Shown here: positions 1 through 64,000 of the stretch, piece by piece | Position numbering within the stretch: position 1 is the stretch's first letter | How the letters are laid out: each line of letters begins with the position of its first letter | Virus record (IMG/VR): IMGVR_UViG_2737471993_000002 | From: a virus | Taxonomy: Duplodnaviria > Heunggongvirae > Uroviricota > Caudoviricetes | DNA length: 64,000 bases | Direction: 5' to 3' (one strand) | Position numbers and translations under genes: made by a program | The notes under the pieces: generated by a model | Told to the model about the DNA's origin: nothing | Database searches by the model: none | The model's input: the letters and a program-made list of their open reading frames with translations, nothing else

Positions 1-1
1 C

Positions 2-3000
2 TTTGATTTCGTTGAAACGCCTAAATCCGTCAATATCCAGTTAAAAAAAACACATTATGTAACGGTTTCAATCGATAACGATGAAGCTGATCGGGTTCGT
101 GTCATCATGAAGTTTCCTTCTTTGCGAAGCATAGATAAAAAAACTGGTGACACGAACGGTACAACCGTTGAGTACAAGTTCCAGATAGCAAATGGCGACT
201 CAACATTTGTAGATGTGGTCGCGGAAGGTGAAAAAAGCGTTGGCATTAAGCTAACAGCAAAGAAGACCGGCGTTTATTACCGTAGCTACGAGCTGAAGCT
301 GCCTAAGCCTGGACGCGCATACAAGGTTCGTGTAGTCCGTATTACCGATGATAACAGTAGCCAGTATCTCTATAACGATACATGGGTGGATTCAATCGGG
401 GAAATTGTCGATACACCGATGAACTATCCAAACTCTGTTTTGGTTGGATTGAAGGTAAACTCTGAGCAATTCGGCAGCACCATGCCATCTCGCTCTTATC
501 TGGTGCGTGGCCTAAAAATTCGAGTACCTTCAAACTATAACGAGTCCAGTAACACTTACGCTGGGGTATGGGATGGCACTTTTAAGCTGTTGTCTTCTTC
601 GAACCCCGCGTGGATTCTCTTTGATTTGCTGACCAATGCTCGATATGGCCTTGGTCAGTATGTGTCGGAATCTATGATTGACCTTGGCCAGTTGTACCAG
701 ATTGGTCGATATTGTGACGAAGAGGTCGATGATGGCTTTGGTGGCAAAGAGAAACGCTTTGCAATCAATACGCAGATCACCAGTCGACAGGACGCATACC
801 GACTAATTCAGGATATTGCTGGAGCATTCCGCGGCATGGTGTTTTGGGCTGGTGGGATGGTTAACATCATGCAGGATAGCCCATCAGATCCGGTAATGAT
901 GTTTACCAACTCTAACGTCAAAGATGGATTGTTTACCTATAAAGGTTCTGCGCGTAAAGATCGCCCATCCGTTGCGCTCGTAACCTACAACAACAAGGAG
1001 GACGGTTATAAGCAAAACATCGAGTACGTTGAAGATCAGGACGCAATGCGCCGTTATGGTGAGCGTAAGACAGAAGTCGTAGCATTTGGCTGTACAAGCC
1101 GAGGGCAGGCTCACCGAGTTGGTTTATGGCTTTTATATACCGCCAGAATGGAGTCGGATGTAATTACATTTACTGCCGGCTTAGACGCGTCATTTCTGAT
1201 GCCTGGTGAAACCGTTCTGATTCAGAACAAATATCGCGCAGGCAAACGTAACTCAGGTCGAATTGTGGCGTTTACCAAAAACAGCGTCACACTCGATGCG
1301 CCTGTGTCGTTAGCCAAAGGCGGCTGCTTTATTCGAATACTGAATCAGGAAGGCAAAATCGTTGAACGCGATGTTCTTGAAACTGGCGAAAATATAACAA
1401 AAGTTACGTTTTCAAAAGCCCTGTCTTCGGCTGAAACGCCTGTTTTGAACGGCGTCTGGACTATTACAGAACCAGACCTCGAACCTATGCGCGTTCGCAT
1501 CGTTAACATCGCGCAGGGGGAAACGCCGGGTAGCTTTGACATCACCGCTGTTGAGAACAATCCGTCTAAATATGAGGCGATCGACAATGGTGCAACGCTT
1601 ATCCCGCAAAATACGACGGTATTGGACCCGACTTACTCCAAGCCGTCTAATTTGCAAATCACCGAAGGGACTTATCTCTCAAGCCCTGGCAACCTGTCAG
1701 TAAAACTGACTGCAACATGGGAAGGGAAATCTCCAGAGTATTGGATCAGTTGGCGACGTTCTGATGAAAACAATGTATCGAACTGGCAATCGGCGCGTGT
1801 AACCGAAGAGCAATACGAAATCGTTAATGTTGCGGAGAATGGACGCTACGACTTCCAGCTGTATGCGGTTTCATTCAACGGTAAAAAAACAGAGATTATC
1901 AGTACCGTTTATCAGGTGCTGGGCACAATGACACCGCCAGATGCCCCAACGTCATTAACGGCCGTTGGAGACTATCGTAATGTGATACTGAATTGGGTTA
2001 ATCCAGATTCGGTAGACCTTGATCACATTAATGTTTACGCGTCCCAGACCAATAATCTGGATACGGCGAAACTGATCGCAGAGTCTGCAAGCACCACCTT
2101 TACACATGCTGGTCTTGGGGATAGCGAAACGTGGTATTACTGGGTTCGAGCATCGAACAAGCGAGGTATGTTAAGTCCTCCGAACTCAAACTTGGGTACA
2201 GAGGCGACAACTCGCGATGTACTGTCGTTCCTGACTGGCAAAATTACATCTTCCGAGCTTGGTCAGGCTCTGCTTGAGGACATCAACAGCAAAGCCTCTC
2301 AAGAAGCCGTTGACGAGTTAAATGAGCATATCAACCAGAGCGTCGAATCTTTGGAGGGGGCGGTAAACGACGTTAAGGAAGATATAGCTGAATTAGATAA
2401 GCAGTTCAGCGATAACCTCGCGGATTTTGAAATAAAATTCAACGAGCGTAGCGATGCTTTGGAGAACGCACAAACCGAGCTTAAAGGTGAGGTTTCGGCA
2501 ACGATCGACAAGGTCAATGAAGCGTTTGAAAAAATTGATGCTACTGATGCTGCAATTGTTGAAATCGAAAATACCGTATCTGAACACGATAAAGCTCTCG
2601 CTAATACAGTCGAGGCAATAAAGGCTGCAAGAGATGAAGCGGCGGCTCTTATTGCTAAGGAAAGCGAGGCTCGTGTTGAAGGCGATGCTGCAAACGCTAA
2701 ACAACTGGAAGTGTTGCAGTCAACGGTAGAGGAAAGCTCCGCTGCCGTTGAAGAAATGAAAAAGACGGTTGCAGAGGTCGATCGTGCAAGTGCAGAACTG
2801 ACTACGAACATTGAGGCGTTAGCCAAAACAAATATTGACCTGGCTCTTCGTCAAGATGAAGACCAGCACAAGCAGATGGTCAATAACGCGAAGATCGCAA
2901 CAACACAGAAAACCTTTGCTGATGATATGTCTGCAATGGCTACGAAGGTTGAAGAAATTCGCGTAGAAATTGGCGAAGACATTAAGGCCAGTATTCTGGA

Positions 3001-4435
3001 AGAGTCCACCGCGCGTGCCGATGGCGATGAAGCGTTAGCAAAGCGTGTCACTCAGCTGCAATCTAAGTTTGAAGGAGATATCAGCGCGGCGATTAGTACA
3101 GAACAGGAGGCTCGTACATCTGCCGATGAAGCTTTGACGAAACAAATAACTCAGCTTGAGTCGAAAGTAAGCAACGATATTGTCGCAGCCATTAAGGAAG
3201 AGCAAGAAGCCCGAGCAACGGAAGATTCGGCTCTGGCAAGCCAGATCACCCAACTTCAGGCAAAAGTTGATGATGATATTTCTGCTGCAATACGCAGTGA
3301 GCAGGAGGCTCGTGCGAGCGGAGACTCTGCGTTAGCTAAACAAATAAACCAGCTTCAAGCAAAGGTTGACGGTGATATATCCGCCGCCATCACTCAGGAG
3401 CAGGAGGCCAGAGCAAGTGCTGACGAGGCGCTCTCACGAGAAATTAACAGCCTGCGGGCGCAGACCGGAACTGACATTGCCGCAGCCGTTGCTGTAGAGA
3501 CAAAGGCAAGGACTGATGCCGATAGTGCATTGTCTACCCAGATTACGTCTCTTACAGCAAAAGCTAATGATCTCGAGGCGTCTCTTGCCAGAGAAACAAC
3601 GGCTCGTGCTGATGGTGATACCGCTTTAACAAAAGAGGTTTCAAGTTTAAAAGCACAGACAGCGAAAGATATTAGTGCGGCCGTTGCAGTTGAAACGCAG
3701 GCTCGAACTGATGCTGACTCGGCGTTGTCGTCTCAGATCACCAAGCTGACCTCTCAATACAAAGAGGATATTAAAGCGGCTGTAGCAACCGAAACGAAAA
3801 CGCGTACAGAGCAAGATGCTGCATTGGCGACTCAAATCACAAACTTAGAGTCTCAAACGGCAGCCAACATTTCCGCGGCGGTAACAACTGAAACGACAGC
3901 GAGAACGCAGGCAGATAATGCTCTGAGTGGGCGAATCGATACTCTGAAAGCAGAGGTGGATGGAAATACCGCGACAATTCAACAGCAGGCAACAGCTATT
4001 GCTGATACCAACAAAAAAGTGTCAACCGCGTGGACGTTGAAAATGGAAACTTCAACGAGCGGAGGGCAGAAGTATGTTGCTGGTATTGCGCTTGGTATCG
4101 ACACCACTGGCCTTTCTCAGTTTTTGGTGCAGGCTGACAGGTTTGGTTTGGTCAACTCTGTTAACGGGAAGATCACCACGCCATTTGTTATCGAAAACAG
4201 TATCGCCTATATGAATGGTGCGTATATCAAGGATGGCACAATCACCAATGCAAAAGTAGGCGATCTGCAATCTACCAATTTTGTTAGCGGTAGATCTGGA
4301 TGGCGGTTCGGCAAAAATGGAACGCTTGAGATCAACGGTAATAGCGGGGGTAATGGGCGACTGGTCATAAATGGTCAGCGGATTGACGTTTATGACGATA
4401 ACAACGTCCTACGAGTAAGAATTGGCCTTCTGTAA
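2..4435 (+). CDS. Host-specificity / central tail tip protein (lambda gpJ-like), 5'-partial at window edge
   Basis: Reading frame is open from nt 2 with no upstream stop (first Met at 107), so the gene starts outside the window. N-terminal region resembles J-type tail tip proteins; central part carries ~30-aa tandem coiled-coil repeats (..ISAAI..EQEAR..AD.AL..QITQL..) over nt ~3060-3960. Confidence 0.75.
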   Translation, partial: FDFVETPKSVNIQLKKTHYVTVSIDNDEADRVRVIMKFPSLRSIDKKTGDTNGTTVEYKFQIANGDSTFVDVVAEGEKSVGIKLTAKKTGVYYRSYELKLPKPGRAYKVRVVRITDDNSSQYLYNDTWVDSIGEIVDTPMNYPNSVLVGLKVNSEQFGSTMPSRSYLVRGLKIRVPSNYNESSNTYAGVWDGTFKLLSSSNPAWILFDLLTNARYGLGQYVSESMIDLGQLYQIGRYCDEEVDDGFGGKEKRFAINTQITSRQDAYRLIQDIAGAFRGMVFWAGGMVNIMQDSPSDPVMMFTNSNVKDGLFTYKGSARKDRPSVALVTYNNKEDGYKQNIEYVEDQDAMRRYGERKTEVVAFGCTSRGQAHRVGLWLLYTARMESDVITFTAGLDASFLMPGETVLIQNKYRAGKRNSGRIVAFTKNSVTLDAPVSLAKGGCFIRILNQEGKIVERDVLETGENITKVTFSKALSSAETPVLNGVWTITEPDLEPMRVRIVNIAQGETPGSFDITAVENNPSKYEAIDNGATLIPQNTTVLDPTYSKPSNLQITEGTYLSSPGNLSVKLTATWEGKSPEYWISWRRSDENNVSNWQSARVTEEQYEIVNVAENGRYDFQLYAVSFNGKKTEIISTVYQVLGTMTPPDAPTSLTAVGDYRNVILNWVNPDSVDLDHINVYASQTNNLDTAKLIAESASTTFTHAGLGDSETWYYWVRASNKRGMLSPPNSNLGTEATTRDVLSFLTGKITSSELGQALLEDINSKASQEAVDELNEHINQSVESLEGAVNDVKEDIAELDKQFSDNLADFEIKFNERSDALENAQTELKGEVSATIDKVNEAFEKIDATDAAIVEIENTVSEHDKALANTVEAIKAARDEAAALIAKESEARVEGDAANAKQLEVLQSTVEESSAAVEEMKKTVAEVDRASAELTTNIEALAKTNIDLALRQDEDQHKQMVNNAKIATTQKTFADDMSAMATKVEEIRVEIGEDIKASILEESTARADGDEALAKRVTQLQSKFEGDISAAISTEQEARTSADEALTKQITQLESKVSNDIVAAIKEEQEARATEDSALASQITQLQAKVDDDISAAIRSEQEARASGDSALAKQINQLQAKVDGDISAAITQEQEARASADEALSREINSLRAQTGTDIAAAVAVETKARTDADSALSTQITSLTAKANDLEASLARETTARADGDTALTKEVSSLKAQTAKDISAAVAVETQARTDADSALSSQITKLTSQYKEDIKAAVATETKTRTEQDAALATQITNLESQTAANISAAVTTETTARTQADNALSGRIDTLKAEVDGNTATIQQQATAIADTNKKVSTAWTLKMETSTSGGQKYVAGIALGIDTTGLSQFLVQADRFGLVNSVNGKITTPFVIENSIAYMNGAYIKDGTITNAKVGDLQSTNFVSGRSGWRFGKNGTLEINGNSGGNGRLVINGQRIDVYDDNNVLRVRIGLL

Positions 4436-4527
4436 TGTAGAAAAAAATATTTATATCGGTAAAAATAAGTAGGTACATACTTAATGGTGGGCAAGGATAG
4501 CCCACCAAATCAAGGAGCATATTCAAC

Positions 4528-7500
4528 ATGTGGTACAGGGAAGGTACTATCACATTTACACAGGGCAGCAATACTCTGGTTGGGGCAGGGACAGCCTGGA
4601 ACGTAACAGCTAATGGTGTGTTGCCGGGGATGATCGTCATTGGCCCCGACAATAAGCTGTATGAGATCAAGCGCGTAACCAGTGATACGAACATTGTTCT
4701 CTCAGAACCTTATACCGGCGAAACTCAGTCTGAAGTTCCGTGCCGAATCATTACGACCTATGAAGGCGACTTAACACAGTTTAGCGCGCGCTTTACAGCA
4801 CTAATGTCGCGTATGTCGGCTGATTCCAAGTCCATGCGCAGTTGGTTGACTGCTCTGGATGAGGTGACAATCGAGCGTGAAGACGGTACAGAAGTGACCG
4901 TTAAGCCGCTAATGCAGATCGTCAACGAGCACAACGAAAACGTTGAGTGGTATAAAAATAACACTGACGCGATTGATGCTGCTGGCGACAAAGCTCGTGA
5001 GGCGGCGGCCAGTGCTGCCGCAGCAGCAGAAAGCGCCAATACCGCTGGAGAAAAAGCCTCTCAAGCGTCTCAAAGTGCATCCGCTGCAGAGTCCTCAAAA
5101 AGCGCGGCGGCCACCAGTGCCGGTGCCGCGAAAACGTCTGAAACGAATGCTGCAGCGTCACAAAAATCTGCAGCCACTTCTGCATCCACCGCGACCACGA
5201 AGGCGTCAGAAGCTGCCACCTCAGCCCGGGATGCGGCGGCCTCAAAAGAGGCAGCGAAATCATCAGAAACGAGCGCAGCCTCGAGCGCCAGTAATGCCGC
5301 TTCCTCGGCAACGGCGGCAGGAAATTCCGCGAAGGCGGCAAAAACGTCCGAGACGAACGCCAGGTCTTCTGAAACGGCAGCGGGACAGAGCGCCTCGGCT
5401 GCGGCAGGCTCAAAAACAGCGGCTGCGTCGTCTGCCAGTGCCGCGTCAACAAGTGCCGGGCAGGCCTCAGCCAGTGCCACCGCCGCCGGAAAATCGGCAG
5501 AAAGTGCCGCATCGTCTGCTTCAACAGCCACAACGAAGGCTGGCGAAGCCACTGAACAGGCCAGCGCAGCAGCGAGGTCTGCTTCCGCAGCGAAGACATC
5601 CGAAACGAACGCGAAAGCGTCGGAAACCCGTGCAGAATCCTCAAAAACGGCAGCCGCATCGTCCGCCAGTTCGGCAGCGTCATCGGCATCATCTGCGTCT
5701 GCTTCAAAAGATGAGGCGACCAGACAGGCGTCAGCAGCGAAGGGCAGCGCCACGACGGCATCCACGAAAGCAACAGAGGCGGCAGGCAGTGCGACGGCAG
5801 CATCTCAGAGCAAAACTGCTGCTGAATCCGCTGCGACCCGTGCGGAAGCTGCTGCTGATCGTGCTGAAGAGATTGCCGGTGCAGTTGCGATGGAAGACGC
5901 AAGCCTTACAACTAAAGGTGTTGTGAAACTTAGCAGTGCTGTCGACAGCACCAGTGAATCGCTGGCCGCAACGCCAAAAGCAGTTAAAGTAGTCAATGAC
6001 AATGCGAACAGCAGGGTGCCATCTAACCGAAAAATTAACGGGAAAGCACTGACTGCGGATATCACATTAACGCCGAAAGATATTGGTACTTTAAATTCAA
6101 TAACGATGTCTTTCTCTGGCGGGGCCGGGTGGTTCAAACTGGCTACTGTTACAATGCCACAAGCGAGTTCCATCGTTTACATCGCATTGATTGGTGGCGC
6201 TGGTTACAACGTCGGCTCCCCACATCAGGCAGGCATTTCAGAACTGGTTCTACGAGCAGGCAATGGAAACCCCAAAGGGATTACAGGTGCTTTGTGGAAG
6301 CGTACAGCTGTCGGATTAACGAATTTCGCCTGGATCAACACATCCGGCGATACATATGATATTTACGTTGAGATTGGCAATTATGCGACTCGTGTAAATA
6401 TCCATTGGGATTGTACTGCAAATGCGACAGTTTCTATTTATACATCGCCAACATATTCAGCGAGTAAGCCTTCCAGCGTTACCGATGGTGTTGTTTATAC
6501 GATGTATAGCACACATCAGAAACCGACGCCGTTAGATATTGGAGCACTGCCAACAACCGGAGGAACAGTTTCAGGTCAGTTGTCTGTTACTGGTGGGATC
6601 ACCGGAACATTAAATGGTAATGCAAGTACAGCAACGAAATTGCAGACGGCAAGATCTATCGGTGGAGTTGGTTTCGACGGTTCTGCAAATATCAACCTTC
6701 CAGGTGTAAATACTACGGGTAATCAGAACACCACTGGTAATGCTGCAACTGCTACAAAACTTCAGACGGCAAGAACTATCGGCGGCGTGAGCTTTGATGG
6801 TACTGCGAATATTAATTTGCCAGGTGTTAATACGGCTGGTAATCAGAATACAACGGGCAACGCGGCTACTGCTACGAAGTTGCAGACTGCGCGTACTATC
6901 AATGGGGTGTCGTTTGACGGCTCGGCAAATATTTCCTTGTCGCCAGCAAATATAGGTTGCCCGGCATCTCCTACTGGTTGGTTAACTACAGGAAGTAATG
7001 GCGGAGCAATAACAACAGCACAGTTAGTGACGTTATTGCAAAATAATGGAGCATTTAACACAAAGTCATGGATTGCTCGATGTGCGTGGGCCTATGCCAA
7101 TAGTGCAACCATACCAAATAGTGAAACTGGTTGTGGCGTTATTCCATTGGCAGGAGCTGTTATAGAGGTATTTAATAACGGTAGTAGCTCAAACAATTAT
7201 ACGATCCGTATAACAACGGCCACAACGACGAGTGTCTCTGGTGCTCTCACTAATGCGGAGTTTATCTATGTATTTAATGGCACATATTATTCTCCGGGAT
7301 GGCGAAGAGTATATAACACGAAAAACAAACCAACAGCCTCTGATGTCGGTGCATTACCTCTTACCGGTGGTACATTATCTGGAGGTTTGACATCTTCTGG
7401 CGAGATCATTTCAAAATATGCAAATGGTTTCCGCATTGCTTACGGTAGCTTTGGGTTCTTTATCCGTAATGATGGATCGAACACATATTTCATGCTAACA

Positions 7501-8556
7501 GCATCAGGAGACACATTAGGTTCATGGAACGGTTTGCGACCAATTACAATTAATAATACCAGCGGTGCTGTATCAATTGGTAATGGACTAAATGTGACTG
7601 GTGGCGTAAATGGTAGTTTGAACGGTAATGCTTCAACAGCTACGAAGTTGCAAACAGCGAGAAACATCAATGGTGTTAAGTTTGATGGCTCAGGCGATAT
7701 CAACATTAATACATTGGTATCTCGTGGCCGAGTTACGGCGTTAAGCGGCTCTACTCAAGGCACTGCTGGCATTCAAATGTACGAGGCGTACAACAATAGC
7801 TACCCGACCACGTATGGCAACGTATTGCACATGAAAGGTGCGAGTGCTGCTGGTGAGGGCGAGTTGCTTATTGGCTGGAGTGGTACGAGCGGTGCACATG
7901 CGCCAGTTTTCATTCGCTCACGAAGAGATACCACAGATGCGGCATGGTCAGCGTGGGCGCAGGTATATACTGCTAAGGATTCAATCCCTGGTGTGAATAC
8001 AACCGGTAATCAGAATACTACTGGTAATGCCGCAACAGCCACAAAATTGCAGACAGCAAGGAAAATTGCTGGTGTGGCGTTTGATGGCTCTGCCGATATT
8101 ACTTTGACTGCGGCTAACCTTAATGCCTATACGAAAACAGAGGTAACAAACCTTCTAAGTTCCTATGTGAAGAGCAGTGCTCTTCCAAGTATGACTGTGC
8201 GAACTTCCTCTGTTTCAGGTGGGGATATGGGCATGAGTTTGTCCACATTCATTAGCCACCTAAAATCAAATGGGGCGTTTAGCAAAAGTTATTGGATTGG
8301 CTTTGGCGATGCTATGGGATTCAATGCTGGCAGTATCAACAATATAACGGGATTTGGTGCTGTAGAATTAGCAGAATCTATAATCGAAGTTTTTAATCTA
8401 CCTAACGGTGATTATACAATTCGTTTAACAACGTCACATAAAGCTGACTACGGTGGAGTTACAAACGCAATCCTCGTTTATCACTACCGTAGTAATAGAA
8501 GTCCGTCAGGTCAATGGCTGAAATTTGCAGGTACTGTTGGGGCAACAAGTAACTGA
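4528..8556 (+). CDS. Side tail fibre protein (Stf-like) with Ala/Ser-rich region and C-terminal fibre repeats
   Basis: ATG at 4528 preceded by AAGGAG. Long Ala/Ser/Thr low-complexity segment with KTSETNA-type motifs typical of lambdoid side tail fibres; five copies of GNASTATKLQTAR.I.GV.FDG.ANI..PGVNTTGNQNTTGNAATATKLQTAR. Confidence 0.7.
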   Translation: MWYREGTITFTQGSNTLVGAGTAWNVTANGVLPGMIVIGPDNKLYEIKRVTSDTNIVLSEPYTGETQSEVPCRIITTYEGDLTQFSARFTALMSRMSADSKSMRSWLTALDEVTIEREDGTEVTVKPLMQIVNEHNENVEWYKNNTDAIDAAGDKAREAAASAAAAAESANTAGEKASQASQSASAAESSKSAAATSAGAAKTSETNAAASQKSAATSASTATTKASEAATSARDAAASKEAAKSSETSAASSASNAASSATAAGNSAKAAKTSETNARSSETAAGQSASAAAGSKTAAASSASAASTSAGQASASATAAGKSAESAASSASTATTKAGEATEQASAAARSASAAKTSETNAKASETRAESSKTAAASSASSAASSASSASASKDEATRQASAAKGSATTASTKATEAAGSATAASQSKTAAESAATRAEAAADRAEEIAGAVAMEDASLTTKGVVKLSSAVDSTSESLAATPKAVKVVNDNANSRVPSNRKINGKALTADITLTPKDIGTLNSITMSFSGGAGWFKLATVTMPQASSIVYIALIGGAGYNVGSPHQAGISELVLRAGNGNPKGITGALWKRTAVGLTNFAWINTSGDTYDIYVEIGNYATRVNIHWDCTANATVSIYTSPTYSASKPSSVTDGVVYTMYSTHQKPTPLDIGALPTTGGTVSGQLSVTGGITGTLNGNASTATKLQTARSIGGVGFDGSANINLPGVNTTGNQNTTGNAATATKLQTARTIGGVSFDGTANINLPGVNTAGNQNTTGNAATATKLQTARTINGVSFDGSANISLSPANIGCPASPTGWLTTGSNGGAITTAQLVTLLQNNGAFNTKSWIARCAWAYANSATIPNSETGCGVIPLAGAVIEVFNNGSSSNNYTIRITTATTTSVSGALTNAEFIYVFNGTYYSPGWRRVYNTKNKPTASDVGALPLTGGTLSGGLTSSGEIISKYANGFRIAYGSFGFFIRNDGSNTYFMLTASGDTLGSWNGLRPITINNTSGAVSIGNGLNVTGGVNGSLNGNASTATKLQTARNINGVKFDGSGDININTLVSRGRVTALSGSTQGTAGIQMYEAYNNSYPTTYGNVLHMKGASAAGEGELLIGWSGTSGAHAPVFIRSRRDTTDAAWSAWAQVYTAKDSIPGVNTTGNQNTTGNAATATKLQTARKIAGVAFDGSADITLTAANLNAYTKTEVTNLLSSYVKSSALPSMTVRTSSVSGGDMGMSLSTFISHLKSNGAFSKSYWIGFGDAMGFNAGSINNITGFGAVELAESIIEVFNLPNGDYTIRLTTSHKADYGGVTNAILVYHYRSNRSPSGQWLKFAGTVGATSN

Positions 8557-8758
8557 TTTAGACATTATTTATATGGCTGTGAGGTTTAAAATGCGATCTC
8601 ACAGCCGCAATCATAGGGATATATTAGTGAGTTACTAGATACGAATTTGAACAGCCGTTAAACGGTATATGCATAGGTAGGTAAGTATATACCTATAATT
8701 GAAAGGAGAAGTGTGATATAAATCCGCCATCCCGATTTGACTTTTCATGGAGGAAAAC

Positions 8759-9082
8759 ATGTCGAACGAGATGGCGGGCGTTACAACAGAGCAAGTTGAG
8801 CGTATTGCCGCGATCGTTGCTCGGGAGGTTGTTGGCAAATTAGGTAAAGAGCTACGTGAAGAAATTGGCCAGGAGGTCAATGATCAGCTGAAAACCTACT
8901 TTGGTGATATGACCCCGGCGCAACATAGTATTCAACACTCCAATCTGGACAAACTCCTTAACCGGTTAGATTCCATCTCAAGTGGGTTCTTTGGCGGCAT
9001 TGTTTCTAAAATAACGTCGTTCATTATTACCGCACTGCTTTTGGGGTTAGCCGCGTATGGCGTAAAAAGTGGACTGCAATAA
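8759..9082 (+). CDS. Small tail-anchored membrane protein (possible holin/antiholin)
   Basis: Internal ATG at 8759 with GGAGGA 4 nt upstream (track start 8747 also possible). Single C-terminal hydrophobic helix ITSFIITALLLGLAAYGV; sits directly upstream of the putative lysis genes. Confidence 0.25.
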   Translation: MSNEMAGVTTEQVERIAAIVAREVVGKLGKELREEIGQEVNDQLKTYFGDMTPAQHSIQHSNLDKLLNRLDSISSGFFGGIVSKITSFIITALLLGLAAYGVKSGLQ

Positions 9083-9095
9083 CAGGAGATCAAGG

Positions 9096-9788
9096 ATGAA
9101 GACTCCGAGAGGCATTCGTAATAATAACCCCGGTAATCTTGATAAAGGATCACCGTGGCAAGGTCTGGTTGCGAATCCAGACGAACCGCGCTTTTGCACG
9201 TTTAAAGACCCTGTTTGGGGGATTCGTGCGCTGGCGGTGACTCTAATTACCTACCACGACAAACGTCGCGCAAAAGACGGCTCAAGTATCGATACCATTC
9301 GTGAAGTTATTGAACGTTGGGCACCGCCGAATGAAAACAACACTGACGCCTACATTAATGAGGTGTCTAAAGCCGTTGGTGTAACCGCAGACATGATCAT
9401 CGATCTGCATGATTACGACATCCTTCGACCTTTGGTTGAGGCAATCATTCGCCACGAGAATGGTCGAGGTCCACTAAAAACGCTGAACACCTGGTATGCG
9501 GCAGAAGTTATTGAGGAAGGTCTGCGTCGAGCTGGCGTCGTTAAGCCGGTGAAAACCGTGAAGGCTGTTCCTGTAACTAAAGAAACCGCTGGCGCAACTG
9601 TTACAGCAGGTATTGGTCTGGCGCAGCTGGCCGATGTTATGCCGCAGGTTTCCGCTGCTATGGATAAAGCACAAGGTCATATCTCTAGCGGGGATACAGT
9701 ACGCATCATCTTCGGTATTGCCACTATTGTTGTGGCTGGATTTATCGCCTGGTCGCAGGTAAGAAGACACCAGAAAGGGATGGTCTAA
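9096..9788 (+). CDS. Putative cell-wall hydrolase / endolysin-like protein (uncertain)
   Basis: ATG at 9096 with AGGAG upstream (track start 9069 is GTG). N-terminal GIRNNNPGNL motif recalled from muramidase-like phage proteins; position between membrane protein and spanin-like genes. C-terminal hydrophobic segment is atypical for an endolysin. Confidence 0.3.
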   Translation: MKTPRGIRNNNPGNLDKGSPWQGLVANPDEPRFCTFKDPVWGIRALAVTLITYHDKRRAKDGSSIDTIREVIERWAPPNENNTDAYINEVSKAVGVTADMIIDLHDYDILRPLVEAIIRHENGRGPLKTLNTWYAAEVIEEGLRRAGVVKPVKTVKAVPVTKETAGATVTAGIGLAQLADVMPQVSAAMDKAQGHISSGDTVRIIFGIATIVVAGFIAWSQVRRHQKGMV

Positions 9789-9789
9789 T

Positions 9790-10041
9790 ATGCTAGGCAG
9801 CCTGATGACAAAGCTAAAAGTTGCTTTGATTACGCTGGCTGCCGTTCTTTTCGTTCTTGTCGGCGCTTACACGATGGGCGGAAATGCGGCGCGACGAGCA
9901 ATGGAAGAGAAGGCAAAACAGGAAGACAGAAAACGACTTCAAAGCACAGTGGATGTCAAAAATGAAACGGTTAATGAAGTGCGGCAAAAAGATGCCTCTG
10001 GTGTTCATCGCGAGCTGCTTGATAAATGGGTGCGTGATTAA
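9790..10041 (+). CDS. i-spanin (Rz-like) candidate
   Basis: N-terminal transmembrane helix (KVALITLAAVLFVLVGAY) followed by charged coiled-coil periplasmic region; start overlaps preceding stop (TAATATG). Confidence 0.35.
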   Translation: MLGSLMTKLKVALITLAAVLFVLVGAYTMGGNAARRAMEEKAKQEDRKRLQSTVDVKNETVNEVRQKDASGVHRELLDKWVRD

Positions 10042-10189
10042 GACGCAGGCTCCAGGCGTGCTATTCTGCGATGCTGCAAATCCTATCTATGTGAGTAGAG
10101 AGGATTTTATGACTGAGGAAACGGAGCGACAGTTGCTTATCCACAATACGATAGGTGAAAGGCTGTGTGAGTGGGGGCACCTGAACTGA
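9953..10189 (+). CDS. o-spanin (Rz1-like) lipoprotein candidate, overlapping the i-spanin in the +1 frame
   Basis: Internal Met of track ORF 9857-10189 gives MSKMKRLMKCGKKMPLVFIAS-C with lipobox-like IASC; starts inside the Rz-like gene in another frame and extends beyond it. Confidence 0.3.
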   Translation: MSKMKRLMKCGKKMPLVFIASCLINGCVIKTQAPGVLFCDAANPIYVSREDFMTEETERQLLIHNTIGERLCEWGHLN

Positions 10190-10413
10190 GGCGATGATTG
10201 ATGAGTGGTCTCAGTTTACCTTTTATCCTAAAGATGGCATCTTCACTCATATACACGCCTGTTCACTCAAGCTCATGTTGAATCATTTAGTAATTTGATG
10301 TAGATTTATTAGGCATCCACGTAAGTGGGCACATACAGGCTACGCATCCTCGTAGCCTTCAACCCCGAGAGGGGTGCCGCAATGACACTTGTGTTAACGG
10401 CTAAGGTGGACAC

Positions 10414-10797
10414 ATGCTGAACGAGAAACGTTCTATACAAACTATTCGCGATTGCACGAGTATTATCGAGACTCATGTGCTGAATCAGCACAAGCTTGAA
10501 GTACGTAAGCTCAATAATGACGCTATTGAACCGGAAGACTCACGCTTCATCGTTACCTTCAAAGACGATGTTGAGCGCGCTGGTGCAAGCGTGAAGCCAT
10601 TAGCTGAAGCAATTTACCTGAATGGTCGTGTTCGTTTTGTAGTCAAGCCAGCTAAACAGTACCCTGAGCTGTCTCGTTTTATCGAGGCTTTTTCGGAGGT
10701 TATTGAACATTCTATTCGCCGCTTCTTACGCAATCATGGTAGCATTGTCAGCACGGTTAAGGCTGATGATTCTGCTACAAAATGGCTCCTACACTAG
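10414..10797 (+). CDS. Hypothetical protein
   Basis: ATG with AAGGTGGA Shine-Dalgarno; 127 aa; no recognisable motif. Confidence 0.5.
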   Translation: MLNEKRSIQTIRDCTSIIETHVLNQHKLEVRKLNNDAIEPEDSRFIVTFKDDVERAGASVKPLAEAIYLNGRVRFVVKPAKQYPELSRFIEAFSEVIEHSIRRFLRNHGSIVSTVKADDSATKWLLH

Positions 10798-11534
10798 ATA
10801 GCGCATATTCAAAAGATCTAAGCGAGTTTCCTCATAAAGGGGAGACTCGTGTTGTTCGTTTTGGCTTTCTTATCAATGAAGCCTCCCTCTATAAAATCTC
10901 AGAAATTGAAATCATTGAACCAGAAGATGACATTTGCCTGTATGTCTCTATGGAACGTGTAGGTGCGCGCAACCAAGGCGACCTGAGCGAATTCATCTTA
11001 GATCGAGCGGATGAAGATGCCCCTGAAGAAGAGATTATCAAAGAGGTGCTCCAGTCCGGGCTTCTGGACGAAAACAAAAATACGATCGCTGGTAGGATAG
11101 CTCTGCGTGAATATAGTTTTGTTGAAGACGGTAATGAGATCGAATGTTACCAGGTAGCTGGTGTCGAAACTGTCAGAGAGCGTCGTCAGCGAGGATTGTG
11201 TCACCGTACCTATCTCTTTCTTCTTCATTGGTATGAGCATTTAGTCTGCGACGATACACAAACCATTCCTGGTGCTAAGATCTGGGCAGGGCCTCTCATG
11301 CGAACCGGCGATGTGCGTATATACAATGCCAAAACAGAAACGTTCGAAGATGTGTTAGGTGAGTACGGGATGGGGAAAGAAACCGGATTTTTGCCGTGGA
11401 ACAGAGGATTGTTGCTTGATGCAGAGTTAAGCTCTTGGCTCCCAAACAAAGTGCAAGTTAACGTTCAGAAATTTATCGTACTTATCATCTCCCGCAAAAC
11501 AAGAACTCCAGTAGGTTTATACCTAAAAGATTAA
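10782..11534 (+). CDS. Hypothetical protein
   Basis: 250-aa ORF overlapping upstream gene end; followed by a clear terminator. Confidence 0.5.
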   Translation: MAPTLDSAYSKDLSEFPHKGETRVVRFGFLINEASLYKISEIEIIEPEDDICLYVSMERVGARNQGDLSEFILDRADEDAPEEEIIKEVLQSGLLDENKNTIAGRIALREYSFVEDGNEIECYQVAGVETVRERRQRGLCHRTYLFLLHWYEHLVCDDTQTIPGAKIWAGPLMRTGDVRIYNAKTETFEDVLGEYGMGKETGFLPWNRGLLLDAELSSWLPNKVQVNVQKFIVLIISRKTRTPVGLYLKD

Positions 11535-11538
11535 AAAT

Positions 11539-11563
11539 CAGGCGACTTTGGTCGCCTTTTTTG
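11539..11563 (+). terminator. Rho-independent terminator
   Basis: GGCGAC-TTTG-GTCGCC hairpin followed by TTTTTT immediately after stop at 11534. Confidence 0.7.
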
Positions 11564-11660
11564 TTAACAGCCATTAATTCTCGCCTAAAAATTCTAAGGC
11601 AGCACCTACCATTTAACCTTTACACCACAGCCGTAGGCATTTAGGCTATATCACATATAA

Positions 11661-11678
11661 GAAAACAAGTTGTTTCAG
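11661..11678. promoter_or_regulatory. AAACAAgtTGTTT palindrome upstream of parA-like gene
   Basis: Palindrome GAAAACAAGTTGTTTCAG; same half-site (AAACAAnTTGTTTAAA) recurs upstream of genes at 15447, 43155 and 54608. Confidence 0.4.
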
Positions 11679-11710
11679 ACGATAATTATATACGCAAAGG
11701 GAACTCTCCA

Positions 11711-12379
11711 ATGACCAAGATCTTTGTGGTTGGCGGCACAAAGGGCGGGCCTGGCAAATCCACCGTTGCCCAGCAAATTGCCGTTTGCCTGAAAGTCAAA
11801 AAGAAGAAGAAGGTTTATATTACCGATATAGATATTCAGCGCACGACAACGAGCTGGTGTGAAGACCGTCGACAGAACGAAGACCTTGAGCTGATTCCTT
11901 TTGCATACGTTCAGGATGACATCATTAAGCACCTAAAATCGCTTCAGGGTAGAGCTGAGTTTGTAGTGGTAGATGCTGGTGGCTTCGACTCCGAAATTCA
12001 GCGACAAGCGATGCTGATGGCTGACGTTATCATTATCCCGCTGCGTCCTAAGCGTCGTGATTTGAAATCTTTACGTGACATCGATCCTATTATCGACAAT
12101 GTTCGCAATGTAAACGATAAAGTGAAGGTCCGCGCGGTCATGAACCAGTGCCCGGCTTTGCCATCACAAGTGTCTCGCATTCTGGCGGCTAAAGAGATTG
12201 TTGAGACGTTTGGCATCGAGTCTGCGCCAGTCAATCTATATAACCGCAACGTCTATGATGATGCGGAAGAGTCTGGTCGTTCTATCTTTGAAATGACCGG
12301 TAGCGAGCGCGACAAAAAGGCGGAAGCCGAGTTTGAAGAATTTGTAGATTATCTGTTGAGTCTGGAGGAAGAAGAATAA
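11711..12379 (+). CDS. parA: ParA-like partition ATPase (small ParA/ParF type)
   Basis: Deviant Walker A GGTKGGPGKST near N-terminus; 222 aa; followed by overlapping small basic gene (TAATG). Confidence 0.7.
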   Translation: MTKIFVVGGTKGGPGKSTVAQQIAVCLKVKKKKKVYITDIDIQRTTTSWCEDRRQNEDLELIPFAYVQDDIIKHLKSLQGRAEFVVVDAGGFDSEIQRQAMLMADVIIIPLRPKRRDLKSLRDIDPIIDNVRNVNDKVKVRAVMNQCPALPSQVSRILAAKEIVETFGIESAPVNLYNRNVYDDAEESGRSIFEMTGSERDKKAEAEFEEFVDYLLSLEEEE

Positions 12380-12738
12380 TGTCCATGAAAATGGGTGACC
12401 TAGCAAAGCGCAAAGAGCCTGATGCACCGGCTAAGAACACAACTCCTTTGCGCCAACCAGTCAGACCACAGGGACGCCCGACTCGTGGCAAAGAGAAAAT
12501 TAAAAGCCGCACAATGTCACTGGAAGACGAATACTTCGAACTGCTGGAGATGATGAAGTTCATCCCTCGCTTCGAGAAGTTCACTCGTTCTGACGTGATT
12601 CGAGCAGCCATTTTCCATCTGGCAGAGAAGTCACCGCAGGAAATCGAGGACATCGTGAAGCTTAACGAGGCGATCACAGCTGCCGACGTTACGATGCGTA
12701 CCGATGAAATTAAACGAGAGTTGATGAAGAAAGGTTGA
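12379..12738 (+). CDS. Small basic DNA-binding partner of ParA (ParG/ParB-like, ribbon-helix-helix candidate)
   Basis: 119 aa, Lys/Arg-rich disordered N-terminus, C-terminal SDVIRAAIFHLAE-type RHH-like segment; translationally coupled to the ParA-like gene. Confidence 0.4.
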   Translation: MSMKMGDLAKRKEPDAPAKNTTPLRQPVRPQGRPTRGKEKIKSRTMSLEDEYFELLEMMKFIPRFEKFTRSDVIRAAIFHLAEKSPQEIEDIVKLNEAITAADVTMRTDEIKRELMKKG

Positions 12739-12789
12739 TTATATTGGGCGTTTGTTACGCCCAATATATGAATTAAAGGATTGATACTA

Positions 12790-14484
12790 ATGGAATCGAT
12801 AGAATCATTTCTAAAAAATTTTCTAGTTTCAGATCATCGGGTTGCCGTCATAAAAGGAGATTGGGGCGTTGGTAAAACTCATTATTGGAATAGTTTTTAT
12901 ACTAAGCATTCTGAAGGATTAGATTTTAATGCATATTCGTATGTTTCTTTGTTTGGGGTTAACTCTATTGGTGATATTAAAAAAGCTCTTTATCATTGTG
13001 CCACACCAATTAATGAAAAGAAATATAAAGAACTAATTTTATCTGAAACGGATCGAACTATGATTCGTTATAGAAATGGGTTTTTGGGATGGTTGAAATA
13101 CAACTCCTTGTCAAAATTTTTAATACATTTCGGAAAGAACGATTTTTTTGGGTTCAAAACAGATAACCTGCTGTCATCTCTTGAGTATAAATTTGTTAAT
13201 AATTATTTGGTTTGTATTGATGATGTTGAAAGAAAAGGTAATTCGCTAGAAGTTAAAGAAATTATGGGGGTAATTGATGAATTGGCAAGAAGAAAAGGCT
13301 GCAAAGTTGTTCTAATTTTAAATGAAGATAATTTACATGATGAAACTGCAAAAAAACAGTTTTTAGAGTACAGAGAAAAAGTAATTGATGTCGAAATAAA
13401 ATATGATCCTACGCCTGAGAAGAACTTACGTAAAGTTTTTTATGAAACTGATTCTGATTTTCTTTTGTTAAAAGTCTTAGCAAATGACTTAGGCATTAAA
13501 AATATCCGTATATTAAATAAAATAAAAACATCTCTGGTTAATCTTAGGAATGAGCTAAGCTTGGCAGAGGATAAGGTTAGAGAAAGTTTTATCAATAGAT
13601 TGGTTCTGTTTTCAGTGGTTTACTATTCTGGTGTTCCAGGTGTTGATTATGCCTTGTTTAAAGAATCAATTAAAAACATACATGTATTTGATTACATGTT
13701 AGATGATAAAAAGGATGATTCTGTATATTCATTTATTAATAGTCTTGATATTATTTATGAACGAGCGGAAATTGCTTTCGATGATGACATAGATTTTTAT
13801 CTCAAGAATGGTTATCTTTCTACTGAAAGCAATATTCGAGGTATAATAGAAGAAAAAAATAAACAATATAAAGAACACAAGGCTTTATGTGAGGTTAACA
13901 ATGTTTGGGATATTTTTAGTGACTCATTCAAGGACAATGAATCTGAGTTTATTTCTAAGATAAAATGTGTAATTAACGACAATCTTTCACACATACCTGT
14001 TGCTCACTTCATAGGCTTGATTGATATCTTAAATAGATTGGAGATTGATTGTGATAGTTATATAGAGGCATATGCAGATGCCTTTGTTAGCCAAGATGAT
14101 GCTTATACTGCTTTTCGGAATTTGTATGTAGAGATATTTGGTAACGAAAAGTTAGGTCTGCTAATTCAAAAAAAATTGATGGATAAGAAGCCTGAAGAGA
14201 CTAATTTAGAGAATGTTTTATACAAAATAATTGAAGGCAAATTTAATCATAGTGACATAGCATATCTTAACAGTTTCTCTGAAGATGATTATTTAAAGTG
14301 GATATTATCCCGCAATCAGGATGCTTTGGATTTAGTGAGAAAGGGGTTGCTCAGATTCAAAAGTATGCAAGAACTAACAGAAGAACAGCAAAAAATCACG
14401 AATAAAGCAATAGGTGCATTAACGAAACTGGCCTCTAGATCAAGTCTTAACAAACTACGTGTGAGCAGATTGCTTAATAATTAA
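12790..14484 (+). CDS. KAP-family P-loop NTPase (accessory gene, candidate defence function)
   Basis: ATG at 12790 with AAAGGA 9 nt upstream (track start 12781 is TTG). Walker A GDWGVGKTHYW (GxWGxGKT hallmark of KAP NTPases) at aa ~24-34, Walker B-like LVCIDDVE. Very AT-rich relative to neighbours. Confidence 0.55.
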   Translation: MESIESFLKNFLVSDHRVAVIKGDWGVGKTHYWNSFYTKHSEGLDFNAYSYVSLFGVNSIGDIKKALYHCATPINEKKYKELILSETDRTMIRYRNGFLGWLKYNSLSKFLIHFGKNDFFGFKTDNLLSSLEYKFVNNYLVCIDDVERKGNSLEVKEIMGVIDELARRKGCKVVLILNEDNLHDETAKKQFLEYREKVIDVEIKYDPTPEKNLRKVFYETDSDFLLLKVLANDLGIKNIRILNKIKTSLVNLRNELSLAEDKVRESFINRLVLFSVVYYSGVPGVDYALFKESIKNIHVFDYMLDDKKDDSVYSFINSLDIIYERAEIAFDDDIDFYLKNGYLSTESNIRGIIEEKNKQYKEHKALCEVNNVWDIFSDSFKDNESEFISKIKCVINDNLSHIPVAHFIGLIDILNRLEIDCDSYIEAYADAFVSQDDAYTAFRNLYVEIFGNEKLGLLIQKKLMDKKPEETNLENVLYKIIEGKFNHSDIAYLNSFSEDDYLKWILSRNQDALDLVRKGLLRFKSMQELTEEQQKITNKAIGALTKLASRSSLNKLRVSRLLNN

Positions 14485-14494
14485 GTATTCATGA

Positions 14495-14545
14495 CCTGTT
14501 TCTGTATATAAATAATAAGTAACTTATTAAATATACGGAAGCAGG
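14495..14545. repeat. Copy A of duplicated long hairpin module (CCTGYTTCTGTATAT...ATATACGGAAGCAGG)
   Basis: 15-bp inverted arms around an AT-rich loop, directly after stop of the KAP NTPase gene; near-identical element at 62321-62385; downstream ~40 nt later a shared CCA(C/-)NAGAAC..CTCCCTTCC block. Confidence 0.6.
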
Positions 14546-14662
14546 TCTTTCAAAAGATACCCACCAGAACAACTCCCTTCCGTTTCCACTTCCAAAAACT
14601 GCCACCAATCGCTATCATCAGCTCATTGTGATAAGTAAGTAACTACCTACCAGGTGAGCCAC

Positions 14663-15403
14663 ATGAGCCAAATCTTTTTCGACACCATCGACAACGACCA
14701 GTACGACTTCATGACAGAGTGGAATACCGCTGTTATGGATAAGTGGGTTGCTGAAAACATTGGTTTGTCGCGCTGCAAAGACGAGGCTGAACTCTTCGAT
14801 ACGAAGTGGTTTGATTACCGCGACATGCATCCTCTTATGGCCACCTGTCTGTTTACGGAGGCATACAAACGTCAGTACTCAAATATCATGCTGACGCACG
14901 GTCGCGAACACTTTGAAACAGCTCCGTTCACCACCGGGTTAAAACGCCTGCCTTATCAGGAGTTGTCGACTGCCAATAAAACGTCGCTATGGAAAGCACG
15001 CCAGTTTGCTGACCGCTATTGCTGCTCATACGACTACTTTATCTCCACCGTTCTTTCCGCAGCTGCACGACGTCTGTGGGACAAGCTGCCTCGCCCACAG
15101 CATTTGTGGCAGCCAGAACTGATTGAGATATTTGAAGAGAAATTAGCCAGACGCGCAACAACCCGTCTGGATGACTCTCTGGTTAGCTTTAAGCATATAG
15201 GAGACATGCAGTTCAACCCGATCCAGGAAAGCTATTTTGAGTGGATTCTGGAGCGTTTACGCACCATCCCCCGCAGCAAGCGCATACGCGCAATTTTCTC
15301 CGCTATCTGGCTAATGGAAATCGTTCCAGAGCGCCTTATTTCCGCCCACTTTCCAGAAGAACTGGAAGAAGCACGGCGGTTTATTGATCCCCTATCTAAT
15401 TAA
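14663..15403 (+). CDS. Hypothetical protein
   Basis: ATG at 14663 with AGGTGA upstream (track start 14654 is GTG); 246 aa; immediately upstream of helicase gene. Confidence 0.5.
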   Translation: MSQIFFDTIDNDQYDFMTEWNTAVMDKWVAENIGLSRCKDEAELFDTKWFDYRDMHPLMATCLFTEAYKRQYSNIMLTHGREHFETAPFTTGLKRLPYQELSTANKTSLWKARQFADRYCCSYDYFISTVLSAAARRLWDKLPRPQHLWQPELIEIFEEKLARRATTRLDDSLVSFKHIGDMQFNPIQESYFEWILERLRTIPRSKRIRAIFSAIWLMEIVPERLISAHFPEELEEARRFIDPLSN

Positions 15404-15411
15404 CTAATACT

Positions 15412-15432
15412 AGAAAACAATTTGTTTAAAAA
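15412..15432. promoter_or_regulatory. AAACAATTTGTTTAAA palindrome upstream of helicase gene
   Basis: AGAAAACAATTTGTTTAAAAAAC; member of the recurring AAACAAnTTGTTT motif family. Confidence 0.4.
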
Positions 15433-15446
15433 ACAAAGGAAAGCAC

Positions 15447-16787
15447 ATGACCGAACTTTGCCATACAGGACGCGGGCTGTCCGAAGAGTTTGATGAAGAT
15501 TTCCAGAACAGACTGACGGCATATTTTTGTCGTGATCACGAGTTTCTTACTCGTGCGGGAGATCTGGTTGTGCCTAGCCAATTTGCCAATGCGGCCAATG
15601 CCATATTGGTTAATATGGTTTCGGGCTATTACCGTATGTACAAGAGCGCGCCCTCTTCATCTGCAATTCTGGATATGCTTAAGCGTGCGAAACGCGATAA
15701 GACTATCCGTGAGGAACTATTCGCCGATGTTGTTGCTGCGTTTAAGCGCATCCTTGCAGAAAAATTGTCCGATACCTCGTACATGGTTGACCAGGTATCA
15801 ACCTTCGCAAAAAGCGTAGCGTTTGATGATGCTCTGATTAAGGCTGCTGAACTGAAAGAGAAAGGCGACTTTCAGGGGGCGATGGCAATCATGGCCAAGG
15901 TTCAGCAGATTGGATCGAACGAAGCGACCGGAATCTATGACTACTACACCTCCGCAAGTGAGCGATTGAAAGCGCGTGAATATGAGGCTTCAGAGGAGTA
16001 TGTACCAAACAGTATTACAACAGGACTCCCTCTTCTCGATAGGTTGCTGTACCAAAAAGGCTGGGCAAAGCGCGAAATGGTGCTTTTCATGGGGTTCGCT
16101 AAATCCGGTAAATCGACCGCAATGGGTGAGTTTTCCATAAACGCAACGCTTGCTGGCTACAATGTTCTGTATCTCTCGCTGGAGGTTCACACCAACATTT
16201 TGTCCGACCGCTTTGATGCAAGATTGTCGGAGACGGAAATGTCCAAGCTGGTGGAACGGCGCGATGAAGTTCATCGTAAGTTGGCAGAGTTGGGAGCCAC
16301 TAAGGGGATTGGTAGTTTGTGGGTTGTTGAGCGTCCGTCAGGAAGTATGTCACCGGCAGATCTGGACCGTATGCTTAACAGCATGAAAGCCAATGGCATG
16401 GTGCCTGACATGCTTGTTGTCGACTACGCAGATTTGATGCGTGCCAGTTATGACCTTCGTGATGATCGCGCCAACATTCGTAGTATCTACACCGATTTAC
16501 GTGCTCTTTATGACAAACACAACGTTGCTGGTATCACAGCATCGCAAACAAACCGTGAAGGTGGCGCGTCAGAAGTTGCCACAATGATGCACGCTGCCGA
16601 CAACATCGAAAAAGTACGTATTGCTGACCTGGTAATAACGATCAACAAAACCGAAGAAGAAGAAGCGAAAGGAGAGGCTCGTCTCTACTTTGCTGGTTCG
16701 CGTAACCAGCAGGGAGGGATCAGCATTCGCGTTAAACAAAACCTCGAACAAATGCGCTTCATTGAGCGAATCTTAGACGTTACCTAA
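15447..16787 (+). CDS. Replicative DNA helicase (DnaB-like)
   Basis: Walker A GFAKSGKST, DnaB-type C-terminal RecA-fold motifs (LYLSLEV, VVDYADLM, ITASQTNRE); 446 aa. Confidence 0.8.
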   Translation: MTELCHTGRGLSEEFDEDFQNRLTAYFCRDHEFLTRAGDLVVPSQFANAANAILVNMVSGYYRMYKSAPSSSAILDMLKRAKRDKTIREELFADVVAAFKRILAEKLSDTSYMVDQVSTFAKSVAFDDALIKAAELKEKGDFQGAMAIMAKVQQIGSNEATGIYDYYTSASERLKAREYEASEEYVPNSITTGLPLLDRLLYQKGWAKREMVLFMGFAKSGKSTAMGEFSINATLAGYNVLYLSLEVHTNILSDRFDARLSETEMSKLVERRDEVHRKLAELGATKGIGSLWVVERPSGSMSPADLDRMLNSMKANGMVPDMLVVDYADLMRASYDLRDDRANIRSIYTDLRALYDKHNVAGITASQTNREGGASEVATMMHAADNIEKVRIADLVITINKTEEEEAKGEARLYFAGSRNQQGGISIRVKQNLEQMRFIERILDVT

Positions 16788-16868
16788 AAAATAAGCGTGG
16801 AGAACACCTCCACGCTTGATTCATTGGTGAAACAACTTTTCTTTTGCCAAACCACAAAAGAAAAACAC

Positions 16869-18050
16869 ATGAGCCTTTATGTTATATCAACATTTAGGTT
16901 GGTCACAATATTGCCTGTTAAAAGTGGAATTATCGTGAGCGAGCTGAAAGAGCTAATTGCCGAATTAGATTTTGAACAATGGTTGGATACTGAAGGTATC
17001 GTTTATCGACGTGGAGGCGTGAGTGCTCGCGGTCGTGAAGTGAATATCAAAGAGTGTCCGGTATGCGGCAGCTCCAACTGGAAGGTATATTTCAATCTGA
17101 CCAGTGGCGTCGGTAAATGCTTCGCTGGTGATCATCCCGAAGAGATTCAGTTCAATAAGCTGGTCTTCCTCAAGCACTACAGCGGCAAATCACGACGACA
17201 GTTCGAGGAATATGTGCAGAACGCCCTTCTTTCCCAGGGGTGGGCACCAAAGAAAGAAGAGCTAGTGCTTGCAAGCACAGTCGAGTTAGAGGGGCCAGTT
17301 GCACTCCCTCGTCATTACGAGCTTCCTATAGATGGCCGTCTTCCAGACTATCTGGTTGAACGAAACATATCACCTGAAATGGCAAAGTATTTTGACCTAC
17401 GATACTGCGTCGAAGGCAAGCACGCTTATGTAGATCCGTATACAGATCAGGTAAAAGGGCAGATATTCGATATGCGAATACTGATACCGGTTTACGATCT
17501 GGATGGGGTAATGAAGACATTTCAGGGACGAGACATTACCGGTACAGCAGAACGCCGCTACCTCTTTCCTATGCAGCTTCCAGCTTCAGGTAAGTTTCTC
17601 TACAACGGCCATAATGCAGTCGGCAAACAGACTGTAGTTGTCTGTGAGGGGGCGTTCGATGTTATGGGGGTTAAACGAGCTATTTTTGACGAAGAAACAT
17701 TACGTGATTACGTGGAACCAATAGGAACGTTCGGGATGCATCTATCTGGTAACACCACTCAGGATGCAGAAGATCAGTTAGGCGCGTTCCTGACGCTCAA
17801 GGCGCGTGGGTTACGTAATGTGATCATGATGTGGGATAGTGAAAAGCAAGCTATACGCAACACTATGGCCGCAGCCAGGCGACTGAGCAGTATTGGTCTT
17901 AATGTGAAAATTGCATGTTTGGGCGAGGAAGGACTCGACCCCGGCGATGCGACCCCGGGGCAGATTATCAAAGCCTACTATTGCGCAAAACCTTACTCAC
18001 GACAGCTTGAACTCTTAAGCAAGGTGAAAGGCATTGCAGCACTAGTTTGA
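16869..18050 (+). CDS. DNA primase (zinc-binding + TOPRIM)
   Basis: ATG at 16869 in the conserved AAAGAAAAACACATG initiation context (track start 16797 lies inside an intergenic hairpin). CPVCGSS..C zinc motif and TOPRIM-like VVCEGAFDVM. Confidence 0.65.
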   Translation: MSLYVISTFRLVTILPVKSGIIVSELKELIAELDFEQWLDTEGIVYRRGGVSARGREVNIKECPVCGSSNWKVYFNLTSGVGKCFAGDHPEEIQFNKLVFLKHYSGKSRRQFEEYVQNALLSQGWAPKKEELVLASTVELEGPVALPRHYELPIDGRLPDYLVERNISPEMAKYFDLRYCVEGKHAYVDPYTDQVKGQIFDMRILIPVYDLDGVMKTFQGRDITGTAERRYLFPMQLPASGKFLYNGHNAVGKQTVVVCEGAFDVMGVKRAIFDEETLRDYVEPIGTFGMHLSGNTTQDAEDQLGAFLTLKARGLRNVIMMWDSEKQAIRNTMAAARRLSSIGLNVKIACLGEEGLDPGDATPGQIIKAYYCAKPYSRQLELLSKVKGIAALV

Positions 18051-19187
18051 ACCAGTATTAGTCACATACACATTGACCGAAAATGATTTAACTTCTGTAT
18101 TGAAGTTGTCAGTCATTACCGCGAGGTAGGCATTCTTGGTATCTCTGAATTGCTTCAGGATGATTTGAACGTTATCGGTGCAAACAAACGAGGTAGCCAG
18201 ATTGCCTCCTTTCTCTGAAAAATCCTTCAGGAAGGTGCAGTCAACTTTGCCATCATTAGCGGTGAAGGTAGCATCATCACCCTGCCAGGTAAATGTAGCG
18301 TTAACGCCCTTATCAATGGATTTAGCAATAAGTCGCTGGGTGGCGGATTTTGTTTTGGCTTTGGAAGCCGGCGCTCGATATTTGCCGCTTTCTTTCAGTT
18401 CTGCAATGTAATCGCAGCCTCTTTTTTCTCCTTTATCGCAAGCAGTCTGATAAAGGTCGGCTGCTTTTTTATAGTCCTTTTTTACACCTTCCCCATTCTC
18501 ATACATAATGCCAAGATTGGTTATGGCGTCGGCGTTTCCAAGTTCCGCTGCCTTTTTATACCACTTAACTGCTTCTGCATCATTGCGTTTAACGCCTAAC
18601 CCATCATCGTATAGTATTCCTAATCCTATCATAGCTTCTGAACTGCCTTGGTCTGCCGCCTTTTTGTAATAAGTAAAAGCCTTTTTATAATTCTTTTTAA
18701 CGCCTTTACCATATTGGTAATACGCCCCAAGAACTGAAGTTGCTTTAACATACCCGGCATCAGAGGCTAGTTTGAAGTATTTAATGGCGAGTGCATGATC
18801 TACTTTACCAAGCATCCCCTTTTGATAAATAGCACCAAGATTGTTGTAGGCTCTACCTTCACGAGCATCCCCCGCAAGTTTGTAGTACTCAACAGCTTTA
18901 TTTAGGTCTTTATCTACACCCTCGCCAAATGTGTACATAACTCCAAGTGCATAATATGCTACTTTATCTCCCTTTTCTGCAGCTAGATCAATCCACTTCT
19001 TGGCCTCAACTACATCCTTATCAAAACCATTGACACCATCAAAATAATTTGTACCTAACTCACTTTGTGCTGCGGTATCCCCTGCGGTAGCGGCTTCTAT
19101 CAGCGTTTGTTTATTGTCTGCGTTAACGAATCCAGAGTTAAAAAGCAAAGTTAATGCCAGCAACGATGAAGATTTTATGTATTTCAT
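18042..19187 (-). CDS. Secreted Sel1-repeat (SLR/TPR-like) protein
   Basis: Start at internal Met (MKYIKSSSLLALTLLFNSGFVNA signal peptide); at least 8 tandem ~36-aa Sel1-type repeats (A..YY.KAA..G...A...LG.MY..G.GV.KD); ~110-aa non-repeat C-terminal domain. Confidence 0.7.
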   Translation of the reverse strand: MKYIKSSSLLALTLLFNSGFVNADNKQTLIEAATAGDTAAQSELGTNYFDGVNGFDKDVVEAKKWIDLAAEKGDKVAYYALGVMYTFGEGVDKDLNKAVEYYKLAGDAREGRAYNNLGAIYQKGMLGKVDHALAIKYFKLASDAGYVKATSVLGAYYQYGKGVKKNYKKAFTYYKKAADQGSSEAMIGLGILYDDGLGVKRNDAEAVKWYKKAAELGNADAITNLGIMYENGEGVKKDYKKAADLYQTACDKGEKRGCDYIAELKESGKYRAPASKAKTKSATQRLIAKSIDKGVNATFTWQGDDATFTANDGKVDCTFLKDFSEKGGNLATSFVCTDNVQIILKQFRDTKNAYLAVMTDNFNTEVKSFSVNVYVTNTGSN

Positions 19188-19419
19188 GTTTTTTTTCTGT
19201 TGATATAGGATGAACAGTTTAGACGCGGCAAGCGTCAAGTGTGCGAAAAAGGGTACTTAAATTTAGTTAATATGTCAGCTTTGTTGATTTAGTTTATGGT
19301 CGGTAAAGTTACTGGGAAACTAATAACCATAAGAAATAGTACGCCATTTAATTATTGTGGCACTGCTCGTGTTTTGATTAACTAATACCTGCGATAAATA
19401 TAAATAAAGGGAAGCCAAC

Positions 19420-19833
19420 ATGAGCAAAAATAAGCTGATTTTAACAGGAGCTTTATTGTCTTTGTTTGCTTTAGTGGGGTGTAAGCCTACAGACGAGAAG
19501 GCTATTGCTCTGGGCCAACAAGCAATTGCGGATGATATGAAAGATCCCACGTCGGTGATGTTTAGGAAAGATAAGTTTGTCAGGACTGATCATGACGATG
19601 GGAGTGTGACAGGCTTTGTGTGTGGTGAATTAAACGCCAAAAATGGCTTTGGTGCATACGTGGGCTATCACTCATATGTTGTTGAACTCGAAATGAAGCC
19701 AAAGGGCATGTTTTCAAAAGGGGTGGTATACAAAATCCTATCGAAGTCGTTGGCACCTAATGATCCTCATGATTTACAGCGTTATAAGCAGGTCTACAGA
19801 AAGATGTGCAACAGTGAGGCTGTAGCTCATTAA
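19420..19833 (+). CDS. Lipoprotein
   Basis: Signal peptide with lipobox LVG-C (MSKNKLILTGALLSLFALVGC); 137 aa. Confidence 0.55.
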   Translation: MSKNKLILTGALLSLFALVGCKPTDEKAIALGQQAIADDMKDPTSVMFRKDKFVRTDHDDGSVTGFVCGELNAKNGFGAYVGYHSYVVELEMKPKGMFSKGVVYKILSKSLAPNDPHDLQRYKQVYRKMCNSEAVAH

Positions 19834-19896
19834 AGGTGAATGCTGGGCTGAGGATATGCCCGGCATCTTAGTATAAACAACTATTGCACCTAAAAT

Positions 19897-19918
19897 GATA
19901 AGTAGATACATACTTAAG
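19897..19918. promoter_or_regulatory. Palindromic operator-like motif (GATAAGTAGATACATACTTAAG)
   Basis: TAAGTA..TACTTA inverted half-sites ~40 nt upstream of start at 19959; member of a motif family seen upstream of at least 14 genes. Confidence 0.45.
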
Positions 19919-19958
19919 TTTTTGTAAGAATACTTTCATCCGTTAGCTAGGAGTTGGT

Positions 19959-20741
19959 ATGAAAGAAGAAATTAAGAGATTAGCCTGCAACATCATTGAT
20001 AAAACTGGTTTAGAAATCAGCGAGAGCAATCGGCTAGACATCATTGAAAAAGCCGTCAATACGGCAATGGATCATATCGCCACTCGTTTGGTCGAGATCC
20101 CTCTACCGGGGCTACCTTATCTGAAGGTTAAGTTGTGCGTATGGGGCGAACCTGCACATGCACGACGTTCTGCATTAGTTGTTTTTGTACGCAAAGAAAA
20201 CTTACGAACTCTAAAAGTGCAGGTTGGGGCGTGGTTTGATGGCAGAGTCATCTATACAGATACCATTATCTGTCCTCCAGGTGACGAACATATTGAAGCC
20301 GTTATTCGAGAATCAATTCGAGCTATGCGTAGTTTAGCTTTGCTGGAAGACAAGCAAAACTTTGAAGATTACTTGCTGTCGGTAAAAGCTGAACCAACAT
20401 TGTCTCTGAAAGCCGATTTCGTCACCCCGACAAATCTGTTGGAGGTTTTGATTAATAAAGGGGCTAATGATGCTGTAAACCTAATCAGGGAGAGCGAATA
20501 TTCGACTCTTTGGGACATGTGCAAAAGCCAGTTGGATCTTGTGCATATCATTGTTGATGCGGGTAAGGCGTGTGATGGCGTAATGGCGGAATTTGCTGGG
20601 AAGATGGTCAGGATTGCTAACGAATTACCGATGATAGAGCAAGAGGCCAAATCATACGCCACCAATCATGTCACAGAGCTTCTTGCCCCCTATCGCTTAG
20701 AAAGCGATCAGCGCAAGATGATTAGCTGGGGAAGTTGGTAA
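19959..20741 (+). CDS. Hypothetical protein
   Basis: 260-aa ORF, no recognisable motif. Confidence 0.5.
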   Translation: MKEEIKRLACNIIDKTGLEISESNRLDIIEKAVNTAMDHIATRLVEIPLPGLPYLKVKLCVWGEPAHARRSALVVFVRKENLRTLKVQVGAWFDGRVIYTDTIICPPGDEHIEAVIRESIRAMRSLALLEDKQNFEDYLLSVKAEPTLSLKADFVTPTNLLEVLINKGANDAVNLIRESEYSTLWDMCKSQLDLVHIIVDAGKACDGVMAEFAGKMVRIANELPMIEQEAKSYATNHVTELLAPYRLESDQRKMISWGSW

Positions 20742-20808
20742 GCTCTCTGTGTGTCGTTTTTTACGCAAATAATGATAGGTAAGCACAAGATTATTTCTGG
20801 CGGTAATT

Positions 20809-21279
20809 GTGAAAGCTGATTTGTCAAAAGTCCCTTCTATTTCAGGAAATAACGGTTATTCACTTCGTTGTGAGGAAGTAAAGATAAACGGTGAGTCGGC
20901 ATATTGCAGCTACTCCGTTTGCCAGCACACCATTCTTGCCTTCAAAGAAAACCGTCTTCCTCGAACGTCTTTCCAGTCGTGCGCAACCGCTATTAAAGCA
21001 GGCAAATGCAAGGCGTTAAAAATGATGGTTGAAGAGATTCGTAAAGGAGAATCTCTGTATTTCGAAGATATGACCGCACTCATTAAGGAGGTTGAAGAAC
21101 GGAATAAACAAGCCAGAACTATAAAACGAAAACGTGACAGTGTAACGATTAATAGCATGGTTAAGAAGAGCGCCACATCACAAACAGCGATCACTGACGT
21201 GTATGCGGCGTTGATTGAAGAAACAACAAAAGAAACACATGAGCAAATCGATCAACATATGGAGGCAAAACAACAATGA
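20809..21279 (+). CDS. Hypothetical Cys-containing protein (start uncertain)
   Basis: 156-aa ORF ending in overlap with ligase start; track start is probably a non-ATG codon. Confidence 0.4.
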   Translation: MKADLSKVPSISGNNGYSLRCEEVKINGESAYCSYSVCQHTILAFKENRLPRTSFQSCATAIKAGKCKALKMMVEEIRKGESLYFEDMTALIKEVEERNKQARTIKRKRDSVTINSMVKKSATSQTAITDVYAALIEETTKETHEQIDQHMEAKQQ

Positions 21280-22598
21280 AAAAGTTGATCGCACTTAAGC
21301 ATAAGCTGGACGAAATGAAAGCTATGGGAACCAATGCAAAAAAAGAGGCATTGGCCAACATGGATGACTTTGAACAAAGCATGGTTTCATTGATGCTCAA
21401 CCCTTTCATCCGTTTTGGGGTAAAGAAATACAAAGTGGCAGAGCCGCTTAGTGAGTCCGTCCCAAGTGACGAAAAAGCCATTGATGTACTGAATAAGCTG
21501 GCCTCTCGCGAGCTGACGGGGAACGCAGCAATAGCTGCTGTTGAGTCTATCGTGGCGTCAATGTGCGCCGATGGGCAGGACGTGTTCCGTCGTTTCCTCT
21601 TAAAAGACCCGAAAGCGGGTGTTGGGATTAGCCTATGCAACAAGGTTTTTGAAAATCCCATTCCGAAATTCGAGGTGCAGCTGGCGTCACCGTATAAAGA
21701 AAAAGGCGACAAATACCCCTTCAAGCCAAACCCTAAAGCAAAATGGCCGATGATTGGCAGTCTTAAGCTCGATGGTTTGCGAGTAATTTGCGAGGTTATT
21801 GTTGACGAGGAAGAGGTTAACTTCCTTTCTCGTACTGGTAATCCAATCACGTCTCTCGATCACCTAAAGCCAGCAATGCTCGAATTAGGCAAACTTTCAG
21901 GCCACAAACACATCTTCTTCGATGGTGAAGGAACAGCCGGTTCATTTAACCAGTCCGTATCTGCATTGCGCAAAAAGAACGTGCAGGCAATTGGCGCTAT
22001 TTATCATGTTTTCGACTTCTTCCTACCGGAATGGCGAGCACAGGCTAAATCCAAAGAGTATGCAAAGACATGTATGAAGCTGAAAGAGCGCCTGGCTATG
22101 CTCGTGGCGTTGTTCAAAAACGATCGCAGTGAAGGCTACGCACAAGACATTCACCTGCATCCGTTCTACATCATCCATAGCCACGAAGACTTCATCGAAC
22201 GCTTCATGAAACGCCTGGACGATAACGAAGAAGGGGAGATGGGCAAAGATCCGAACTCTGTTTACGAGTTTAAACGTACCCGCAGCTGGTGGAAGTTAAA
22301 AGACGAAGATTCAGAAGATGGTGAAATTATCGATTTTGAGCCGGGCGACCCGGACTCTGGTTTTGCCAACACGCTTGGAAAAATTGTTATTCGTCTTGAA
22401 AACGGCGTCATCGTTCGTGCGAGCGGCATTAAGCATAAATATCTGGACGAGATCTGGAACAACAAAGAGAAGTACCGTGGTCGTATTGTCGAGGTTCATT
22501 GTCACGAGAAAACACCGGACGGCAGCTTACGCCACCCACGACTGAAATGGCCGCGTTGCTTACGCGATACAGAAGATCGAATCGGAGATAAAGAATGA
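21276..22598 (+). CDS. ATP-dependent DNA ligase
   Basis: Adenylation motif I KLDGLR (K-x-DG), 440 aa, nucleotidyltransferase-type layout. Confidence 0.8.
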   Translation: MKKLIALKHKLDEMKAMGTNAKKEALANMDDFEQSMVSLMLNPFIRFGVKKYKVAEPLSESVPSDEKAIDVLNKLASRELTGNAAIAAVESIVASMCADGQDVFRRFLLKDPKAGVGISLCNKVFENPIPKFEVQLASPYKEKGDKYPFKPNPKAKWPMIGSLKLDGLRVICEVIVDEEEVNFLSRTGNPITSLDHLKPAMLELGKLSGHKHIFFDGEGTAGSFNQSVSALRKKNVQAIGAIYHVFDFFLPEWRAQAKSKEYAKTCMKLKERLAMLVALFKNDRSEGYAQDIHLHPFYIIHSHEDFIERFMKRLDDNEEGEMGKDPNSVYEFKRTRSWWKLKDEDSEDGEIIDFEPGDPDSGFANTLGKIVIRLENGVIVRASGIKHKYLDEIWNNKEKYRGRIVEVHCHEKTPDGSLRHPRLKWPRCLRDTEDRIGDKE

Positions 22599-22774
22599 TG
22601 CTCGGCTGGATGATTGCATTTTTAGCGGTTGGTTTTTTAATCGGTATTGTGGTGATGTCCAGTTGCATCAATGACTACATTAAAAGCGGTGTTATAGAAC
22701 GACGCGGTCGTATTTATCGCATTGTAGAAATAACCCACACAGTGAAGGAGATTAAGGATGATCGTATTAAGTAA
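22595..22774 (+). CDS. Small membrane peptide (59 aa), paralog 1
   Basis: Not in ORF track (below 60 aa). ATG overlaps ligase stop (ATGA). N-terminal TM helix then RRGRIYRIVE motif shared with the two following small proteins. Confidence 0.4.
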   Translation: MMLGWMIAFLAVGFLIGIVVMSSCINDYIKSGVIERRGRIYRIVEITHTVKEIKDDRIK

Positions 22775-22973
22775 GCGGGAGAAGGAAACGCTTCATGAAA
22801 TCAGTAAGTGGTCAGAGTTCCCTGAGTACTGGAAGCCTAAAACGCGGGCTAAGTTAGAGCGGTTAGGGTTGGTTGCAAACGTTTCTGAAACGAAGTGTTC
22901 GGCCAACTACCAGTTAACTGATAAAGGGAAAGTATTGCTACAGCAATTAGTAGAATCAGGAGTGTTAAAATGA
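22758..22973 (+). CDS. Small protein, possible winged-helix DNA-binding
   Basis: 71 aa; YQLTDKGKVLLQQL resembles wHTH recognition regions; embedded between the small membrane peptides. Confidence 0.4.
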   Translation: MIVLSKREKETLHEISKWSEFPEYWKPKTRAKLERLGLVANVSETKCSANYQLTDKGKVLLQQLVESGVLK

Positions 22974-23122
22974 TTCCATACATCTCATTAGCTTTTATGA
23001 GTGGCTTCCTTATCGGCTTCGGCATCTGTCGTGATTTAATTAAGCAGGAACTTAAAACCAAAACACTGTGCATCGGAAAGCGTGTGTATCGGGTAGTTCA
23101 TGAAACAAAGGTTAGAAAATGA
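22970..23122 (+). CDS. Small membrane peptide (50 aa), paralog 2
   Basis: Not in ORF track. ATGA overlaps on both ends; N-terminal TM helix (FMSGFLIGFGI) and GKRVYRVVHE motif. Confidence 0.4.
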   Translation: MIPYISLAFMSGFLIGFGICRDLIKQELKTKTLCIGKRVYRVVHETKVRK

Positions 23123-23409
23123 GCAATTTAACTTCTTGGGACTGGTGGTTGGCCACCTATTGCTTAGCGGCCGGAGTCGCATTCGCCTTTTACGTAGGTC
23201 AGTTAGTCGTAAAACTGTTGCTGATTAAATTTGCTAGTCATAAACGTATCGATGATGGTCTGTGGCGTCTTGGCACCCTGGTGGAAACTCGCTACGGGCA
23301 ACTTAAGGAGAACGAAACCATTACTATCCAAGCGAAACGATTCACTGCCACCATCACAAGAACACCTAGTCGTAGAGTGGCCTTGATCAAAAAAGTCACA
23401 ACCGAATAA
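23119..23409 (+). CDS. Small membrane protein (96 aa), paralog 3
   Basis: N-terminal TM helix and LWRLGTLVETRYG motif related to the two preceding peptides. Confidence 0.5.
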   Translation: MSNLTSWDWWLATYCLAAGVAFAFYVGQLVVKLLLIKFASHKRIDDGLWRLGTLVETRYGQLKENETITIQAKRFTATITRTPSRRVALIKKVTTE

Positions 23410-23420
23410 AAACACAATAA

Positions 23421-23439
23421 TAAGTATTTACTTACTTAT
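23421..23439. promoter_or_regulatory. Palindromic operator-like motif (TAAGTATTTACTTACTTAT)
   Basis: Same half-sites as the recurring motif family; lies just after the stop at 23409. Confidence 0.35.
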
Positions 23440-24187
23440 CTTTTATGTATAAGATGACTTTGTTTTCGTTGAGACGCGACTGTTTGAACTTAAATACAAG
23501 TGCAAACGAAGAAGTCTATCTGGCAGTAGCCTAATAAGCCAAACACCAGCGAGGTCAGTTTCCAGCCTCGTTACCGAAATGGGACACACTGAGCGAGTGT
23601 GATTGCAGAACGCAGGAGGGAACATGAGTGTTCCCTCCGATGAAGTAACAGAATGGGCGGTCGGTATATTTTCAACTCCATATGACTCCCGGATTCTTAG
23701 CCTCTGACCGCCCATCCTGTTACGTCATTTTGTTCAATTATGTCGTTTATACTGGGTTAAAAAGCGGCGACGTAGCCCGGCTGGTATGGTTAGCCAGCAC
23801 ACAACGTTGAGGCCATTACATTTTTATCAATTCTAAGGTTCTATTCACAGAGATACCGGCGAGCGTTGATATGTAACATGTTGGGCAAACATTCAATCGG
23901 AGTAGTGGCCTCAACGTTGTGAAGACAGGATTGTTGTGTAGGTTTAACCACTGTTGCCATTGGTGCCTGTTTTCACAACAAATGATTCCATACATCACAT
24001 TGTATAAATTACAAAGTAGGTGCTGTCCTCAGAAACATCATCTACTTAAAGATTTTGCCTTCTACTATTGAGCGAAGTCGAAAGCGTCTGGCACTAACGA
24101 AAAGTGCAAGTAGCGGTGCGTTTCCTGGCAGAAACTAAACCGTCGCGATTGGCACTGTTGAGTAATAAATACTGGCAGTGCCGAATT

Positions 24188-24262
24188 GATGGTGTAGCTC
24201 AGCGGTAGAGCAGTTGGCTGTTAACCAACTGGTCGGTGGTTCGAATCCACCCACCATCGCCA
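24188..24262 (+). tRNA. tRNA-Asn (anticodon GTT)
   Basis: Acceptor stem GATGGTG/CACCATC, anticodon loop CTGTTAA, T-arm GGTGG-TTCGAAT-CCACC, discriminator G and encoded CCA. Confidence 0.8.
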
Positions 24263-24267
24263 ATTTA

Positions 24268-24354
24268 GGGGAGTTAGTCCGTAGAGGTAGCGGTGTAGAC
24301 TGTAAATCTACTGTCATTGCGACTCGGGTGGTTCGACTCCATCACTCCCCACCA
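24268..24354 (+). tRNA. tRNA-Tyr (anticodon GTA), long variable arm
   Basis: Acceptor GGGGAGT/ACTCCCC, anticodon loop CTGTAAA, long variable arm, T-loop GGTTCGACTCC, encoded CCA. Confidence 0.75.
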
Positions 24355-24358
24355 AATT

Positions 24359-24434
24359 GCCGGTTTAGCTCAGTTGGTAGAGCGCCTGCCTTGTAAGCAG
24401 GATGTCAGCGGTTCGAGTCCGTTAACCGGCACCA
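24359..24434 (+). tRNA. tRNA-Thr (anticodon TGT)
   Basis: Acceptor GCCGGTT/AACCGGC, D-arm GCTCAGTTGGTAGAGC, anticodon loop CTTGTAA, T-loop GGTTCGAGTCC, encoded CCA. Confidence 0.8.
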
Positions 24435-24658
24435 ATACAACGATAAGATCATTACGGTTAATCGTCGTTCATGTGCACAATGACTGGTCGAAAGGTAGTG
24501 ATCTTACCGTTGTGGTGGATTCGCAGACTGATGCGATAGCTTTCTTGGATGTTAGGGAAATGCGGCCGCAAATCTTCCCTTTCGCGAGCGGTGATCGTCC
24601 GTAGTCCTAATTGGCTGCACCGTATGCCGGAGATTCAGTACCGGCCACCACAATGGCC

Positions 24659-24745
24659 GGAGAGTAGGGAGCATGGTGCTCAAGCGGTCTTGAAAACCGT
24701 CCCATTGCGCAAGCGATGATGGTTCGATTCCATTACTCTCCGCCA
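24659..24745 (+). tRNA. tRNA-Ser (anticodon TGA), long variable arm
   Basis: Acceptor GGAGAGT/ACTCTCC, anticodon loop CTTGAAA, long variable arm, T-loop GGTTCGATTCC, discriminator G plus CCA; D-arm is atypical. Confidence 0.6.
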
Positions 24746-24747
24746 GA

Positions 24748-24825
24748 CACAGCGTTGAGCGGTTTGGCCTTTTAATCAACCAGATTAAGACTCCGCTAAC
24801 ATAAACCAGACCGCTCAACGCTGTG
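24748..24825. repeat. Long inverted repeat immediately 3' of tRNA-Ser
   Basis: 20-bp arms CACAGCGTTGAGCGGTTTGG / CCAGACCGCTCAACGCTGTG around a ~38-nt loop; arm sequence is related to the inverted repeat at 23798-23921. Confidence 0.6.
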
Positions 24826-24900
24826 ATAGACAATTACGGCAGACGTACTTAACCATAGCTTGCTAACATCCTAGCAACACTTTTTTTCAGCGCAAAATTC

Positions 24901-24924
24901 AAAGGGGCTTCGGCCCCTTTTTTG
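24901..24924. terminator. Bidirectional rho-independent terminator
   Basis: GGGGC-TTCG-GCCCC hairpin flanked by A-run upstream and T-run downstream; between tRNA cluster and convergent minus-strand gene. Confidence 0.75.
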
Positions 24925-24940
24925 AAAGCAATGGGCAAGT

Positions 24941-26275
24941 TCATGCCAAATTATCCAGATTTCTTTTCTTTTTTTCAATTATATTTCTCGCGCCAGAAAA
25001 AATTTTACTCAAAATAATTGGTTTGCTTGCTCTATTATTAAGATGTAACAACGCGCTATAAAATACATAGTTATCTATTTTACTATTTAAGGTATTCCCA
25101 AGCTTCCCGTTATATGTGCTATTAATAGTATTAAAATATACATGTTCAGGACCTATATTACAAATACCCCTATCAACTCGCTTTAAATAATGTTTAACTA
25201 AAGAAATAGCATCTTCCTTATCATTAATAACATAAAGTCCTGAGCGTTTACCTAGCTTGCTGTCCGAGAATAATTTATAACCAATAAGTTCATTTAACGT
25301 ATTATCCACTTTTGTCAACTCTTTGTTGGCAATCTCCAGATAATACTCAATCTCTTTCTCCATATTACTTATTAAAGAGTTAAATTCTGCTCGTAACAAA
25401 TCACCACCAGGTGATTTATAACTCCATAAAATTGAATTGGTAATACGTACTACGTCAGATATTTCTGGTTTCTCTGAATAGTTTTTGTATCTAGTGCAAA
25501 TAATGCTGTGCTTTATATATTCTCTAACTAATGATCGATAATCCCTTTCGAAAAGGTTTTTGACATCTAGTCTTCCATTGCTTGTTGTTATTAGGGTGGT
25601 GTTTAAAACTGGGTCGCCTTCAAAAAAATTATATTTATTTAGTAATCGTTTTAGCTTGTGTGAATTATGTGATGTTTCGCCATAATAATTTATCCCAAAA
25701 ATAGCAATTATTAGCATAACATCAGGAGTGATGAAATGTCGTAATTGCTCGGCATAAACTTTTTTCTCTTCGATTTTCGAAGATGGAGAGTAAAAACCTT
25801 TGTCTATATATTCTAATATTGAAACAATATTACTAACATAACGTATAAAAACTTGATTCATTACAACGGAATCATAAACCTGATGCAAATAATCTACTCT
25901 CAAGTTGTTTTTTATTTTTTCCCCTGTACTAGATGATAACTCTTCTTTTACCTGCCCAAGTAGCTTTTCGTGGTGCTCCAGCAATGTTTTAAACCATTGT
26001 TCAAATGATGATTTTCTTGCCTCAGTTAATGAATCTGATGTTATCTGGACAGCTTTCATAGCTGCTTTCGCACTTTTCTTTGCTTCATAAGCGTTCCATG
26101 CTGTAGCACAAAAAGCTGCCGCCGTGATGCAACTGGTAAAAATAGAAATCCTATCTGCAACATTCAAGCTCCAGAACCAATCAGACGATGAAATCAAAAC
26201 CACAGATATTACGGGAACAATGAAAATCAAAACAGGCATGTATGTACTCGCTCTAATAGTTATTAGTCGAGGCAA
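24941..26275 (-). CDS. AT-rich membrane-anchored protein of unknown function (candidate accessory/defence gene)
   Basis: 444 aa (alternative start at Met13); two N-terminal TM helices then large soluble domain; AT content far above the flanks; next to tRNA cluster and recombinase. Confidence 0.5.
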   Translation of the reverse strand: MPRLITIRASTYMPVLIFIVPVISVVLISSSDWFWSLNVADRISIFTSCITAAAFCATAWNAYEAKKSAKAAMKAVQITSDSLTEARKSSFEQWFKTLLEHHEKLLGQVKEELSSSTGEKIKNNLRVDYLHQVYDSVVMNQVFIRYVSNIVSILEYIDKGFYSPSSKIEEKKVYAEQLRHFITPDVMLIIAIFGINYYGETSHNSHKLKRLLNKYNFFEGDPVLNTTLITTSNGRLDVKNLFERDYRSLVREYIKHSIICTRYKNYSEKPEISDVVRITNSILWSYKSPGGDLLRAEFNSLISNMEKEIEYYLEIANKELTKVDNTLNELIGYKLFSDSKLGKRSGLYVINDKEDAISLVKHYLKRVDRGICNIGPEHVYFNTINSTYNGKLGNTLNSKIDNYVFYSALLHLNNRASKPIILSKIFSGARNIIEKKKRNLDNLA

Positions 26276-26332
26276 ATATTATATAAATCTCGTTATGATT
26301 TACAGACATGTATACGTATTGCTAATTATCAC

Positions 26333-26370
26333 CAACAAATGATAGGTGTGTACATATCTATCATTTGTTG
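26333..26370. promoter_or_regulatory. Perfect 13-bp inverted repeat (operator-like) upstream of glutaredoxin gene
   Basis: CAACAAATGATAG-n12-CTATCATTTGTTG; half-site shares TGATAG/CTATCA with the motif at 38448. Confidence 0.5.
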
Positions 26371-26417
26371 TAAAATTAATGTATACGCTATGAATACACT
26401 AATAATATGAGGTAATC

Positions 26418-26663
26418 ATGACTATCGTTATCTACGGACGAGATAACTGCTCATACTGCAAACGTGCGGTCGAGCTGGCGAAGCAACTAAAGGGACATGG
26501 CTACGGTGATTATGAGTACATCGACATCACTACTGCCGGTATCGATAAGGAAAAACTTAGCGAAATTGTTGGTAAACCTGTAGAGACTATCCCCCAGGTA
26601 TTGATCGATGGCCAACCGATTGGCGGATACACAGAACTGGCTGCATACGTCAGCACCCTCTGA
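26418..26663 (+). CDS. Glutaredoxin (NrdC/NrdH-like redoxin)
   Basis: 81 aa with CSYC active-site motif near N-terminus and glutaredoxin-like fold signature (TIPQVLIDGQPIGGY). Confidence 0.8.
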   Translation: MTIVIYGRDNCSYCKRAVELAKQLKGHGYGDYEYIDITTAGIDKEKLSEIVGKPVETIPQVLIDGQPIGGYTELAAYVSTL

Positions 26664-26667
26664 TTTT

Positions 26668-26692
26668 AACGGCTCACAGGAGCCGTTTTTTA
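26668..26692 (+). terminator. Rho-independent terminator
   Basis: AACGGCTC-ACAG-GAGCCGTT hairpin followed by TTTTT directly after the glutaredoxin stop. Confidence 0.7.
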
Positions 26693-26874
26693 TTCCCACC
26701 AAACTCACTCCTGTTTCCCTTAAAATTCAAAAAACAACAGCTAAATGATTCCATACCTACTATGTATGGAATCATTGCTGAAAATGAGTTACTTTTACTC
26801 TTGATCCTATAAGAATCTATGCCTAATATACTGTTTACTTATACAGTGAATCGGCGTAACTCGGTGATTGTCAT

Positions 26875-27978
26875 ATGAAAAATAGCTTTGACAGAGCACG
26901 CGCTGCGGAGAACACCTCAAAAGAGGCGATTGAGTATCTCGAAAGAGCATCTCAAATGCAGGCCGTTATGATCTCGCAGGTTAGCAATGATATGAGATTC
27001 TCGGACGCATTCATGTTATTCACTCGCTTATCTCTGCTGATAACCAGACGTCGGCCAGAGATCGCTGTTCATTGTATTTTGATACATGTTTTGCCGCACA
27101 TTGCTGATGTAAAAGTAAGTGACATTAATAGGTTCATGGTGAACCAACTGGTCAACCCTCTAATATTGGATGGCAAAATTGTTATGGGCCGCCGCGTTTT
27201 CTCTCTGATGAAGCAGTTCCTTAGCTGGTGCGCCTTCCAGGGGATGATAGACGTGTCACCGCTAAACGATATGTCACTAAACAAAGTTGCCGGTGGCGCA
27301 AAGCCCACACCTCGCGAGCGGAAGCTGACCGACGCAGAGGTATGGGTGTTCTGGAATATATGGGACTACTTCAATGTGTGTGCTGGTACAAAATGGGCGG
27401 CCAGGCTATGTCTTGTATCCGCAAGACGACCTGACGAAGTACTGCGGGCTAAAAAAAGTGAGTTCAATCTTAAGCGTGGGGTTTGGAATCAAGGCAAGAG
27501 GAACAAATCTGCCCGTGAGCATTCTCTGCCTTTAAGCTCATTAATGCGCACTTGTATTGAAGAGTTGTTCGAATATGGTAAAGACAGCCAGTGGCTCGTG
27601 CCTTCGAATAAAAAAATCGGGAAAGACCTTCCTATGTCTAAAGTGGCAATAGCCCAGGCATTACGTCGTATTCTGGAACGACCAGAACTGATGGAGCTTG
27701 AGCCATTTACACCCCGAGATTTGCGCCGTACTGCGCGTAGTTACTTCCCAGCATTAGGCATAAGCCAGGAGGTATCACGTAAAATCATGAACCACAGTCT
27801 TGAGGGGATAGATCGGGTCTACGACCGGCACGATTATATGGACGAGATGCGAGACGCCTTAGAAAGTTTCTCGACGTACATCGCATCAATCGTAGAGCAA
27901 CCGGATTTAGACGAAATTGACCACAAATTTAAGGGAGATCGTCTATCAACAGAGCTTATTCGTGTAAATTTTTCATAG
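26875..27978 (+). CDS. Tyrosine recombinase / integrase
   Basis: Conserved boxes ARRPDEVLRA (R..E), RDLRRTARSYF (box II R), MNHSLEGIDRVYDRHDY (H...Y catalytic region); 367 aa. Confidence 0.7.
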   Translation: MKNSFDRARAAENTSKEAIEYLERASQMQAVMISQVSNDMRFSDAFMLFTRLSLLITRRRPEIAVHCILIHVLPHIADVKVSDINRFMVNQLVNPLILDGKIVMGRRVFSLMKQFLSWCAFQGMIDVSPLNDMSLNKVAGGAKPTPRERKLTDAEVWVFWNIWDYFNVCAGTKWAARLCLVSARRPDEVLRAKKSEFNLKRGVWNQGKRNKSAREHSLPLSSLMRTCIEELFEYGKDSQWLVPSNKKIGKDLPMSKVAIAQALRRILERPELMELEPFTPRDLRRTARSYFPALGISQEVSRKIMNHSLEGIDRVYDRHDYMDEMRDALESFSTYIASIVEQPDLDEIDHKFKGDRLSTELIRVNFS

Positions 27979-28359
27979 AGACTTTATGGCCTCAACAACC
28001 TTTTGTGATGCGCCTTTCTCTTTACCGAATCGCTCGTTATATGCAGCAAGAACCTGTTTTTCGTCCTCGTTAAGAGGAGCAGTGCCTTCTTTGTATAAAA
28101 ATGCTGCGAGTTCGGGTTGGCGTTCTTCCAGCACCATCATCATAAGACGACTTGGCTCAATGCCCAGTGCCAGCGCCAGCGGACGAACCTTATCGATAGG
28201 CAAAGGAATTTTGCCGCTTTTAATTAAAGAAAGGTTGTTGGCGTTTTTATACCCAATTGTTTTGGCTATCTGGGCCTGGCTCATAGGTGAGGATTCAATC
28301 AACCCTGCGATAAAAGCAGCGTAGCGACTTTCTATAAATTCAATCTTGTTATCAGACAT
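27973..28359 (-). CDS. HTH transcriptional regulator (Cro/CI-XRE type)
   Basis: MSQAQIAKTIGYKNANNLSLIKSGK helix-turn-helix; convergent with recombinase; divergent AT-rich promoter region at 28360-28610. Confidence 0.6.
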   Translation of the reverse strand: MSDNKIEFIESRYAAFIAGLIESSPMSQAQIAKTIGYKNANNLSLIKSGKIPLPIDKVRPLALALGIEPSRLMMMVLEERQPELAAFLYKEGTAPLNEDEKQVLAAYNERFGKEKGASQKVVEAIKSL

Positions 28360-28610
28360 GGTTACAACCTTTGCGCGTTCAATTCTCTCTGGTAAGTGCT
28401 TACCGATATTACATCAAAGGTTAGGGTTGTAAAGCTATTATCATTTTTTTCGATAGGCACTTAAAAGACCGGTTAAAGGCCATTGCACGGAGAAAAATTA
28501 GCCCAAAACAGGTAAGAAAATCAACTTGCATATGATATGAATGTATTCAGTATTGATACAAATTTTAGTAGTATTCCTTACCATAGTATAAGTTAGAATG
28601 GATTGATTGA

Positions 28611-28823
28611 ATGAACACCACTATTTCCAGCCTAATCGCTCTTGAGATCGGACACGTACAGAAATTAGCTGATGAGTGTGTAGCTGACATCCTCACCGAT
28701 CTACCGAATGAGCAGATTCAGGTTGGTGTGAATGACACAACTGGCTTTATATTCGAACTTAACAACAAACGCTTCACGCTTCTCAATACCGGCTCCTGGT
28801 CTTTAGCCGTCAGAATCTGTTAA
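28611..28823 (+). CDS. Hypothetical small protein
   Basis: 70-aa ORF in divergent region; weak support. Confidence 0.3.
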   Translation: MNTTISSLIALEIGHVQKLADECVADILTDLPNEQIQVGVNDTTGFIFELNNKRFTLLNTGSWSLAVRIC

Positions 28824-28921
28824 CCCCTCTTCTCCCTGCGCGAATGGCTTAGTTCCCTGTTCGCGCAGTGCTACATTAAACACACTAGTAAATAATTTGT
28901 TTTCATAACAAAGGATTAGCC

Positions 28922-31030
28922 ATGTCTAAAAAACGTTCCATCAAAGAGGTTCAGGACTTCCGTGACAGTGTAAAACGAGTAGTCGCTCTCCTTTCAGGTA
29001 AAAACATCCCTGTTGCAGAACGAGGGGACGACGCTTATGTACGCTATAACGATGATGGAGAGCCAATTCTCGTAAACATCCCATCAATCCCGGATAACGC
29101 AACACCGGCATTGATGAATGCTGTGCGCGGATTTCTCGATCATGAGGTTGCTCACATTTTGTTTACCGATATTCGTGTGTCCAACAAAATGAGAGAAAAA
29201 GGACGCGTTCCTTCCTGGTCGCTATGGAATGCCTTAGAAGACGTGTTCATCGAGCGAAAAATGGGTCAGGTCTTTAACGGAACAAGACGTAATCTGATGG
29301 CAACTCAGCGCCTTATAATCGAAAAAGTCTTTAAACCAAAGGCTTCAGAGGCTATTGCTTATTGTGGCAAAGATCAGCGCGCGCTTTTTCTAAACTTCTT
29401 TCTCTGTCCGGTTGTAAGAGCCTGGGATGGCCAAGCACCGTTCGTAGATTTCATGGATGAATATTGGCCTGTCATTGAGAAACCAATTTCATTATTAAAA
29501 GAACATGGTATCGATGTGGCCGTGCGTAACATGTCTTGCACCGAGGATTGTGTAAAGGTGGCTGCGACCATAGCTAAGATCCTCAAAGACACTGAAAGTG
29601 AAAGCAAAGGTAAGGAGTCAGCTCCGGGAAAAACTTCCGATCCTTCAGACGCTGACCAGACGGATGCCTCTGGAGAAAACAATGAAGACAACGAAGATCA
29701 TGAGACACCCTCAGCGTTAGATAATCACAAATCTATCAAATCAGAATCACACAGTAAGCACAAACATGATAATAACGACAGTGATGATTCAGATAATTCT
29801 GAATCATCAGAAACAATATTCGATGATACAGAAAATGATAAAGAGGTATCAGATTCTGGTGCTTCTGATAACGCGGCGTCAGAATCATTTACCACTGACC
29901 ACGAAAAAAGAAAATCGACAGAAGACGGCTCTTCAGACATTCCAACTCCGTCAAAAATGAGTCTGGAAGAGGCTTTAGAGGAGTTGGATAGCATGGAAGA
30001 TGAAGTCGGAGGCATGACAGAAGATGCGCTATCCGAAACGATTAAAAGCGAGTTAACAGAAAGCTCGAAAAGCGAATACAGGCCATACAATCGCTCATAC
30101 GACTTCATCGGCTCGATTGATCAGGCAGAAGCCCATATCAAACGGCTTATTAAAACATTCTCCGATATTGATTTAGGTGGATATCCAATCAGCCGTTATC
30201 GCATCGTTCCTGAAGGCAACCAACTCTTCGACAAATATATTGAAAAGCACCTTTCGTCAGGTGTTTCGTCGACGCTGGCAAAAGACCTGGAACGTGCAAT
30301 AGCAAGCAGAAACAGAGTTCAGTTTATACCTGGCCAGCGTCGGGGGCGCATTCATGGTTCAAGTATCTACAGATTAACAATGAATGATGATCGCGTGTTT
30401 CGTAAAAAAGAAGAATCTAAAGCCGTTAACGCCTGTGTTCAACAAGTGATTGATTTATCGGGTTCAATGAGTGGCGAAACGATAAAACTAGCTCTTGCAA
30501 GTGCATATACCATCGCCGATGCACTTGATCGAATAAATGTTCCCAACATTATCACCGGCTTCACTACATTTGGTAGTCATATGGCGGCAGGAGAACTTAA
30601 GGCTGTCAAGTATGAGTTCTCTCGCTTTGAATCTTTAATGCTACCTATCATCAAAAATTGGAATGAAAAGGTAAATTCTCGCGAAGTTCGCTCACGTATG
30701 GGGTGCGTAGGCTACACATTCCCACTTCTTAATAACGTGGATGGTGAAAGCATAGCCAGCCTTGCATCGTTATTTTCCGGTCGCATGGAGGACAGGAAGA
30801 TCATGCTTGTTCTGAGTGATGGCGCGCCGTGGGCTGTTGGGAGAGGTTTTGACGCTCATTTGCGTTCAGTTGCGAAGCAAATTGAAACGCAGACTGATAT
30901 TGATTTGATGGCAATTGGCATCATGACTGACGCACCGGAGAGATTTTACTCAAATCATGCCCTGGTAACGAGCGTTGATAGTCTTGGTTCATCTGTAGTT
31001 ACTGAACTATCTCGTATCATTTTAAAGTGA
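28922..31030 (+). CDS. vWA-domain protein (CobT-like) with acidic Ser/Asp-rich disordered insert
   Basis: C-terminal von Willebrand A MIDAS motif DLSGSMSG; central ~150-aa highly acidic S/D/E-rich region; paired with downstream AAA ATPase. Confidence 0.65.
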   Translation: MSKKRSIKEVQDFRDSVKRVVALLSGKNIPVAERGDDAYVRYNDDGEPILVNIPSIPDNATPALMNAVRGFLDHEVAHILFTDIRVSNKMREKGRVPSWSLWNALEDVFIERKMGQVFNGTRRNLMATQRLIIEKVFKPKASEAIAYCGKDQRALFLNFFLCPVVRAWDGQAPFVDFMDEYWPVIEKPISLLKEHGIDVAVRNMSCTEDCVKVAATIAKILKDTESESKGKESAPGKTSDPSDADQTDASGENNEDNEDHETPSALDNHKSIKSESHSKHKHDNNDSDDSDNSESSETIFDDTENDKEVSDSGASDNAASESFTTDHEKRKSTEDGSSDIPTPSKMSLEEALEELDSMEDEVGGMTEDALSETIKSELTESSKSEYRPYNRSYDFIGSIDQAEAHIKRLIKTFSDIDLGGYPISRYRIVPEGNQLFDKYIEKHLSSGVSSTLAKDLERAIASRNRVQFIPGQRRGRIHGSSIYRLTMNDDRVFRKKEESKAVNACVQQVIDLSGSMSGETIKLALASAYTIADALDRINVPNIITGFTTFGSHMAAGELKAVKYEFSRFESLMLPIIKNWNEKVNSREVRSRMGCVGYTFPLLNNVDGESIASLASLFSGRMEDRKIMLVLSDGAPWAVGRGFDAHLRSVAKQIETQTDIDLMAIGIMTDAPERFYSNHALVTSVDSLGSSVVTELSRIILK

Positions 31031-31045
31031 ACAAAACAGCCTTAA

Positions 31046-31068
31046 CGATAAGTAACCACTTACGATAG
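31046..31068. promoter_or_regulatory. Palindromic operator-like motif (CGATAAGTAACCACTTACGATAG)
   Basis: Motif-family member ~57 nt upstream of start at 31126. Confidence 0.4.
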
Positions 31069-31125
31069 ATAATGATATATTTATATAAGAAGTTGAACGC
31101 TCATTAGAAAACAAAGGAAAAACGC

Positions 31126-32361
31126 ATGACTACTACTGCACTGCAAAATGAAAAAAATCCTTCTGATTACCTTGTTTGCAAGTGGTGCGGAAAATCATTT
31201 CACTATTTTAAGTCCCATGTAGCCAATGGTAATTGCGAGGGCATTCCTGAGTCAGTAAAAGATGCCGATCCTGACACCGTACTGAAAATGTACACAACAC
31301 AGTTTCCAGATGAGCCAACGCTATCGAAAAAGGCACTTGATGCAATTCAAGCTAAACGTGCCGAGCAAAAAAGCGAAATGGCCAAATCATCTGGCGTGAC
31401 CAGTAGCCCAGGCTACACAGGCACAGTTGAGTACAAGACAGATCTGGTCGCAGCTCACGAACTGCTAAATGTAACGGTGAAAGAACTCGGAACAAAACGT
31501 GGGACGCCGCTCATGGTTAGCGTCAACGTCAATACGCCGTTTCCAGAGTTCGTTCCAGAAGTGAAGAAGGGATACGTATATGGCGACTTCGAACTGATCA
31601 AAGACATTTTCATGATGCTTGAACTTGGCATACCTGGCTATTTGTGGGGTCATGCAGGAACAGGCAAATCTTCATTGCCTACACAACTATGTGCTTTGCT
31701 CAATCGTCCGTTAATCCGTGCCCAACATACAGCATCAATGGAAGAGGCTCATGTTACGGGACAAATTCTGGCGCGTGATGGCTCTACGTATTTCGAGCCT
31801 GGCTTGCTTGCGCTCGCAATGAAGCATGGCTGGGTTTACCTCGCGGATGAATACGACTTTGCGTTTCCACAGATTCTTGGCGTGTATCAGCCAGTGCTGG
31901 AAGGTGAAGCGTTGGTCATCAAAGAGGCGACTCCAGAATGGCGTCGCATTACTCCGCATGAACGGTTTGCTTTCATTGGCACTGGCAACACGAACGGATC
32001 TGGTGATGAAACCGGCTTGTACCAGGGTACAAACATCCAGAACGCCGCGAACTTTTCGCGTTTTGGCATCGTTTCGAATGTGAAATACATGAGCAAAGAG
32101 GCAGAGATCAACATGTTGATAAATGCCGGTATCGTGGATGAATACGCAGAAAAGATGGTTAAGTTTGCCGGTATCGTTCGCGATGGATACGAAGAACACC
32201 TTATCAGTCAGCCAATTGGCCCTCGTGAACTTTTGTTGTCGGCCAAGATTGGAATGATGCGAGGCGACTTTGTGACAGGTATTGAGCGTTCTTTCATTAA
32301 CAAACTCCCTTCAGCTTCTGCACAAGCGGCTCGTGAAGTTGTTCAAAAAATATTTGGTTAA
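31126..32361 (+). CDS. AAA+ ATPase (CobS/MoxR-like) with N-terminal Cys-rich zinc-ribbon-like extension
   Basis: Walker A GHAGTGKSS, Walker B VYLADEYDF; N-terminal CKWCGKSFHYFKSHVANGNC. Confidence 0.65.
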   Translation: MTTTALQNEKNPSDYLVCKWCGKSFHYFKSHVANGNCEGIPESVKDADPDTVLKMYTTQFPDEPTLSKKALDAIQAKRAEQKSEMAKSSGVTSSPGYTGTVEYKTDLVAAHELLNVTVKELGTKRGTPLMVSVNVNTPFPEFVPEVKKGYVYGDFELIKDIFMMLELGIPGYLWGHAGTGKSSLPTQLCALLNRPLIRAQHTASMEEAHVTGQILARDGSTYFEPGLLALAMKHGWVYLADEYDFAFPQILGVYQPVLEGEALVIKEATPEWRRITPHERFAFIGTGNTNGSGDETGLYQGTNIQNAANFSRFGIVSNVKYMSKEAEINMLINAGIVDEYAEKMVKFAGIVRDGYEEHLISQPIGPRELLLSAKIGMMRGDFVTGIERSFINKLPSASAQAAREVVQKIFG

Positions 32362-32541
32362 TCGTGCGTAAAGGATGTTTCGGCTCTCTTATCGCTGCTT
32401 CTGAAACTGGTAAGGCTTGTCTGGTGTGTCCAGACAAGCCCGATTGTCACCAATCAGCAAAAGAAGTTGCGATTTCGATGCATGGGAAGTTCGTAGGCTT
32501 CCCCAATGACAAAATCAAAAAAACCAGAAAGGTAAAAACAC

Positions 32542-35500
32542 ATGAAGGCACTGATGGTTCGAACTGACTTCTCACTTGGGGAGTCGGCTCTAAAAGCAGA
32601 AAACGCGGTGAAGATTGCCAGAGAAGCTGGCTACACCGCTGTAATTTCAGCAGATAGCATGAATATTGCGAGCGTTATTCCACTACAACGTGCCGCTGGT
32701 GACGACATGGCGGTTATTTGTGGTGTGAAACTAAACATTGTTGATGATCCCACATACGAGCACCGGGCTAAACTTGCTAAAGAATCTATGAGATGTATGG
32801 AATCATTAGAGCGGGGACGTAACTACTCGTTTACCGCTCTAATTAAAAATGAGCAAGGATATCGCGACATCTGCGAACTAATGACGGCGGCCAACACACG
32901 AGAACAGTTCTACTTTGTACCGCGTCTCTCGCTCGAACAGTTGGTTTCTACATATGCCAAAGGCAACATCATCCTGCTTACTTCCGACATCGGTAGCGTG
33001 TTCCAACGCAACGATTTTGCAAAAATCATAAGCACACTGATTACAGCGGGTGGAAAAGACAACTTCTATAGTGTGGTTTATCCGCACCCTACCCCATTCT
33101 ACGACCAGATTAACGTCCGGGCGATGAAAGTCGCCAGCGCATTGAAAATAGAGCCAGTGGCGTTCTATCCCGCTTATTACGAATCGATCGACGATGCAGA
33201 CATTAAAGACATTGCGCACATGGTTACGAACAACATCAAAATCGACCAGCCGCATCGTCTGCGTATCCCCCACCAGCGAGATAACGCCGTCAATGGTCGC
33301 CGCCATCTCCTTGAGGCGCTTAAAGCCTTCTCCGTTCGCATGGATGTGCCGGTAACAGCTGCAATGGCCTCAACAACGCAGGATACCATTATCGATGCCT
33401 GCACATGGCGCTGGCATGAATTGCCGCCAGCACTGCCAAAGATGGCAGACGACGAGCCTGCAACGCTTATGAAACTGGCTGTTGCAGGGCTGCGTAAACG
33501 TCTTACCACAAAAGAGTTTGGCTACACACCACCTGCTTCTGAGAACAGGGTTTATGTTGAGCGGCTAAAGTACGAAATGGACACGCTGACTCGCCTGGGA
33601 TTTTGTGGTTACTTCCTGATGGTACGCGATCTGATGAATCATAGTCGTGAAACTGGCATTCCCGTTGGGCCTGGTCGTGGTTCCTCTGCCGGTTCTCTGG
33701 TGGCGTGGTGCATAGGCATAACCAACGTCGACCCAATCCGTCACGGTCTTCTGTTTGAGCGTTTCATCAACCCTGAGCGTCTCGACTTGCCGGATGCGGA
33801 CTTGGACTTCAGCCAGGCACGTCGCCATGAGGTGATCGAGTATCTGAATGAACGCTACGGCGAAGATTACGTTGCGGGTATTCCGAACTTCACCTACCTG
33901 GGCGCAGCCTCTGCACTACGTGATACCGCTCGTATTTATGGTGTGGAGTCCGCAGATATGGCGGTATCAAAAGAACTGAAGAACGTCGAGGATGATAGCC
34001 TTCCATTGGAAGAGCTGCGCGAACAACTGGCAAGTCTCGACAAATACGCAACAAAATATCCTGATGCATTCAATGCAGCCTGCAAGTTACAAAGCCTTAT
34101 GCGTGGCTTTGGTAGACATGCGGCAGGGATGATCGTAGCAGGTGTTCCTCTGACAGAACGTACACCGGTTGAGCGCCGTGGTGACGCGCGTTGTATCGCA
34201 TTTGACAAGCGTTACTGCGAGGCTATGGGCCTAATTAAGCTGGACGTGCTTGGCCTGGCAACTCTCGATTTGCTCGATAGTGCAAAACGCTACATAAAAG
34301 AGAACACAGGTGAAGATATCAATCTTGATGCCATTTCTCTTGAAGATCGCAAGGTGCTGGATGGTTTTGCTGCTGGGTACACTCAAGGTGTTTTCCAGCT
34401 TGAATCAGGCCCAATGCGCAAGCTGCTTAAAGATTTAGGTGGTGGAATTGAGCCAATGAGCTTTAAAACGGTCGTCGCTACAACTGCGCTCTTCCGGCCG
34501 GGGCCAATTCAATCAGGCATGTTGGATGACTATGTTTCTGTCGCCAAAGGCTTTATGACGCCGGAATCATTACACCCCGTTCTTGATGAACTTACCGCGG
34601 AAACAAATGGCGTGATTCTCTATCAGGAACAGACGATGAACGCGACTCGATTGCTTGCCGGCTTCACAATGGCTGAAGCTGACGCTGTGCGTTCCGCAAT
34701 CGGTAAGAAGAACATGGAAAAAATGAAGAGCATGGGCGAGAAGTTCATCGTTCAGGCTCAAGCTGGCTGGATAGACGTTGAGCTGGAAGATGGCACTACA
34801 CAGCGCATTCACCGTGCGGAACATTTTAAATGCGAAGACGGAACTCTGAAAACTGTCGAAGAGGCACTTGAGCACGGCGCAAAACTACCTATAAACGCAG
34901 TACGCGTTACAGCGTCACATCCAGGGCTATCAGAGATGAAAGCGAAGGAGATCTGGACCGCATTTGAGAAAAACGGAGCCTATCAGTTCAATAAATCACA
35001 CTCCGTTGCTTATTCTTTAATCAGTTATCAGTCTATGTGGCTAAAGACGCACTACCCTGCTGAGTTCTTCGCAGCTGCGCTCACCATTCTGGGCGAGGAT
35101 AAGCATCAGGGGCTGGTGAAGGATGCGCTGACCTATGGCATTCGCGTATTGCCACCAGACGTTAATGTGTCATCTAACCGAATTGAGATCCGCACACTCG
35201 AAGACGGCAGTCAGGCACTGTATGCGCCATTCTCTGCTGTGAAAGGCTGTTCTGAAAATGGTTGTCAGGCAATTATGCGTGCGCGTGAGAAAGTTGGTGG
35301 CAAATTCGAGTCAGTGGCACAATTCGATGAAGCGGTCGAGAAGCGTGCATGTAACAGTCGTGTACGCGAGTCGCTTCATAAAGTAGGGGCTTTTGCGTCA
35401 ATTGAGCCAGGCAGTCTGCCAGCAACTGATCCTGAACGACTGCGCGACCAGGCTGAGCTGATGGGCAATCTCATCATTGACGCTGTTAAAGCATCACGTC

Positions 35501-36060
35501 CGTTCGAAATGAATCCTAAGCGTTCTGCCGAAATCAACGTACTTATGACACGTATGGCGGCTGAAATGGGCTTGGGTGAGGAGTTGATACGCCCGACTAT
35601 TGGTATTAAACCCAAAATCATGATCATTCTGGACAATGCGAACGGCAATGACGCTCGTACCGGCTACTTCATGGAGAACGGATACGACGACTTTAAGGCA
35701 AAACTACTGACAGTTGGAGATCTGCGCATGGGCGATCTTTATGTCACGGGTGTTTGTAAGAAGGTTAAGGACAAAGAGAAAGACTATACCAAAGACGAGA
35801 TAGGCCAGTTCACAGACTTTATGCGGGAAGAAATTAATCTTGTACGACCAACCTACATTTTGACGTGTGGTAGTCGTTCAACCGCACTATTTAACAATAA
35901 GAGTAAACCATCAGATCTGATTGGTCGTAAGGAGTACTTCCCAGAGCTTGATGCAACCGTCTTCTACGGATTTAACCCGAATATCCTGTACTTCCGACCG
36001 GAAGAAGGAGAGCGACTGGAGGCCATTCTGGCTGATATCGCGGAGACAATAAATAAGTAA
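32542..36060 (+). CDS. dnaE: DNA polymerase III alpha-type replicative polymerase (DnaE-like, with PHP domain)
   Basis: 1172 aa; Pol-beta-like palm motifs GPGRGSSAGSLVAWCIGITNVDP and LPDADLDF; N-terminal PHP-like region. Confidence 0.85.
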   Translation: MKALMVRTDFSLGESALKAENAVKIAREAGYTAVISADSMNIASVIPLQRAAGDDMAVICGVKLNIVDDPTYEHRAKLAKESMRCMESLERGRNYSFTALIKNEQGYRDICELMTAANTREQFYFVPRLSLEQLVSTYAKGNIILLTSDIGSVFQRNDFAKIISTLITAGGKDNFYSVVYPHPTPFYDQINVRAMKVASALKIEPVAFYPAYYESIDDADIKDIAHMVTNNIKIDQPHRLRIPHQRDNAVNGRRHLLEALKAFSVRMDVPVTAAMASTTQDTIIDACTWRWHELPPALPKMADDEPATLMKLAVAGLRKRLTTKEFGYTPPASENRVYVERLKYEMDTLTRLGFCGYFLMVRDLMNHSRETGIPVGPGRGSSAGSLVAWCIGITNVDPIRHGLLFERFINPERLDLPDADLDFSQARRHEVIEYLNERYGEDYVAGIPNFTYLGAASALRDTARIYGVESADMAVSKELKNVEDDSLPLEELREQLASLDKYATKYPDAFNAACKLQSLMRGFGRHAAGMIVAGVPLTERTPVERRGDARCIAFDKRYCEAMGLIKLDVLGLATLDLLDSAKRYIKENTGEDINLDAISLEDRKVLDGFAAGYTQGVFQLESGPMRKLLKDLGGGIEPMSFKTVVATTALFRPGPIQSGMLDDYVSVAKGFMTPESLHPVLDELTAETNGVILYQEQTMNATRLLAGFTMAEADAVRSAIGKKNMEKMKSMGEKFIVQAQAGWIDVELEDGTTQRIHRAEHFKCEDGTLKTVEEALEHGAKLPINAVRVTASHPGLSEMKAKEIWTAFEKNGAYQFNKSHSVAYSLISYQSMWLKTHYPAEFFAAALTILGEDKHQGLVKDALTYGIRVLPPDVNVSSNRIEIRTLEDGSQALYAPFSAVKGCSENGCQAIMRAREKVGGKFESVAQFDEAVEKRACNSRVRESLHKVGAFASIEPGSLPATDPERLRDQAELMGNLIIDAVKASRPFEMNPKRSAEINVLMTRMAAEMGLGEELIRPTIGIKPKIMIILDNANGNDARTGYFMENGYDDFKAKLLTVGDLRMGDLYVTGVCKKVKDKEKDYTKDEIGQFTDFMREEINLVRPTYILTCGSRSTALFNNKSKPSDLIGRKEYFPELDATVFYGFNPNILYFRPEEGERLEAILADIAETINK

Positions 36061-36066
36061 TAAAGA

Positions 36067-36090
36067 AAACCCGCCTGTTGGCGGGTTTAT
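36067..36090 (+). terminator. Rho-independent terminator
   Basis: AAACCCGCC-TGTT-GGCGGGTTT immediately after the polymerase stop. Confidence 0.7.
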
Positions 36091-36363
36091 AAAGAATTAT
36101 GGCGCTTGTTGAGGAAGTCACTCCTCTTACGCACTTTGTTTTGCCATGCCGGCAGTTAGCTTCTGCCTTTGACTATTCATGCGGCAACCCCGCATTTCGC
36201 CACAATGGGCAATTCACTTTTATGGAATAAACTGGCCGTTGTGTCGATTTAATTAGCATGGCCTTACCATGCTAATTTATTCAACTTGTACAATCCTACA
36301 AATCTATCCACTCAGGCTTACACCGTCTTCGTTATTGTAGAAATGAGGATCATCAGCGTTGAA

Positions 36364-36579
36364 TCAGCTTAGAGCAACGACATTTGCTGCTGCTGGGCCT
36401 TTAGCCCCATTCTCGATAGAGAATTCGACCTGCTGGCCTTCTTCCAAAGTGCGGAAATTATTACTCTGAATTGCCGAAAAATGTACAAAAACATCTTTAC
36501 TGCCATCAGCAGGAGAAATAAAGCCAAAGCCTTTATCAGAGTTAAACCATTTTACTAAACCAGTCATTTTATTAGACAT
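36364..36579 (-). CDS. Cold-shock protein (CspA family)
   Basis: Start at internal Met ([23 protein letters not shown]..); RNP1/RNP2 motifs KGFGFI and VFVHF; 71 aa; ~270-bp upstream noncoding leader. Confidence 0.85.
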
Positions 36580-36908
36580 AGATATTACCTTCTTAATTTT
36601 GTGAGCCACATAGTGCGGCGAGAATTTGATCTGTATAGATTGGGACTTACTTAGGCACTTAAGGAGGAGACTCACGAAGAAGGGAAATCAGAAGATAACA
36701 CTGAACTGAGACTGCTTTACTAAAACTGCTTACATAAGGTCTGTCTTGCAAACCAACGATGCTATTAACGCATACCCCTTCTTTTCATGCAACCTTTATT
36801 TTTCAAAGATAACTAATTTTTGTCACCATTGGTTTAGTAAACGTTAACGAACCAGACGATGCCAGACACCTTTACAGAGAACAGATGCCCGCCAATTGGC
36901 GGGCATCA

Positions 36909-37472
36909 TTATGCGCATTTCGCAATATCTTTGCGGCGTTTAATCAGTTTCTCCGCAATTTGCTCTATTTCGTTGAAATCTTTCGAGACGCTGTTTCGAA
37001 GCGCCAGATTCCATTTACTCAAAGTTCGGGCATTTTGGACAATTTGATCGCCCTCTTTAAGTCGTCCGTTATTCATGAGCCATTCAGCCACATCAGCCCA
37101 ATCCCAGAGAGGAGACTGGCCTTTTATGCGTTGTACAGGGCAAGGGAAGTCGCCGCTTCCGCGCTTACCGTCTTTGAGCAACGCCACCGCCTGGCGAGAC
37201 AGGTCTGTCAGTTCCGCGATATCGCTTAAGCCCACAAGAGCCGAGTCGACGGATTCAACAATTGCACCGATACCGGCTGATTCAATATTGTCGACCGCAG
37301 ATGCGATAGCTGCATCAAGTGATTGTGCTTCGCGGTCAAATTCTACATAGACGGAGTTTCCATATGCGCAAATTAGCGCATCGTCACAGCCGTTTTGGTA
37401 CAGCGCGTCTTCCAGTCCTTCCGTCTCATACGATACGCCTGAGAGCGTCAGAGTGAAGTTATAAAGCGCCAT
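36909..37472 (-). CDS. Two-domain protein with C-terminal AlpA-like HTH (candidate antitoxin/regulator)
   Basis: C-terminal LTDLSRQAVALLKDGKRGSGDFPCPVQRIKGQSPLWDWADVAEWL resembles AlpA-type HTH; sits directly downstream of a small HicA-like ORF on the same strand. Confidence 0.4.
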   Translation of the reverse strand: MALYNFTLTLSGVSYETEGLEDALYQNGCDDALICAYGNSVYVEFDREAQSLDAAIASAVDNIESAGIGAIVESVDSALVGLSDIAELTDLSRQAVALLKDGKRGSGDFPCPVQRIKGQSPLWDWADVAEWLMNNGRLKEGDQIVQNARTLSKWNLALRNSVSKDFNEIEQIAEKLIKRRKDIAKCA

Positions 37473-37532
37473 AGTTTTCCTTTGAAGATAGTTGGACAGT
37501 TTCTGCAAAAGGCGGCTAATGCCGCCTTGAAA

Positions 37533-37757
37533 TCATTTACAACGATCAACCATTCGTTTGATCTGTTTGGCATGGTTTTCGGGATTACCCGGAGTCGACC
37601 ATACGCTCATTTGGTGAGTTTTGTGTTCACCTTCTGGATTACCGCATCGCAGTCTGCAAAAACAATGTGCAGCACCACCAGCTGCTACCCAGATCCAGCC
37701 TTTACTTAATGCATAGTCAATGGCTGCTTGAATATGCTTATTCGGATGTTGCTTCAT
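37533..37757 (-). CDS. Small HicA-like protein (candidate toxin)
   Basis: 74 aa; KGWIWVAAGGAAH and HKTHQMSVWSTP..ENHAKQIKRMV loosely match HicA/YcfA pattern (GW...GSHH ... vP.H). Weak. Confidence 0.3.
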   Translation of the reverse strand: MKQHPNKHIQAAIDYALSKGWIWVAAGGAAHCFCRLRCGNPEGEHKTHQMSVWSTPGNPENHAKQIKRMVDRCK

Positions 37758-37967
37758 TCGCCTCCGATAATAGTATTCTATTCACAGTGTTGACATCTGT
37801 CAACGGCGACTGAATTTCATCCGTTCATGCCACACCCCCATCCATCTCATGTATGTGACCTAAAGATGGTCAGCACAGCTTACCAAAATAAGACAACTAA
37901 TTATCTTCGGTGATCTCAATATTTTCCCCTGAACAAAGTTGACATGACGCCATAAACCCGTTCTCTG

Positions 37968-37980
37968 TTTGATATAATTG
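37968..37980 (+). promoter_or_regulatory. Extended -10 promoter element (TGaTATAAT)
   Basis: Perfect TGnTATAAT ~35 nt upstream of start at 38012; palindromic motif TATAAGTAGGAACCTATTA (37991-38009) lies between. Confidence 0.4.
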
Positions 37981-38011
37981 ATACAGATTTTATAAGTAGG
38001 AACCTATTAGA

Positions 38012-38443
38012 GTGAACACTGATATTTTTTCTAAAATCATGGCCGATCTGGAGTTCGACCGCGACAACCTTGAGGAAGTATGGCGTAAACAGCCACGGCT
38101 TTTAATGGAGTATGGGTCAAAACTAGCGCAGGCAGATCGAGATGTCGCAGAGGCAAAACTTAACCTTGAAGCTGTTGAAGCAAAGCTATACGACACAGAG
38201 CGTAAGAACTTGAGTATGAACGGCATTAAGTTCAACGAGTCTGTACTGGACGCTAAGGTTAAAACAAACCCACAGTATCTGTCTAAACGGCAGAAGTTGG
38301 ATGAAGCACGGCACATCGCAGACATATACAAACATGCTGTCGCCGCCTTTTCGCATCGCCGAGACATGATCGTTCAGGCGTCAAAGATGGCCATCGTTGA
38401 ATTAGAGCGATTAGGCTCTGAACGCTTTATTACTCCCCGTTGA
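38012..38443 (+). CDS. Hypothetical coiled-coil protein
   Basis: 143 aa (GTG start per track; ATG alternative at 38039). Confidence 0.45.
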   Translation: MNTDIFSKIMADLEFDRDNLEEVWRKQPRLLMEYGSKLAQADRDVAEAKLNLEAVEAKLYDTERKNLSMNGIKFNESVLDAKVKTNPQYLSKRQKLDEARHIADIYKHAVAAFSHRRDMIVQASKMAIVELERLGSERFITPR

Positions 38444-38447
38444 TTTT

Positions 38448-38478
38448 TGATAGATAATAAGTAAGTACTGATCTATCA
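38448..38478. promoter_or_regulatory. Palindromic operator-like motif (TGATAGATAATAAGTAAGTACTGATCTATCA)
   Basis: Outer arms TGATAGAT/ATCTATCA enclosing TAAGTA..TACT core; upstream of SSB gene. Confidence 0.45.
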
Positions 38479-38560
38479 TTTAACAGCTCGAAAGAGCCAC
38501 GAATGAACGAAAGCCCAACGCGCATAGCGCCATCGGCCAAATCACAACAAGGAGAAACAC

Positions 38561-39589
38561 ATGTCTAAGACATTACTTGATTTGCTTAACAAAACTCGTG
38601 AAGACATTGCCGCCAAACGTGGCAACAACGTTGATCTGACTCGCTTAAAAGACGGCGTCAACTATATCCGCATCTTCCCGAATAAAGACGACCCAAACGG
38701 TAAGTTCTTCCAGACTTTCGGTATGCACTACGTTAAGTATCAGAACGAGGAAGGTAAAGAAGCAACCAACGCTTATATTTGTGAGCAACATACTCACGGT
38801 CGCGCTTGTCAGCTATGCGAAATGGTTATGGAAGGTCGCGCTCGTCACAAGGGTAACAAAGCAATGGAAGAACGCATCGGTCAAATGCGTGCCACTCCTC
38901 GCTACCTGGTCAACGGCATTCTTTCTGCTCGTGAGGATTTCGCAGATGCTGAGAAATGCCAGTTAATCGAGCTGCCGTCTACTGTATTCGATGATATCTG
39001 CAAAGCAATCACCGAAGACATCGCTGATGATATCGGCAATCCACTGAGCAAAGAGGAAGGCTACGCATTCCTGATTAAACGTACTGGCTCTGGTCGCGAT
39101 ACCAAATATGACGTCTCGCCTAAGCGTAAAGTCTACAAAGGCGATATCGAAGATAAATTCTGGAACACCCAGCATGATCTGATCGCATACGCAAATCAGG
39201 CTGATGAAACTCGTCTTCTGTCGACAGTTCGCACTATGGGTCGTCTGATTGGCATCGCTGCACCAACTGCCGCAGCATCTGCACCAGCAATTTCCTCAAC
39301 CGCGAAAACATCGGCTGCGGCACTACCTGGATTTGGCTCTGTCACTGGTCATACAGAAGGAGCGACGGCTGTAGCAACCGCGCACACACCGGCTTCTGAA
39401 CCAACCAGTCTGGTTGATGAAGAAATCCTCCGTGCCGTTGAAACTGAATTTAAACCAGAGGCAAGTTCCGCTGCCGTTGCCGTATCAGTCAAAGAGTCTG
39501 AAGCAGTCGCAGCGACATCTGTAGCAACCGCATCTGCGACGGAAGATGAAGGTCTGGATGACCTACTGAGAGAGCTGGACTCTCTGTAA
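38561..39589 (+). CDS. Single-stranded DNA-binding protein (T4 gp32-like) with acidic C-terminal tail
   Basis: N-terminal basic region, IRIFPNKDDPNGKFF, zinc-ligand pattern C-x2-H-x4-C-x2-C (CEQHTHGRACQLC), Ala/Ser linker and acidic C-terminus EDEGLDDLLRELDSL. Confidence 0.6.
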   Translation: MSKTLLDLLNKTREDIAAKRGNNVDLTRLKDGVNYIRIFPNKDDPNGKFFQTFGMHYVKYQNEEGKEATNAYICEQHTHGRACQLCEMVMEGRARHKGNKAMEERIGQMRATPRYLVNGILSAREDFADAEKCQLIELPSTVFDDICKAITEDIADDIGNPLSKEEGYAFLIKRTGSGRDTKYDVSPKRKVYKGDIEDKFWNTQHDLIAYANQADETRLLSTVRTMGRLIGIAAPTAAASAPAISSTAKTSAAALPGFGSVTGHTEGATAVATAHTPASEPTSLVDEEILRAVETEFKPEASSAAVAVSVKESEAVAATSVATASATEDEGLDDLLRELDSL

Positions 39590-39605
39590 TCCCATTACGT
39601 GACCA

Positions 39606-39635
39606 GTAAGGCGTCTACGGACGCCTTACTTTTTG
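39606..39635 (+). terminator. Rho-independent terminator after SSB gene
   Basis: GTAAGGCGTC-TACG-GACGCCTTAC followed by TTTTT. Confidence 0.65.
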
Positions 39636-39649
39636 GAAGGAATGTACCG

Positions 39650-40594
39650 GTGAATTATCTCTTCGTAGATGGCAATAGCCTGGGTTATTACCATCAACAA
39701 TCTGACAAATTGCACAACGGCGAAATGGAAGTACAGGCTGCTTTCGGCTTTGTTAAGAACGTCCGTCGTTATGCCTCCATCCTCCATGCCCGACCTATGA
39801 TTCTTTGGGATGGATTTAGTGACAAGCGTCGCGACTTTTACCCGGACTACAAAGCAAATCGCGACGACGATCCTGATATGAAAAAGATGAAGGAAGGCTT
39901 TGCTATCCAGAAGCCATACATCCTCAAAATGATGACCGCGCTTGGAGTTACCCAACTCATTGCAAAAGATGCAGAAGCGGATGATCTGGCCGGGCTGCTG
40001 GTATCCCGCATGGCACCGCAGCCAACCGTTGAACACATCTATCTGTTAACAGGCGATAGCGACTGGCTTCAGTTAGTTCGTGAAAACGTAAGCTGGGTAA
40101 GCCTGCGTGAAGACGCCAAAAACAAGCAGGTTAATTTTGAGCAATTTGCGGAGCTGACAGGATTCGCCACGCCTCGCGCATTTTTGGAAGCAAAAGCATT
40201 ACAAGGCGATAACTCGGACAACATTAGCGGTGTTGGTGGCATTGGTGCTGGCGGTGCGAAAGAGCTGCTGCATGAATGGGGAAGTGTCGCAACGATGGTA
40301 CGCGGCATCAACGACGGCTCAATCGTGGTTAATAAAGGGCGTCATAAGACCGCCTTCAACAAACTAGCGAAGAATGCCTTCAACGAGAAAACAGGCTGTC
40401 GAATGCTCGAAGCGTTCAAGAGAAACATCACGCTAATGAACCTGATTGAGACGAAGTTTCCGCCTACCGAAATCGAAACAATCAAAGGCAATCGTGACGT
40501 GAAAGCATTCGAGCAACTGTGCTACGAGCTGAATTTCCGTTCGTTCCTTGAAGACCTTGAAGTGTTTGTTCTTCCATTCGAAAGGTATTTCTAA
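39650..40594 (+). CDS. 5'-3' exonuclease / flap endonuclease (FEN, RNase H-like)
   Basis: Start moved to in-frame GTG at 39650 because the track start lies inside the terminator hairpin. N-terminal LFVDGNSLGYY, acidic clusters, H3TH motif GDNSDNISGVGGIGAGGAKELL. Confidence 0.7.
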   Translation: MNYLFVDGNSLGYYHQQSDKLHNGEMEVQAAFGFVKNVRRYASILHARPMILWDGFSDKRRDFYPDYKANRDDDPDMKKMKEGFAIQKPYILKMMTALGVTQLIAKDAEADDLAGLLVSRMAPQPTVEHIYLLTGDSDWLQLVRENVSWVSLREDAKNKQVNFEQFAELTGFATPRAFLEAKALQGDNSDNISGVGGIGAGGAKELLHEWGSVATMVRGINDGSIVVNKGRHKTAFNKLAKNAFNEKTGCRMLEAFKRNITLMNLIETKFPPTEIETIKGNRDVKAFEQLCYELNFRSFLEDLEVFVLPFERYF

Positions 40595-40860
40595 TGCTTA
40601 AATCGATTATCAATGGCGCTACAACCACCCCTGCCCAACTGGCAAAAGAGATTGTCTTTTATCACGGTGAGTACGCTGTCATCGCACTGCCGTCAATTCT
40701 AGGCGCTGCCGGAATGAAAGCGACAGATCGCGAGTTTGGATTAGTCAGCGAGCAGGTCGTAAAAATCCTCGCTCGTGTATCCAGACTCCTTAACCACGAT
40801 GCGATTGTATTCGATGAATCCGCCGCTTTAAAACGAATCAACGAAACAAAAGGAGCCTGA
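40594..40860 (+). CDS. Hypothetical protein
   Basis: 88-aa ORF coupled to neighbours. Confidence 0.4.
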   Translation: MLKSIINGATTTPAQLAKEIVFYHGEYAVIALPSILGAAGMKATDREFGLVSEQVVKILARVSRLLNHDAIVFDESAALKRINETKGA

Positions 40861-40862
40861 TC

Positions 40863-41936
40863 ATGGCAAAAGGAAAATCCGCACTGGCACTTGCTCTGAA
40901 AAAGAAAATCGGTAGCAACGACGAAATTCAGAAAGTAACTCATTGGATTGATACAGGCTTTCCACCGTTAAACAAAGCTATTTCTGGTCGTTACGATGGC
41001 GGCTTCCCATGTGGTCGTATCGTCGAAGTATTCGGTCCTCCAAGTGCAGGGAAAACGTTCCTTGCAACAGCAGCGATGATCTCCGCTCAAAAACAAGATG
41101 GTCTGGCGGTATTCCTCGATCATGAAAACAGTTTTGACGTTGGCCTGGCTGTCGCCAATGGCCTGAACGCAGATGAGGATGACGGTCAGTGGGTATACAA
41201 GCAGCCAGATACCTTCGAAGACTCTGTAGAGTTGATCGGCACAATACTTAAATTGGTTCGTGATGAAGAGCTTATCCCCGAATCAGCACCAATCTGTATC
41301 GTGGCTGACTCTCTTGCGTCTATGGTTCCGAACTCCAAAGCCGAGAAGTTCGAAAAGATGGCTGAAGGCACTGCCAAAGACAAAGATCAGCTAAACATGA
41401 ACGACAATACGGCACTGGCTCGTGCGACGAGTGCGAACTTCCCTACTCTGGCTTTGTGGGCACGCAAATACAACGCCTGCATCATCTTCTTGAATCAGGT
41501 TCGCACAAAAATCGGTGTAATGTTTGGCGACCCTACTACGTCGCCAGGTGGAGATTCACCGAAGTTCTACGCTTCTGTACGTATCCGTCTTGGTGCATCG
41601 GTGATGAAGGATGGTAAAGAGAAGATCGGCCAGGACGTAGGCGCAGAATGCATCAAAAACAAAGTTGCACCACCGTATGGCAAATGCACCTGGAAATTCT
41701 ACTTCGATCCTACTCGTGGCCTCGACGTTATCGAATCGCTCGTCGAGTACATGCTGGAAGAAGGATACCTGCCAAAGAACGCCAGCGGGCGAGTTGAAAT
41801 TGGTGACAAGAAATACACCAAATCGCAGATCGTCGAGATGTATCGGGAGAAGCCACTGGCTGAAATCATTGCGGCTTTGCAGGCAATCGACGACCGAAGA
41901 GCAAAAGACAACCCCACCGAGTCAGTAGAAGAGTAA
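40863..41936 (+). CDS. RecA-like recombinase
   Basis: Walker A GPPSAGKT in RecA context (GRIVEVFGPPSAGKTFLATAAMISAQKQDGLAVFLDHENSFD), Walker B ICIVADSLASM; 357 aa. Confidence 0.8.
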   Translation: MAKGKSALALALKKKIGSNDEIQKVTHWIDTGFPPLNKAISGRYDGGFPCGRIVEVFGPPSAGKTFLATAAMISAQKQDGLAVFLDHENSFDVGLAVANGLNADEDDGQWVYKQPDTFEDSVELIGTILKLVRDEELIPESAPICIVADSLASMVPNSKAEKFEKMAEGTAKDKDQLNMNDNTALARATSANFPTLALWARKYNACIIFLNQVRTKIGVMFGDPTTSPGGDSPKFYASVRIRLGASVMKDGKEKIGQDVGAECIKNKVAPPYGKCTWKFYFDPTRGLDVIESLVEYMLEEGYLPKNASGRVEIGDKKYTKSQIVEMYREKPLAEIIAALQAIDDRRAKDNPTESVEE

Positions 41937-41941
41937 ACACA

Positions 41942-41966
41942 AGGCGTCCACAGGACGCCTTTTTTA
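41942..41966 (+). terminator. Rho-independent terminator
   Basis: AGGCGTCC-ACAG-GACGCCT followed by TTTTTT. Confidence 0.7.
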
Positions 41967-42028
41967 TCTCTTGAAAATATATAAGCACTTACTTATTATT
42001 TTCGCATAACAACCACATAGGAAAACAC

Positions 42029-42229
42029 ATGATCAAAATCTATCTATTGGCAGTAGCCACAGGCCTTTCAGTGGCTCTCATCTACGGTTTACTGGTTCCG
42101 TCGCTGATTTCTACCAAGAGTGATTTAGCCGTCATGTTTGGAGTTATCGTTGGTTTTGGTGCTCCTGTAATCGGTCTTATTGCTGGTCGTAAGTTTATCA
42201 ACTCATTAATCAAAGCAAAGGGGAAATAA
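42029..42229 (+). CDS. Small two-TM membrane protein
   Basis: 66 aa, two hydrophobic helices; directly upstream of SPFH lipoprotein gene. Confidence 0.5.
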   Translation: MIKIYLLAVATGLSVALIYGLLVPSLISTKSDLAVMFGVIVGFGAPVIGLIAGRKFINSLIKAKGK

Positions 42230-42232
42230 GTA

Positions 42233-43063
42233 ATGAAGAAAGGTTTACTTGCAGTTGCTCTGGCGGCTATTTGCACAATGGGTCTTACTGGCTGTGATCG
42301 CGTGGAGCCTGGATACGTTGGCATCAAAGTAAACAAATTAGGTGAAGACAAAGGGATTGGTGAAGTGGTTGGCGTTGGTCGCCAATGGACAGGTCTTAAC
42401 ACCGAACTTTACGTATTCCCGACCTTCAAACAAATGAAGACCTACGACGAGCCGTTCACATTCCAGATGAGTGACGGTACTGCTATTGGTCACAAAATTG
42501 GCGTTGCGTATCTGGTTAATCGTGACAAGGTAACGACGGTGTTCCAGACCTATCGCAAAGGCGTAGACGATATCACCGAATCAGATCTGCGTCAGAAAAT
42601 TGCCGACTCTCTAAACCGTTTGGCCAGCCGTATGACCACTGACTCATTTATCGACGGTGGTAAGGCACAATTGCTGGACAACGCACTGAAAGATATTCAG
42701 AAAGAGATGTCTCCGGTTGGTATTGAGGTACTGAGCCTGTCATGGGTTGGAAAGCCTGATTACCCAAAAACTGTCATTGAATCTATTAACGCCAAAGTAA
42801 CGGCTAACCAGCGTACTCTGCAACGTCAGCAGGAAGTTGAACAACGTAAAGCTGAGGCGAATATGCTACGTGAACAGGCTAATGGTGAAGCTGATGCTAT
42901 CCGTGCTCGTGCGCAAGCAGAAGCAGACGCCATTCGTCTGCGCGGTGAAGCTCTGCGTCAAAACCCGAACGTTATGGAACTGGAAGCCATCAATAAATGG
43001 AATGGCCAGTTACCGCAGTACATGACTCAAGGGGCTAACACTCCTTTCATTACAGTGAAATAA
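42233..43063 (+). CDS. SPFH/band-7 (prohibitin-like) lipoprotein
   Basis: Lipobox LTG-C signal; SPFH-like core followed by Ala/Glu/Arg-rich coiled coil (QRKAEANMLREQANGEADAIRARAQAEADAIRLRGEALRQ). Confidence 0.6.
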   Translation: MKKGLLAVALAAICTMGLTGCDRVEPGYVGIKVNKLGEDKGIGEVVGVGRQWTGLNTELYVFPTFKQMKTYDEPFTFQMSDGTAIGHKIGVAYLVNRDKVTTVFQTYRKGVDDITESDLRQKIADSLNRLASRMTTDSFIDGGKAQLLDNALKDIQKEMSPVGIEVLSLSWVGKPDYPKTVIESINAKVTANQRTLQRQQEVEQRKAEANMLREQANGEADAIRARAQAEADAIRLRGEALRQNPNVMELEAINKWNGQLPQYMTQGANTPFITVK

Positions 43064-43079
43064 CTCCCCTAAAAAGTTC

Positions 43080-43105
43080 AGGCGTCCAGTTGGACGCCTT
43101 TTTTA
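43080..43105 (+). terminator. Rho-independent terminator
   Basis: AGGCGTCC-AGTT-GGACGCCT followed by TTTTT. Confidence 0.7.
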
Positions 43106-43154
43106 TCGCAATTATCTTATTAAGAAAACAATTTGTTTAAAAGGATAAGAAAAC

Positions 43155-43580
43155 ATGACAGCTATTAAGAAACTCTACGATGCCGCAAACGTGGCTCTGG
43201 ATGTTATTGATGATGAAGCAGCAAAAGGCTTTCCTGAACCTGATTGGGCGCATCAGCTACGAAACGCTATCGCCGAAATGAATCCACCAGATCCGACCAC
43301 CGACGAGACAGACTGGCAGCGATTTATCCGTATGTACGCTCAGGAAATAGGTCCAACGCCAACGGCAGAGCAAGCAATGCTGCTGAAATACTTCAAAGAG
43401 GCGGGAGAGGATTTACCAATTGATGACTCAGCATATTGGTTCCACTGCGCATGGCGTAAGTATGACGTGATATTCACACAAGGCATGGGGAGCAAAGATA
43501 TGGTTGTGTGGCATCTACTCCATATAGACACAGCCGTTGACAGAGTTATTGAACAGTTTTTCCCTAAACAAGAAGATTGA
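43155..43580 (+). CDS. Hypothetical protein
   Basis: 141 aa; preceded by the AAACAATTTGTTTAAA palindrome (43122-43141). Confidence 0.5.
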   Translation: MTAIKKLYDAANVALDVIDDEAAKGFPEPDWAHQLRNAIAEMNPPDPTTDETDWQRFIRMYAQEIGPTPTAEQAMLLKYFKEAGEDLPIDDSAYWFHCAWRKYDVIFTQGMGSKDMVVWHLLHIDTAVDRVIEQFFPKQED

Positions 43581-43635
43581 TCGCCTATTCATAACTAACA
43601 AAATAAGTAAACACTAACCACAAAAGGAAAAACAC

Positions 43636-43911
43636 ATGAGAGTTTTAGTTCGAATCGTTACCAGCACTGTCTATGACGTGTTTCCGCTTTTTATGGTCAA
43701 AGCCGATGGCCTTAACGACGAAGAAACTGACGCGCTGATCCAGCGTATTCTCGTTGAATATACAGGTCATGACGCTGATTCAGTGATGGTTGATGATGAT
43801 GGTGTTTGTTGGCATAACGGCAACTGTTGGTACGTAGAAGAGACTCAACAAATCAGTGATGAAGATGCCGCACATCTTGAGCGTATTTTAAGCATCAGCA
43901 CTTTTGAGTGA
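43636..43911 (+). CDS. Hypothetical protein
   Basis: 91 aa; conserved AAAGGAAAAACACATG initiation context. Confidence 0.45.
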   Translation: MRVLVRIVTSTVYDVFPLFMVKADGLNDEETDALIQRILVEYTGHDADSVMVDDDGVCWHNGNCWYVEETQQISDEDAAHLERILSISTFE

Positions 43912-43950
43912 GTTTACAGTAAAATTTATATAAGTTAGTGTCTACCTATC

Positions 43951-44130
43951 ATGAAGATTTTTATTGAATACTTGTTACTCATCGTTTCAATAGCTTTTGT
44001 CATCGACTGCATTTTCACCGGTGTCATTCGTAAAGTCTTTTCCCCGGTGAACGACGTAGTCATAAACGCTTTGGCTATCGTGCTCGTATTTAATTCAGCA
44101 TTTGATGTAATCAAAGAGGTGGCAGCATGA
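43951..44130 (+). CDS. Small membrane protein (59 aa), not in ORF track
   Basis: ATG at 43951; two hydrophobic segments; stop overlaps next ATG (ATGA). Confidence 0.4.
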   Translation: MKIFIEYLLLIVSIAFVIDCIFTGVIRKVFSPVNDVVINALAIVLVFNSAFDVIKEVAA

Positions 44131-44462
44131 AGGCCATCCCATTCGCGCTGTTGTTCCTTTCTTCGATCGTTGTGGCCGACACCACTGTTTATCAGTGTGA
44201 AATGTCTGTAGCCGACGTTAAGAATGGCGCTCTTACCGACGTCATAAAAGCACCATATGGAGCGATGGTCGTAGACAGCGGCGACCAGTTCTATGTTGTG
44301 CGTGACGATCGAGTGTTGTCATCCCCATATCTCACAAATCGTAATGGCAAATTAACCGGCGTCGGAGAAGACCACTTCGTATACAACAAATACAAGGGCT
44401 TCTATGGTGTTCACGCTTCTCAGCAAAGCTACCTTTTCGATGACTGCAAGGAGGTTGGATAA
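44127..44462 (+). CDS. Secreted small protein
   Basis: Signal peptide MKAIPFALLFLSSIVVA; 111 aa. Confidence 0.5.
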   Translation: MKAIPFALLFLSSIVVADTTVYQCEMSVADVKNGALTDVIKAPYGAMVVDSGDQFYVVRDDRVLSSPYLTNRNGKLTGVGEDHFVYNKYKGFYGVHASQQSYLFDDCKEVG

Positions 44463-44674
44463 TGGCATTAACACTGGCAGGTCTGGAAATCGAGAAAACA
44501 AGCGGCTACTGGCGTGCTAAGGGTTTCAAGCAGCCTGGCATTCTTGAGCGTCTGGAACGTGAAGATGGGTATATCGTCCACCAGCGGCGTGAATGGCGTA
44601 TGTACGATCCAGAAACAGGAAAACTGACTACAAAAGCCGGAACACTTTGGGGTCTGTTAAAGAAAATACACTAA
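44462..44674 (+). CDS. Hypothetical small protein
   Basis: 70 aa, translationally coupled to upstream gene. Confidence 0.4.
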   Translation: MALTLAGLEIEKTSGYWRAKGFKQPGILERLEREDGYIVHQRREWRMYDPETGKLTTKAGTLWGLLKKIH

Positions 44675-44721
44675 ATGCAAACTGACTGCGGCACGTTCCG
44701 CAGTCATATTTCATAGTCGTC

Positions 44722-45254
44722 ACCGCTGACAGCATACACAATCAACTACCGCTGATAGCATATCGAGAGTCTATCTCACCGCTCACAGCATACTTTACTC
44801 GATTTTTTACCGCTGACAGCATACTTAAGACATTGCATGAATAATGTGTACCGGTATGGGTATAACCAGAACAAAATTACCGCTGGCAGCATACGAAGGT
44901 CTGACATATACCATTAATTACCGCTGATAGCATATCCAAACAAAAATTCCTCAATAAAACACCGCTGACAGCATACGTTCTATCAGGGAGCAGCAGGCAA
45001 TAAATGCCTTTCACTACAAGCAATCAGCGCAATAGCAATAGAATGTTAGTGAGCGCAAACCTATATGGAATGCACTCTTCGAGGTTAGTAACCACTGGGG
45101 AGGTATGACAGAGCATTGAGTGGTGATAGATGATTTACCGCCCACAGCATACGTTCATCTCACTATACCGCTGGTAGCATATATTTAACCGTTTACAGCA
45201 TACTTTTCAGAAAAATAGCCGCTGATAGCATACATTTCACCGCTGACAGCATAT
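44722..45254. repeat. Iteron array (12 copies of ~16-bp ACCGCTGACAGCATAC) downstream of repA
   Basis: Copies at ~44722, 44748, 44778, 44809, 44879, 44920, 44961, then 45137, 45167, 45188, 45218, 45239; minor variants (GATAGCATAT, CACAGCATAC). Two clusters separated by ~160 bp. Confidence 0.85.
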
Positions 45255-46348
45255 CAAAGCAGTTTGAGACTATTGGAAAGGATCTCAATCATCTTGATAT
45301 TTTCAGGCGTCAAATTCTGCGAAAGTTCGGTTATCTTGTTGATAATGTTCTGTTTGGCATCAATTTCCCCAGCTTTCTCATCTAGTTTTTTGGGTTCGAT
45401 GTCTTCAGGTTTTGGCGGTGCGACTTTGAGTTTTGGATTGCGGCTGTGAATCTGGATATAGATCGACCGCCCTCGCTTAATCTCGCTGTATTCGAGATAA
45501 CCCAAATCTTGGAGAGCTTTTAAGCCGTTGCGTATAGTCTGATTCTGCGAGCTGACATTCCTGCTACTCAAATTGAGTCGCGCACGCAATCGAGCAAGCG
45601 ATACCGGCGCAGGCTTGGTTGGAAGACTTTCGATGAAGGTGTACAGAGCCTGTGCTGTTTCTTTGCGTGGTAGCTTATTGATAACCTTTAACTGCAAAAG
45701 AACCTTATGGTCAAAGCGATATAGTTCGGCCAGCTTCGGTTCTGCATAGAACACCACCGTATCTTTCTGCTCGTTGTAGTCCACGCTATTGATGAGGTGC
45801 ACCATCAGAAGCGAGATCTTGTTAGAGCCGTCGACGTTCTTTTCTTCATACGTTCTCTGGAAAGACAGAGTTGTACGCATGATCTTCAAAAGACTGTTTG
45901 TAAGCCGGTCGCGGAGTGTTTTGCGGATCTGTGACGATGGATAGCCACAAAACTTCGCAAATTTCGTGATGCTTAACTCGACACGACCGTTAGGTTCGCC
46001 GTATTCTGCCAGCGAACGCACAACGCCCACCCACGTTTTGAAATCATGATCCATGTCGAGACGAGGACCGGTTATCTTGATATCGGAATAGCCTTCAGAA
46101 CGGGCTACTTCGAGCTGAACAAGCTCCTTTGAAGCATCGATCTCATTTGGCTTGTTACGCTTGCTGTATTTTGTCCCCTTGAGCGTGGGCACGAACAATC
46201 CCAGCCGCATCAACGCAATTGGTTGGACTGTATTGTTGCTATTAGGGACAAGTTCCCCTGTGTACAATTCAAGGGAACCTTCTTCAAAGTTGTCGAGATT
46301 ATCTTCTACTTCTTTGTTATTTTTACCTTTTTTATTTTTTGTGGACAT
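45254..46348 (-). CDS. repA: Plasmid replication initiator RepA (RepFIB / P1 RepA-like)
   Basis: Start at internal ATG 46348 with AAGGTG SD (the longer track ORF would run through the upstream iterons). Motifs NTVQPIALMRLGLFVPTLK, ITGPRLDMDHDFKTWVG, QALYTFIESLP, PVSLARLRARLNL recalled as RepFIB-type signatures. Confidence 0.85.
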   Translation of the reverse strand: MSTKNKKGKNNKEVEDNLDNFEEGSLELYTGELVPNSNNTVQPIALMRLGLFVPTLKGTKYSKRNKPNEIDASKELVQLEVARSEGYSDIKITGPRLDMDHDFKTWVGVVRSLAEYGEPNGRVELSITKFAKFCGYPSSQIRKTLRDRLTNSLLKIMRTTLSFQRTYEEKNVDGSNKISLLMVHLINSVDYNEQKDTVVFYAEPKLAELYRFDHKVLLQLKVINKLPRKETAQALYTFIESLPTKPAPVSLARLRARLNLSSRNVSSQNQTIRNGLKALQDLGYLEYSEIKRGRSIYIQIHSRNPKLKVAPPKPEDIEPKKLDEKAGEIDAKQNIINKITELSQNLTPENIKMIEILSNSLKLL

Positions 46349-46368
46349 GTGGACACCTTTGTCATTCA

Positions 46369-46470
46369 ACCGCTGACAGCATACTTGATTTGCCGCTGAC
46401 AGAATACCAAAAACAGTTGGCAGCATACGGTGAACCGCTGACAGACTATCAATTACCGCTGACAGCATAC
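46369..46470. repeat. Iteron array upstream of repA (origin-side, ~5 copies)
   Basis: ACCGCTGACAGCATAC-type repeats at ~46369, 46392, 46417 (partial), 46434, 46455. Confidence 0.8.
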
Positions 46471-46669
46471 ATGAACATGGCTTCAGACCAGTCGTGGCGC
46501 GGCTTACAGCGATCGGGGATCTTATTTGATCTATACAAGGATCTATCTATGGATCTCTTTATTAGGATCTATCCTGTGGATATGTGAATAATTAAAACAG
46601 GCATTTACTACCTTCGGCGCACCTGGTGGGTTATCGTTGCCTCGGCTAACAATCACAGAAAAATGACAT

Positions 46670-47314
46670 ATGGATCTAAAACGTACGCGCTGGGTTCGTC
46701 GTCTTGAAGACGGCTCCTACACTATCGAATCAAATTCCAACCTGAATAAGCAGAAGTTGCTTTGTGACATCTGCGGTATAGCGGCGAAGTGCCCGATCTA
46801 CGAAACCAGAATTAAACTTGATAAGGCTGGTGTGAATTTTCATTTAAACAGTTGCATCAGGTACGTTCCATTACTCGCATTTCGTAAACCGATCATCGGA
46901 TTGGATGCTCCCTACTTCAACACACTCCGTTCAGGTGTGACGTGGCGAGATCGTTTATCACCAGACAAGCTGATTTGCCTCGTATCCGCAGACACAGGGA
47001 AAATCATCCGTTTTGGGAAAGTAGACAAGGTTTACTCAGGCCCAGTAGACGAAATGTTGCGGAAACACAGCCGGTTTAATCATCTCTGTATGGGTGGTGA
47101 GAAAATCGAGAAAGTAGAAGAAGTGATCCGCAAATCCTACGGACACTTTCTGACCAAAGATAGCCTGCTCACCGCAATCTACATCAGACATGTAAAACGT
47201 GAGTTCGACCTCGAATACCACAGCGAAGAAGAGCTTAACCTTGTTGACCCACGTCCAAAAGCTGGCGTCATAAGCATAAACGCAGCGCGTAAAAAGCCCA
47301 CTGACGCGCTGTAA
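46670..47314 (+). CDS. Hypothetical protein
   Basis: 214-aa ORF. Confidence 0.5.
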   Translation: MDLKRTRWVRRLEDGSYTIESNSNLNKQKLLCDICGIAAKCPIYETRIKLDKAGVNFHLNSCIRYVPLLAFRKPIIGLDAPYFNTLRSGVTWRDRLSPDKLICLVSADTGKIIRFGKVDKVYSGPVDEMLRKHSRFNHLCMGGEKIEKVEEVIRKSYGHFLTKDSLLTAIYIRHVKREFDLEYHSEEELNLVDPRPKAGVISINAARKKPTDAL

Positions 47315-47432
47315 CCCTCCAGATCGTATATTGGCGTAGATAGAATCTACGCCCCCTCAAAATAGCTCTCATAGCGTTCTACAGTGATCCTGTCTTATTT
47401 TTAGTCATACAGACAAGCAAAGTTGCGCCACG

Positions 47433-47456
47433 ATAAATAGGTATATACTTACTTAT
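47433..47456. promoter_or_regulatory. Palindromic operator-like motif (ATAAATAGGTATATACTTACTTAT)
   Basis: Motif-family member upstream of the Mre11-like gene. Confidence 0.4.
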
Positions 47457-47568
47457 AAATTTTGTATATTAAGGCGCTCGTTTCATTCCTAACATACCGT
47501 TATGCATAGTTGTTTACCTCCTCATTGCTCTTAGAATTTGTATCAAAATAACCACAAAGGAAAAATAC

Positions 47569-48654
47569 ATGACTTTGCCATACGGCGTCATTTCTGACTG
47601 CCACTACCACAAATGGGATGCGTTCTCCACGACGAACGCTGAGGGGCTTAACTCCAGACTTGAAATACAGTTGGAAGCAACGAAAGAAGCAGCCATCGCC
47701 ATGAAGAAGGCCGGTTGTAAGTACATGTTGGTTGCCGGTGATACATTTCACGTCCGAGGAACTGTGTCCCCTTCTGTTTTGCATTACGTAACTGAAACGT
47801 ACAAGTGGATTATCAACGAGCTTGATCTGACAGTAGTAATGCTGGCCGGTAATCACGATCTTGAAACCAACGATTCAGTATATAGCGCCAACGCAGCAGC
47901 ATCGCTGAGTTCTATCGGCGTGGTAATCGTATGTGGCAAGCGCCCACACTCAATAAAAATTGGTGATGTGACTGTCCACCTGATTAGCTGGCGTAACAAT
48001 CATGCGGAGCTTATCAGCGATCTGAAAGCATTACGTAAGAGCGTAGAAGGTGATAATCATGACGTTGTTATCCATACATCCATTAACAAAGCCATTCCAA
48101 CAATGCCTGACGTCGGTATCGATGCGCAGGAGTTAAAGGATATCGGCTTTCGTCTCGTGCTTAGTGGGCATTACCACAACCACAAAGAGGTCATTCCTGG
48201 AGTTATCAGTGTCGGTGCACTGACTCATCAAAATTGGGGAGATGTTGGATCTCTGGCTGGCTACATGATCGTAAACCCGGACGGCAGTTTCAGTCACTAC
48301 GAAACCAGTGCGCCTAAATTCATTAACCTGGAAGATGATGTTGCTGATGACCAAATTCGCGGCAACTACGTGCGTTTCCGCGCCGTAATTGAGAACGATG
48401 AAGAAGGCATTAAGTACCAGAACATCCTCAAAACAATGGGTGCAAAAGGTGTCGTGTGCAACTTCATCCGTAAGTCATCAATGATGGAAGGGACAGCCAG
48501 CACAACTGAAACCAGCAAAATCGATAGCCTGGGAGAGTCGGTATCTGCTTATTGCAAGATTGTCCACGATACTGACGGCGGATTTGATCTGAGCAAATTG
48601 GATATTTTGTGTCAGGAAATCCTCACCGAAGCGGAGAGTTCGGAGGCTGTGTGA
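47569..48654 (+). CDS. Mre11/SbcD-like nuclease (calcineurin-like phosphoesterase)
   Basis: Metallophosphatase motifs VISDCHYH, VAGDTFH, LAGNHD, GHYH. Confidence 0.75.
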   Translation: MTLPYGVISDCHYHKWDAFSTTNAEGLNSRLEIQLEATKEAAIAMKKAGCKYMLVAGDTFHVRGTVSPSVLHYVTETYKWIINELDLTVVMLAGNHDLETNDSVYSANAAASLSSIGVVIVCGKRPHSIKIGDVTVHLISWRNNHAELISDLKALRKSVEGDNHDVVIHTSINKAIPTMPDVGIDAQELKDIGFRLVLSGHYHNHKEVIPGVISVGALTHQNWGDVGSLAGYMIVNPDGSFSHYETSAPKFINLEDDVADDQIRGNYVRFRAVIENDEEGIKYQNILKTMGAKGVVCNFIRKSSMMEGTASTTETSKIDSLGESVSAYCKIVHDTDGGFDLSKLDILCQEILTEAESSEAV

Positions 48655-48695
48655 AGCAAAGTCGTTATGGGAGCTTTCGAGACTTTGCCATCACG

Positions 48696-48887
48696 ATGAA
48701 AAGACTTGAACGAGGCCAGACGGTGATGTTTCACAAGCCCTACCCGCCACAAGGAAATCCCGTAGCGTTTTATCTTGGAAGGTTAACAAGAAAAGGCGTA
48801 TTGAGGCGCAGATCCTTCCCGGCGCATACGGAGTTCAGATTGAAAGAAGGCCAAAAGCTAACACACGGTATCAGAGGTGTTATATGA
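48696..48887 (+). CDS. Small basic protein between nuclease and ATPase genes (uncertain)
   Basis: Internal Met of track ORF 48609-48887; stop overlaps sbcC-like start (ATGA). Confidence 0.25.
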   Translation: MKRLERGQTVMFHKPYPPQGNPVAFYLGRLTRKGVLRRRSFPAHTEFRLKEGQKLTHGIRGVI

Positions 48888-50800
48888 AGTTTTTAAAGCT
48901 CCAGGTTGAGAATTTTATGGCTATCGCCAGCGCGGAGGTCGAGTTAGATCAGCGTGGTTTAGTGCTTATTCAGGGTGTTAATAGTGATGATAGTTCCGCA
49001 TCAAGTAATGGCTCTGGAAAGTCAACTCTAATGAATAGCCTGATGTGGTGTCTTTATGGCGAAACAGCTCATGGTGTGAAGGGTGACGATGTGTTGTCTA
49101 CCGACCATGAAAAGAACTGTCGTGTTGCAGTAACCATCGAGGATGAAGGCAAGAGATACGCAATCATTCGTCACCGTAAACACAAAGAGTTCAAAAATCG
49201 TCTTATCGTTCGTGGTGAAGATGGCGATATGACGAAAGGCAAAGATGCGCTGACGCAGGAGTTCGTCGAGCGTCTGATCGGTGCATCTAAAGAGGTTTTC
49301 ATGGCTTCCATCTATGCGAGCCAAGAAGCTATGCCAGATTTACCTGGAATGTCCGACAAAAACCTCAAAACCATCGTAGAAGAAGCCGCTGGCGTTGACA
49401 GACTGACACGCGCCTACGCTATTGCTCGTGAGCGAGCTAATGCAGCTGCCGCACGTATGGATGTGGTTAAAACCAAATTGGAGTCGACAATCTCGACCAT
49501 TGAGGCAACACAGTCAGAAATTGAGTCAGCGAAAGCCTCCTCTGAATCATGGGAGCAAGAGCGTTCTAAACGTTATGACGATGCCCTGGCTGGGCTGGCC
49601 AGTGCCGAAGTTGAGTTAACGGAAGTTGAACTTGAGATCCGCACTCTTCCCGAACAGATACGTGATACCGAGAAGGCAATCGAAAGTGAGCGCAAAAAGT
49701 TAGCCTCAAAAGAAGAACATGACGCCAAGTTGCTCAAAGTTCGTGGTGCGATAACTGATATTCGGGCAAGCATCAAAGCTACAGAAAATAGTCAGGCTGA
49801 TGCAATGAGCCGCGCGCGCAATTTTAAGACCAAAGCAGAAGAGGTTGGTACTAAAGTAGGATCACCATGCCCTACTTGTGGCAAAGCCTACTGCGAAGAA
49901 GATCTATCAACGGTGAAGGAGAATTTCATTGAACAAGCACGTCAGGAAATTGGTCAGGCGAAGACACTTGCAGAGGCAATGGCTAAACACAAAACGAATC
50001 TTGAGAAAGCGTTAAGCATTGAGTCTGCCCTTGTTAAAACGACACCTGATGTAACGGCTATCATTGCCCGGATTGAAGAGCTTACGAAACAACTCTCATC
50101 TTTGCGTCATCGTGAGAAGGAGGTTGTTGCTATTGAGTCTCTTGTGACTCGTGCTCGTACTGAGGTCGATCGTATATCAAAAGAGATTAATCCGTTTATT
50201 GCTCTTATCGCCAGACACGAAGATAACTTGGTATCCAGTAAGTCTACCTTCAAGTCCTTAAAAGATGAGTTGAAGGCTATTCAGGAACAAACGTTGCTAT
50301 TGGAAAAAGCTCGTCAGGTCTACTCTCCTGCCGGGGTGCGTTCTCATATTTTGACGTCTGTTACGCCTTTCCTGAATACACGCACTGCCGAGTATCTCAA
50401 TACGTTGTCTGACGGGAATATTACTGCTGAGTGGTCGACGATGGATGTCACTAAAAAAGGTGAGTATCGCGACAAATTCAACATTAGTGTGCAGAAGAAA
50501 GGTTCAAGTAAGTCGTTCCAGACCCTCTCTGGTGGTGAGAAGCGGAAGGTTCGCATTGCGTGTTCTTTGGCATTGCAGGATCTGGTTAGTAACCGGGCGA
50601 GTAAAAACATCGATTTGTTTATCGGCGACGAAATTGACGATGCACTCGATACAGCCGGTCTTGAACGCCTCATGGGTATTCTGGAGTCCAAAGCTCGCGA
50701 GCGAGGTACTGTGCTGATTATCTCCCATAAAGAGATGAAGTCATGGTTCCGGGAAACTATTACGCTGGAAGTTAAAGAGGGGCGCAGCTATGTCGTTTAA
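48884..50800 (+). CDS. Rad50/SbcC-like ATPase
   Basis: N-terminal Walker A GSGKSTLMNS, long coiled coil with zinc hook CPTCGK, C-terminal ABC signature LSGGEKRK and Walker B/D-loop LFIGDEIDDALD. Confidence 0.8.
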   Translation: MKFLKLQVENFMAIASAEVELDQRGLVLIQGVNSDDSSASSNGSGKSTLMNSLMWCLYGETAHGVKGDDVLSTDHEKNCRVAVTIEDEGKRYAIIRHRKHKEFKNRLIVRGEDGDMTKGKDALTQEFVERLIGASKEVFMASIYASQEAMPDLPGMSDKNLKTIVEEAAGVDRLTRAYAIARERANAAAARMDVVKTKLESTISTIEATQSEIESAKASSESWEQERSKRYDDALAGLASAEVELTEVELEIRTLPEQIRDTEKAIESERKKLASKEEHDAKLLKVRGAITDIRASIKATENSQADAMSRARNFKTKAEEVGTKVGSPCPTCGKAYCEEDLSTVKENFIEQARQEIGQAKTLAEAMAKHKTNLEKALSIESALVKTTPDVTAIIARIEELTKQLSSLRHREKEVVAIESLVTRARTEVDRISKEINPFIALIARHEDNLVSSKSTFKSLKDELKAIQEQTLLLEKARQVYSPAGVRSHILTSVTPFLNTRTAEYLNTLSDGNITAEWSTMDVTKKGEYRDKFNISVQKKGSSKSFQTLSGGEKRKVRIACSLALQDLVSNRASKNIDLFIGDEIDDALDTAGLERLMGILESKARERGTVLIISHKEMKSWFRETITLEVKEGRSYVV

Positions 50801-51533
50801 ATTAAGCCGCTCGCAGTTTTTGCAGGTATTTGCAGTGATGCAGTCGATAAAACTGATCAATGGGCATACTTCCAATGGTGCGGCTCCACGTATTCTGTGG
50901 GGCAGCAACAATATTGACGGAGTACAATTCGCCGCGTTGCTTGGTCTAATATCCGAGACGCCATTGATGCAAAGTTTGAAATCACTACCACCTGGATGTA
51001 TTGCGCCGATCCTGATTAATCCTTTTGTTGAGGGGGGATATCTTCCCAACGTCGGGCCTGGGTTTATTGCATCCCATGAAACTGAAGATCTTAACATTAA
51101 TAGCGAAGGGTTCTTTGGGGGAATGGGTGCGCATCACTGTATGGCTTTCACGAACCTTATTCGACTTGCCAATAAGCGGGTGGATAGTTTGGCATCGCCA
51201 GGTGATGCTTTTACTGGTTTCCTTATCCAAAGGAGGGATAAAAAGTACAGTGCGGACAAACTACAGTTTGTTGGTAAGTATGGAGAAATGGTAGAAATCG
51301 AACTTCAGCTCCCTCATGTTTTAGCAAACGATAGTGCAGACAGTCGGAGGCTATTGGGCATCATGCGTCATTTCATAGCAAGTGGTGTTAAACATGCCGC
51401 AGATAAACGTGTCACGCAGGAAAATGAGTATTCAGACTTTGCAAACTATCCCCAACCAACGTTGCAAACGGCAATAGTAGCCAATTCGTTGGAGGCGAGA
51501 TTATTGGAAAACCCTATATGGGGAACATGGTAA
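50790..51533 (+). CDS. Hypothetical protein
   Basis: 247-aa ORF. Confidence 0.45.
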   Translation: MSFKLSRSQFLQVFAVMQSIKLINGHTSNGAAPRILWGSNNIDGVQFAALLGLISETPLMQSLKSLPPGCIAPILINPFVEGGYLPNVGPGFIASHETEDLNINSEGFFGGMGAHHCMAFTNLIRLANKRVDSLASPGDAFTGFLIQRRDKKYSADKLQFVGKYGEMVEIELQLPHVLANDSADSRRLLGIMRHFIASGVKHAADKRVTQENEYSDFANYPQPTLQTAIVANSLEARLLENPIWGTW

Positions 51534-51542
51534 GGAGACTAT

Positions 51543-52112
51543 ATGAGTAAAAAAATCAGCGTAGTTGGTGTTGATCCCTCAATGAGCAACTTTGGGCTTG
51601 CTGTGGGCACTTTAGACCTTGAGACGGACGAACTTGAGATTCACGGCCTTACTATTGTTGAGACTAAAGCGGGGAGTAACAAAAAGACCGTTCGTGTGAA
51701 CAGTGACGATCTGCGCCGCGCCAGTGAAATATGGCGTGTTGCGAAGCCAATCATTGATAAGGCAAATATGGTTTTTTGTGAGCTACCGGTTGGGAGCCAA
51801 AACTCTCGTTCGCAGACGTCTTACGGTATTTGTATCGGTGTACTTGCGTGTGTGGATAAGCCATTGATCCAGGTTACTCCAAACGAAATCAAGCATTTTG
51901 TCGGCAATAAACTTACTACATCGAAAGAAGAGATTATCCAGTGGGCTACGAAAAAACACCCTAAAGCACCGTGGCTGCGTCGTAAGCAATCTGGACAGGA
52001 TGTTCTCGTGAACAAAAACGAACATTTGGCTGATGCGGTGGCTGCCATCCATACCGGTATGCAAACAGATCAGTTCCGCCAGGTGCGCGATGTTCTTAAG
52101 TCTCTCATTTGA
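51543..52112 (+). CDS. RuvC-like Holliday junction resolvase
   Basis: N-terminal VVGVDPSMSNFGLAV matches RuvC-fold first catalytic motif; 189 aa. Confidence 0.55.
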   Translation: MSKKISVVGVDPSMSNFGLAVGTLDLETDELEIHGLTIVETKAGSNKKTVRVNSDDLRRASEIWRVAKPIIDKANMVFCELPVGSQNSRSQTSYGICIGVLACVDKPLIQVTPNEIKHFVGNKLTTSKEEIIQWATKKHPKAPWLRRKQSGQDVLVNKNEHLADAVAAIHTGMQTDQFRQVRDVLKSLI

Positions 52113-52118
52113 TTTCAT

Positions 52119-52139
52119 TGATAGGTAAGTGCTTATCTA
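52119..52139. promoter_or_regulatory. Palindromic operator-like motif (TGATAGGTAAGTGCTTATCTA)
   Basis: Motif-family member ~45 nt upstream of nrdA; followed by hairpin/terminator. Confidence 0.45.
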
Positions 52140-52146
52140 TTAACAT

Positions 52147-52177
52147 GGGCCACTATATTTAGTGGCCCTCTTTATTT
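52147..52177 (+). terminator. Rho-independent terminator / attenuator upstream of nrdA
   Basis: GGGCCACT-ATATTT-AGTGGCCC followed by T-rich tract. Confidence 0.6.
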
Positions 52178-52185
52178 GGTGATAC

Positions 52186-54501
52186 ATGATAAGCATCGTA
52201 AAACGTAACGGCCAAACAGAGCCGTTATCCGAAGAAAAATACAACCGCGTCGTAATGTATGGCGTAGAAGGCATTCGTGGTGTAAGCGCATCCGCTGTAG
52301 CAATGGGAGCTGCGGCCAGCATTTTTGATGGGATTACCACCAGCCAGTTGCATGAGGCTTTGGTTAAATCTGCCGCTGATTTGATCTCACCAGAAGCACC
52401 AAATTACTCACAGGTGGCTGCCCGCCTGAACATTTTTAAAATCCGCAAAGATGCCTTCGGTCGTTACGACTATCCGAACTTCTACCAACACATTGTCAAG
52501 AACGTTAACAAGGGCGTTTATGACAAGGATTTGCTGACACATTATTCGTTTGAAGAGATCGAAGAACTCGGCAATTACATTAAGCCGAAACGTGACGATC
52601 TTTTTGGCTATGCAGCTACGGTGCAGTTGCAAAGCAAATACCTCGTTCAAAACCGTGTTACTGGTGAGATTCATGAGGGGCCGCAACATATCTATATGCT
52701 GGTAGGCATGTGTCTGTTCCAGAATTGGGAAGACGACTGCGCTGGCAAAACACGTATGGAGATGGTCAAAGGTTTCTATGACGTTACAAGTACGTTCAAA
52801 CTGTCTCTGCCCACACCAATCATGGCCGGCGTCCGTACTCCAACCCGTCAGTTCTCCAGTTGTGTGCTGATTGAGTCTGGCGATAGTCTGAAAGGGATTA
52901 GTGCAGCTTCAGCCGCAATTATCGACTACGTTTCACGTCGTGCTGGAATTGGTATTGGTTTTGGCCGTATCCGTGCGCTGGGCAGCGAGATCCGCAATGG
53001 TGAAGCCACCCATACCGGAGTTATTCCATTCCTGAAGCATTTCCAGACGGCTGTTAAATCTTGTTCGCAAGGTGGTGTTCGTGGTGGCGCAGCAACAGCG
53101 TTTTACCCGATCTGGCATCTTGAAGTTGAAAGTCTGCTGGTGGTGAAAAATAACCGTGGTATTGATGAAAACCGCGTTCGCCATCTTGATTACGGCGTCA
53201 TGAGTAACCGTCTAATGTACCGTCGACTCGTCAGAAGCGAGAACATCACTCTGTTCAGCCCGCATGATGTGCCTGATATGTACGAAGCCTTCTTCACAGA
53301 CCAGGAGCTGTTTGAAAAGCTGTACCATAAATACGAAGCCGATGATTCAATTCGCAAGAAGCCAGTACCTGCCATTGAGCTGTTCTCATCTCTGATGCAG
53401 GAACGAGCGTCCACGGGCCGAATTTATATTGCGAACGTAGATCATATTAACGAGCATGGCGCTTTCATTCCTGCTCTTGCACCTGTTCGCCAGTCAAACC
53501 TGTGCATGGAGATCACTCTACCCACTCGTCCACTGGCATTTACCGACGACCCGAACGGTGAGATCGCGCTATGCACTTTATCCGCTTTTAACCTCGGAGC
53601 CATCCGTTCACTGGAGTCTCTTAAAGAGGTGGCGTTCTATGCCGTTGCTGCACTGGATTCGTTACTGGATTATCAAGACTATCCGATGGAGGCAGCCGAA
53701 GTGCCTGCCAAAGCTCGTCGTAGCTTGGGAATTGGTGTAACCAACTTTGCTTATTACCTGGCAAAGAATGGCGTTCGTTATTCTGATACCGCTGGCAATA
53801 AACTGGTGCATGAAACGTTCGAAGCTATCCAGTATTACCTTCTTGATGCCAGCTGCCGACTTGCTGAAGCAAAAGGTGAGTGTGACTGGTTTGAGCAGAC
53901 CAAGTACGCAATTGGTCAGTTGCCGATCGACCATTACCGTTCTTCATTAGACGAAAGTGGCGAAACCAACTTTGAGTTAAAGATGCCGTGGGAAGAACTG
54001 CGTGAACGTATTGCAAAATACGGCCTTCGCAACTCCACACTGACGGCACAAATGCCATGCGAGACTTCCAGCCAGATCACTAATTCCACCAACGGCATCG
54101 AACCGCCTCGTGGCCCGGTGTCGGTGAAATCTTCTAAGGACGGCATCGTTAAGATGGTCGTGCCTGAGTTTGAAAAACTGAAGGAACAGTATGAATACCT
54201 GTGGGATATGCCGGACAACCGCGGCTATCTGACAAAGGTGGCGATCATCCAGAAGTTCTTTGACCAGGCTATTTCAGCCAATACCAACTATGACCCTTCT
54301 CGCTTTGAAGGCGATAAAGTCCCAATGATGACGCTACTGTCAGATTTGCTTCTCGCCTACAAGATGGGAGTTAAAACGCTTTACTACCACAACACCAGAG
54401 ATGGGGCAGGAAAGCGTGATGACGACGAACCGCAGAATCCACTGACGCAAGCTGTAGCCGTCGAGCCAGAAGATGAGTGCGACGGAGCCTGCAAAATCTG
54501 A
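52186..54501 (+). CDS. nrdA: Ribonucleotide reductase class Ia large subunit
   Basis: 771 aa, N-terminal ATP-cone, active-site region SNLCMEITLP, C-terminal Cys pair (CDGACKI). Confidence 0.9.
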   Translation: MISIVKRNGQTEPLSEEKYNRVVMYGVEGIRGVSASAVAMGAAASIFDGITTSQLHEALVKSAADLISPEAPNYSQVAARLNIFKIRKDAFGRYDYPNFYQHIVKNVNKGVYDKDLLTHYSFEEIEELGNYIKPKRDDLFGYAATVQLQSKYLVQNRVTGEIHEGPQHIYMLVGMCLFQNWEDDCAGKTRMEMVKGFYDVTSTFKLSLPTPIMAGVRTPTRQFSSCVLIESGDSLKGISAASAAIIDYVSRRAGIGIGFGRIRALGSEIRNGEATHTGVIPFLKHFQTAVKSCSQGGVRGGAATAFYPIWHLEVESLLVVKNNRGIDENRVRHLDYGVMSNRLMYRRLVRSENITLFSPHDVPDMYEAFFTDQELFEKLYHKYEADDSIRKKPVPAIELFSSLMQERASTGRIYIANVDHINEHGAFIPALAPVRQSNLCMEITLPTRPLAFTDDPNGEIALCTLSAFNLGAIRSLESLKEVAFYAVAALDSLLDYQDYPMEAAEVPAKARRSLGIGVTNFAYYLAKNGVRYSDTAGNKLVHETFEAIQYYLLDASCRLAEAKGECDWFEQTKYAIGQLPIDHYRSSLDESGETNFELKMPWEELRERIAKYGLRNSTLTAQMPCETSSQITNSTNGIEPPRGPVSVKSSKDGIVKMVVPEFEKLKEQYEYLWDMPDNRGYLTKVAIIQKFFDQAISANTNYDPSRFEGDKVPMMTLLSDLLLAYKMGVKTLYYHNTRDGAGKRDDDEPQNPLTQAVAVEPEDECDGACKI

Positions 54502-54607
54502 CATATGGTGGGGGATATCCCCACCTTCTCTTTGATTTGTAAGCCTTGTTTAAACACATAAGATAACAACTTGTTTAAACGCACCAAAAAAGAAAAAGGA
54601 AAAACAC

Positions 54608-55750
54608 ATGTCATATTCAACGTTCCGTTTGGGTGCTAATGATGCAACCAAAGAGCCTATGTTCCTCGGACAATCTGTCAACGTGGCACGTTACGATCAG
54701 CAAAAATACCGTGATTTTGAAAAGTTGATTGAACGTCAATTGTCTTTCTTCTGGCGGCCGGAAGAAGTTGATATTTCGAGCGATCGTATCGACTTCAACA
54801 CGAAGCTGCGGGACCACGAACGTCACATTTTTCTGAGCAATCTCCGTTATCAAACGTTACTCGATTCAGTTCAGGGACGTAGCCCAAATGCAACGCTGCT
54901 GCCGCTTATCTCTATTCCTGAACTGGAAACGTGGGTTGAAACATGGTCTTTCTCTGAGACTATCCATAGCCGCAGCTACACCCACATTATTCGTGGCATG
55001 GTGGACGATCCGAGCATTGTTTTTGACGGTATTGTTACGGATGAAGAAATCATCAACCGAGCGATCAGTATCTCTGCTGAATATGACAGGCTTTATGGGA
55101 TGACCTGCGAGCGCCAGTCGTTAGGTGAGAAAGAGTTTGAACGTCTGTACGTAAATGAATATGGCTGGGAGCCATACCCTTTGCATCGTCAGCTTTTCCG
55201 CACGTTGGTGTCCATTAATGCGCTTGAGGCGATCCGTTTCTATGTAAGTTTTGCATGTACGTTTGCCTTTGGCGAACGGAAGTTGCTTGAGGGTAACACC
55301 AAAATTATGCGCTTTATTGCCCGTGATGAAGCTCTGCATTGCGAAGGAACTGAACGCATGATCCGCTTCATGCGTACCGGTCGCGAAGGTTTATTGTGGA
55401 AAGAGATTGCTGCTGATGAAGAAAACGTCATTTACGACACCATGAAATCAGTCGCCGAACAAGAAATGAACTGGGCAGACTATCTCTTCAAAGACGGTTC
55501 GATGATTGGTTTAAACGCGGATATTCTGAAGACCTATGTAAAATACCGAACCAATCTGGCTATGAATCGTCTTGGCCTGAAGGCTTTATTTCCAGAAGTT
55601 ACCACTGATCCGCTGGTCTGGATGAACAAGTGGTTGTTAACCGACACACTGCAAATTGCACCACAAGAGGCAGAGCAAAGCACATATCTGGTAGGTCAGA
55701 TCGATTCTACCGTGGATAAGGCTTCTCTAAGCCAGTTTGCAGACCTGTAA
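54608..55750 (+). CDS. nrdB: Ribonucleotide reductase class Ia small subunit
   Basis: 380 aa; di-iron ligand motifs ([17 protein letters not shown]) and C-terminal tail typical of NrdB. Confidence 0.9.
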
Positions 55751-55827
55751 ACCGATACAAAGCATTATGTGGCCTGGCAACGCTGGGCCACAATGGATCA
55801 CAAGAATTAAGAAGGAACAAAACTAGC

Positions 55828-56697
55828 ATGAACTTTACCAAACTGACTGACCACCTGAAACTTGCCACCGATCGACTCATTGGATTTAAGCCAGAACCAT
55901 ATGAGTTGCATGAAGGCCATGGTGTAGCCACTGAAAGTATTTACAAGATGGTCGATCAGTTTCATGAACTCTTCCAGCATCCGAGACGCGTTATGCCGAC
56001 ACCAGAGCTGCTTCGTCTCCGTGCAAGCCTGATTCATGAAGAAGCTGTAGTGGAAGGTATTCCAGCTGCAATGAATGGGGATATTGAGCAACTGCTGGAT
56101 GCAATGGCCGACTTTTTATACGTTGGTGTTGGTACGATGGTCGCCATCAAAGGTGGTATTTCTACCGGCATGACCTATTACACGCAGGAACAGAGCATTG
56201 ATCGCTTTATGCAGACAATTTTTGTGCCCGGTAACACTGTTTTCGATGATATGGCAATGCCATTTCAGGAAGCTCGTGAGGCGTCATGTATGCTCGAAGA
56301 GCTGGCAGATAAACTTGAGAACAAGACTGTTAAGGATTCTGAGCTGATTCAGGAACTGCGCCGTGTCATGAACAAAATCTATGTGGCGTGCATGATGACC
56401 TATCGACTGGCTGATTTCCTCGGTATCAATGTAGTCGAGCTGGTTGGCGAAATTCATCGGTCTAACATGACAAAATTATGGCCTGCTGATGTAGAGGAAC
56501 GTCGCCAGGCTGTGGCCAACTGCAAATACGACTCTTCAGACCTGGGATTTCGCCATGCTGATGGTACCGATAAGATGATCGGTTTTCGAATTTCCGATGG
56601 AAAGATTCTGAAGTCTCCAACCTATAGTGATGTCGATTTATCCTCCTTTGTTGAGCAAGCTAAAGCCTCAGCAATGTACGGAATGATCAAAAAATAA
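55828..56697 (+). CDS. MazG-like / all-alpha NTP pyrophosphohydrolase-like protein (uncertain)
   Basis: EEAVVEGIPAAMNGDIEQLLDAMADFLYV resembles the EExxE...E..D MazG metal-binding helices; lies in nucleotide-metabolism block. Confidence 0.4.
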   Translation: MNFTKLTDHLKLATDRLIGFKPEPYELHEGHGVATESIYKMVDQFHELFQHPRRVMPTPELLRLRASLIHEEAVVEGIPAAMNGDIEQLLDAMADFLYVGVGTMVAIKGGISTGMTYYTQEQSIDRFMQTIFVPGNTVFDDMAMPFQEAREASCMLEELADKLENKTVKDSELIQELRRVMNKIYVACMMTYRLADFLGINVVELVGEIHRSNMTKLWPADVEERRQAVANCKYDSSDLGFRHADGTDKMIGFRISDGKILKSPTYSDVDLSSFVEQAKASAMYGMIKK

Positions 56698-56836
56698 TTG
56701 TAGGTAGTTATCTATCTATGTATATTGTGTTGGCGCGTTAAATTCCTGAAACAACTATTCGTTTTTGGTGGCCTATGGCCACCATTTTTTTATCTATCTG
56801 GCCTTGTTCTCTCAATAAATGTAAACTCACGTAATG

Positions 56837-56854
56837 AATAAGTGGTTACTTATC
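56837..56854. promoter_or_regulatory. Palindromic operator-like motif (AATAAGTGGTTACTTATC)
   Basis: Motif-family member immediately upstream of thyA; track's GTG start at 56842 falls inside it. Confidence 0.4.
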
Positions 56855-56868
56855 TTTGTGAGGTTTTT

Positions 56869-57972
56869 GTGTCACTCCTTTTGAATCGTGAGCATACGAA
56901 CGGTCAGGTAACAAACGCATCGTATGCAAAAGTTATTGAGACGGTGCTTAAAAGCGGCGTGCAGGCTGATGATCGCACAGGCACTGGTACTTTAAGCACC
57001 TGCTACGTTCCCTCTTACTACATGCTTACTGGTGGGACTGTGCCGCTTATTTCTGGAAAGGCGGTAAATCTTAAGCCACTGCTTGTCGAACTTGAGTGGT
57101 ATCTGAAAGGCACGGGCAACATCCAATTTCTCAAGGATAACGGCGTTAAGATTTGGGATGCATGGGCCGATGAGAATGGCGATTTGGGGCCGGTTTACGG
57201 TAAGCAGTGGCGTCGATGGGAAGATACCCGCATCGTGAGCCATAGTGAATATCTGAGCAAGATCGCTACTTTCCGTGAACGCGGGTACAAAGTCGAGGGA
57301 TACCTGGGTATCAGTGAAGATCGCGTAGTGCTGTCCCGTGAAATCGATCAGCTACAGCGTATTGTCGATACACTGCGCACGAACCCTACCGATCGTCGCA
57401 TCATGCTTAACGCATGGAACGTAGGCGAGCTTGAGGATATGAAACTGCCACCTTGCCACTTTGTCTTCTCTTTGTGGAGTCGTGAGCTGGATTTTGAAAC
57501 CCGTTTAACGATGGCAACTGACATTGGTCTTCAACACAGTCGCCTCGGTTACGAGTCTATCTACACCAAGATGCTATACGATCTGGAGATGGACGGCAGT
57601 GTTACTGAAGCTGAACTGGATGAACTTGGAATCCCCAAACGCATCCTCAACTCCTGCCTCGTACAGCGTAGCGTAGACACTTTTGTTGGTATGCCATTCA
57701 ATATTGCTGGCTATGGCATTCTCACTCATTTTCTCGCGAAGATTACGGGTCACATGGCCGGTGCATTTGTGCATTTTGGCTTTGACGTGCATTTGTACAA
57801 CAACCACATGGAAGGTGTGTGTGAGCTAATGAAACGACAGGCTCCAGAGCATTCAGATCCGGTCGTTATTTTCCCTCATGAATGGTCAGAGTTGGATGAT
57901 TTCAAATGGGACGAGGTTTTAATTCTTGGCTATGACCCTCTATCGTGGATCAAGGTTCCAGTGGCGGTGTGA
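56869..57972 (+). CDS. thyA: Thymidylate synthase (ThyA) with two in-frame insertions
   Basis: Start set at GTG 56869 (GAGG SD 5 nt upstream). Motifs DRTGTGT, GDLGPVYGKQWRRW, LPPCH, MPFNIA; insertions after QWRRW and after PPCH compared with E. coli ThyA as recalled. Confidence 0.85.
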   Translation: MSLLLNREHTNGQVTNASYAKVIETVLKSGVQADDRTGTGTLSTCYVPSYYMLTGGTVPLISGKAVNLKPLLVELEWYLKGTGNIQFLKDNGVKIWDAWADENGDLGPVYGKQWRRWEDTRIVSHSEYLSKIATFRERGYKVEGYLGISEDRVVLSREIDQLQRIVDTLRTNPTDRRIMLNAWNVGELEDMKLPPCHFVFSLWSRELDFETRLTMATDIGLQHSRLGYESIYTKMLYDLEMDGSVTEAELDELGIPKRILNSCLVQRSVDTFVGMPFNIAGYGILTHFLAKITGHMAGAFVHFGFDVHLYNNHMEGVCELMKRQAPEHSDPVVIFPHEWSELDDFKWDEVLILGYDPLSWIKVPVAV

Positions 57973-57973
57973 T

Positions 57974-58387
57974 ATGGCAAGAGGTATGTATGTCTTATGC
58001 GAAATTGAAGGTGTGCTGGCAAATGCCAGCCATCGTAAATCAGTATCTGACGCGGATGCAGGCCAGCTCATTGCCGGTGATGAACTCATTTTCCCCACCA
58101 GCCGTATGTTGCGTGGTTTTGCTCGCTCAGGGGCTGAAGTGGTGCTTATCAGTAGCCGCTCTGAAACTCTTGAAGCGCCAACTAAACGATGGCTGAAAGA
58201 TTTTGGCGTTGATTATGACTGGCTTCATCTCGTACCGAATGGCACCAGTTATGAGAAGCATATTAAGCGCACATTAGCGGAGCATAAAGGCGATCTGCTT
58301 ATCGCTGCGCTGGTGCACGATCCTCGACTCCGTGCCGCTTTAGCCGACTCTCACCATCGACCGGTCATCTATGAGGTGAGCAAATGA
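57974..58387 (+). CDS. Hypothetical protein, possible HAD-type 5'(3')-deoxyribonucleotidase-like
   Basis: ATG at 57974 immediately after thyA stop; N-terminal VLCEIEGVLAN loosely resembles the DMDGVL motif of NT5C-type nucleotidases with Asp replaced by Glu. Confidence 0.3.
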   Translation: MARGMYVLCEIEGVLANASHRKSVSDADAGQLIAGDELIFPTSRMLRGFARSGAEVVLISSRSETLEAPTKRWLKDFGVDYDWLHLVPNGTSYEKHIKRTLAEHKGDLLIAALVHDPRLRAALADSHHRPVIYEVSK

Positions 58388-58860
58388 AGATGATCGCTGC
58401 TGTTGGCCGTAACTATGAGATCGGCATAGCGAATGAACTCCCCTGGCGTTGTTCTACCGATCTGAAGCTATTTAAGAGACTCACCAAAAACGCCACTGTC
58501 GTTATGGGGCGTAAAACGATGGAAAGTCTCAAACGCCCTCTTCCAGAGCGTCATAACCTCGTTTTGACGCGCTCTCATGGCTTTGTACCAAATGGATTCT
58601 ACCCTGCTGGTGTGGATGATGTGTTGCGATTACCAGAGCCTGTGTGGGTGATTGGCGGGGAACAAATTTACTCGCTATTCATGCCGCATGTTGAAGAGAT
58701 TTGGCTCTCCCACATCGGCGTTGATGTGCCAAACGCCGATGCATTCTTCCCGGCAAGCATGATGCGTAATTTAGGCTTTGTGCCTGTTGAAACAGCTTAT
58801 ACCCAACGAGCCAGCGAGGAAGAGCCTGGCTTTTCGCAGATCGTATACAGAAGGTCGTAA
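58384..58860 (+). CDS. folA: Dihydrofolate reductase
   Basis: MIAAVGRNYEIGIANELPW...VVMGRKT..S...PLP.R.N.VLT matches DHFR N-terminal signature; 158 aa. Confidence 0.8.
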   Translation: MKMIAAVGRNYEIGIANELPWRCSTDLKLFKRLTKNATVVMGRKTMESLKRPLPERHNLVLTRSHGFVPNGFYPAGVDDVLRLPEPVWVIGGEQIYSLFMPHVEEIWLSHIGVDVPNADAFFPASMMRNLGFVPVETAYTQRASEEEPGFSQIVYRRS

Positions 58861-59504
58861 TGGATTACCGGATTGGGATCACTGGTGCTCAGGGCAGTGG
58901 GAAAACAACCCTGGCTAAATATATCGACAAACATTACGGAATCCCTTACGTGGATGCTGGTGTCGGAAGTTTGATGAGCCGCCTCGGTGTTCGAGTAGGT
59001 GATTCTATGCCTCTATATGAGCGGCTTCAGATTCAAATGGAAATAGCAAAGCATATAGAGCTACTTACGCGTGGTGTTGAAGGCTTTGTTATCGATCGCA
59101 CACCTGCTGATGTTATGGCCTACACGTTGGATTTGGTCGGCCATACAAATGAAGATCGGTGTATTGAGTTAGCCCTCGATATCGAAAAGTTTTGCCACAA
59201 AACTGCTATTTCAAACTTTAACGCCATTGCTGGCTTACGCCCGGGAGTCGCTCTCTCAGAGCGAGATTACTTGCGATCACAACGAGCATCATTAGACCGT
59301 CTGTATGTCGCTCGTATTGATGCGTTGATGTGCGGGGAACTGACAAAAATTCACCTGCATCCGCAAAGGGGAGATCTGCAAACCTTCGTCGTTTCCAACC
59401 GATATCGCACGGTTGAAGCAAGAGCCAGATCAGTGATGAGAATGCTAGATAACGCTGTAGAAAAGATAGAAAACCGGTTCTGTGGCCGAGTGACCGTTCA
59501 TTAG
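58860..59504 (+). CDS. P-loop nucleotide kinase (deoxynucleoside monophosphate kinase-like)
   Basis: Walker A GITGAQGSGKTT at N-terminus; 214 aa; in nucleotide-metabolism block. Confidence 0.45.
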   Translation: MDYRIGITGAQGSGKTTLAKYIDKHYGIPYVDAGVGSLMSRLGVRVGDSMPLYERLQIQMEIAKHIELLTRGVEGFVIDRTPADVMAYTLDLVGHTNEDRCIELALDIEKFCHKTAISNFNAIAGLRPGVALSERDYLRSQRASLDRLYVARIDALMCGELTKIHLHPQRGDLQTFVVSNRYRTVEARARSVMRMLDNAVEKIENRFCGRVTVH

Positions 59505-59565
59505 AAATTGTTCGCCTCTTCGACATTGCGACAATAAAACTCTCAAAATGGGTTAAGGATAAAAA

Positions 59566-59985
59566 ATGTTTAGTGAAATGTTGCTTGAAGATGAACTGGA
59601 TCGGAAAACAACAGAGGCTTTGATTCGTGTAGCGGACGAACATTCCCGGTCGCTTATGAGCGATCGAGAGGCTCGTCTGGCTATTCGTGCCATATTCGAA
59701 ACTGCGCAGGGGCTTGTTGGTACACAAGTGGGTGAAGCCATTAACATCGCCATGTCTCAGTTCAGTGAAGGCAGTAAAAAGCCTCTGTTTCCTATGCATT
59801 TGATGCTGGCTGGTGGCACGGTGCTTTATATCTCTGTTTGTCTGGATAGCAACCAAATCAATATTCTCAACACTGTGTCAGGTAAGTGGAAAGATCCGAT
59901 TGTCTGTGAAACCAGTGAAGAAACTTTGAAAAAAGCGGCTCAATTTGTACGTAGCGCACTACTTAAGGGCGCTAAGAAGTTGTAA
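59566..59985 (+). CDS. Hypothetical protein
   Basis: 139-aa ORF. Confidence 0.45.
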   Translation: MFSEMLLEDELDRKTTEALIRVADEHSRSLMSDREARLAIRAIFETAQGLVGTQVGEAINIAMSQFSEGSKKPLFPMHLMLAGGTVLYISVCLDSNQINILNTVSGKWKDPIVCETSEETLKKAAQFVRSALLKGAKKL

Positions 59986-59994
59986 GGAGTTCTG

Positions 59995-60552
59995 ATGACA
60001 ACGATTGTTGCAGGCATCGATATCGAGTCTACGGGACTGGATTTCCTTGCTGGTCATAAAATTATTGAAATCGCAATTACCCGCTATGAACTGGAGACAC
60101 AGAGACATATTGATAGTCTGGAGATGCGTTTTAACCCTCGCAGAAACATAGATCCGAAAGCTCAAGCCGTTCATGGCATTTCATTGGAACAGCTCGCAGC
60201 TGAACCTTTGTTGTCAAATCATGCCAGCGAAATTGGCGCTTATATGGGGGCATGTAGTGTGTGGGTTGCTCATAACGGCGAAGCATTTGATATACCATTT
60301 ATTCGACACGAGTTTTCAGGGTATGGAGTAAGACTGCCAGAAGTTCCTGTTATAGATACTATGTTATCGGGATTGTGGGCCACAGAAGACGGTAAACGTC
60401 CCCGCCTTGAAGAGTTGGCCTTCTCTCTTGGCTTTATATACGATCATGCCAAAGCACATAGTGCCTTATATGACACAAACTTAATGATGCAATGCTTCTT
60501 TAAGGCACGTAATAAGTACGGATTTTTTAAATTACCCTCTGAAATTGTGTAA
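59995..60552 (+). CDS. DnaQ-like 3'-5' exonuclease (DEDDh, epsilon-like)
   Basis: Exo I GIDIESTG, Exo II HNGEAFDIPF, Exo III HSALYDTNL; 185 aa. Confidence 0.75.
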   Translation: MTTIVAGIDIESTGLDFLAGHKIIEIAITRYELETQRHIDSLEMRFNPRRNIDPKAQAVHGISLEQLAAEPLLSNHASEIGAYMGACSVWVAHNGEAFDIPFIRHEFSGYGVRLPEVPVIDTMLSGLWATEDGKRPRLEELAFSLGFIYDHAKAHSALYDTNLMMQCFFKARNKYGFFKLPSEIV

Positions 60553-60556
60553 AACA

Positions 60557-60595
60557 AAAGCCTACTTTAAAAAGTTTAAAGTAGGCTTTCTTTTA
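60557..60595. terminator. Bidirectional hairpin terminator
   Basis: AGCCTACTTTA-n7-TAAAGTAGGCT with A-run before and T-run after. Confidence 0.65.
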
Positions 60596-60710
60596 AAGAA
60601 CAGTCGCCTTTCAATCATTTCCTGCCTGTATTTAATACTTTTCCGCCTGATAGGTTTAGTCAAAATGTAGCCATCGAAACGCAAATGTAACCAAACAGAA
60701 GGAGACTTAC

Positions 60711-61520
60711 ATGAGTTCGGTTGAAAATGTAATGACAAATGATGATCTGGACGAGCTGGCAGCCATGTTGCAATCACTTGATGAACCAGTAAAAAAAGCT
60801 GCACAGGTTGAAAATACTGATGATATTGACGATCTGCTGCTCGGCCTAGATGCTGGCGTAGCCATGAGTTCTGATGATGTTGCCGAAGAACTGTTCAATG
60901 AAGAAAAAGCAGGTGATTTCAGCTCAGCTTTAAATGAGTTGGAGTTAGCGCATGAGCCTATAAACGTAATTAACGCTGAAAGTGGTGAAGCTGCCGAAAA
61001 CGAACCAGAACAGTTGGGGATCATCGAGGTTGAAGGGTGTGTTGAGATTAATGATGAATTAAAAGTTCAACAGTCAAATGATAGCAACACAAATAAAAAA
61101 GCGCGTACTGCAAGAGGTCCTCGTTTTGCTCTAAGTGATAAAGATGATGCGTTTTTCAATAAAGCGGGTTTAGAGAAAGATATTTTTTTAGACGCTTACG
61201 ATAACGCGCCTGTCAAAGCAAAGGATAAGATATTAAACCTTCTTAATTGGTTTAGCGGAGGTCCAGATATTAGTGTTTACACGGTAATTTCCATGAGACA
61301 CCTTCTCACAGAAAAGAAGGCTACAAGTAATAGTATTAAGATTGCTTTAATGAGCAATCCAGAAAAACCGTATCCGCTTAACACTGCGTCAACTCAGGCT
61401 GGGCAAATGATGGCTGTATTTCCAGCGACAGGAATTGCCGTTAGAGACGGTGGAAATCTAACATTGAACGAAGAATCACCGATCGTTAAGAAGTTTGTCG
61501 CGGAGTACACTATTGGATGA
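60711..61520 (+). CDS. Acidic hypothetical protein
   Basis: 269 aa, Asp/Glu-rich N-terminal half; preceded by direct repeats AAATGTARCCA. Confidence 0.5.
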   Translation: MSSVENVMTNDDLDELAAMLQSLDEPVKKAAQVENTDDIDDLLLGLDAGVAMSSDDVAEELFNEEKAGDFSSALNELELAHEPINVINAESGEAAENEPEQLGIIEVEGCVEINDELKVQQSNDSNTNKKARTARGPRFALSDKDDAFFNKAGLEKDIFLDAYDNAPVKAKDKILNLLNWFSGGPDISVYTVISMRHLLTEKKATSNSIKIALMSNPEKPYPLNTASTQAGQMMAVFPATGIAVRDGGNLTLNEESPIVKKFVAEYTIG

Positions 61521-61560
61521 CGTTCCCCTACTGAAAATAAAGCCCATAGAGAGCTTTATA

Positions 61561-61645
61561 GTGCTGGGTAAGCCAATCACATACCCAGCACCACAAAAAC
61601 GCGCCAGAGAGCTTCTCGTTTGCATTTCTGGCGCGTTTTATTTGA
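61561..61645. terminator. Two consecutive hairpins after the 60711 gene
   Basis: GTGCTGGGTA...TACCCAGCAC (61561-61591) and AAAACGCGCCAGA-n19-TCTGGCGCGTTTT followed by T-rich tract (61598-61645). Confidence 0.55.
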
Positions 61646-61671
61646 TTGCCAGACATAAAATCAAATGCAAA

Positions 61672-61694
61672 AATAGGTATTTACTTACCTATCG
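61672..61694. promoter_or_regulatory. Palindromic operator-like motif (AATAGGTATTTACTTACCTATCG)
   Basis: ATAGGTA..TACCTAT arms, 10 nt upstream of methyltransferase start. Confidence 0.45.
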
Positions 61695-61703
61695 AGAAAG
61701 AAG

Positions 61704-62297
61704 ATGATTGCAGCCGAAAAAATCAAACAGCGAAAGCGCGACAACTCTCTTCGTGACCTCTGGAGAACACCTGACTGGCTGTTTTCTGCCATTCAACGTT
61801 ATCTTGGAGTGACATTTGATGTTGACGTTGCCTGCAACAAGGACAATGCAAAGCTGCCTAATTTCATAGGCGTTGAGCGTGATGCTTTGAAATCTGAATG
61901 GGGACAGCCAGGTACAATTGCCTTCCTCAATCCACCCTACTCCAAAATCTCCCCCTGGATTGATGCGGCTATACGTGAGCAGGCTCGCGGAGTTACAACA
62001 GTGATGCTAATTCCTCAATCCCTAGATACAAAGTGGTATGAGCGTGCAACAGAGTGTGCGAATGAGACGATTATTCTGTCTGGTGGCCGCGTAGCGTTTG
62101 TCGAGCCTGACGTCAATCTGGGTCAGGTAGAAGTAAACATCAACCCAGGTGGCAGTATGCTCGTTGTTTTTCGAGGATTCTGTCAGGACGCTGGGCACTC
62201 TATAAGCAAGATCCCTTTGGACGTCATGAAAAGTCTGGGAGGGTATGATCCTGCGAATGTGATCAGGAAAAAAAGACCATCAAAGAAGGCTGCTTAG
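61704..62297 (+). CDS. DNA N6-adenine methyltransferase (phage Dam-like)
   Basis: RTPDWLFSAIQRYLGVTFDVDVA and catalytic FLNPPYS motif; 197 aa. Confidence 0.75.
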   Translation: MIAAEKIKQRKRDNSLRDLWRTPDWLFSAIQRYLGVTFDVDVACNKDNAKLPNFIGVERDALKSEWGQPGTIAFLNPPYSKISPWIDAAIREQARGVTTVMLIPQSLDTKWYERATECANETIILSGGRVAFVEPDVNLGQVEVNINPGGSMLVVFRGFCQDAGHSISKIPLDVMKSLGGYDPANVIRKKRPSKKAA

Positions 62298-62320
62298 TTT
62301 GTTCTGGCGTCTGTAATTAG

Positions 62321-62385
62321 CCTGCTTCTGTATATATAAATAACTACATATTAATTATTAATATACGGAAGCAGGCTGTTTTGTA
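62321..62385. repeat. Copy B of duplicated long hairpin module
   Basis: CCTGCTTCTGTATAT...ATATACGGAAGCAGG directly after methyltransferase stop; 3' arm identical to copy A, 5' arm differs by one base that converts a G-U wobble into a Watson-Crick pair. Confidence 0.6.
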
Positions 62386-62482
62386 TCAGAGACTCCAGAC
62401 CTGAACATCACTACAGAATCCACTAGAACCCCTTCCCAGACGCTTTAAAATCGATTTTATGAACCACTTTAAGGAAACCAAC

Positions 62483-62713
62483 ATGTCATACCCGACTAAT
62501 GTCGTTGCGCTCGTAGAGAGCGATTTTCTGGCCCAGGCTCGTGAAATGATGAAAGATCGTGAGCAGGCTTTCAACTTGTACGAATGGGCAATTAAGTGCT
62601 TGCATCTTGGCGAGCATCGCGAACTTGTTGAACAGCTTTTAGGTGAGTTGATCAATGAGGTGTTTGCCTTGAATGTTCAACTACATGGTAGAGAAAATAA
62701 TCAATCACAATGA
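62483..62713 (+). CDS. Hypothetical small protein
   Basis: ATG at 62483 with AGGAA SD; 76 aa. Confidence 0.45.
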   Translation: MSYPTNVVALVESDFLAQAREMMKDREQAFNLYEWAIKCLHLGEHRELVEQLLGELINEVFALNVQLHGRENNQSQ

Positions 62714-63298
62714 TAGATAAGTACAAACTATTCATAAGGTGAATTGTAAGTGCTAAGATCTGATAGTTTCCAGTCGTAGACTGGAGACTCGACCTGATGG
62801 GTGGGGGTAAGCGTCACTGGCGTCAGGTTTAAAAAAGCTCACTACCAGCGTAGAACTGGTGCCGTTTAGGTGTCGGGGAAGGGGGAACCAAAGTGAGCGG
62901 AGACAAGGGTCACTTTATGATTGTCGAGTCTGGGGTGTTTCGAGAGGTTGAATCCAGTACTCCCCTTCATAAAGTGTGGGAAGATCTCGGTTCTGGGGTG
63001 CTGTCATCCATAACTTCCCAAGTCTAAGCTGGCAGTAGACTTAGACCATAACTTTTCAGGTTATGAAACGACCAGGTTGGTGAGGGATTTTTATACTCAC
63101 CTCCCTGGGAGAGTATTACCTGAAAAGACAACCTCTCACTTCGTTCGAGGTGAACTTCACTCACTTCGTTCGTTCAGTTCAGGTTTATAAAAACCTGTTC
63201 TGGGAAGTAATTTGTTTATTTTAATAATTATTAACACGCACGCGTGTGCGCACGCGCGAGGAAAAAAAATCGGCGCGGCGCTTGATTCAGGAGTTTAT

Positions 63299-63892
63299 AT
63301 GACGACGAAGACACCAGCCCGATCGCAAGAAAAAACTCGCAAAAAAGCCAAAAACAAAAATTCTCCCCGCACCAATTCCACAACGCCTGTCGTAGAGTTC
63401 AATCCCCAGCTTAAAACCGTGAAAATCTTCAGTGATGGCTCTTGCCTTAAAAATCCGGGTGGCCCGGGCGGTTACGGTATAGTTCTCCAGTATCGTGGTG
63501 AGGAACGCGAGTTCTCAGATGGTTTTCATAGCACCACCAATAACCGCATGGAGATGATGGGGGCACTTATCGGGCTGGAGCGTTTGAAATATCCATGCAA
63601 CGTTATTTTGCACTCTGATAGCCAGTATCTGAAAAACGGCATGACACAGTGGATGAAATGGTGGAAACGCAATGGATGGGTGACTTCTGACAAAAAACCG
63701 GTAAAGAATGTTGATCTGTGGAAGCGTCTGGATGAGGCTGCAAGTCGACATAATGTTCGCTGGAAGTGGGTTAAAGGTCACGCCGGGCATCGTGAAAATG
63801 AAATATGTGATCGACTCGCGAAGATCGCAGCTTTTTCCGCAGCAGATATGCCTCACAAGAAAGATATTGGTTTTGTTTACAACAAGCAGTAA
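63299..63892 (+). CDS. rnhA: Ribonuclease HI
   Basis: ATG at 63299 with CAGGAG SD (track start upstream is unlikely). Basic N-terminal extension then RNase H motifs [40 protein letters not shown]. Confidence 0.85.
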
Positions 63893-64000
63893 GTAAGTGT
63901 TTACCTATCATTTTAAATCATGTATCTTATCGGCGTCAGGATGACAATGTGTCGGTAAGACACAGTTCCAGGATGGAACGAGAAAGGCGGCTGGCAATCG

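Follow-up and report, generated by a model that had tools for sequence, protein, structure and literature searches.

The intergenic DNA of an SSU5-like phage-plasmid carries a recurring 20-bp palindrome, ATA(A/G)GTAAGTACTTAC(C/T)TAT, probably an operator at which a 128-residue XRE-family protein acts as prophage repressor in phage-plasmids of this type. The DNA analysed here, a stretch of 64,000 nucleotides (the window), is 97–98% identical to Escherichia phage Cyrano.

In the proposed network, a dimer of the XRE protein would bind the palindrome, and each operator would lie on or beside a sigma-70-type promoter reading into an operon of lytic genes, whether for head, tail, lysis, replication, recombination or nucleotide metabolism. 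Occupied sites would block the binding of RNA polymerase, while those downstream of a predicted start, or between co-directional genes, could block elongation instead. Repression would keep the phage silent during plasmid maintenance, and the weaker core GGTAAGTGCTTACC at the start of the XRE gene may provide negative autoregulation. XRE binding, repression by binding and the reality of the predicted promoters are what we infer from sequence comparison. The initial annotation had suggested one phage-encoded regulator over the tail, replication, recombination and nucleotide-metabolism operons, a reading that the evidence on the XRE protein and the motif supports, with lysis genes included.

Sequence and placement of the palindrome

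Within the palindrome a TA step recurs every 4 nt, and the previously described half-sites, (G)ATA(A/G)GTA and TAC(T/C)TAT(C), are correct parts of this 20-bp unit. All 14 sites listed in the initial annotation are present in the sequence, a few bases from the coordinates given, as is the palindrome at 26333-26370, which contains a 16.8-bit site. Thirteen of the 14 score 14.6–26.5 bits; the one near 37991 is weak, with an identical Cyrano orthologue. Three sites were absent from that list, two of them strong, at 14631 and 43930, and one weaker, at 62713 (Table 1). Start codons follow the sites at distances between 1 and about 126 nt (median about 45), a wider range than the 10–80 nt given earlier.

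Table 1 Palindrome sites, the XRE gene and its predicted promoter in the window (all promoters are predictions)
Feature	Coordinates	Location	Score (bits)	Conservation and neighbouring signals
Site ATAAGTAGGTACATACTTAA	4465..4484	upstream of tail-fibre gene (4528)	23.7	kept in Cyrano and SSU5
Site GTAGGTAAGTATATACCTAT	8677..8696	upstream of holin gene (8747)	25.0	kept in 4 genomes although upstream flank unrelated; conserved TGnTATAAAT extended -10 at 8712-8723
Site ATAAGTAAGTAACTACCTAC	14631..14650	between parA operon and CYRAN_31 homologue, directly before the latter	23.9	downstream of predicted start, because a conserved TTCCAA-17-TATSAT promoter lies upstream
Site ATAAGTAGATACATACTTAA	19898..19917	upstream of operon 19959-23409 (ligase and 71-aa wHTH-like protein)	20.0	followed by conserved TGTAAGAAT extended -10
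Site ATAAGTATTTACTTACTTAT	23420..23439	upstream of tRNA cluster (24188-24745)	26.0	predicted TTTACT-17-TAAGAT, -35 within motif
Motif-like site ATAGGTGTGTACATATCTAT	26342..26361	within palindrome 26333-26370, upstream of glutaredoxin gene	16.8	inverted-repeat arms 19 nt each, 89% complementary
XRE-family HTH protein, 128 aa, candidate repressor	27973..28359 (minus)
Motif core GGTAAGTGCTTACC	28391..28404	predicted XRE transcription start	11.6 as 20-mer at 28388	match limited to inner 14 bp
Predicted sigma-70 promoter of XRE gene	28406..28433 (minus)			TTTACA (28433-28428), 16 nt, TAATAT (28411-28406)
Two overlapping weaker sites ATAAGTAACCACTTACGATA, ATAGATAATGATATATTTAT	31048..31084	upstream of MoxR/CobS-like gene (31126)	14.6, 14.8	locus conserved in 4 genomes
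Weak site TAAGTAGGAACCTA	37993..38006	upstream of uvsY-like gene	8.8 in 20-bp matrix	matches N4 regular expression
Site ATAAGTAAGTACTGATCTAT	38457..38476	upstream of gp32-like SSB gene (38561)	25.1	kept in 4 genomes
Site ATATATAAGCACTTACTTAT	41977..41996	spacer of predicted promoter TTGAAA-17-TATTAT	23.9	promoter score 11.4-11.8, kept in 3 genomes; site preceded by terminator-like hairpin after recA-like gene
Site ATAAGTTAGTGTCTACCTAT	43930..43949	1 nt 5' of ATG at 43951	20.3	kept in 4 genomes; predicted TTTACA-17-TAGTAT in three relatives, -10 within motif; in window -10 is TAGTGT and promoter ranks second
Site ATAGGTATATACTTACTTAT	47437..47456	upstream of sbcD-like gene (47569)	24.6	followed by extended -10 (TGnCATAAT) in SSU5 and pJN2-26
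Site ATAGGTAAGTGCTTATCTAT	52121..52140	upstream of nrdA (52186)	26.5	followed by GC hairpin 52147-52168, then T-run; predicted promoter TTGATA-17-TAACAT, score 10.9, conserved
Site GTAGGTAGTTATCTATCTAT	56700..56719	directly 3' of mazG-like gene	16.3	predicted TTGTAG-17-TATATT, -35 within motif
Site ATGAATAAGTGGTTACTTAT	56834..56853	upstream of thyX	19.3	orthologous sites in 4 genomes
Site ATAGGTATTTACTTACCTAT	61673..61692	upstream of adenine methyltransferase gene (61704)	25.5	conserved TTGCCA-17-TGnAAAAAT ends at motif, so predicted start within motif; -35 is TTGCTA in SSU5
Weaker site ATAGATAAGTACAAACTATT	62713..62732		15.3	orthologous sites in Cyrano, SSU5, pJN2-26
Site GTAAGTAAGTGTTTACCTAT	63889..63908	3' of RNase H gene	25.5	kept in 4 genomes along with TATCAT and TGTATCTTA blocks

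The regular expression TARGT-N4-ACYTA has 11 matches in the window, 9 of them intergenic, whereas 200 dinucleotide shuffles lead one to expect 0.125. An N8 spacing gives 9 matches against 0.12 expected, and the N2 and N6 spacings give none in the window. The 20-bp weight matrix finds 20 window sites of at least 12 bits compared to 0.18 in shuffled controls; 19 of these are intergenic in a window with 13.5% intergenic DNA (binomial 5e-16). The matrix was trained on relatives, one of them near-identical to the window, while the regular-expression test and a blind EM run are independent of this training. In separate EM runs on the diverged sequences of the window, SSU5 and pJN2-26, the palindrome emerges as the top intergenic motif. 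The roughly 20 copies in the window correspond to about 27 per whole genome (27 in Cyrano, 27 in SSU5 and 29 in pJN2-26), about 88% of them intergenic. Twenty-three orthologous loci retain the motif while their flanks have diverged; since orthologues from three genomes do not count as independent observations, the effective sample is about these 23 loci.

Predicted promoters around the sites

Promoter-like signals near the sites average 8.1 bits on the gene (plus) strand versus 6.3 bits on the minus strand, with random windows at 4.2 bits. The plus strand is better at 50 of 62 sites (Wilcoxon 3.6e-7), and the 14 scores that reach 10 bits or more are all on the plus strand. All of these promoters are predicted, with moderate scores, and the DNA is AT-rich. 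A convincing promoter was not found at the tail-fibre site, the terminase/portal junction or CYRAN_91, and a sigma-70 scan of positions 1-20000 called none at the four sites there. Sequence comparison nevertheless indicates that the palindrome overlaps conserved, predicted sigma-70-type promoters that read into the downstream genes. Measured against those -10 and -35 hexamers that orthologues share, its register varies from about -43 to about +14, which fits a repressor operator and not the box of a fixed-geometry activator. The earlier idea of a phage-specific promoter class thus stands in that the sites lie on promoters, but these resemble ordinary sigma-70 promoters sharing a common operator at variable register.

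The XRE protein as candidate repressor

Two candidate regulators had been named initially, the XRE protein and the 71-residue wHTH-like protein (22758-22973). We favour the former on the basis of the core at its own promoter, its distribution and the covariation of its recognition helix with the motif; the latter is less likely. The XRE protein matches Pfam HTH_19 with E=7.8e-4, which misses the gathering threshold, and phrog_8 (transcriptional regulator, 1.3e-11). Its AF2 model (pLDDT 74) has an XRE/Cro-like N-terminal domain with an HTH of that type and matches Stl, SPC32H Rep, SinR, C.AhdI, HigA and 434 Cro. The Cyrano homologue, CYRAN_45, is expressed in lysogens: in strain LF82, where Cyrano resides as a plasmid prophage, it is listed as the putative repressor and lies 10-fold above the local prophage background (PMC9928086).

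Upstream sequences of the gene were compared in 15 IMG/VR loci, sampled from 55 recovered, whose XRE proteins are 66–100% identical to that of the window. Both promoter hexamers are kept in diverged loci with variable flanks, and the motif core, directly after TAATAT, shows little or no variation across the 10 distinct upstream sequences among these loci. We predict that this core is an autoregulatory operator.

The XRE family is found mainly on contigs of about 100–115 kb. In PLSDB, the counts of XRE and of the gp32-like core gene nearly coincide by genus: Klebsiella 348/347, Escherichia 230/224, Enterobacter 92/92, Yersinia 63/63 and Salmonella 49/49. The XRE gene is present in essentially every SSU5-like plasmid and absent from SSU5; among phage records it was not found in just SSU5 and one 84-kb record. 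Compared with its nearest plasmids, SSU5, described as virulent (PMC5427195), is without about 3 kb holding the integrase and, where annotated, one further gene. It retains its 27 sites without the XRE gene, and their fit to the consensus is no poorer than in Cyrano. This leaves two explanations: a recent deletion, or a sequence that is constrained for another reason too, one likely reason being that parts of the motif double as -35 or -10 hexamers.

Across lineages, sequence differences in the XRE recognition helix are accompanied by corresponding differences in the dispersed palindrome. The helix N(A/P)NNLSLIKSGK is common to the E. coli, Salmonella and Klebsiella types, which also have the same motif. 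The P0032 type (helix YQNQVSFIKSGK) has TATGTA half-sites, with T at position 3 in 4 of 8 sites compared to none of 61 others (Fisher 8e-5; n=8 sites for this type), and its XRE-promoter site retains the common GGTAAG. The Acinetobacter plasmid CP143347 (helix NQNMVSFIVRGK) carries the palindrome ATTAGTAAGCGCTTACTAAT, and CP155459 (helix RPNVLSMIKSGE) carries AATCAGTCAGTACTGACTGATT, with copies at its own XRE promoter; both Acinetobacter lineages thus have a motif-like site in the promoter region of their XRE gene. As whole genomes have diverged between these four lineages, other proteins co-vary as well.

Other readings and known systems

The palindrome is near-perfect, is often followed by T-rich sequence and in several copies by GC hairpins, and lies almost always between co-directional genes in transcribed orientation, as might be expected of a DNA cruciform or of an RNA hairpin serving in termination, processing or stabilisation. 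We consider such a structural role highly improbable. At the mirrored positions 3/16, the sole freely variable pair, 28 Watson–Crick pairs are observed against 27.9 expected, and the combinations (A:C 17, G:C 15, A:T 13, G:T 11) are those that independence predicts, with no compensatory variation. Compensatory changes are found in the neighbouring GC hairpins, so a pairing constraint on the motif would have been visible. A structure would, moreover, not require the same specific letters to be conserved at every locus, as they are here. Because its two halves vary independently, the palindrome is best read as the site of a protein that binds duplex DNA, rather than as a hairpin. Could that protein be an activator, with the motif substituting for the -35 element of a dedicated lytic promoter class? 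In phage P1, the 9-bp box AAGTNACTT for Lpa plays this part at late promoters, and the half-sites here equal those of the P1 -22 boxes (AAGT, ACTT), as seen in the six late promoters that the P1 record annotates within its first 50 kb. A good -35 hexamer is missing at many sites, the motif's right end overlaps a -10-like TATnAT at 21 of 62, the four sites without a promoter call fit the same picture, and SSU5 retains the motif fully without the XRE gene. An activator of this kind is nonetheless quite unlikely, as it needs a fixed geometry: the P1 box is always 4 nt from the -10, whereas the register here varies by more than 50 nt, and the half-site spacing is N1 in P1 but N0, N4 or N8 in our palindrome. 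Several sites fall in the spacer or over the start of complete, conserved sigma-70 promoters (TTGAAA-17-TATCAT, TTGATA-17-TAACAT, TTGCCA-17-TGnAAAAAT), and the core at the XRE promoter covers the predicted start of a good sigma-70 promoter, a repressing position. A tblastn search for Lpa gave no homologue in pJN2-26, SSU5, Cyrano or the window (best E = 1.0).

It is also unlikely that the motif is the operator of another regulator, namely an FljA-like protein (CYRAN_114 homologue), the 71-residue wHTH-like protein or one of two ParB-N-domain proteins acting as a KorB-like global silencer. The FljA-like protein (PF03614, 1e-80) and both ParB-like proteins, the latter known here by domain assignment, are kept in Cyrano, SSU5 and pJN2-26, and are therefore present in the XRE-less genome that retains the sites. 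The FljA-like gene occurs in 835 plasmids, with a breakdown by genus close to that of the core gene. In Cyrano and pJN2-26 the ParB-like operon has a motif site just 5' of it, and the 71-residue protein has, by eye, a winged-helix-like sequence pattern. The FljA-like gene is located outside the window. FljA acts on fliC mRNA; a reverse-complement palindrome with independent halves points instead to a symmetric dimer on duplex DNA, and a motif-like site was not found upstream of the FljA-like gene (best 3.8 bits). Neither the FljA-like nor the wHTH-like protein has a match in the Acinetobacter plasmids, which carry the same kind of dispersed palindrome together with an XRE protein. The wHTH-like protein is, genus by genus, found in many fewer plasmids than the core gene (194 versus 347 in Klebsiella, 43 versus 63 in Yersinia). 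Its gene lacks its own site and sits inside a motif-controlled lytic operon, and the LF82 genes listed at least 5-fold above background do not include the Cyrano homologue.

With the XRE protein as the probable repressor, the proposed network would be of the same kind as the global prophage repressor networks of the P1 C1 operators and of the stoperators of mycobacteriophage L5.

The palindrome and the elements that carry it

Between positions 30000 and 50000, the window is 97.8% identical to Escherichia phage Cyrano, the plasmid prophage of E. coli LF82 (OV696614.1), and about 79% identical to Salmonella phage SSU5 and to Klebsiella phage-plasmids. Its gene order parallels Cyrano genes 20 to ~82, with ~90% of the genes on the plus strand: modules for tail tip, tail fibre, lysis, parA, helicase/primase, ligase, tRNAs and integrase with an XRE-family gene are followed by cobT/cobS-like genes, dnaE, T4-like recombination genes, repA, sbcCD, nrdAB, thyX and others. 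The gp32-like SSB gene, used here as core gene of the group, occurs in more than 800 PLSDB plasmids of Klebsiella, E. coli, Enterobacter, Salmonella and Yersinia pestis.

All palindromic sites listed in the initial annotation are present in the sequence. The core in register, TARGT-N4-ACYTA, occurs 11 times in the window against 0.125 expected from 200 dinucleotide-preserving shuffles, and the N8 spacing nine times against 0.12, while N2 and N6 do not occur; this 4-nt phasing arises because the underlying unit is longer. EM motif searches with random seeds, given only intergenic regions and run separately on the window, SSU5 and the Klebsiella phage pJN2-26, returned the same top motif each time, a perfect 20-bp palindrome with the consensus ATAAGTAAGTACTTACTTAT (R at position 4, Y at position 17) and a TA every four bases. 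With the corresponding weight matrix, 20 window sites reach 12 bits or more, where shuffles give 0.18, and 19 of the 20 are intergenic, although intergenic DNA makes up 13.5% of the window (binomial 5e-16). An equal frequency in coding and intergenic DNA, which the initial annotation had set against its own regulatory reading, is thus clearly not what is observed. Its list overlooked the strong sites 14631 and 43930 and included the weak 37991, and the long palindrome that it described at 26333-26370 holds a 16.8-bit copy of the motif. The recurring palindrome is therefore confirmed and extended.

Cyrano and SSU5 carry 27 sites each and pJN2-26 carries 29, about 88% of them intergenic, and 23 loci are orthologous in two to four genomes. 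In the structural part these loci are found ahead of or within the portal gene, past the capsid and tape-measure genes, and ahead of the tail, tail-fibre and holin genes; elsewhere they precede the helicase operon, the ligase operon, tRNA, cobS, SSB, sbcD, nrdA, thyX, methylase, parB-like and further genes. At many of them the 20-mer is kept although the upstream flank cannot be aligned. Such dispersal of one site in many copies, mostly intergenic and before lytic genes, is a trait of global prophage-repressor networks.

Motif-like sequences in coding DNA are few. Among them are 36635 and a perfect N4 core, TAGGTttatACCTA, within the 3' end of the ORF 10782-11534, directly beyond which lies a terminator-like hairpin. 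Several genes of the window are without a counterpart in the Cyrano annotation: a cold-shock protein gene (CSD domain, 4e-33), which has a full-length match to the cspA thermoregulator 5' UTR (Rfam RF01766, 185.7 bits), and the genes for a putative AbiC-like protein, a Sel1-repeat protein and a KAP-family NTPase, which lack a motif site and are likely cargo or defence. At the interval between the MoxR-like ATPase gene and dnaE, the Acinetobacter plasmid NZ_CP143347.1 has an annotated sigma-70-family sigma factor, and the enterobacterial elements have just a 67-aa ORF.

Features discussed in the text; positions refer to the window unless another sequence is named
Feature	Position	Strand	Remark
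Palindrome in promoter spacer	41977		predicted TTGAAA-17-TATSAT; same register at a second locus, inside the portal gene
Palindrome over -35	several, including 23420, 19898, 47437		predicted TTGTAA-17-TAGAAT; TTTACT-17-TAAGAT; extended -10 TGnAAGAAT or TGnCATAAT
Palindrome over -10	Cyrano 9018		tail gene; predicted TTGAAT-18-TATACT
Palindrome over start	61673		predicted TTGCCA-17-TGnAAAAAT
Palindrome downstream of start	14631		predicted TTCCAA-17-TATSAT
Palindrome at about -43	8677		holin; predicted TGnTATAAAT
XRE promoter, -35 TTTACA	28433-28428	-	predicted
XRE promoter, -10 TAATAT	28411-28406	-	predicted
Motif core at XRE promoter	28404-28391		GGTAAGTGCTTACC
70-aa gene	28611-28823		divergent from XRE gene
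71-aa wHTH-like protein	22758-22973		
tRNA cluster	24188-24745		Asn, Tyr, Thr, Ser; motif site 23420 ahead
Element upstream of holin gene	8712-8723		TGTGATATAAAT
Perfect N4 core in coding DNA	11512-11525		TAGGTttatACCTA
Terminator-like hairpin	11540-11557		
GC-rich hairpin after motif site	4485-4507		
GC-rich hairpin after motif site	52147-52168		
GC-rich hairpins after motif sites	L003, L004, L007		past capsid, tail, tape-measure genes
Second-class inverted repeat	14493-14547		
Second-class inverted repeat	62319-62377		
Cold-shock protein gene	36339-36757	-	no gene annotated at corresponding Cyrano place
444-aa protein, weak putative AbiC match	24941-26275	-	no matching Cyrano annotation at same place
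Sel1-repeat protein	18042-19238	-	no matching Cyrano annotation at same place
KAP-family NTPase	12781-14484	+	no matching Cyrano annotation at same place
FljA homologue	L002 (Cyrano sequence) 37781-38302 = Cyrano 100780-101301		outside window
Sigma-70-family sigma factor	L067 (NZ_CP143347.1) 15101-15766		Acinetobacter plasmid

A duplex-DNA site at predicted promoters

A hairpin or cruciform, be it a terminator or a REP-like element, is rejected as the basis of the palindrome: mirrored positions vary independently and pairing is not kept by compensatory change. At the variable pair (position 4 R, position 17 Y) we count A:C 17, G:C 15, A:T 13 and G:T 11, that is, 28 Watson-Crick pairs against 27.9 expected under independence, and no other mirrored pair of the motif shows an excess of pairing. 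A pairing signal is detectable in these data, because GC hairpins lying 3' of some sites do show compensatory changes between genomes. Since co-variation at mirrored positions is absent, the two halves are read independently, as by a symmetric dimer on duplex DNA.

We then considered the placement of the motif relative to promoters. A fixed -10 at the right motif end is rejected, as a -10-like TATnAT overlaps that end in only a third of the strong sites (21 of 62) and is nearly as common on the mirror strand (13 of 62). A standard sigma-70 scan called no promoter at the first four sites, and a custom scan for -35/-10 pairs and extended -10 elements was used instead. The best promoter score near the sites averages 8.1 bits on the gene strand and 6.3 bits on the opposite strand, compared to 4.2 bits in random genome windows; the plus strand scores higher at 50 of the 62 sites (Wilcoxon 3.6e-7). 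A score of 10 bits or more is reached 14 times on the plus strand and never on the opposite one. The best predicted promoters are conserved among orthologues even with diverged spacers, a conservation to be read in the light of three genomes (Cyrano, SSU5, pJN2-26) that are not independent samples, and the palindrome sits on them in very different registers. Relative to the predicted start, the motif spans about -43 to +14, with all registers inside the RNA polymerase footprint. Sites over promoters or in the transcribed path at no fixed distance, here by prediction, are again found in repressor networks; for these predicted promoters, the absence of a fixed geometry is the behaviour of a repressor operator, unlike that of an activator box. 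Sites with no convincing promoter, among them 4465 and the one at the terminase/portal junction of Cyrano, may act as roadblocks.

Several further sequence elements were observed close to motif sites. GC-rich hairpins begin 1-10 nt past several of them, with sequences that vary between genomes and pairing that is conserved; the hairpins past the capsid gene and ahead of nrdA lead into a T-run and resemble intrinsic terminators between the operator and the next gene. All four genomes retain the block ttgttttcgttgagacgcgactgtttgaac ahead of the tRNA cluster. Upstream of the holin gene, TGTGATATAAAT is kept in Cyrano, and the SSU5 and pJN2-26 versions have one or two changes with the TATAAA core intact. 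By reading it is an extended -10, and it also resembles the T4 late-promoter consensus TATAAATA; the element that holds it has many T4-like replication and recombination genes.

A second repeat class consists of an inverted repeat with 17-nt arms, RCCTGYTTCTGTATAT and ATATACGGAAGCAGGY, around an AT-rich centre of 21-25 nt that resembles the motif (14-19 bits). Cyrano, SSU5 and pJN2-26 have three copies per genome in conserved places: past the parA operon, past the adenine methylase gene and immediately before terS. Candidate roles of this repeat are a site for a recombinase, for packaging or for partition, and a terminator that acts in both directions.

The XRE-family protein as the likely regulator

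The gene of the 128-aa XRE-family protein (XRE; window 27973-28359, minus strand; CYRAN_45 in Cyrano) has a predicted sigma-70 promoter with a 16-nt spacer, and the inner 14 bp of the motif lie directly after its -10. The promoter hexamers and the core GGTAAGTGCTTACC are conserved in 10 distinct upstream sequences with varying surroundings, taken from 15 IMG/VR loci sampled out of 55 recovered, in which XRE is 66-100% identical to that of the window. An operator over the start of a regulator's own promoter is the classical layout of negative autoregulation, and no motif-like site was found upstream of any other candidate regulator examined.

The protein matches Pfam HTH_19 with E=7.8e-4, below the curated cut-off, and the PHROG family phrog_8, 'transcriptional regulator', with 1.3e-11. 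Sequence searches of XRE and of the 71-aa winged-helix-like protein against solved structures gave nothing useful, leaving XRE with no sequence-level relative among them. Its AlphaFold model (pLDDT 74; HTH region 85-89) was matched by Foldseek with probability 1.00 to C.AhdI, 434 Cro and repressor, SinR, HigA and Stl (1.5-2.5 A over 61-68 aligned columns); the modelled N-terminal domain also resembles SPC32H Rep and C.BclI, and the rest is helical. Within the 128 residues there is no match to a peptidase domain of the LexA/cI type (S24, RecA-mediated self-cleavage), and induction would probably have to proceed differently, perhaps through an antirepressor.

The distribution of XRE follows that of the system. 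Its homologues lie mainly on contigs of ~100-115 kb, and the family, borne by roughly 1000 plasmids, is located mainly in SSU5-like plasmids and phage records. In PLSDB, XRE and the core gene are found in nearly the same numbers in each genus: Klebsiella 348/347, Escherichia 230/224, Enterobacter 92/92, Yersinia 63/63, Salmonella 49/49 and Citrobacter 25/25. Among phage records, XRE is present in all except SSU5 and one 84-kb record. In LF82, the host of the Cyrano plasmid prophage, CYRAN_45 is transcribed 10-fold over the local prophage background, and most of the remaining expressed prophage genes listed are minus-strand genes lacking the motif (PMC9928086). Networks of this kind include a repressor that is expressed during lysogeny and whose promoter itself bears a copy of the site.

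SSU5, described as virulent (PMC5427195), keeps full-quality sites without XRE. Compared with the plasmids closest to it (93% identical), SSU5 is missing ~3 kb in this region, including the integrase. The simplest explanations for its intact sites are a recent deletion and the use of parts of the palindrome as -35/-10 hexamers.

The recognition helix of XRE (about residues 38-50) and the motif vary together. Four helix types pair with four motif variants, which have the architecture T-nAGT-nAGT-ACTn-ACTn-A in common and differ in their specificity letters, and in each of the two Acinetobacter lineages the XRE promoter region contains copies of the motif proper to that lineage. In cluster A phages, the repressor co-evolves with its site motif from one immunity group to the next. 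The four helix types compared here are a small sample, and their pairing with the motif variants is a correlation, because the lineages differ genome-wide. For the rare E. coli lineage termed P0032, T at position 3 is found in 4 of 8 sites against 0 of 61 elsewhere (Fisher 8e-5, with the tested positions neutralised in the matrix); this result rests on the matrix scan, since blind EM on a 20-kb locus of this type, and on the matching 20 kb of the window, gave no usable motif from too few regions. No PLSDB plasmid with the exact P0032-type XRE was found (best match 80.5% identical).

Recognition helices of XRE and the motif variants paired with them
Lineage	XRE helix	Motif
E. coli, Salmonella/Enterobacter and Klebsiella types (XRE down to 56% identical overall)	N(A/P)NNLSLIKSGK	ATA(A/G)GTAAGTACTTAC(C/T)TAT
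P0032 type	YQNQVSFIKSGK	TATGTA half-sites at orthologous loci
Acinetobacter CP143347 (XRE 38% identical)	NQNMVSFIVRGK	ATTAGTAAGCGCTTACTAAT, top intergenic motif
Acinetobacter CP155459 (XRE 48% identical)	RPNVLSMIKSGE	AATCAGTCAGTACTGACTGATT

Other proteins of these elements might be considered as the binder. The initial annotation had named the 71-aa protein beside XRE, and by eye its sequence does have a winged-helix-like pattern; it loses ground by lying inside a motif-controlled operon and by having been found in far fewer plasmids per genus than the core gene (Klebsiella 194 vs 347, Yersinia 43 vs 63), with no match in any Acinetobacter plasmid. The 70-aa gene divergent from XRE is rejected as a possible Cro: its product has an acidic sequence poor in basic residues, in which inspection by eye reveals no evident HTH pattern, and it has no family annotation, only close homologues. 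Outside the window there are also two proteins with a ParB N-terminal domain (ParB_N) in Cyrano, SSU5 and pJN2-26, and a full-length homologue of FljA (PF03614, 1e-80), the Salmonella repressor of phase-1 flagellin. The latter is conserved in the same three genomes and in 835 plasmids and may act on host flagellin or as a phage regulator; its gene has no motif site of its own and no Acinetobacter matches.

A different view of the site itself would make the palindrome both the XRE operator and an indispensable component of the lytic promoters, recognised by RNA polymerase itself or by a second phage factor. The 4-nt-phased quarter-sites could offer two overlapping binding registers, and such a dual function, if true, would explain why virulent SSU5 retains all 27 sites. 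A change of immunity specificity would then have to rewrite ~27 promoters at once, as the Acinetobacter lineages appear to have done, and we regard the dual function as unlikely.

XRE is the only candidate present wherever the system is seen. The motif core at its own promoter, its co-distribution with the core gene and the joint variation of helix and motif favour it over the other candidate of the initial annotation. The proposal of a single phage-encoded regulator is therefore supported, this regulator likely being XRE, with predicted binding to the palindrome and predicted repression.

Relation to known repressor networks

In the openly searchable literature we found no description of lysis-lysogeny control in SSU5-like phage-plasmids, and searches with the motif strings returned nothing relevant. 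The system is a so far undescribed case, within a widespread group of plasmids, of a regulatory design known from elsewhere. Published work reports that phage-plasmids, including SSU5-like ones, carry resistance genes. Our analysis maps the regulon, names a candidate for the master repressor, predicts its autoregulatory promoter and adds natural specificity variants; this information may serve to induce or cure SSU5-like plasmids or to foresee mutual immunity among them.

Peptidase-less repressors of the XRE/Cro-cI type (SPC32H Rep, SaPI Stl, SinR) match the XRE model in their five-helix N-terminal HTH and helical C-terminal part, and by analogy a palindromic operator of 14-20 bp would suit an XRE dimer; the number of operators is far above that of lambdoid switches. 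In plasmid RK2, a palindromic site is repeated at many operons at varied promoter distances and silences them. The global KorB/KorA regulon of RK2 (PMC11790492) is similar in its silencing of many plasmid operons, and differs in that KorB is a ParB-family CTPase clamp.

The repressor of mycobacteriophage L5 acts at more than 20 operators or 'stoperators' genome-wide, at promoters and in short gaps between co-directional early and late genes, silencing the prophage (PMC9283540). The dispersed silencing sites of this cluster A repressor, gp71, resemble the arrangement found here, and both systems have a lytic relative with a deletion, SSU5 here and D29 in the L5 system, a lytic deletion derivative of a temperate parent (PMC5712189). 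The L5 sites are, however, asymmetric 13-bp sequences whose action depends on orientation, and a monomer binds them through two domains, whereas the 20-bp palindrome implies a symmetric XRE dimer. Strict L5-type stoperators, asymmetric sites oriented along transcription, are rejected: the site is palindromic, with only weak flank asymmetry (an A-tract on the left, TATnAT on the right). The hosts here are Gram-negative and the element is a plasmid prophage, unlike L5, and a block of elongation is here a candidate mechanism only.

P1 is likewise a plasmid prophage of enterobacteria, and its single repressor C1 has many scattered operators, all of them on promoters; those annotated in the P1 record are Oref, Omat, Ossb, Oc4, OrepL and Olpa. 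The P1 operators are 17-bp and asymmetric, and C1 is unrelated to XRE proteins. Late genes of P1 depend on Lpa for activation and are not under direct C1 control, whereas here the same site precedes structural and early genes. The P1 Lpa box is a palindrome just upstream of or overlapping the -10, with multiple copies before morphogenesis and lysis genes (PMC10695390). Its -22 box AAGTNACTT shares the letters AAGT/ACTT with the present half-sites, and the likeness is confined to them: the P1 box is 9 bp long with a single central base and always stands 4 nt from the -10, in contrast to 20 bp, N0/N4/N8 phasing and a variable register here. Having extracted and compared the P1 late promoters, we reject an Lpa-type activator, as the geometry differs and an Lpa homologue was not found, either when P1 Lpa was compared by tblastn with the window, Cyrano, SSU5 and pJN2-26 (best E 1.0) or in a Pfam scan (PF25716) of ~30 proteins, searches that might miss a very distant relative.

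Because its site is palindromic and its protein has an XRE-type HTH, the system is not a strict member of either the L5 or the P1 C1 family. The L5 repressor and P1 C1 are its closest functional parallels.

Follow-up and report, generated by a model that had tools for sequence, protein, structure and literature searches.

Which bacteria a phage or phage-plasmid enters is set by its tail fibres, and clinical E. coli often carry phage-plasmids of the SSU5-like and P1-like kinds. The stretch of viral DNA analysed here (64,000 nt, hereafter the window) carries a tail-fibre gene in which a sequence-only reading had noticed five near-identical internal repeats, proposed as substrates for recombination and host-range variation. 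The locus thus raises the question of what these repeats are, and of whether and how recombination makes use of them.

Five repeats in a mosaic fibre gene

The fibre gene proved to be a mosaic, with an SSU5-type N-terminus, an Ala/Ser-rich shaft like that of lambda Stf and then four modules (A to D) and a tip joined by repeats (Table 1). Nucleotides 525-1478 of the coding sequence showed 87-95% identity to stf of lambdoid phages. The whole 1342-aa protein shared 96.7% identity with phage Cyrano's 'tail fiber protein', whose gene lies between J and the holin gene. As for Stf, a J-like ORF was found upstream (ORF list and Cyrano annotation). No tfa chaperone gene was found directly downstream of the fibre gene, where holin and endolysin come next instead; P1-like relatives do have a tfa gene.

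The fibre contains exactly five copies of (T/N)GNAxTATKLQTARxIxGVxFDGxxxI, three forming a 40-aa tandem array and two dispersed. A repeat profile built from 44 diverse units and run on the six-frame translation of the whole window gave exactly five matches of 52-66 bits (nt 6616-6708, 6730-6828, 6850-6945, 7624-7713 and 8017-8112), all in frame +0 of the fibre ORF, whereas the top score among 500 shuffled fibre proteins was 5.5 bits. The layout first noticed, with three repeats in tandem and two further on, was thus borne out. The full unit consists of a 28-residue core (aa 696-723, 736-763, 776-803, 1032-1059 and 1165-1192) and a 12-residue linker. The linker PGVNT(T/A)GNQNTTG occurs three times, starting at aa 725, 765 and 1154; contrary to the initial description, the full 40-aa unit with its linker is present in the array and before the fifth copy, but not before the fourth. 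For its part, Tandem Repeats Finder reported a period of 120 nt in the fibre, with 2.2-2.5 copies and 73-75% matches.

Table 1. Features of the tail-fibre gene (positions in the window; core sequences are divided by a slash)
Feature	Sequence	Position (nt)	Strand	Remarks
Tail-fibre gene, 1342 aa		4528..8556	+	ORF; individual segments match stf of lambdoid phages, SSU5 and P1-like fibres
Module A (aa 517-683)		6076..6576	+	globular, precedes array
Core R1	NGNASTATKLQTAR / SIGGVGFDGSANIN	6613..6696	+	array-internal 'IGG' type
Linker L1	PGVNTTGNQNTTG	6700..6738	+	holds GGTAATCAGAA (6718-6728), one deletion-junction arm in 1301-aa relatives
Core R2	TGNAATATKLQTAR / TIGGVSFDGTANIN	6733..6816	+	high-identity blocks of CMS-2020a and phi458 stop mid-core
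Linker L2	PGVNTAGNQNTTG	6820..6858	+	second GGTAATCAGAA at 6838-6848
Core R3	TGNAATATKLQTAR / TINGVSFDGSANIS	6853..6936	+	array-terminal 'ING' type, then module B
Module B		6937..7332	+	like a Mu tail fibre S/S' domain (PDB 8ju3, domain E=1.4e-27)
Module C		7333..7620	+	Gp34_trimer-type domain (PF21446; T4 gp34 and Mu S)
Core R4	NGNASTATKLQTAR / NINGVKFDGSGDIN	7621..7704	+	blocks of five relatives stop at +37 to +43 nt
Module D		7705..7986	+	cassette replaced or lost in many relatives
Linker L3	PGVNTTGNQNTTG	7987..8025	+	third GGTAATCAGAA at 8005
Core R5	TGNAATATKLQTAR / KIAGVAFDGSADIT	8020..8103	+	precedes tip
C-terminal tip module		8104..8553	+	includes a module B paralogue (36% identity, 91 aa)

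The PF21446 match (102 bits, cutoff 27) covers aa 907-1008, that is, module C and not the repeat itself, and module C also matched PDB entries 5yvq, 4uxe and 5nxf (all E<=1e-21). What varies among relatives is the set of repeat-joined modules, including alternative C-terminal tips. In P1-like fibres the order of modules A, B, C and D is different, with the motif flanking each, and module D stands ahead of the array and of modules B-C. A copy of module A sits after a repeat array in CMS-2020a and in a P1-like fibre, and in 1362-aa relatives module B is swapped for another segment from 4 aa past R3.

The second half of the core predicts the next element, regardless of the upstream sequence: a linker comes after 'IGG' units, whereas after non-G units there is a domain (197/55 vs 1/302; Fisher p=1e-97).

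Divergence of the copies and changes in their number

The repeats are near-identical, as first described, at the protein level (71-89% pairwise), but not as DNA, where the cores share only 67-75%. Among the five units and three of phage CMS-2020a, 18 columns of a 34-column alignment were invariant. Third codon positions of the cores were 32-54% identical, the longest exact run shared was 8-14 nt, and the same codon was used at conserved residues no more often than chance would give, at a frequency of 0.40 against an expectation of 0.36 (P=0.13). Synonymous sites between copies were thus saturated, which rules out recent duplication or concerted evolution. Taken together, this divergence indicates that the copies arose long ago and are ill suited to ordinary homologous recombination, and the codon comparison suggests that constraint on them is exerted at the protein level only. 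A diversity-generating retroelement (VR/TR pair) was also ruled out as the origin of the differences, the mismatches being spread across all four bases and both copies.

Even so, repeat number was not invariant among relatives: the array has 3 or 2 units, the copy-4 site 1 or 2 and the copy-5 site 1 or 3. Two deletions of 120 nt, in register and independent of each other, have each reduced three units to two; they were mapped at 11-12-nt microhomologies, one at GGTAATCAGAA (L1/L2) and the other at CAGACGGCAAGA (R1/R2), and the hybrid units left at the deletions show joining in register. Homology blocks among relatives also stop inside repeats, where recombination junctions were expected. Because both outcomes predicted by the sequence-only reading are present, the opposite pattern, an invariant number and no junctions, does not hold.

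Two explanations bear directly on these changes. One is that they are artefacts that arose when short reads from a repetitive region were assembled, as may be so for a 7-copy relative (P0174) known from a 4.2-kb contig that ends within the gene. This explanation has hardly any probability, however, as the 2-unit gene (3906 nt) is present in four records of PLSDB, a database of curated plasmids (AP026520.1, CP088392.1, CP088482.1 and NZ_CP099896.1), and on 13 contigs for another relative (P0146), and both deletion junctions are clean and differ from each other. Moreover, assemblers should not collapse the units, since these differ by about 30% in DNA. The other is the mechanism first put forward, in which near-identical DNA repeats undergo frequent homologous unequal crossing-over inside the gene and the number of repeats alters host range. 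The exact 40-aa units by which close relatives differ and the in-register hybrids agree with it. Nevertheless, it is improbable, given the core divergence and saturated synonymous sites reported above and a longest identical run of 14 nt, shorter than the minimal pairing segments of Red-beta and RecA (23-34 bp; PMC3945230). Both mapped changes in copy number have microhomology junctions, gene conversion between copies left no sign, and a 2-unit array was found in just 17 of the 120 related clusters among those listed; in addition, the number of units alters the length of the shaft and not the tip. The first reading is thus partly supported: repeat number and junctions do vary, but the near-identical-DNA mechanism that it implied is not supported. 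In this lineage, units were probably lost by in-register joining at microhomologies of 11-12 nt rather than by classical homologous recombination.

Junctions and module exchange at the repeats

Four events that differ in their downstream sequence end the high-identity DNA blocks shared with relatives within cores R2 and R4 (84 nt each), between +37 and +55 nt; the block ends at R4 in five relatives represent at least two distinct events. The four independent cassette swaps have the same break point at mid-core, just past ...TATKLQTAR. Identity to Cyrano-type relatives rises again at L3 (-3 to 0 nt from its start). At the protein level, divergence began in or at most 4 aa from R3, R4, R5 or L3 in five of the six cassette types. 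Alternative tips diverge at core position 25 of R5 or 24 aa beyond R5, the commonest of them at the latter point and not within R5. Some small divergent patches were found away from the repeats, and when they are counted the enrichment of junctions at repeats reaches only about P=0.05, a binomial estimate from few events that are not fully independent.

Site-specific inversion was ruled out as the cause of the junctions, there being no crossover-like core in the fibre gene. The two one-mismatch matches in the window to a AAACCNNGGTTT-type crossover core (Cin/Gin/Min/Pin) both lie outside the gene and equal the number expected by chance, and the Cyrano annotation shows no invertase close to the homologous gene.

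These data make it probable that all five repeats belong to an ancient, very widespread and uncatalogued fibre connector of about 40 residues that marks the joints of module exchange. The first half of the core (GNAxTATKLQTAR) is constant everywhere and the second half (xIxGVxFDGxxxI..) goes with the following element, so that a fibre gene cut and rejoined at mid-core would still encode a whole unit. The repeats would therefore serve as standard joints. The module of exchange would thus comprise the second half of a core, a domain, a linker and the first half of the next core, and such modules have probably been swapped, reordered, lost or amplified as they passed between SSU5-like, lambda-like and P1-like phages. 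The repeats or modules may affect host range, and alternative distal tips presumably change receptor specificity.

A less probable explanation, although one to be taken seriously, is that the motif is a structural spacer with no role in recombination: illegitimate breaks would fall anywhere, and only chimeras joined at unit boundaries would fold and survive. DNA similarity within the gene is no greater than amino-acid constraint predicts, the microhomologies at the junctions are short, and the 'grammar' of the modules is the product expected of selection for foldability. However, the four independent swaps lie no more than about 18 nt apart, where the most conserved stretch ends. Furthermore, DNA across units of unrelated phages is 86-87% identical (over 160 nt in HdSG1 and 116 nt in phi456), which could be enough for phage annealing proteins to carry out relaxed recombination (PMC3945230). 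The sole difference between the spacer explanation and that of a connector marking exchange joints is what places the junction. Selection for foldable chimeras alone could account for junctions sited at repeats; short homology may also have a part in placing them.

Spread, structure and known systems

The motif was present in 19,690 cluster representatives (50% identity) at E<=1e-3 and in 7,579 at E<=1e-10, with up to 17 stretches matched in one protein. When the best 150 representatives were rescanned, each had 4-15 copies, with a modal spacing of 40 aa (261 of 880). The sources span gut and ocean and include E. coli and the TARA and GOS ocean metagenomes; between proteins of E. coli phage-plasmids and those of ocean metagenomes, conservation of the motif is 70-80%. 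Searches of Pfam-A and NCBIfam gave no curated model for GNAxTATKLxTARxIxGVxFDGxxNI, only unrelated matches below threshold, and a protein with 10 repeat units had no Pfam match at all. PHROGs lacks a repeat model, yet the motif lies within 26 of its whole-protein families. Text-string and keyword searches of the literature, with a 1992 Sandmeier paper outside their reach, found no description of the motif; the keyword searches did return general work on fibre mosaicism.

Sequence and profile searches of the PDB found no solved structure of the canonical motif, only weak matches to insertion variants, namely Dec (6e3c) and gp47 of PhiM1 (8vbx), each with a 7-residue insertion. The matching part of gp47 is not described in the PhiM1 paper. 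Residues 98-133 of Dec matched the repeat profile with E=2.6e-4 (A1) and 1.2e-3 (A2) for a PDB-sized database; a single-sequence search with a repeat gave E=0.11. In Dec, residues 99-134 form a trimerising spike that is unfolded in monomers and antiparallel beta according to AlphaFold2 and circular dichroism (PMC11398494). An AlphaFold2 monomer model of the array (73 sequences, pLDDT 71.7) had a confident RxI-GG-VxF hairpin in each unit and was extended elsewhere, and Foldseek found no fold match to it in the PDB (best E=9.7). A model of aa 686-1342 from a 27-sequence alignment (pLDDT 42.7) was unusable.

By analogy with Dec, the repeat may be a self-trimerising joint of the shaft that makes modules interchangeable. 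Each unit would need the trimer in order to fold, and would then form a short, intertwined stretch of beta-sheet that keeps the three chains in register from one globular module to the next. A direct role in ligand binding, with the repeats forming, for instance, carbohydrate-binding beta structures that touch the host surface, is very improbable. The authors of the Dec study do speculate that its C-terminal beta structure binds carbohydrate (PMC6449081), but the conservation of the motif from E. coli to the ocean contrasts with receptor-binding parts of fibres, which vary most, and the units lie mid-shaft, with variation falling in the modules between them.

More tentatively, the 40-residue unit might serve as a universal 'plug' in the fibres of tailed phages, in gut and ocean alike, and follow a fixed grammar: an invariant first half, a second half that specifies another unit next (IGG) or a domain (ING, IAG or ISG), and recombination exactly between the halves. 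If this were true and the unit undescribed, it would constitute a large uncurated repeat family lacking a solved structure, and would offer a ready rule for cutting and joining fibres in host-range engineering. A single exchange point within a conserved, probably self-trimerising unit would explain the compatibility of fibres across unrelated phages, and the mid-core point offers a concrete junction for building chimeric fibres. The searches also flag a very large family of repeats, numbering about 20,000 clusters (50% identity), beyond the coverage of current domain databases and the PDB.

Mosaic fibre evolution via conserved motifs is long established, and the repeats described here are a well-resolved example of it rather than a system of a new type. 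The mosaic fibre genes of the unrelated enteric phages lambda, Mu, P1, P2, p15B and T4 were reportedly found to be chimeras with short segments in common (Haggard-Ljungquist et al. 1992; Sandmeier et al. 1992; Sandmeier 1994), and Sandmeier is said to have noted invertase crossover-like sites at the segment boundaries. Similarly, this SSU5-type phage-plasmid fibre has blocks in common with lambdoid stf and P1-like S genes, but it lacks a gix/cix-like core and its boundaries lie at the mid-point of a protein repeat. Recombination at conserved motifs has also reportedly been described by Tetart et al. (1998) for the T-even gp37/gp38 adhesin locus (see also PMC3157838). In both cases, short conserved motifs flank variable segments and act as points for swapping specificity; the T-even motifs, however, are His boxes or glycine-rich, whereas the present motif is a structural repeat of 40 aa and forms tandem arrays as well. 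No GxHxH or HxH motif was found in the 1342-aa fibre sequence. In a P1-like relative, the lambda-type tip does carry such motifs.

PF03406 (Phage_fiber_2) is likewise an element of about 40 residues in lambda, P1 and Mu-type fibres, and it occurs in relatives of the present fibre; it models, however, a KGxVQLSSA..AATPKAVK segment (residues 87-127 of the relative P0057) and not these repeats, and neither the whole fibre nor the 118-aa array matched it, even at E<=10 (gathering score, 22 bits). The Dec protein of phage L (PDB 6e3c) resembles the repeat in that NAETADKLSTARTI...SFDGSANVTI matches the profile and the segment trimerises Dec (PMC6449081, PMC11398494). It differs in that there is one copy, with the insertion, which forms the C-terminus of a capsid protein and is not part of a fibre, and its spike is known by model and circular dichroism only. 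Finally, LtfA of T5-like phages has tandem 19-aa repeats, and its shaft-repeat copy number changes in laboratory or natural variants of the lateral fibre, a gain of one copy having accompanied a gene fusion (PMC4728585). Its motif, VDSALADKADIATTYTKME, is unrelated, and the LtfA copies, unlike those described here, are alike enough in DNA for ordinary recombination.

Repeat cores within a mosaic fibre gene

The sequence-only reading had described five near-identical internal repeats in the side tail fibre. Regular-expression and profile scans found exactly five cores (R1 to R5) in the whole window, all of them in the fibre ORF, with profile scores of 52 to 66 bits (best in 500 protein shuffles, ≤5.5 bits). 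A 120-nt period was reported by Tandem Repeats Finder and by a repeat finder. The likeness held at the protein level, with pairwise amino acid identities of 71 to 89%, but not for the DNA, where nucleotide identity was 67 to 75%, third-position identity was 32 to 54%, and the longest exact run common to any two copies was 8 to 14 nt. At residues conserved between copies, 89 of 221 codons were identical (0.40), compared with 0.36 expected from independent draws from the fibre gene's own codon usage (P = 0.13); thus, there was no detectable DNA relatedness beyond the protein requirement. The copies are old and show no homogenisation by gene conversion. A diversity-generating (DGR) target was rejected, since the differences between copies are not adenine-specific.

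Features of the fibre gene, its neighbours and the module junctions
Feature	Position	Strand	Remark
Tail-fibre ORF	4528-8556	+	1342 aa; contains all five repeats
R1 core	6613-6696 (aa 696-723)	+	IGG unit
R2 core	6733-6816 (aa 736-763)	+	IGG unit
R3 core	6853-6936 (aa 776-803)	+	ING unit
R4 core	7621-7704 (aa 1032-1059)	+	ING unit
R5 core	8020-8103 (aa 1165-1192)	+	IAG unit
Linkers L1, L2, L3	6700-6738, 6820-6858, 7987-8025	+	PGVNT(T/A)GNQNTTG
Modules A, B, C, D	6076-6576, 6937-7332, 7333-7620, 7705-7986		A before R1, B after R3
C-terminal tip	8104-8553		
Segment 1	CDS nt 1-~515		Matches SSU5, Enterobacter and Citrobacter plasmids, Yersinia pestis plasmids
Segment 2	CDS nt 525-1478		Ala/Ser-rich shaft; 87-95% identity to lambdoid-phage stf genes
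Segment 3	CDS nt ~2058-3578		80-90% match to S genes of P1-like plasmids
Holin	8747-9082		Next gene 3' of fibre gene
Endolysin	9069-9788		Follows holin
Block end, CMS-2020a	+42 nt of 84-nt core R2		High-identity DNA
Block end, phi458 (lambda-like phage)	+55 nt of R2		High-identity DNA
Block end, Cyrano, P0176, P0174	+42 to +43 nt of R4		High-identity DNA
Block end, P0173, P0188	+37 nt of R4		High-identity DNA
Cassette start, protein	4 aa after R3		Module B replaced
Cassette start, protein	Position 17 or 25 of R4		Module D replaced or deleted
Cassette start, protein	Position 25 of R5		Tip replaced
Cassette start, protein	4 aa before L3		
Gp38_N/GP38 match, P0173	L008 4900-5190		
Gp38_N/GP38 match, P0188	L010 5019-5313		

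The gene lies between a J-like central-fibre gene and the holin and endolysin genes. It is 96.7% identical to the 'tail fiber protein' gene of Escherichia phage Cyrano, an SSU5-like phage-plasmid of 108 kb, and 90 to 98% identical to genes of ∼110-kb non-mobilizable E. coli plasmids. By these matches it is a mosaic of segments with different relatives. Module B is paralogous to part of the tip (36% identity across 91 aa; E = 6e-13), and thus a tip-like domain sits mid-shaft in the fibre; the internal paralogue is similar to a Mu S/S' fibre domain (PDB 8ju3). P1-like relatives possess a tfa gene, whereas no tail-fibre assembly or chaperone gene follows the window fibre gene (window 8557-9800). 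Likewise, the Peptidase_S74 intramolecular chaperone domain borne by the alternative tips of close relatives is absent from the window fibre.

The lambda Stf-like Ala/Ser-rich shaft (window ∼4980-5900, fibre aa ∼150-460) is internally repetitive (direct-repeat families D3 to D7) and is a second site of length variation within the gene, relatives having 105-aa and 12-aa deletions there (aa 224-328, 182-286 and 302-313). Spurious long ORFs also arise from it, some in other frames and some on the opposite strand. For its part, the J-like protein (window 107-4435, +), whose gene is probably truncated by the window start, has, ahead of the last domain, a long C-terminal series of coiled-coil-like repeats of ∼28 residues each (..DISAAI..EQEARA.AD.AL..QI..LQ.KV..). 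It also seems to be length-variable: homologues adjoining related fibre genes have 1575 or 1463 aa, and the Cyrano J gene has 4728 nt.

Copy number and module swaps among relatives

Among the 120 closest protein clusters, repeat number varied in the first array (R1 to R3) and at the R4 and R5 positions. Most clusters showed a 3+1+1 arrangement, and in 17 (the 1301-, 1302- and 1345-aa classes) the first array was shorter by exactly 40 residues. The related fibre P0188 has an additional unit at the R4 position, the 1529-aa class is without aa 1060-1152, leaving R4, L3 and the next core as a tandem pair, and P0174 shows three units at the R5 position, to be read with caution, its source contig being only 4.2 kb. 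A two-unit gene of 3906 nt was also found in PLSDB plasmid records.

Two distinct in-register deletions of 120 nt were evident in the DNA of two two-unit classes. For the P0176 class, the switch from linker 1 to linker 2 occurs inside the common 11-mer GGTAATCAGAA (window 6718 and 6838), a placement consistent with 142 of the 144 informative sites; for the P0146 class, it falls in cores R1/R2 at the common 12-mer CAGACGGCAAGA (window 6643 and 6763; 129 of 144 sites). Since R2 and R3 are only 67 to 70% identical in DNA, by core or by 120-nt unit, the three-unit state is the older one and the two-unit classes are losses. The junction homologies (11 to 12 nt) are far under the minimal pairing segments of Red-beta (23 to 27 bp) and RecA (31 to 34 bp), as quoted in PMC3945230. 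The 11-mer GGTAATCAGAA is present in all three linkers, the third copy at window 8005. Joining the second and third copies would delete R3-B-C-R4-D in frame (1167 nt), a variant not found among the 120 relatives.

Module swaps were located by strict extension of high-identity DNA, with looser runs also made. In the Cyrano-type relatives, identity restarts −3 to 0 nt from L3. The downstream sequence differs between CMS-2020a and phi458 and between the Cyrano and P0173 types, and therefore four separate events are represented, none of them more than ∼18 nt from the codon for the terminal R of the first half of the core, GNAxTATKLQTAR. At the protein level, six of seven left edges of divergent cassettes fell in the 30% of the sequence lying ≤4 aa from a repeat (P ∼0.004 by a rough binomial estimate, or ∼0.05 with three small internal patches counted; the events are few and not fully independent). 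The exception is the commonest alternative tip, which starts 24 aa after R5.

Flanking DNA was inspected for two relatives with S74 tips, P0173 and P0188 (1529- and 1570-aa SSU5-like fibres). Directly downstream of both fibre genes, a gene matching Gp38_N and GP38 forms a T-even gp38-type adhesin cassette in a siphovirus-like phage-plasmid. Together with the alternative S74 tips, it is the likely route to host-range change. In phi458, whose fibre is in common with that of the window up to R2, the downstream region (L003 6546-8636) contains an inverted tail-fibre-assembly-like ORF, IS1 genes and a Pin-type DNA invertase fragment, which resemble the remains of an invertible tip system. In the window fibre gene, site-specific inversion plays no part.

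Distribution of the motif and the rule for its second half

Phage fibres are highly mosaic and poorly covered by domain databases (PMC10684548). No curated model in Pfam-A or NCBIfam covers the repeat; Pfam PF03406 ('phage tail fibre repeat') aligns in relatives to a different element, KGxVQLSSA..AATPKAVK. Of the 26 PHROG families that the 118-aa array matched, most are tail fibres and one is a head-decoration family. By a word-indexed search, 654 proteins were retrieved, among them TARA Oceans fragments whose arrays are 70 to 79% identical. A 33-position profile was built from 44 diverse units; of the 1.84 billion cluster representatives searched with it, 19,690 proteins matched at E ≤ 1e-3, 7,579 at ≤1e-10 and 1,138 at ≤1e-30, and single proteins contained as many as 17 matched stretches. 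The named sources included E. coli and the TARA and GOS ocean metagenomes, and the consensus was (T/L)(T/S)GNAATAT(K/A)L(A/Q/E)TAR(T/N)I(G/N)GVSF(D/N)G(S/T)ANI(N/D)LPGV. On rescanning, the best 150 matches contained 4 to 15 copies each, with a modal spacing of exactly 40 residues (261 of 880 spacings) and other copies set apart by inserts of ∼70 to 300 residues; thus, a short tandem array plus dispersed copies is the usual architecture, the window included. A literature search whose reach excluded key older papers did not find the motif printed or described, and priority cannot be claimed.

Module order is not fixed. Two P1-like plasmid fibres contain modules of the window fibre in other orders: in pE92-3, two units precede D, which is followed by three units, B, C, one unit, a further domain and a lambda-type tip, and in p20-20P1 module A lies after an array, whereas in the window it lies before it. 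CMS-2020a has two copies of module A. In all compared proteins, the second half of the core (xIxGVxFDGxxxI) tracks the downstream element, whether the core is entered from a linker or from a domain. Thus, NINGV(K/R)FDGSGD always leads into module D, TINGVSFDGSANI into module B, TINGV(S/L)FDGSKNI into module A, KIAGVAFDGSADI into the tip connector and xIGGV..FDG..NI into a linker. Among 150 diverse representatives, IGG units led to a linker in 197 cases and to other sequence in 55, compared with 1 linker for 303 non-G units (Fisher P = 1e-97). The fragments from the word-indexed search gave the same pattern (P = 2e-27), and the rule also holds outside E. coli. The five window units conform to it.

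Repeats as probable joints of a trimeric fibre

Profile searches of PDB sequences found no canonical unit in solved structures. Two proteins matched, each of which has 7 residues inserted after ...TARTI: Dec, the decoration protein of phage L, at its C terminus (6e3c residues 98-133; E = 2.6e-4 and 1.2e-3) and gp47, a tail fibre of Pectobacterium phage PhiM1 (8vbx; E = 1.3e-4). Residues 99-134 of Dec form a C-terminal spike that accounts for almost all contacts within the trimer and that is unfolded in monomeric Dec. In an AlphaFold2 model of the trimer, each chain has three antiparallel strands, and antiparallel beta structure is supported by circular dichroism (PMC6449081, PMC11398494). Monomer prediction was unusable for the C-terminal half of the window fibre (pLDDT 42.7). 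For the array alone (pLDDT 71.7), a single hairpin, RxI-(GG)-VxF, was predicted with confidence in each unit; the confidence profile had one peak for every unit, and the model had no fold match in the PDB. Dec and the conserved L/I/V/F pattern suggest that each unit may be a small trimer-dependent beta segment.

Fibre genes cut and rejoined mid-core would still encode a complete core. Such junctions would be tolerated because the core consists of a first and a second half, so that any rejoined core is complete. Their placement could reflect short homology supplied by the conserved first half: unrelated phages have 86 to 87% identical DNA over 116 to 160 nt of units, and relaxed recombination by phage annealing proteins is known between diverged fibre genes (PMC3945230). 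It could also reflect selection, if only mid-core chimeras fold. We favour a mixture of both causes, short homology and foldability.

The repeats are thus quite probably standard joints of a modular trimeric fibre. Their proposed role as recombination substrates was borne out in its outcome, namely, copy-number change and swaps at the repeats, but not in the nature of the substrate, the copies not being near-identical DNA. Mosaic fibre genes with short common segments have been recognised since 1992-1994; for T-even adhesins, swapping at conserved motifs has been known since 1998. The repeat-joined fibre is a well-resolved case of this long-known mosaic fibre evolution.

Follow-up and report, generated by a model that had tools for sequence, protein, structure and literature searches.

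The IncP-1 plasmids RK2 and RP4 carry the global regulons of KorB, with its operator OB (TTTAGCSGCTAAA), and of KorA, with its operator OA (GTTTAGCTAAAC), and among the small ParA ATPases ribbon-helix-helix partners are represented by the omega repressor of pSM19035 and by ParG of TP228. Here we set beside these systems a palindrome from a 64,000-nt stretch of viral DNA (hereafter the window), which is an SSU5-like phage-plasmid with ~98% identity to the Escherichia phages CMS-2020a, Cyrano and PhiR41_1. The 13-mer AAACAANTTGTTT, AAACAA-N-TTGTTT, is a non-random cis-element preceding a defined gene set and, judged from sequence, is most likely the operator of a dimeric global repressor, a role for which we have candidate proteins. 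It probably works as double-stranded DNA, recognized by a two-fold symmetric protein encoded by the element itself, at ~20 dispersed transcription units in SSU5-like phage-plasmids. Five of the ~18 sites of the element fall in the window and the main cluster lies outside it.

A first-pass annotation had placed the palindrome upstream of a ParA-like gene, a helicase gene, the gene at 43155 and nrdB, and our counts bear this out. Exact copies occur three times in the window (11663-11675, 15415-15427 and 43126-43138) versus 0.01 expected; allowing up to one mismatch adds 28890-28902 (AAATAATTTGTTT) and 54564-54576 (TAACAACTTGTTT), that is, five copies versus 0.35 expected. Neither count was reached in any of 100 shuffles of the window. 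At two mismatches the window holds no excess (nine found, 6.5 expected), so that the palindrome family is sharp. The premise of an AT-rich background was wrong, the GC content of the window being 0.37-0.53 and mostly ~0.45. The four loci of the earlier list stand, but the site at 28890-28902 had been missed, and the coordinates given lay 2-4 nt upstream of the true 13-mer starts, a trivial offset. All five copies precede a start codon by 16-35 nt, with flanks that are mutually unrelated, only the 13-mer being common to them.

The downstream genes had been correctly named, their products being a ParA/MipZ-type ATPase, a DnaB_C helicase and a ribonucleotide reductase small subunit; these genes, the hexamers and the hairpins described here all lie on the plus strand. 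Site 1 (11663..11675; AAACAAGTTGTTT, exact, inner flank AAGA) precedes by 35 nt the ATG of parA, which codes for a small ParA/MipZ-type ATPase (11711..12379) and is followed by the gene of a 119-aa ParA partner protein (12379..12738), a candidate palindrome binder. The site begins 15 nt past the -10 hexamer of a pair with 8/12 matches (11619..11647; TTTACA at 11619, 17 nt spacer, TAGGCT at 11642). Site 2 (15415..15427; AAACAATTTGTTT, exact) lies 11 nt past the stop codon of the preceding gene and 19 nt before the ATG of a DnaB-like replicative helicase gene (15447..16787). It starts 3 nt past the -10 hexamer (15384..15411; TTGATC at 15384, 16 nt spacer, AATACT at 15406) and thus overlaps the expected start site; the -35 TTGAT is kept in SSU5 and pJN2-26, where the -10 hexamers are TAGTAT and TACGAT. 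Site 3 (28890..28902, one mismatch) stands 19 nt before the gene of a 702-aa CobT-like protein with a VWA domain (28922..31030) and 12 nt past the -10 of weak hexamers with 6/12 matches (28849..28877; TTAGTT at 28849, 17 nt spacer, TACATT at 28872). Site 4 (43126..43138; again AAACAATTTGTTT, exact), 16 nt before the gene of a 141-aa DUF7238 protein (43155..43580), comes 27 nt past a terminator-like hairpin (43080..43099). The -35 candidate of its weak hexamers (43090..43118; TTGGAC at 43090, 17 nt spacer, TATCTT at 43113) falls within that hairpin, and the same position in SSU5 reads TTGGAC, 16 nt spacer, TATTAT. Site 5 (54564..54576, one mismatch), 31 nt before nrdB, the ribonucleotide reductase small subunit gene (54608..55750), adjoins the -10 candidate of another weak pair (54536..54564; TTTGTA at 54536, 17 nt spacer, TAAGAT at 54559). 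What had been described there as two half-sites is a direct repeat of the right half, CTTGTTTAAAC, at 54545 and 54570; the first copy (54545-54555) is an extra one near the site and the second lies within the one-mismatch palindrome.

Hairpins comparable to that before site 4 occur at 11540-11557, before the parA region, and at 54507-54525, before nrdB, and these upstream terminator-like structures imply that the parA, DUF7238 and nrdB genes need promoters of their own. A strict sigma-70 scan (>=9/12) returned no promoter upstream of any window site, and we infer the window promoters from the weak hexamers, the upstream terminators and RNA step-ups in a related lysogen: in the Cyrano lysogen, helicase RNA lies ~1.8 log2 over the preceding gene and nrdB RNA ~1.3 log2 over nrdA. 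Across sites, simple arithmetic on the Cyrano data gives mixed steps, nine up and six down, a point against the operator reading. Because the palindrome is placed downstream of or over weak sigma-70-like hexamers, we reject it as the promoter itself; this placement points to repression. In the Cyrano lysogen, palindrome-downstream genes have RNA-seq values of 5-13 versus a median of 9.8, with exceptions above background for parA and its partner (50 and 89, the latter for CYRAN_29, the orthologue of the ParA partner) and for the helicase (21) (PMC9928086, S1 Table).

The regulon comprises 17-22 sites per genome at up to one mismatch (SSU5 21, PhiR41_1 18, Cyrano 18, pJN2-26 17, KpPF25-p2 22) and is kept in four diverged lineages. 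Comparison of orthologous sites shows fixed arms beside changing flanks and a changing central base; since the lineages compared differ by 20-50% elsewhere, this conservation implies selection on the 13-mer itself. At site 2 the arms form a conserved island around a centre that is T, A, C or G across the four lineages, and site 3 has exact palindromes as orthologues in SSU5, pJN2-26 and pMT1, with diverged flanks. The T-variant of site 5 is identical in SSU5, and pJN2-26 carries two sites 25 bp apart at that place. At site 1 the entire promoter region is identical in SSU5 and pJN2-26, and KpPF25-p2 has one mismatch. Given the left half GAAAACAA, right-half mismatches are bimodal (0-1 or 4-6), and one-mismatch variants occur at the mirror-position pairs 6/8, 4/10 and 1/13. 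Invariance from Yersinia to Klebsiella hosts, in lineages whose own regulators differ, would be expected if the bound protein were a host factor conserved throughout Enterobacterales, such as IHF, and the T-centred palindrome agrees at 10/13 positions with the lambda attP H' core (TATCAATTTGTTG) and, in both orientations, at 7/9 specified positions with the IHF consensus (WATCAANNNNTTR). We nevertheless judge such a site very improbable: IHF sites are asymmetric and degenerate, but all 12 arm positions of the palindrome are symmetrically conserved, including ones that IHF leaves unspecified, and the IHF-specified T3 and R13 are never matched. The E. coli and Salmonella regions examined are without the motif, and single matches in unrelated IMG/VR contigs are, by a rough estimate for a 15-base pattern in 2.9 million contigs, at chance level.

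Relative to promoters, the sites occupy either of two places: some closely follow a -10-like hexamer, others cover the -35 region. Among 74 sites, such a hexamer ends exactly 13 nt upstream of 16 and 14 nt upstream of six more, and begins exactly 19 nt downstream of 16, versus ~1.1 expected per register; paired sites stand 51 bp apart in four lineages, and the promoter-facing flank is GA/TC in every case. The sharpness of the 13- and 19-nt registers is largely due to paralogous promoter cassettes with spacer sequences that are also alike, and the phasing may thus reflect common descent rather than constraint; at the non-paralogous window promoters the gap from -10 to palindrome ranges between -1 and 15 nt. 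Outside the window, in the small-gene region, the same ~64-bp module precedes nearly every ORF with similar spacers; its ends are inverted (TTGTTTTCT ... AGAAAACAA), and the module often comes after a conserved hairpin (AAGGCCACnnnnGTGGCCTT). The palindromes could accordingly be boundary repeats of mobile promoter cassettes (hairpin, palindrome, promoter, second palindrome, Shine-Dalgarno), kept mainly through the spread of cassettes and their homogenisation by recombination, with no dedicated binder. The promoter-early stem-loop (PeSL) mobile regulatory cassettes of T4-type phages are similar to this region of the relatives, as a hairpin-plus-early-promoter module before nearly every small ORF of a plastic region; SSU5-type cassettes differ in bearing the strict palindrome at one or both ends, and the same palindrome also stands alone at non-cassette promoters, as in the window. 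There, all five sites lie outside any ~64-bp cassette, with flanks unrelated to it and only the 13-mer in common, and orthologous arms are kept where lineages otherwise diverge, which leaves recombining boundary repeats with little probability.

An operator for a repressor could account for both placements. The bound protein would occlude RNA polymerase either between the -10 hexamer and the Shine-Dalgarno (~-3 to +20), which is where the five window sites lie, or, at sites outside the window, over the -35 region with its centre near -38. The two sites flanking one promoter, 51 bp or ~five helical turns apart, might allow cooperative binding or looping. Palindrome promoters would then be held low in the plasmid (lysogenic) state and the parA operon, with one site in its own leader, might be autoregulated to an intermediate level. 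The sites centred near -38 are also close to a class II activator position. Poor -35 hexamers (~3/6) and silence of the promoters in lysogens would likewise suit an activator recruiting RNA polymerase to a middle or early promoter class, the class suggested in the first-pass annotation. That reading appears distinctly improbable, given that most sites, including every one of the five in the window, are downstream of the -10 or over the start point, where activators fail, and that the gene set mixes partition, replication and terminase-leader genes.

With most palindromes between the -10 hexamer and the Shine-Dalgarno, the motif would fall in mRNA 5' leaders, where it could be read as RNA by an FljA-like tandem Hfq/Sm-fold protein, perhaps jointly with a small RNA of the same self-complementary sequence from the terminase leader; binding beside the Shine-Dalgarno would prevent translation and make the mRNA less stable, which is how FljA acts on the Salmonella fliC leader. 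Every SSU5-like element has a gene for a full-length PF03614 (FljA) protein (E 1e-80), a family found in 14 phage records, nearly all SSU5-like phage-plasmids, and 831 plasmid records; its AF2 model (pLDDT 83) consists of two Sm domains with Hfq as best PDB matches, and the gene is on in Cyrano lysogens (log2 7-8) in most conditions. The Salmonella/Citrobacter fliC leader, whose target likewise lies between promoter and Shine-Dalgarno, contains the short common core CAAGTTGT, then 22 nt later a similar AAGGAAAAGATCATG, with an initiation region of the similar form AAGGAAAA...CATG, and the terminase leader resembles a small RNA in that its one or two palindromes precede a GC hairpin and a T-run. 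An RNA binder, however, needs no perfect dyad, yet the arms co-vary as a unit, and 16/74 sites have a -10 hexamer 19 nt downstream and hence fall outside that promoter's leader; dyad symmetry and sites outside leaders both misfit an RNA operator. No stable or shared hairpin was found in the leaders (z-scores +0.8 to -2.1) and Rfam has no match at the palindrome sites. Identity between the phage-plasmid proteins and chromosomal FljA is only ~36-40%, and the protein of KpPF25-p2 is only 36% identical although the palindrome there is unchanged. The E. coli fliC leader lacks the motif, the Salmonella match spans just 8 nt and the FljA-like gene's own leader has no palindrome site. We therefore consider an RNA-level operator, the main rival reading, unlikely.

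For a DNA-binding repressor, we rank as candidates the 119-aa ParA partner, then an 88-aa MarR-like winged-helix protein, then something else. By analogy, the partner (12379-12738) might serve partition and global repression at once, as do omega and the ParG/KorB proteins. Its sequence comprises a basic tract and two invariant parts, MGDLAKR at the N-terminus and the block KSRTMSxEDE...FTRSDVIRAAI, which reads like a ribbon-helix-helix; this putative DNA-reading block is unchanged down to 48% overall identity, although the fold assignment is non-significant (hhalign E 0.16, no Pfam or PDB match). The winged-helix gene lies outside the window, directly upstream of the palindrome-bearing terminase leader. 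Its product models well (AF2 pLDDT 83), with MarR, MepR and ZitR as top PDB folds (TMq 0.7-0.76) and with recognition helix and wing arginines invariant in all lineages, but its near-background expression in lysogens (7.8) counts against it. Searches for distant relatives of either family returned none.

A stereotyped initiation context had been proposed as a further mark of the palindrome class. The context AAAGGAAAAACACATG is real: at up to two mismatches it occurs seven times in the window versus 0.07 expected, each time ending on the ATG of a long ORF (16869, 31126, 32542, 38561, 43636, 47569 and 54608), as in the initiation region of the primase gene (16856..16871, plus strand; AAAAGAAAAACACATG), of which another copy ends on the ATG at 15447. 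It does not define the class. Loosely, ~10/61 gene starts carry it, both at palindrome genes (helicase and nrdB) and at genes of the TAAGTA class (cobS-like 31126, SSB 38561, 42029, 43636 and sbcD 47569), so that it is no marker of the former. It is a separate, ordinary feature, a strong Shine-Dalgarno whose spacer is rich in A and poor in structure, and it serves the leading genes of transcription units in both cis-element classes. The claimed distinctness of these classes is upheld, since no intergenic region holds both the palindrome and an ATAAGTA..TACTTAT inverted repeat. A perfect TAAGTA-class member (28391..28404; GGTAAGTGCTTACC) lies 32 nt upstream of an HTH repressor gene (27973-28359, minus strand), which suggests that this repressor goes with the TAAGTA class and not with the AAACAA palindrome. 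The label "early or middle" cannot be assigned, as the regulon in the full genomes includes both a plasmid partition operon, expressed in lysogens, and the leader of the terminase/late operon.

Among known systems, phage P1 is likewise a phage-plasmid with a single regulator, C1, for many dispersed operons, among them that of a DnaB-type helicase; each of the controlled promoters carries a conserved operator. The P1 operator differs from the palindrome in being an asymmetric 17-mer (ATTGCTCTAATAAATTT), and its regulator C1 is the immunity repressor; the immunity-type HTH repressor of the window appears tied to the TAAGTA class and, unlike immunity operators, the SSU5-type palindrome is invariant between lineages. 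Omega and ParG resemble the ParA partner as small proteins whose genes immediately follow a small (type Ib) parA, whose N-terminus is basic and unstructured, and whose operator lies within the par promoter; omega also regulates several further operons, and the 7-bp half-site spacing of the palindrome recalls the omega heptads. Their operators, however, group 7-10 short repeats into arrays found at few loci, whereas here single 13-bp palindromes occupy ~20 loci, and the ribbon-helix-helix fold of the window partner is only putative. With KorB and KorA, the SSU5-type elements share a 13-bp 6-N-6 palindrome that recurs at least a dozen times on a single replicon. Its copies lie at the promoters of operons for replication, partition and other functions, the par operon included, and some sit just over or upstream of the -35. 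The two kinds of element differ in that the sequences are unrelated and SSU5-type sites are mostly downstream of the -10, and the ParB-family genes of SSU5-type elements are silent in lysogens (CYRAN_119/120, 5-9.5). The IncP-1 binder is a partition-system protein doubling as global repressor; here the candidates for such a role are the small ParA partner or the MarR-like protein rather than a ParB.

The 13-bp palindrome AAACAA-N-TTGTTT recurs upstream of genes far more often than expected, in agreement with the first-pass annotation. Exact copies (AAACAANTTGTTT) lie at positions 11663, 15415 and 43126 of the window, before parA, the helicase gene and the DUF7238 gene, where only 0.01 would be expected. 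Allowing up to one mismatch adds 28890, before the CobT-like gene, and 54564, before nrdB (five sites versus 0.35 expected), and with two mismatches nothing more stands out (nine versus 6.5). The sites listed originally therefore all stand, and the one at 28890 has to be added to them. The background is not AT-rich, the GC content of the window being ~45%; shuffled sequences and base composition both exclude chance or AT-richness as the source of the copies. All five sites are intergenic, a plus-strand ATG follows 16–35 nt downstream of each, and terminator-like hairpins precede three of the five. A palindrome-like sequence with two mismatches (AAGTAATTTGTTT) was also seen at 63205, within a 556-bp intergenic region (62656–63211) upstream of an RNase H-like gene that contains short direct repeats (CACTTCGTTCG) and GC-rich hairpins.

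The window holds only a fraction of the palindrome system. It belongs to an SSU5-like phage-plasmid; most of its length has 98% identity with the Escherichia phages CMS-2020a, Cyrano (pLF82) and PhiR41_1, and its identity with Salmonella phage SSU5 is ~76–82%. At one mismatch or fewer, complete relatives carry 21 sites (SSU5), 18 sites (both PhiR41_1 and Cyrano), 17 sites (Klebsiella phage pJN2-26), 22 sites (plasmid p2 of K. pneumoniae KpPF25, a distant, syntenic lineage) and six sites (the degenerate pMT1 of Y. pestis). Orthologues of the five window sites exist in other lineages, with conservation in SSU5, pJN2-26, KpPF25-p2 and pMT1. In a pattern scan of IMG/VR, the contigs with several matches were ~100-kb SSU5-like elements, and those with a single match are taken to be chance matches. 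pMT1 (NC_017169.1) has lost the SSU5-type parA, its partner gene, the helicase gene and nrdB, carries a P1-type parAB instead, and retains six palindromes together with genes for a winged-helix and an FljA-like protein. It might have served as a natural deletion test, as its palindromes persist without these SSU5-type genes, but it is too young to be informative. All lineages also share, at the same position, a stretch of 0.5–1.5 kb free of gene annotation (~90381–90891 in SSU5, ~25491–27077 in pJN2-26, ~45425–46971 in KpPF25-p2) in which one palindrome or two occur along with numerous AAAACAA-type repeats; it could be the locus of a non-coding RNA or an origin of lytic replication.

The way in which the sequence varies is telling. 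When the regions upstream of the helicase and cobT-like genes are aligned, the conserved island consists of the 12 arm positions, whereas the centre shows each of the four bases among the orthologous helicase sites, the arms of this 6-N-6 arrangement being complementary. Given a left half, the right half shows either 0–1 or 4–6 mismatches, that is, it is present or absent as a whole, and one-mismatch variants are located at mirror-image positions. Together, the conserved arms, the free centre, the all-or-none right half and the mirrored variants point to selection on a dyad-symmetric DNA site. We also considered IHF, or another host factor, as the protein that binds the palindrome: the T-centred form agrees at 10 of 13 positions with the lambda H' core and at seven of nine with the IHF consensus (WATCAANNNNTTR). 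However, T3 and R13 are never matched, and the strict, symmetric conservation of the palindrome is at odds with the asymmetric, degenerate nature of an IHF site.

The same symmetry, combined with the existence of sites upstream of the -10, favours recognition as duplex DNA over recognition as RNA. The leaders containing the sites show no stable or common hairpin (minimum free energies of -0.6 to -6 kcal/mol, z-scores from +0.8 to -2.1, pairings that differ in each leader), and Rfam gives no match at any palindrome site, so that neither an RNA hairpin nor a known RNA family was retained. The most serious RNA-based explanation, which we nonetheless regard as unlikely, is an RNA operator read by an FljA-like protein. 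All SSU5-like elements encode a full-length member of this family (PF03614, E-value 1e-80) outside the window; its model (pLDDT 83) is a tandem Sm domain with Hfq as best PDB matches, its gene is expressed in lysogens, most palindromes would fall in mRNA leaders, and the fliC leader of Salmonella and Citrobacter contains CAAGTTGT in a similar Shine-Dalgarno (SD) context. Yet these 8 nt are the only sequence common to the palindrome and the Salmonella fliC leader, and the E. coli fliC leader has nothing in common with it, which deprives fliC of value as an independent FljA target. Moreover, 16 of 74 palindromes lie upstream of the -10, outside the leader of that promoter. Protein and operator do not covary, the KpPF25-p2 protein being just 36% identical while its palindrome is unchanged, and autoregulation can be dismissed because the FljA-like gene lacks a palindrome in its own leader and promoter in four genomes. 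In a still less probable extension, the palindrome would be the shared address of a post-transcriptional regulon, with the FljA-like protein, as a chaperone of the Hfq type or a repressor of translation, acting on the self-complementary, A-rich/U-rich 13-mer in ~20 mRNA leaders. A short terminated transcript of the terminase leader with the same sequence might then pair with every target. If true, translation would be the step at which the element switches between the plasmid and the lytic state.

The FljA family (‘repressor of phase-1 flagellin’) deserves attention in its own right. Its predicted tandem Hfq/Sm fold had no earlier description in the literature that we searched, and a diverged branch (L008 34780–35301, corresponding to CYRAN_114 of Cyrano) marks the SSU5-like phage-plasmids as a hallmark gene and is present in 831 plasmids of PLSDB.

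To return to a DNA operator, which we prefer, the position of the palindrome relative to promoters suggests repression. A small-gene region outside the window contains a repeated module made of a weak -35 (TTGGAC/TTTGTA), 16 nt, a good -10 (GATAAT/TATTAT), 13 nt (ending in CCAACAAGA), the palindrome, an SD sequence and an ATG. The module often has a second palindrome, which overlaps its -35 and frequently comes after a conserved hairpin, and in such pairs a distance of 51 bp separates the two centres in each of the four lineages. Among 74 sites from four genomes, with ~1.1 expected per register, the palindrome is preceded by a -10-like hexamer whose end lies exactly 13 nt upstream in 16 cases and 14 nt upstream in six more, and in 16 such a hexamer starts exactly 19 nt downstream; the promoter-facing flank is always GA/TC. 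This sharp phasing may owe much to the common descent of the cassettes, because the spacers are also alike in sequence. The palindromes might even be cassette-boundary repeats devoid of any binding protein, like the PeSL cassettes of T4-type phages. This would account for the repeated module of the small-gene region but leaves unexplained the isolated 13-mers of the window, whose promoters are not paralogous to that module.

The window promoters are also weaker than those of the module, with best hexamer pairs matching at 6–8 of 12 positions. A strict sigma-70 scan of the plus strand upstream of the window sites found no strong canonical promoter directly upstream, only weak hexamers, none of which passed. 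Starts deduced from these weak hexamers would place the palindrome at roughly +9 to +21 for parA, -3 to +10 for the helicase gene, +6 to +18 for the cobT-like gene, ~+1 to +13 for the DUF7238 gene and -7 to +6 for nrdB. Judged from these coordinates, the window palindromes would occupy repressing rather than activating positions; an activator site is incompatible with palindromes downstream of the -10. Nor can the window palindromes serve as the -35 of a downstream promoter, with the ATG so close behind them.

Expression in lysogens can be followed in one data set, the only transcriptome found, that of the Cyrano lysogen LF82 (PMC9928086). Most genes downstream of a palindrome are at background there (5–13 normalised counts against a median of 9.8; PMC9928086), and the palindrome promoters therefore seem essentially off in the plasmid state. 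The exceptions are parA (50), the ParA partner (89) and the helicase (21) (PMC9928086). The RNAs of helicase, nrdB and parA exceed those of their respective upstream genes by 1.3–2.8 log2 (PMC9928086), which is consistent with weak promoters at three of the five sites in the window. Across all palindromes, the RNA steps in the lysogen data are mixed (nine up, six down), and the step-up was not kept as a promoter test.

An invariant palindrome should be read by an invariant protein surface, and two proteins stand as candidates, both from families without relatives outside SSU5-like elements. The first is the ParA partner, a protein of 119 aa encoded at 12379–12738, directly behind parA (11711–12379) and its palindrome at 11663, and well expressed in lysogens. 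It has a basic tract, and in homologues down to 48% identity both its N-terminal MGDLAKR and the block KSRTMSxEDE...FTRSDVIRAAI, which reads like a ribbon-helix-helix, are invariant. With hhalign, this block aligns in register with Arc, CopG, NikR, ParG and omega, but with an E-value of 0.16 and a probability below 1%; the NCBIfam aCcr1 match is below cutoff and neither Pfam nor the PDB yielded a match, so that a ribbon-helix-helix assignment by these means is not significant. The second candidate is a MarR-like winged-helix protein of 88 aa (CYRAN_123 in Cyrano), encoded outside the window immediately upstream of the palindrome-bearing terminase leader. It is 75–100% identical in all lineages, with invariant recognition helix and wing arginines, and its AF2 model (pLDDT 83) resembles MarR-family winged-helix proteins (TMq 0.7–0.76). 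Its mRNA is near background in Cyrano lysogens, ~1.8 log2 above that of the gene upstream.

The palindrome class had been described as distinct from the class of inverted repeats of the type ATAAGTA..TACTTAT, and this separation is borne out, as the two share no intergenic region. The TAAGTA class (GATAGGTAAGTGCTTATCTAT and similar sequences) is more numerous, being present in ~19 intergenic regions, including those before tail-fibre and holin genes, and its right arm often overlaps a -10-like hexamer. Its members were found at 4436–4527, 8557–8746, 14485–14653, 19834–19958, 20742–20808, 26276–26417, 28391–28404, 31031–31125, 38444–38560, 41937–42028, 43581–43635, 43912–43950, 47315–47568, 52113–52185, 56698–56841 and 62656–63211. 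A perfect repeat of this class (GGTAAGTGCTTACC) lies 32 nt upstream of the start of the HTH repressor gene next to the integrase gene (27973–28359), and SSU5, which lacks this repressor, still has the palindromes. For these two reasons we tentatively assign the repressor to the TAAGTA class, which is probably its operator.

The stereotyped SD-to-ATG context attributed to the palindrome genes has fared differently. The context itself is real: AAAGGAAAAACACATG has seven matches in the window versus 0.07 expected, each ending on a start codon, and a loose form occurs at ~10 of 61 gene starts. However, it precedes palindrome genes (helicase, nrdB) and TAAGTA-class genes (31126, 38561, 42029, 43636, 47569) alike. 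Because it is found before both classes of cis-elements, it is a general feature of the first genes of transcription units; it consists of a strong SD and an A-rich, structure-poor spacer and is not a property of the palindrome class. An extended motif linking the left half-site to the SD (AACAAAGGA) was not enriched (25 versus 20.5).

Several other features of the window were recorded. Gene order is as in Cyrano: tail genes, lysis, parA, helicase/primase, ligase, tRNAs, integrase and HTH repressor, and cobT/cobS-like genes, then DNA polymerase III alpha, recombination genes, repA with iterons, sbcCD, nrdAB, thyX and further genes. The repA gene (45254–46468, minus strand) has ~14 iterons (ACCGCTGACAGCATA) on one side and a GATC-rich stretch with the DnaA-box-like TGTGGATA on the other (flanking regions 44716–45257 and 46469–46669); this arrangement is the plasmid replication origin of the prophage. 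A full-length Rfam match to the cspA thermoregulator (185.7 bits) at 36339–36757, minus strand, identifies a CspA-type cold-shock gene plus 5' UTR carried as cargo, in place of which Cyrano has hicAB between the DNA polymerase and uvsY genes. Three consecutive tRNA genes occupy 24188–24431 (annotated as Asn/Thr/Ser at the matching position of Cyrano). They are followed at 24941–26275, minus strand, by an ORF of 444 aa without Pfam match, possibly a defence or accessory gene, located in the part of the window with the lowest GC content (~39%) and where relatives hold other cargo. Finally, a long hairpin element (AGCCTGCTTCTGTATAT, 25 nt, ATATACGGAAGCAGGCT) has at least three copies per genome and might be either a compound operator or a terminator that works in both directions. 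One copy (62319–62377) has a centre unlike the others, whereas a degenerate one (~14494–14547) and that between the winged-helix gene and terS in Cyrano, SSU5 and pJN2-26 have a centre with a ATAAGTAACTTAT repeat.

SSU5-like phage-plasmids, among them S. Typhi pHCM2, Y. pestis pMT1, pLF82/Cyrano and numerous elements of Klebsiella and E. coli with resistance genes, occur commonly in clinical Enterobacterales, PLSDB alone listing 831 plasmid records, and we found no description of their regulatory sites or circuitry in the literature searched. A conserved 13-bp site at ~20 promoters offers a concrete handle on this circuitry. It fronts partition, replication, nucleotide-metabolism, small early-region and terminase genes and, now that three candidate regulators can be named, opens the plasmid/lytic decision to direct tests. 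The analysis also separates two classes of cis-elements, one of them tentatively attached to the HTH repressor. The palindrome itself, real and conserved, is best read from its sequence pattern as the dispersed operator of a global regulator of the mobile element, with a binder at candidate level.

Dispersed palindromic operators are a familiar category in temperate phages and plasmids. The KorB/KorA system of IncP-1 plasmids has the same 6-N-6 geometry and regulon logic, with a different sequence and binder: the OB site of KorB, a ParB-family protein, is TTTAGCSGCTAAA, with which the palindrome agrees at no arm position except in A/T content, and the ParB-like genes of this element are not expressed in lysogens. 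In type Ib partition, the partner autoregulates, and omega, like KorB, acts globally. The arrangement of such systems (omega, ParG) is found here, with a small ParA, a small partner directly downstream and an operator in the par leader; unlike in omega/ParG centromere arrays, a single palindrome precedes parA and the others are dispersed singly or in pairs. Should the ParA partner be the binder, phages would offer an example of global silencing by a partition protein. The closest functional counterparts of the palindrome system are the KorB/KorA regulons, the partition repressors of the omega/ParG type and the C1 regulon of P1 with its many operators.
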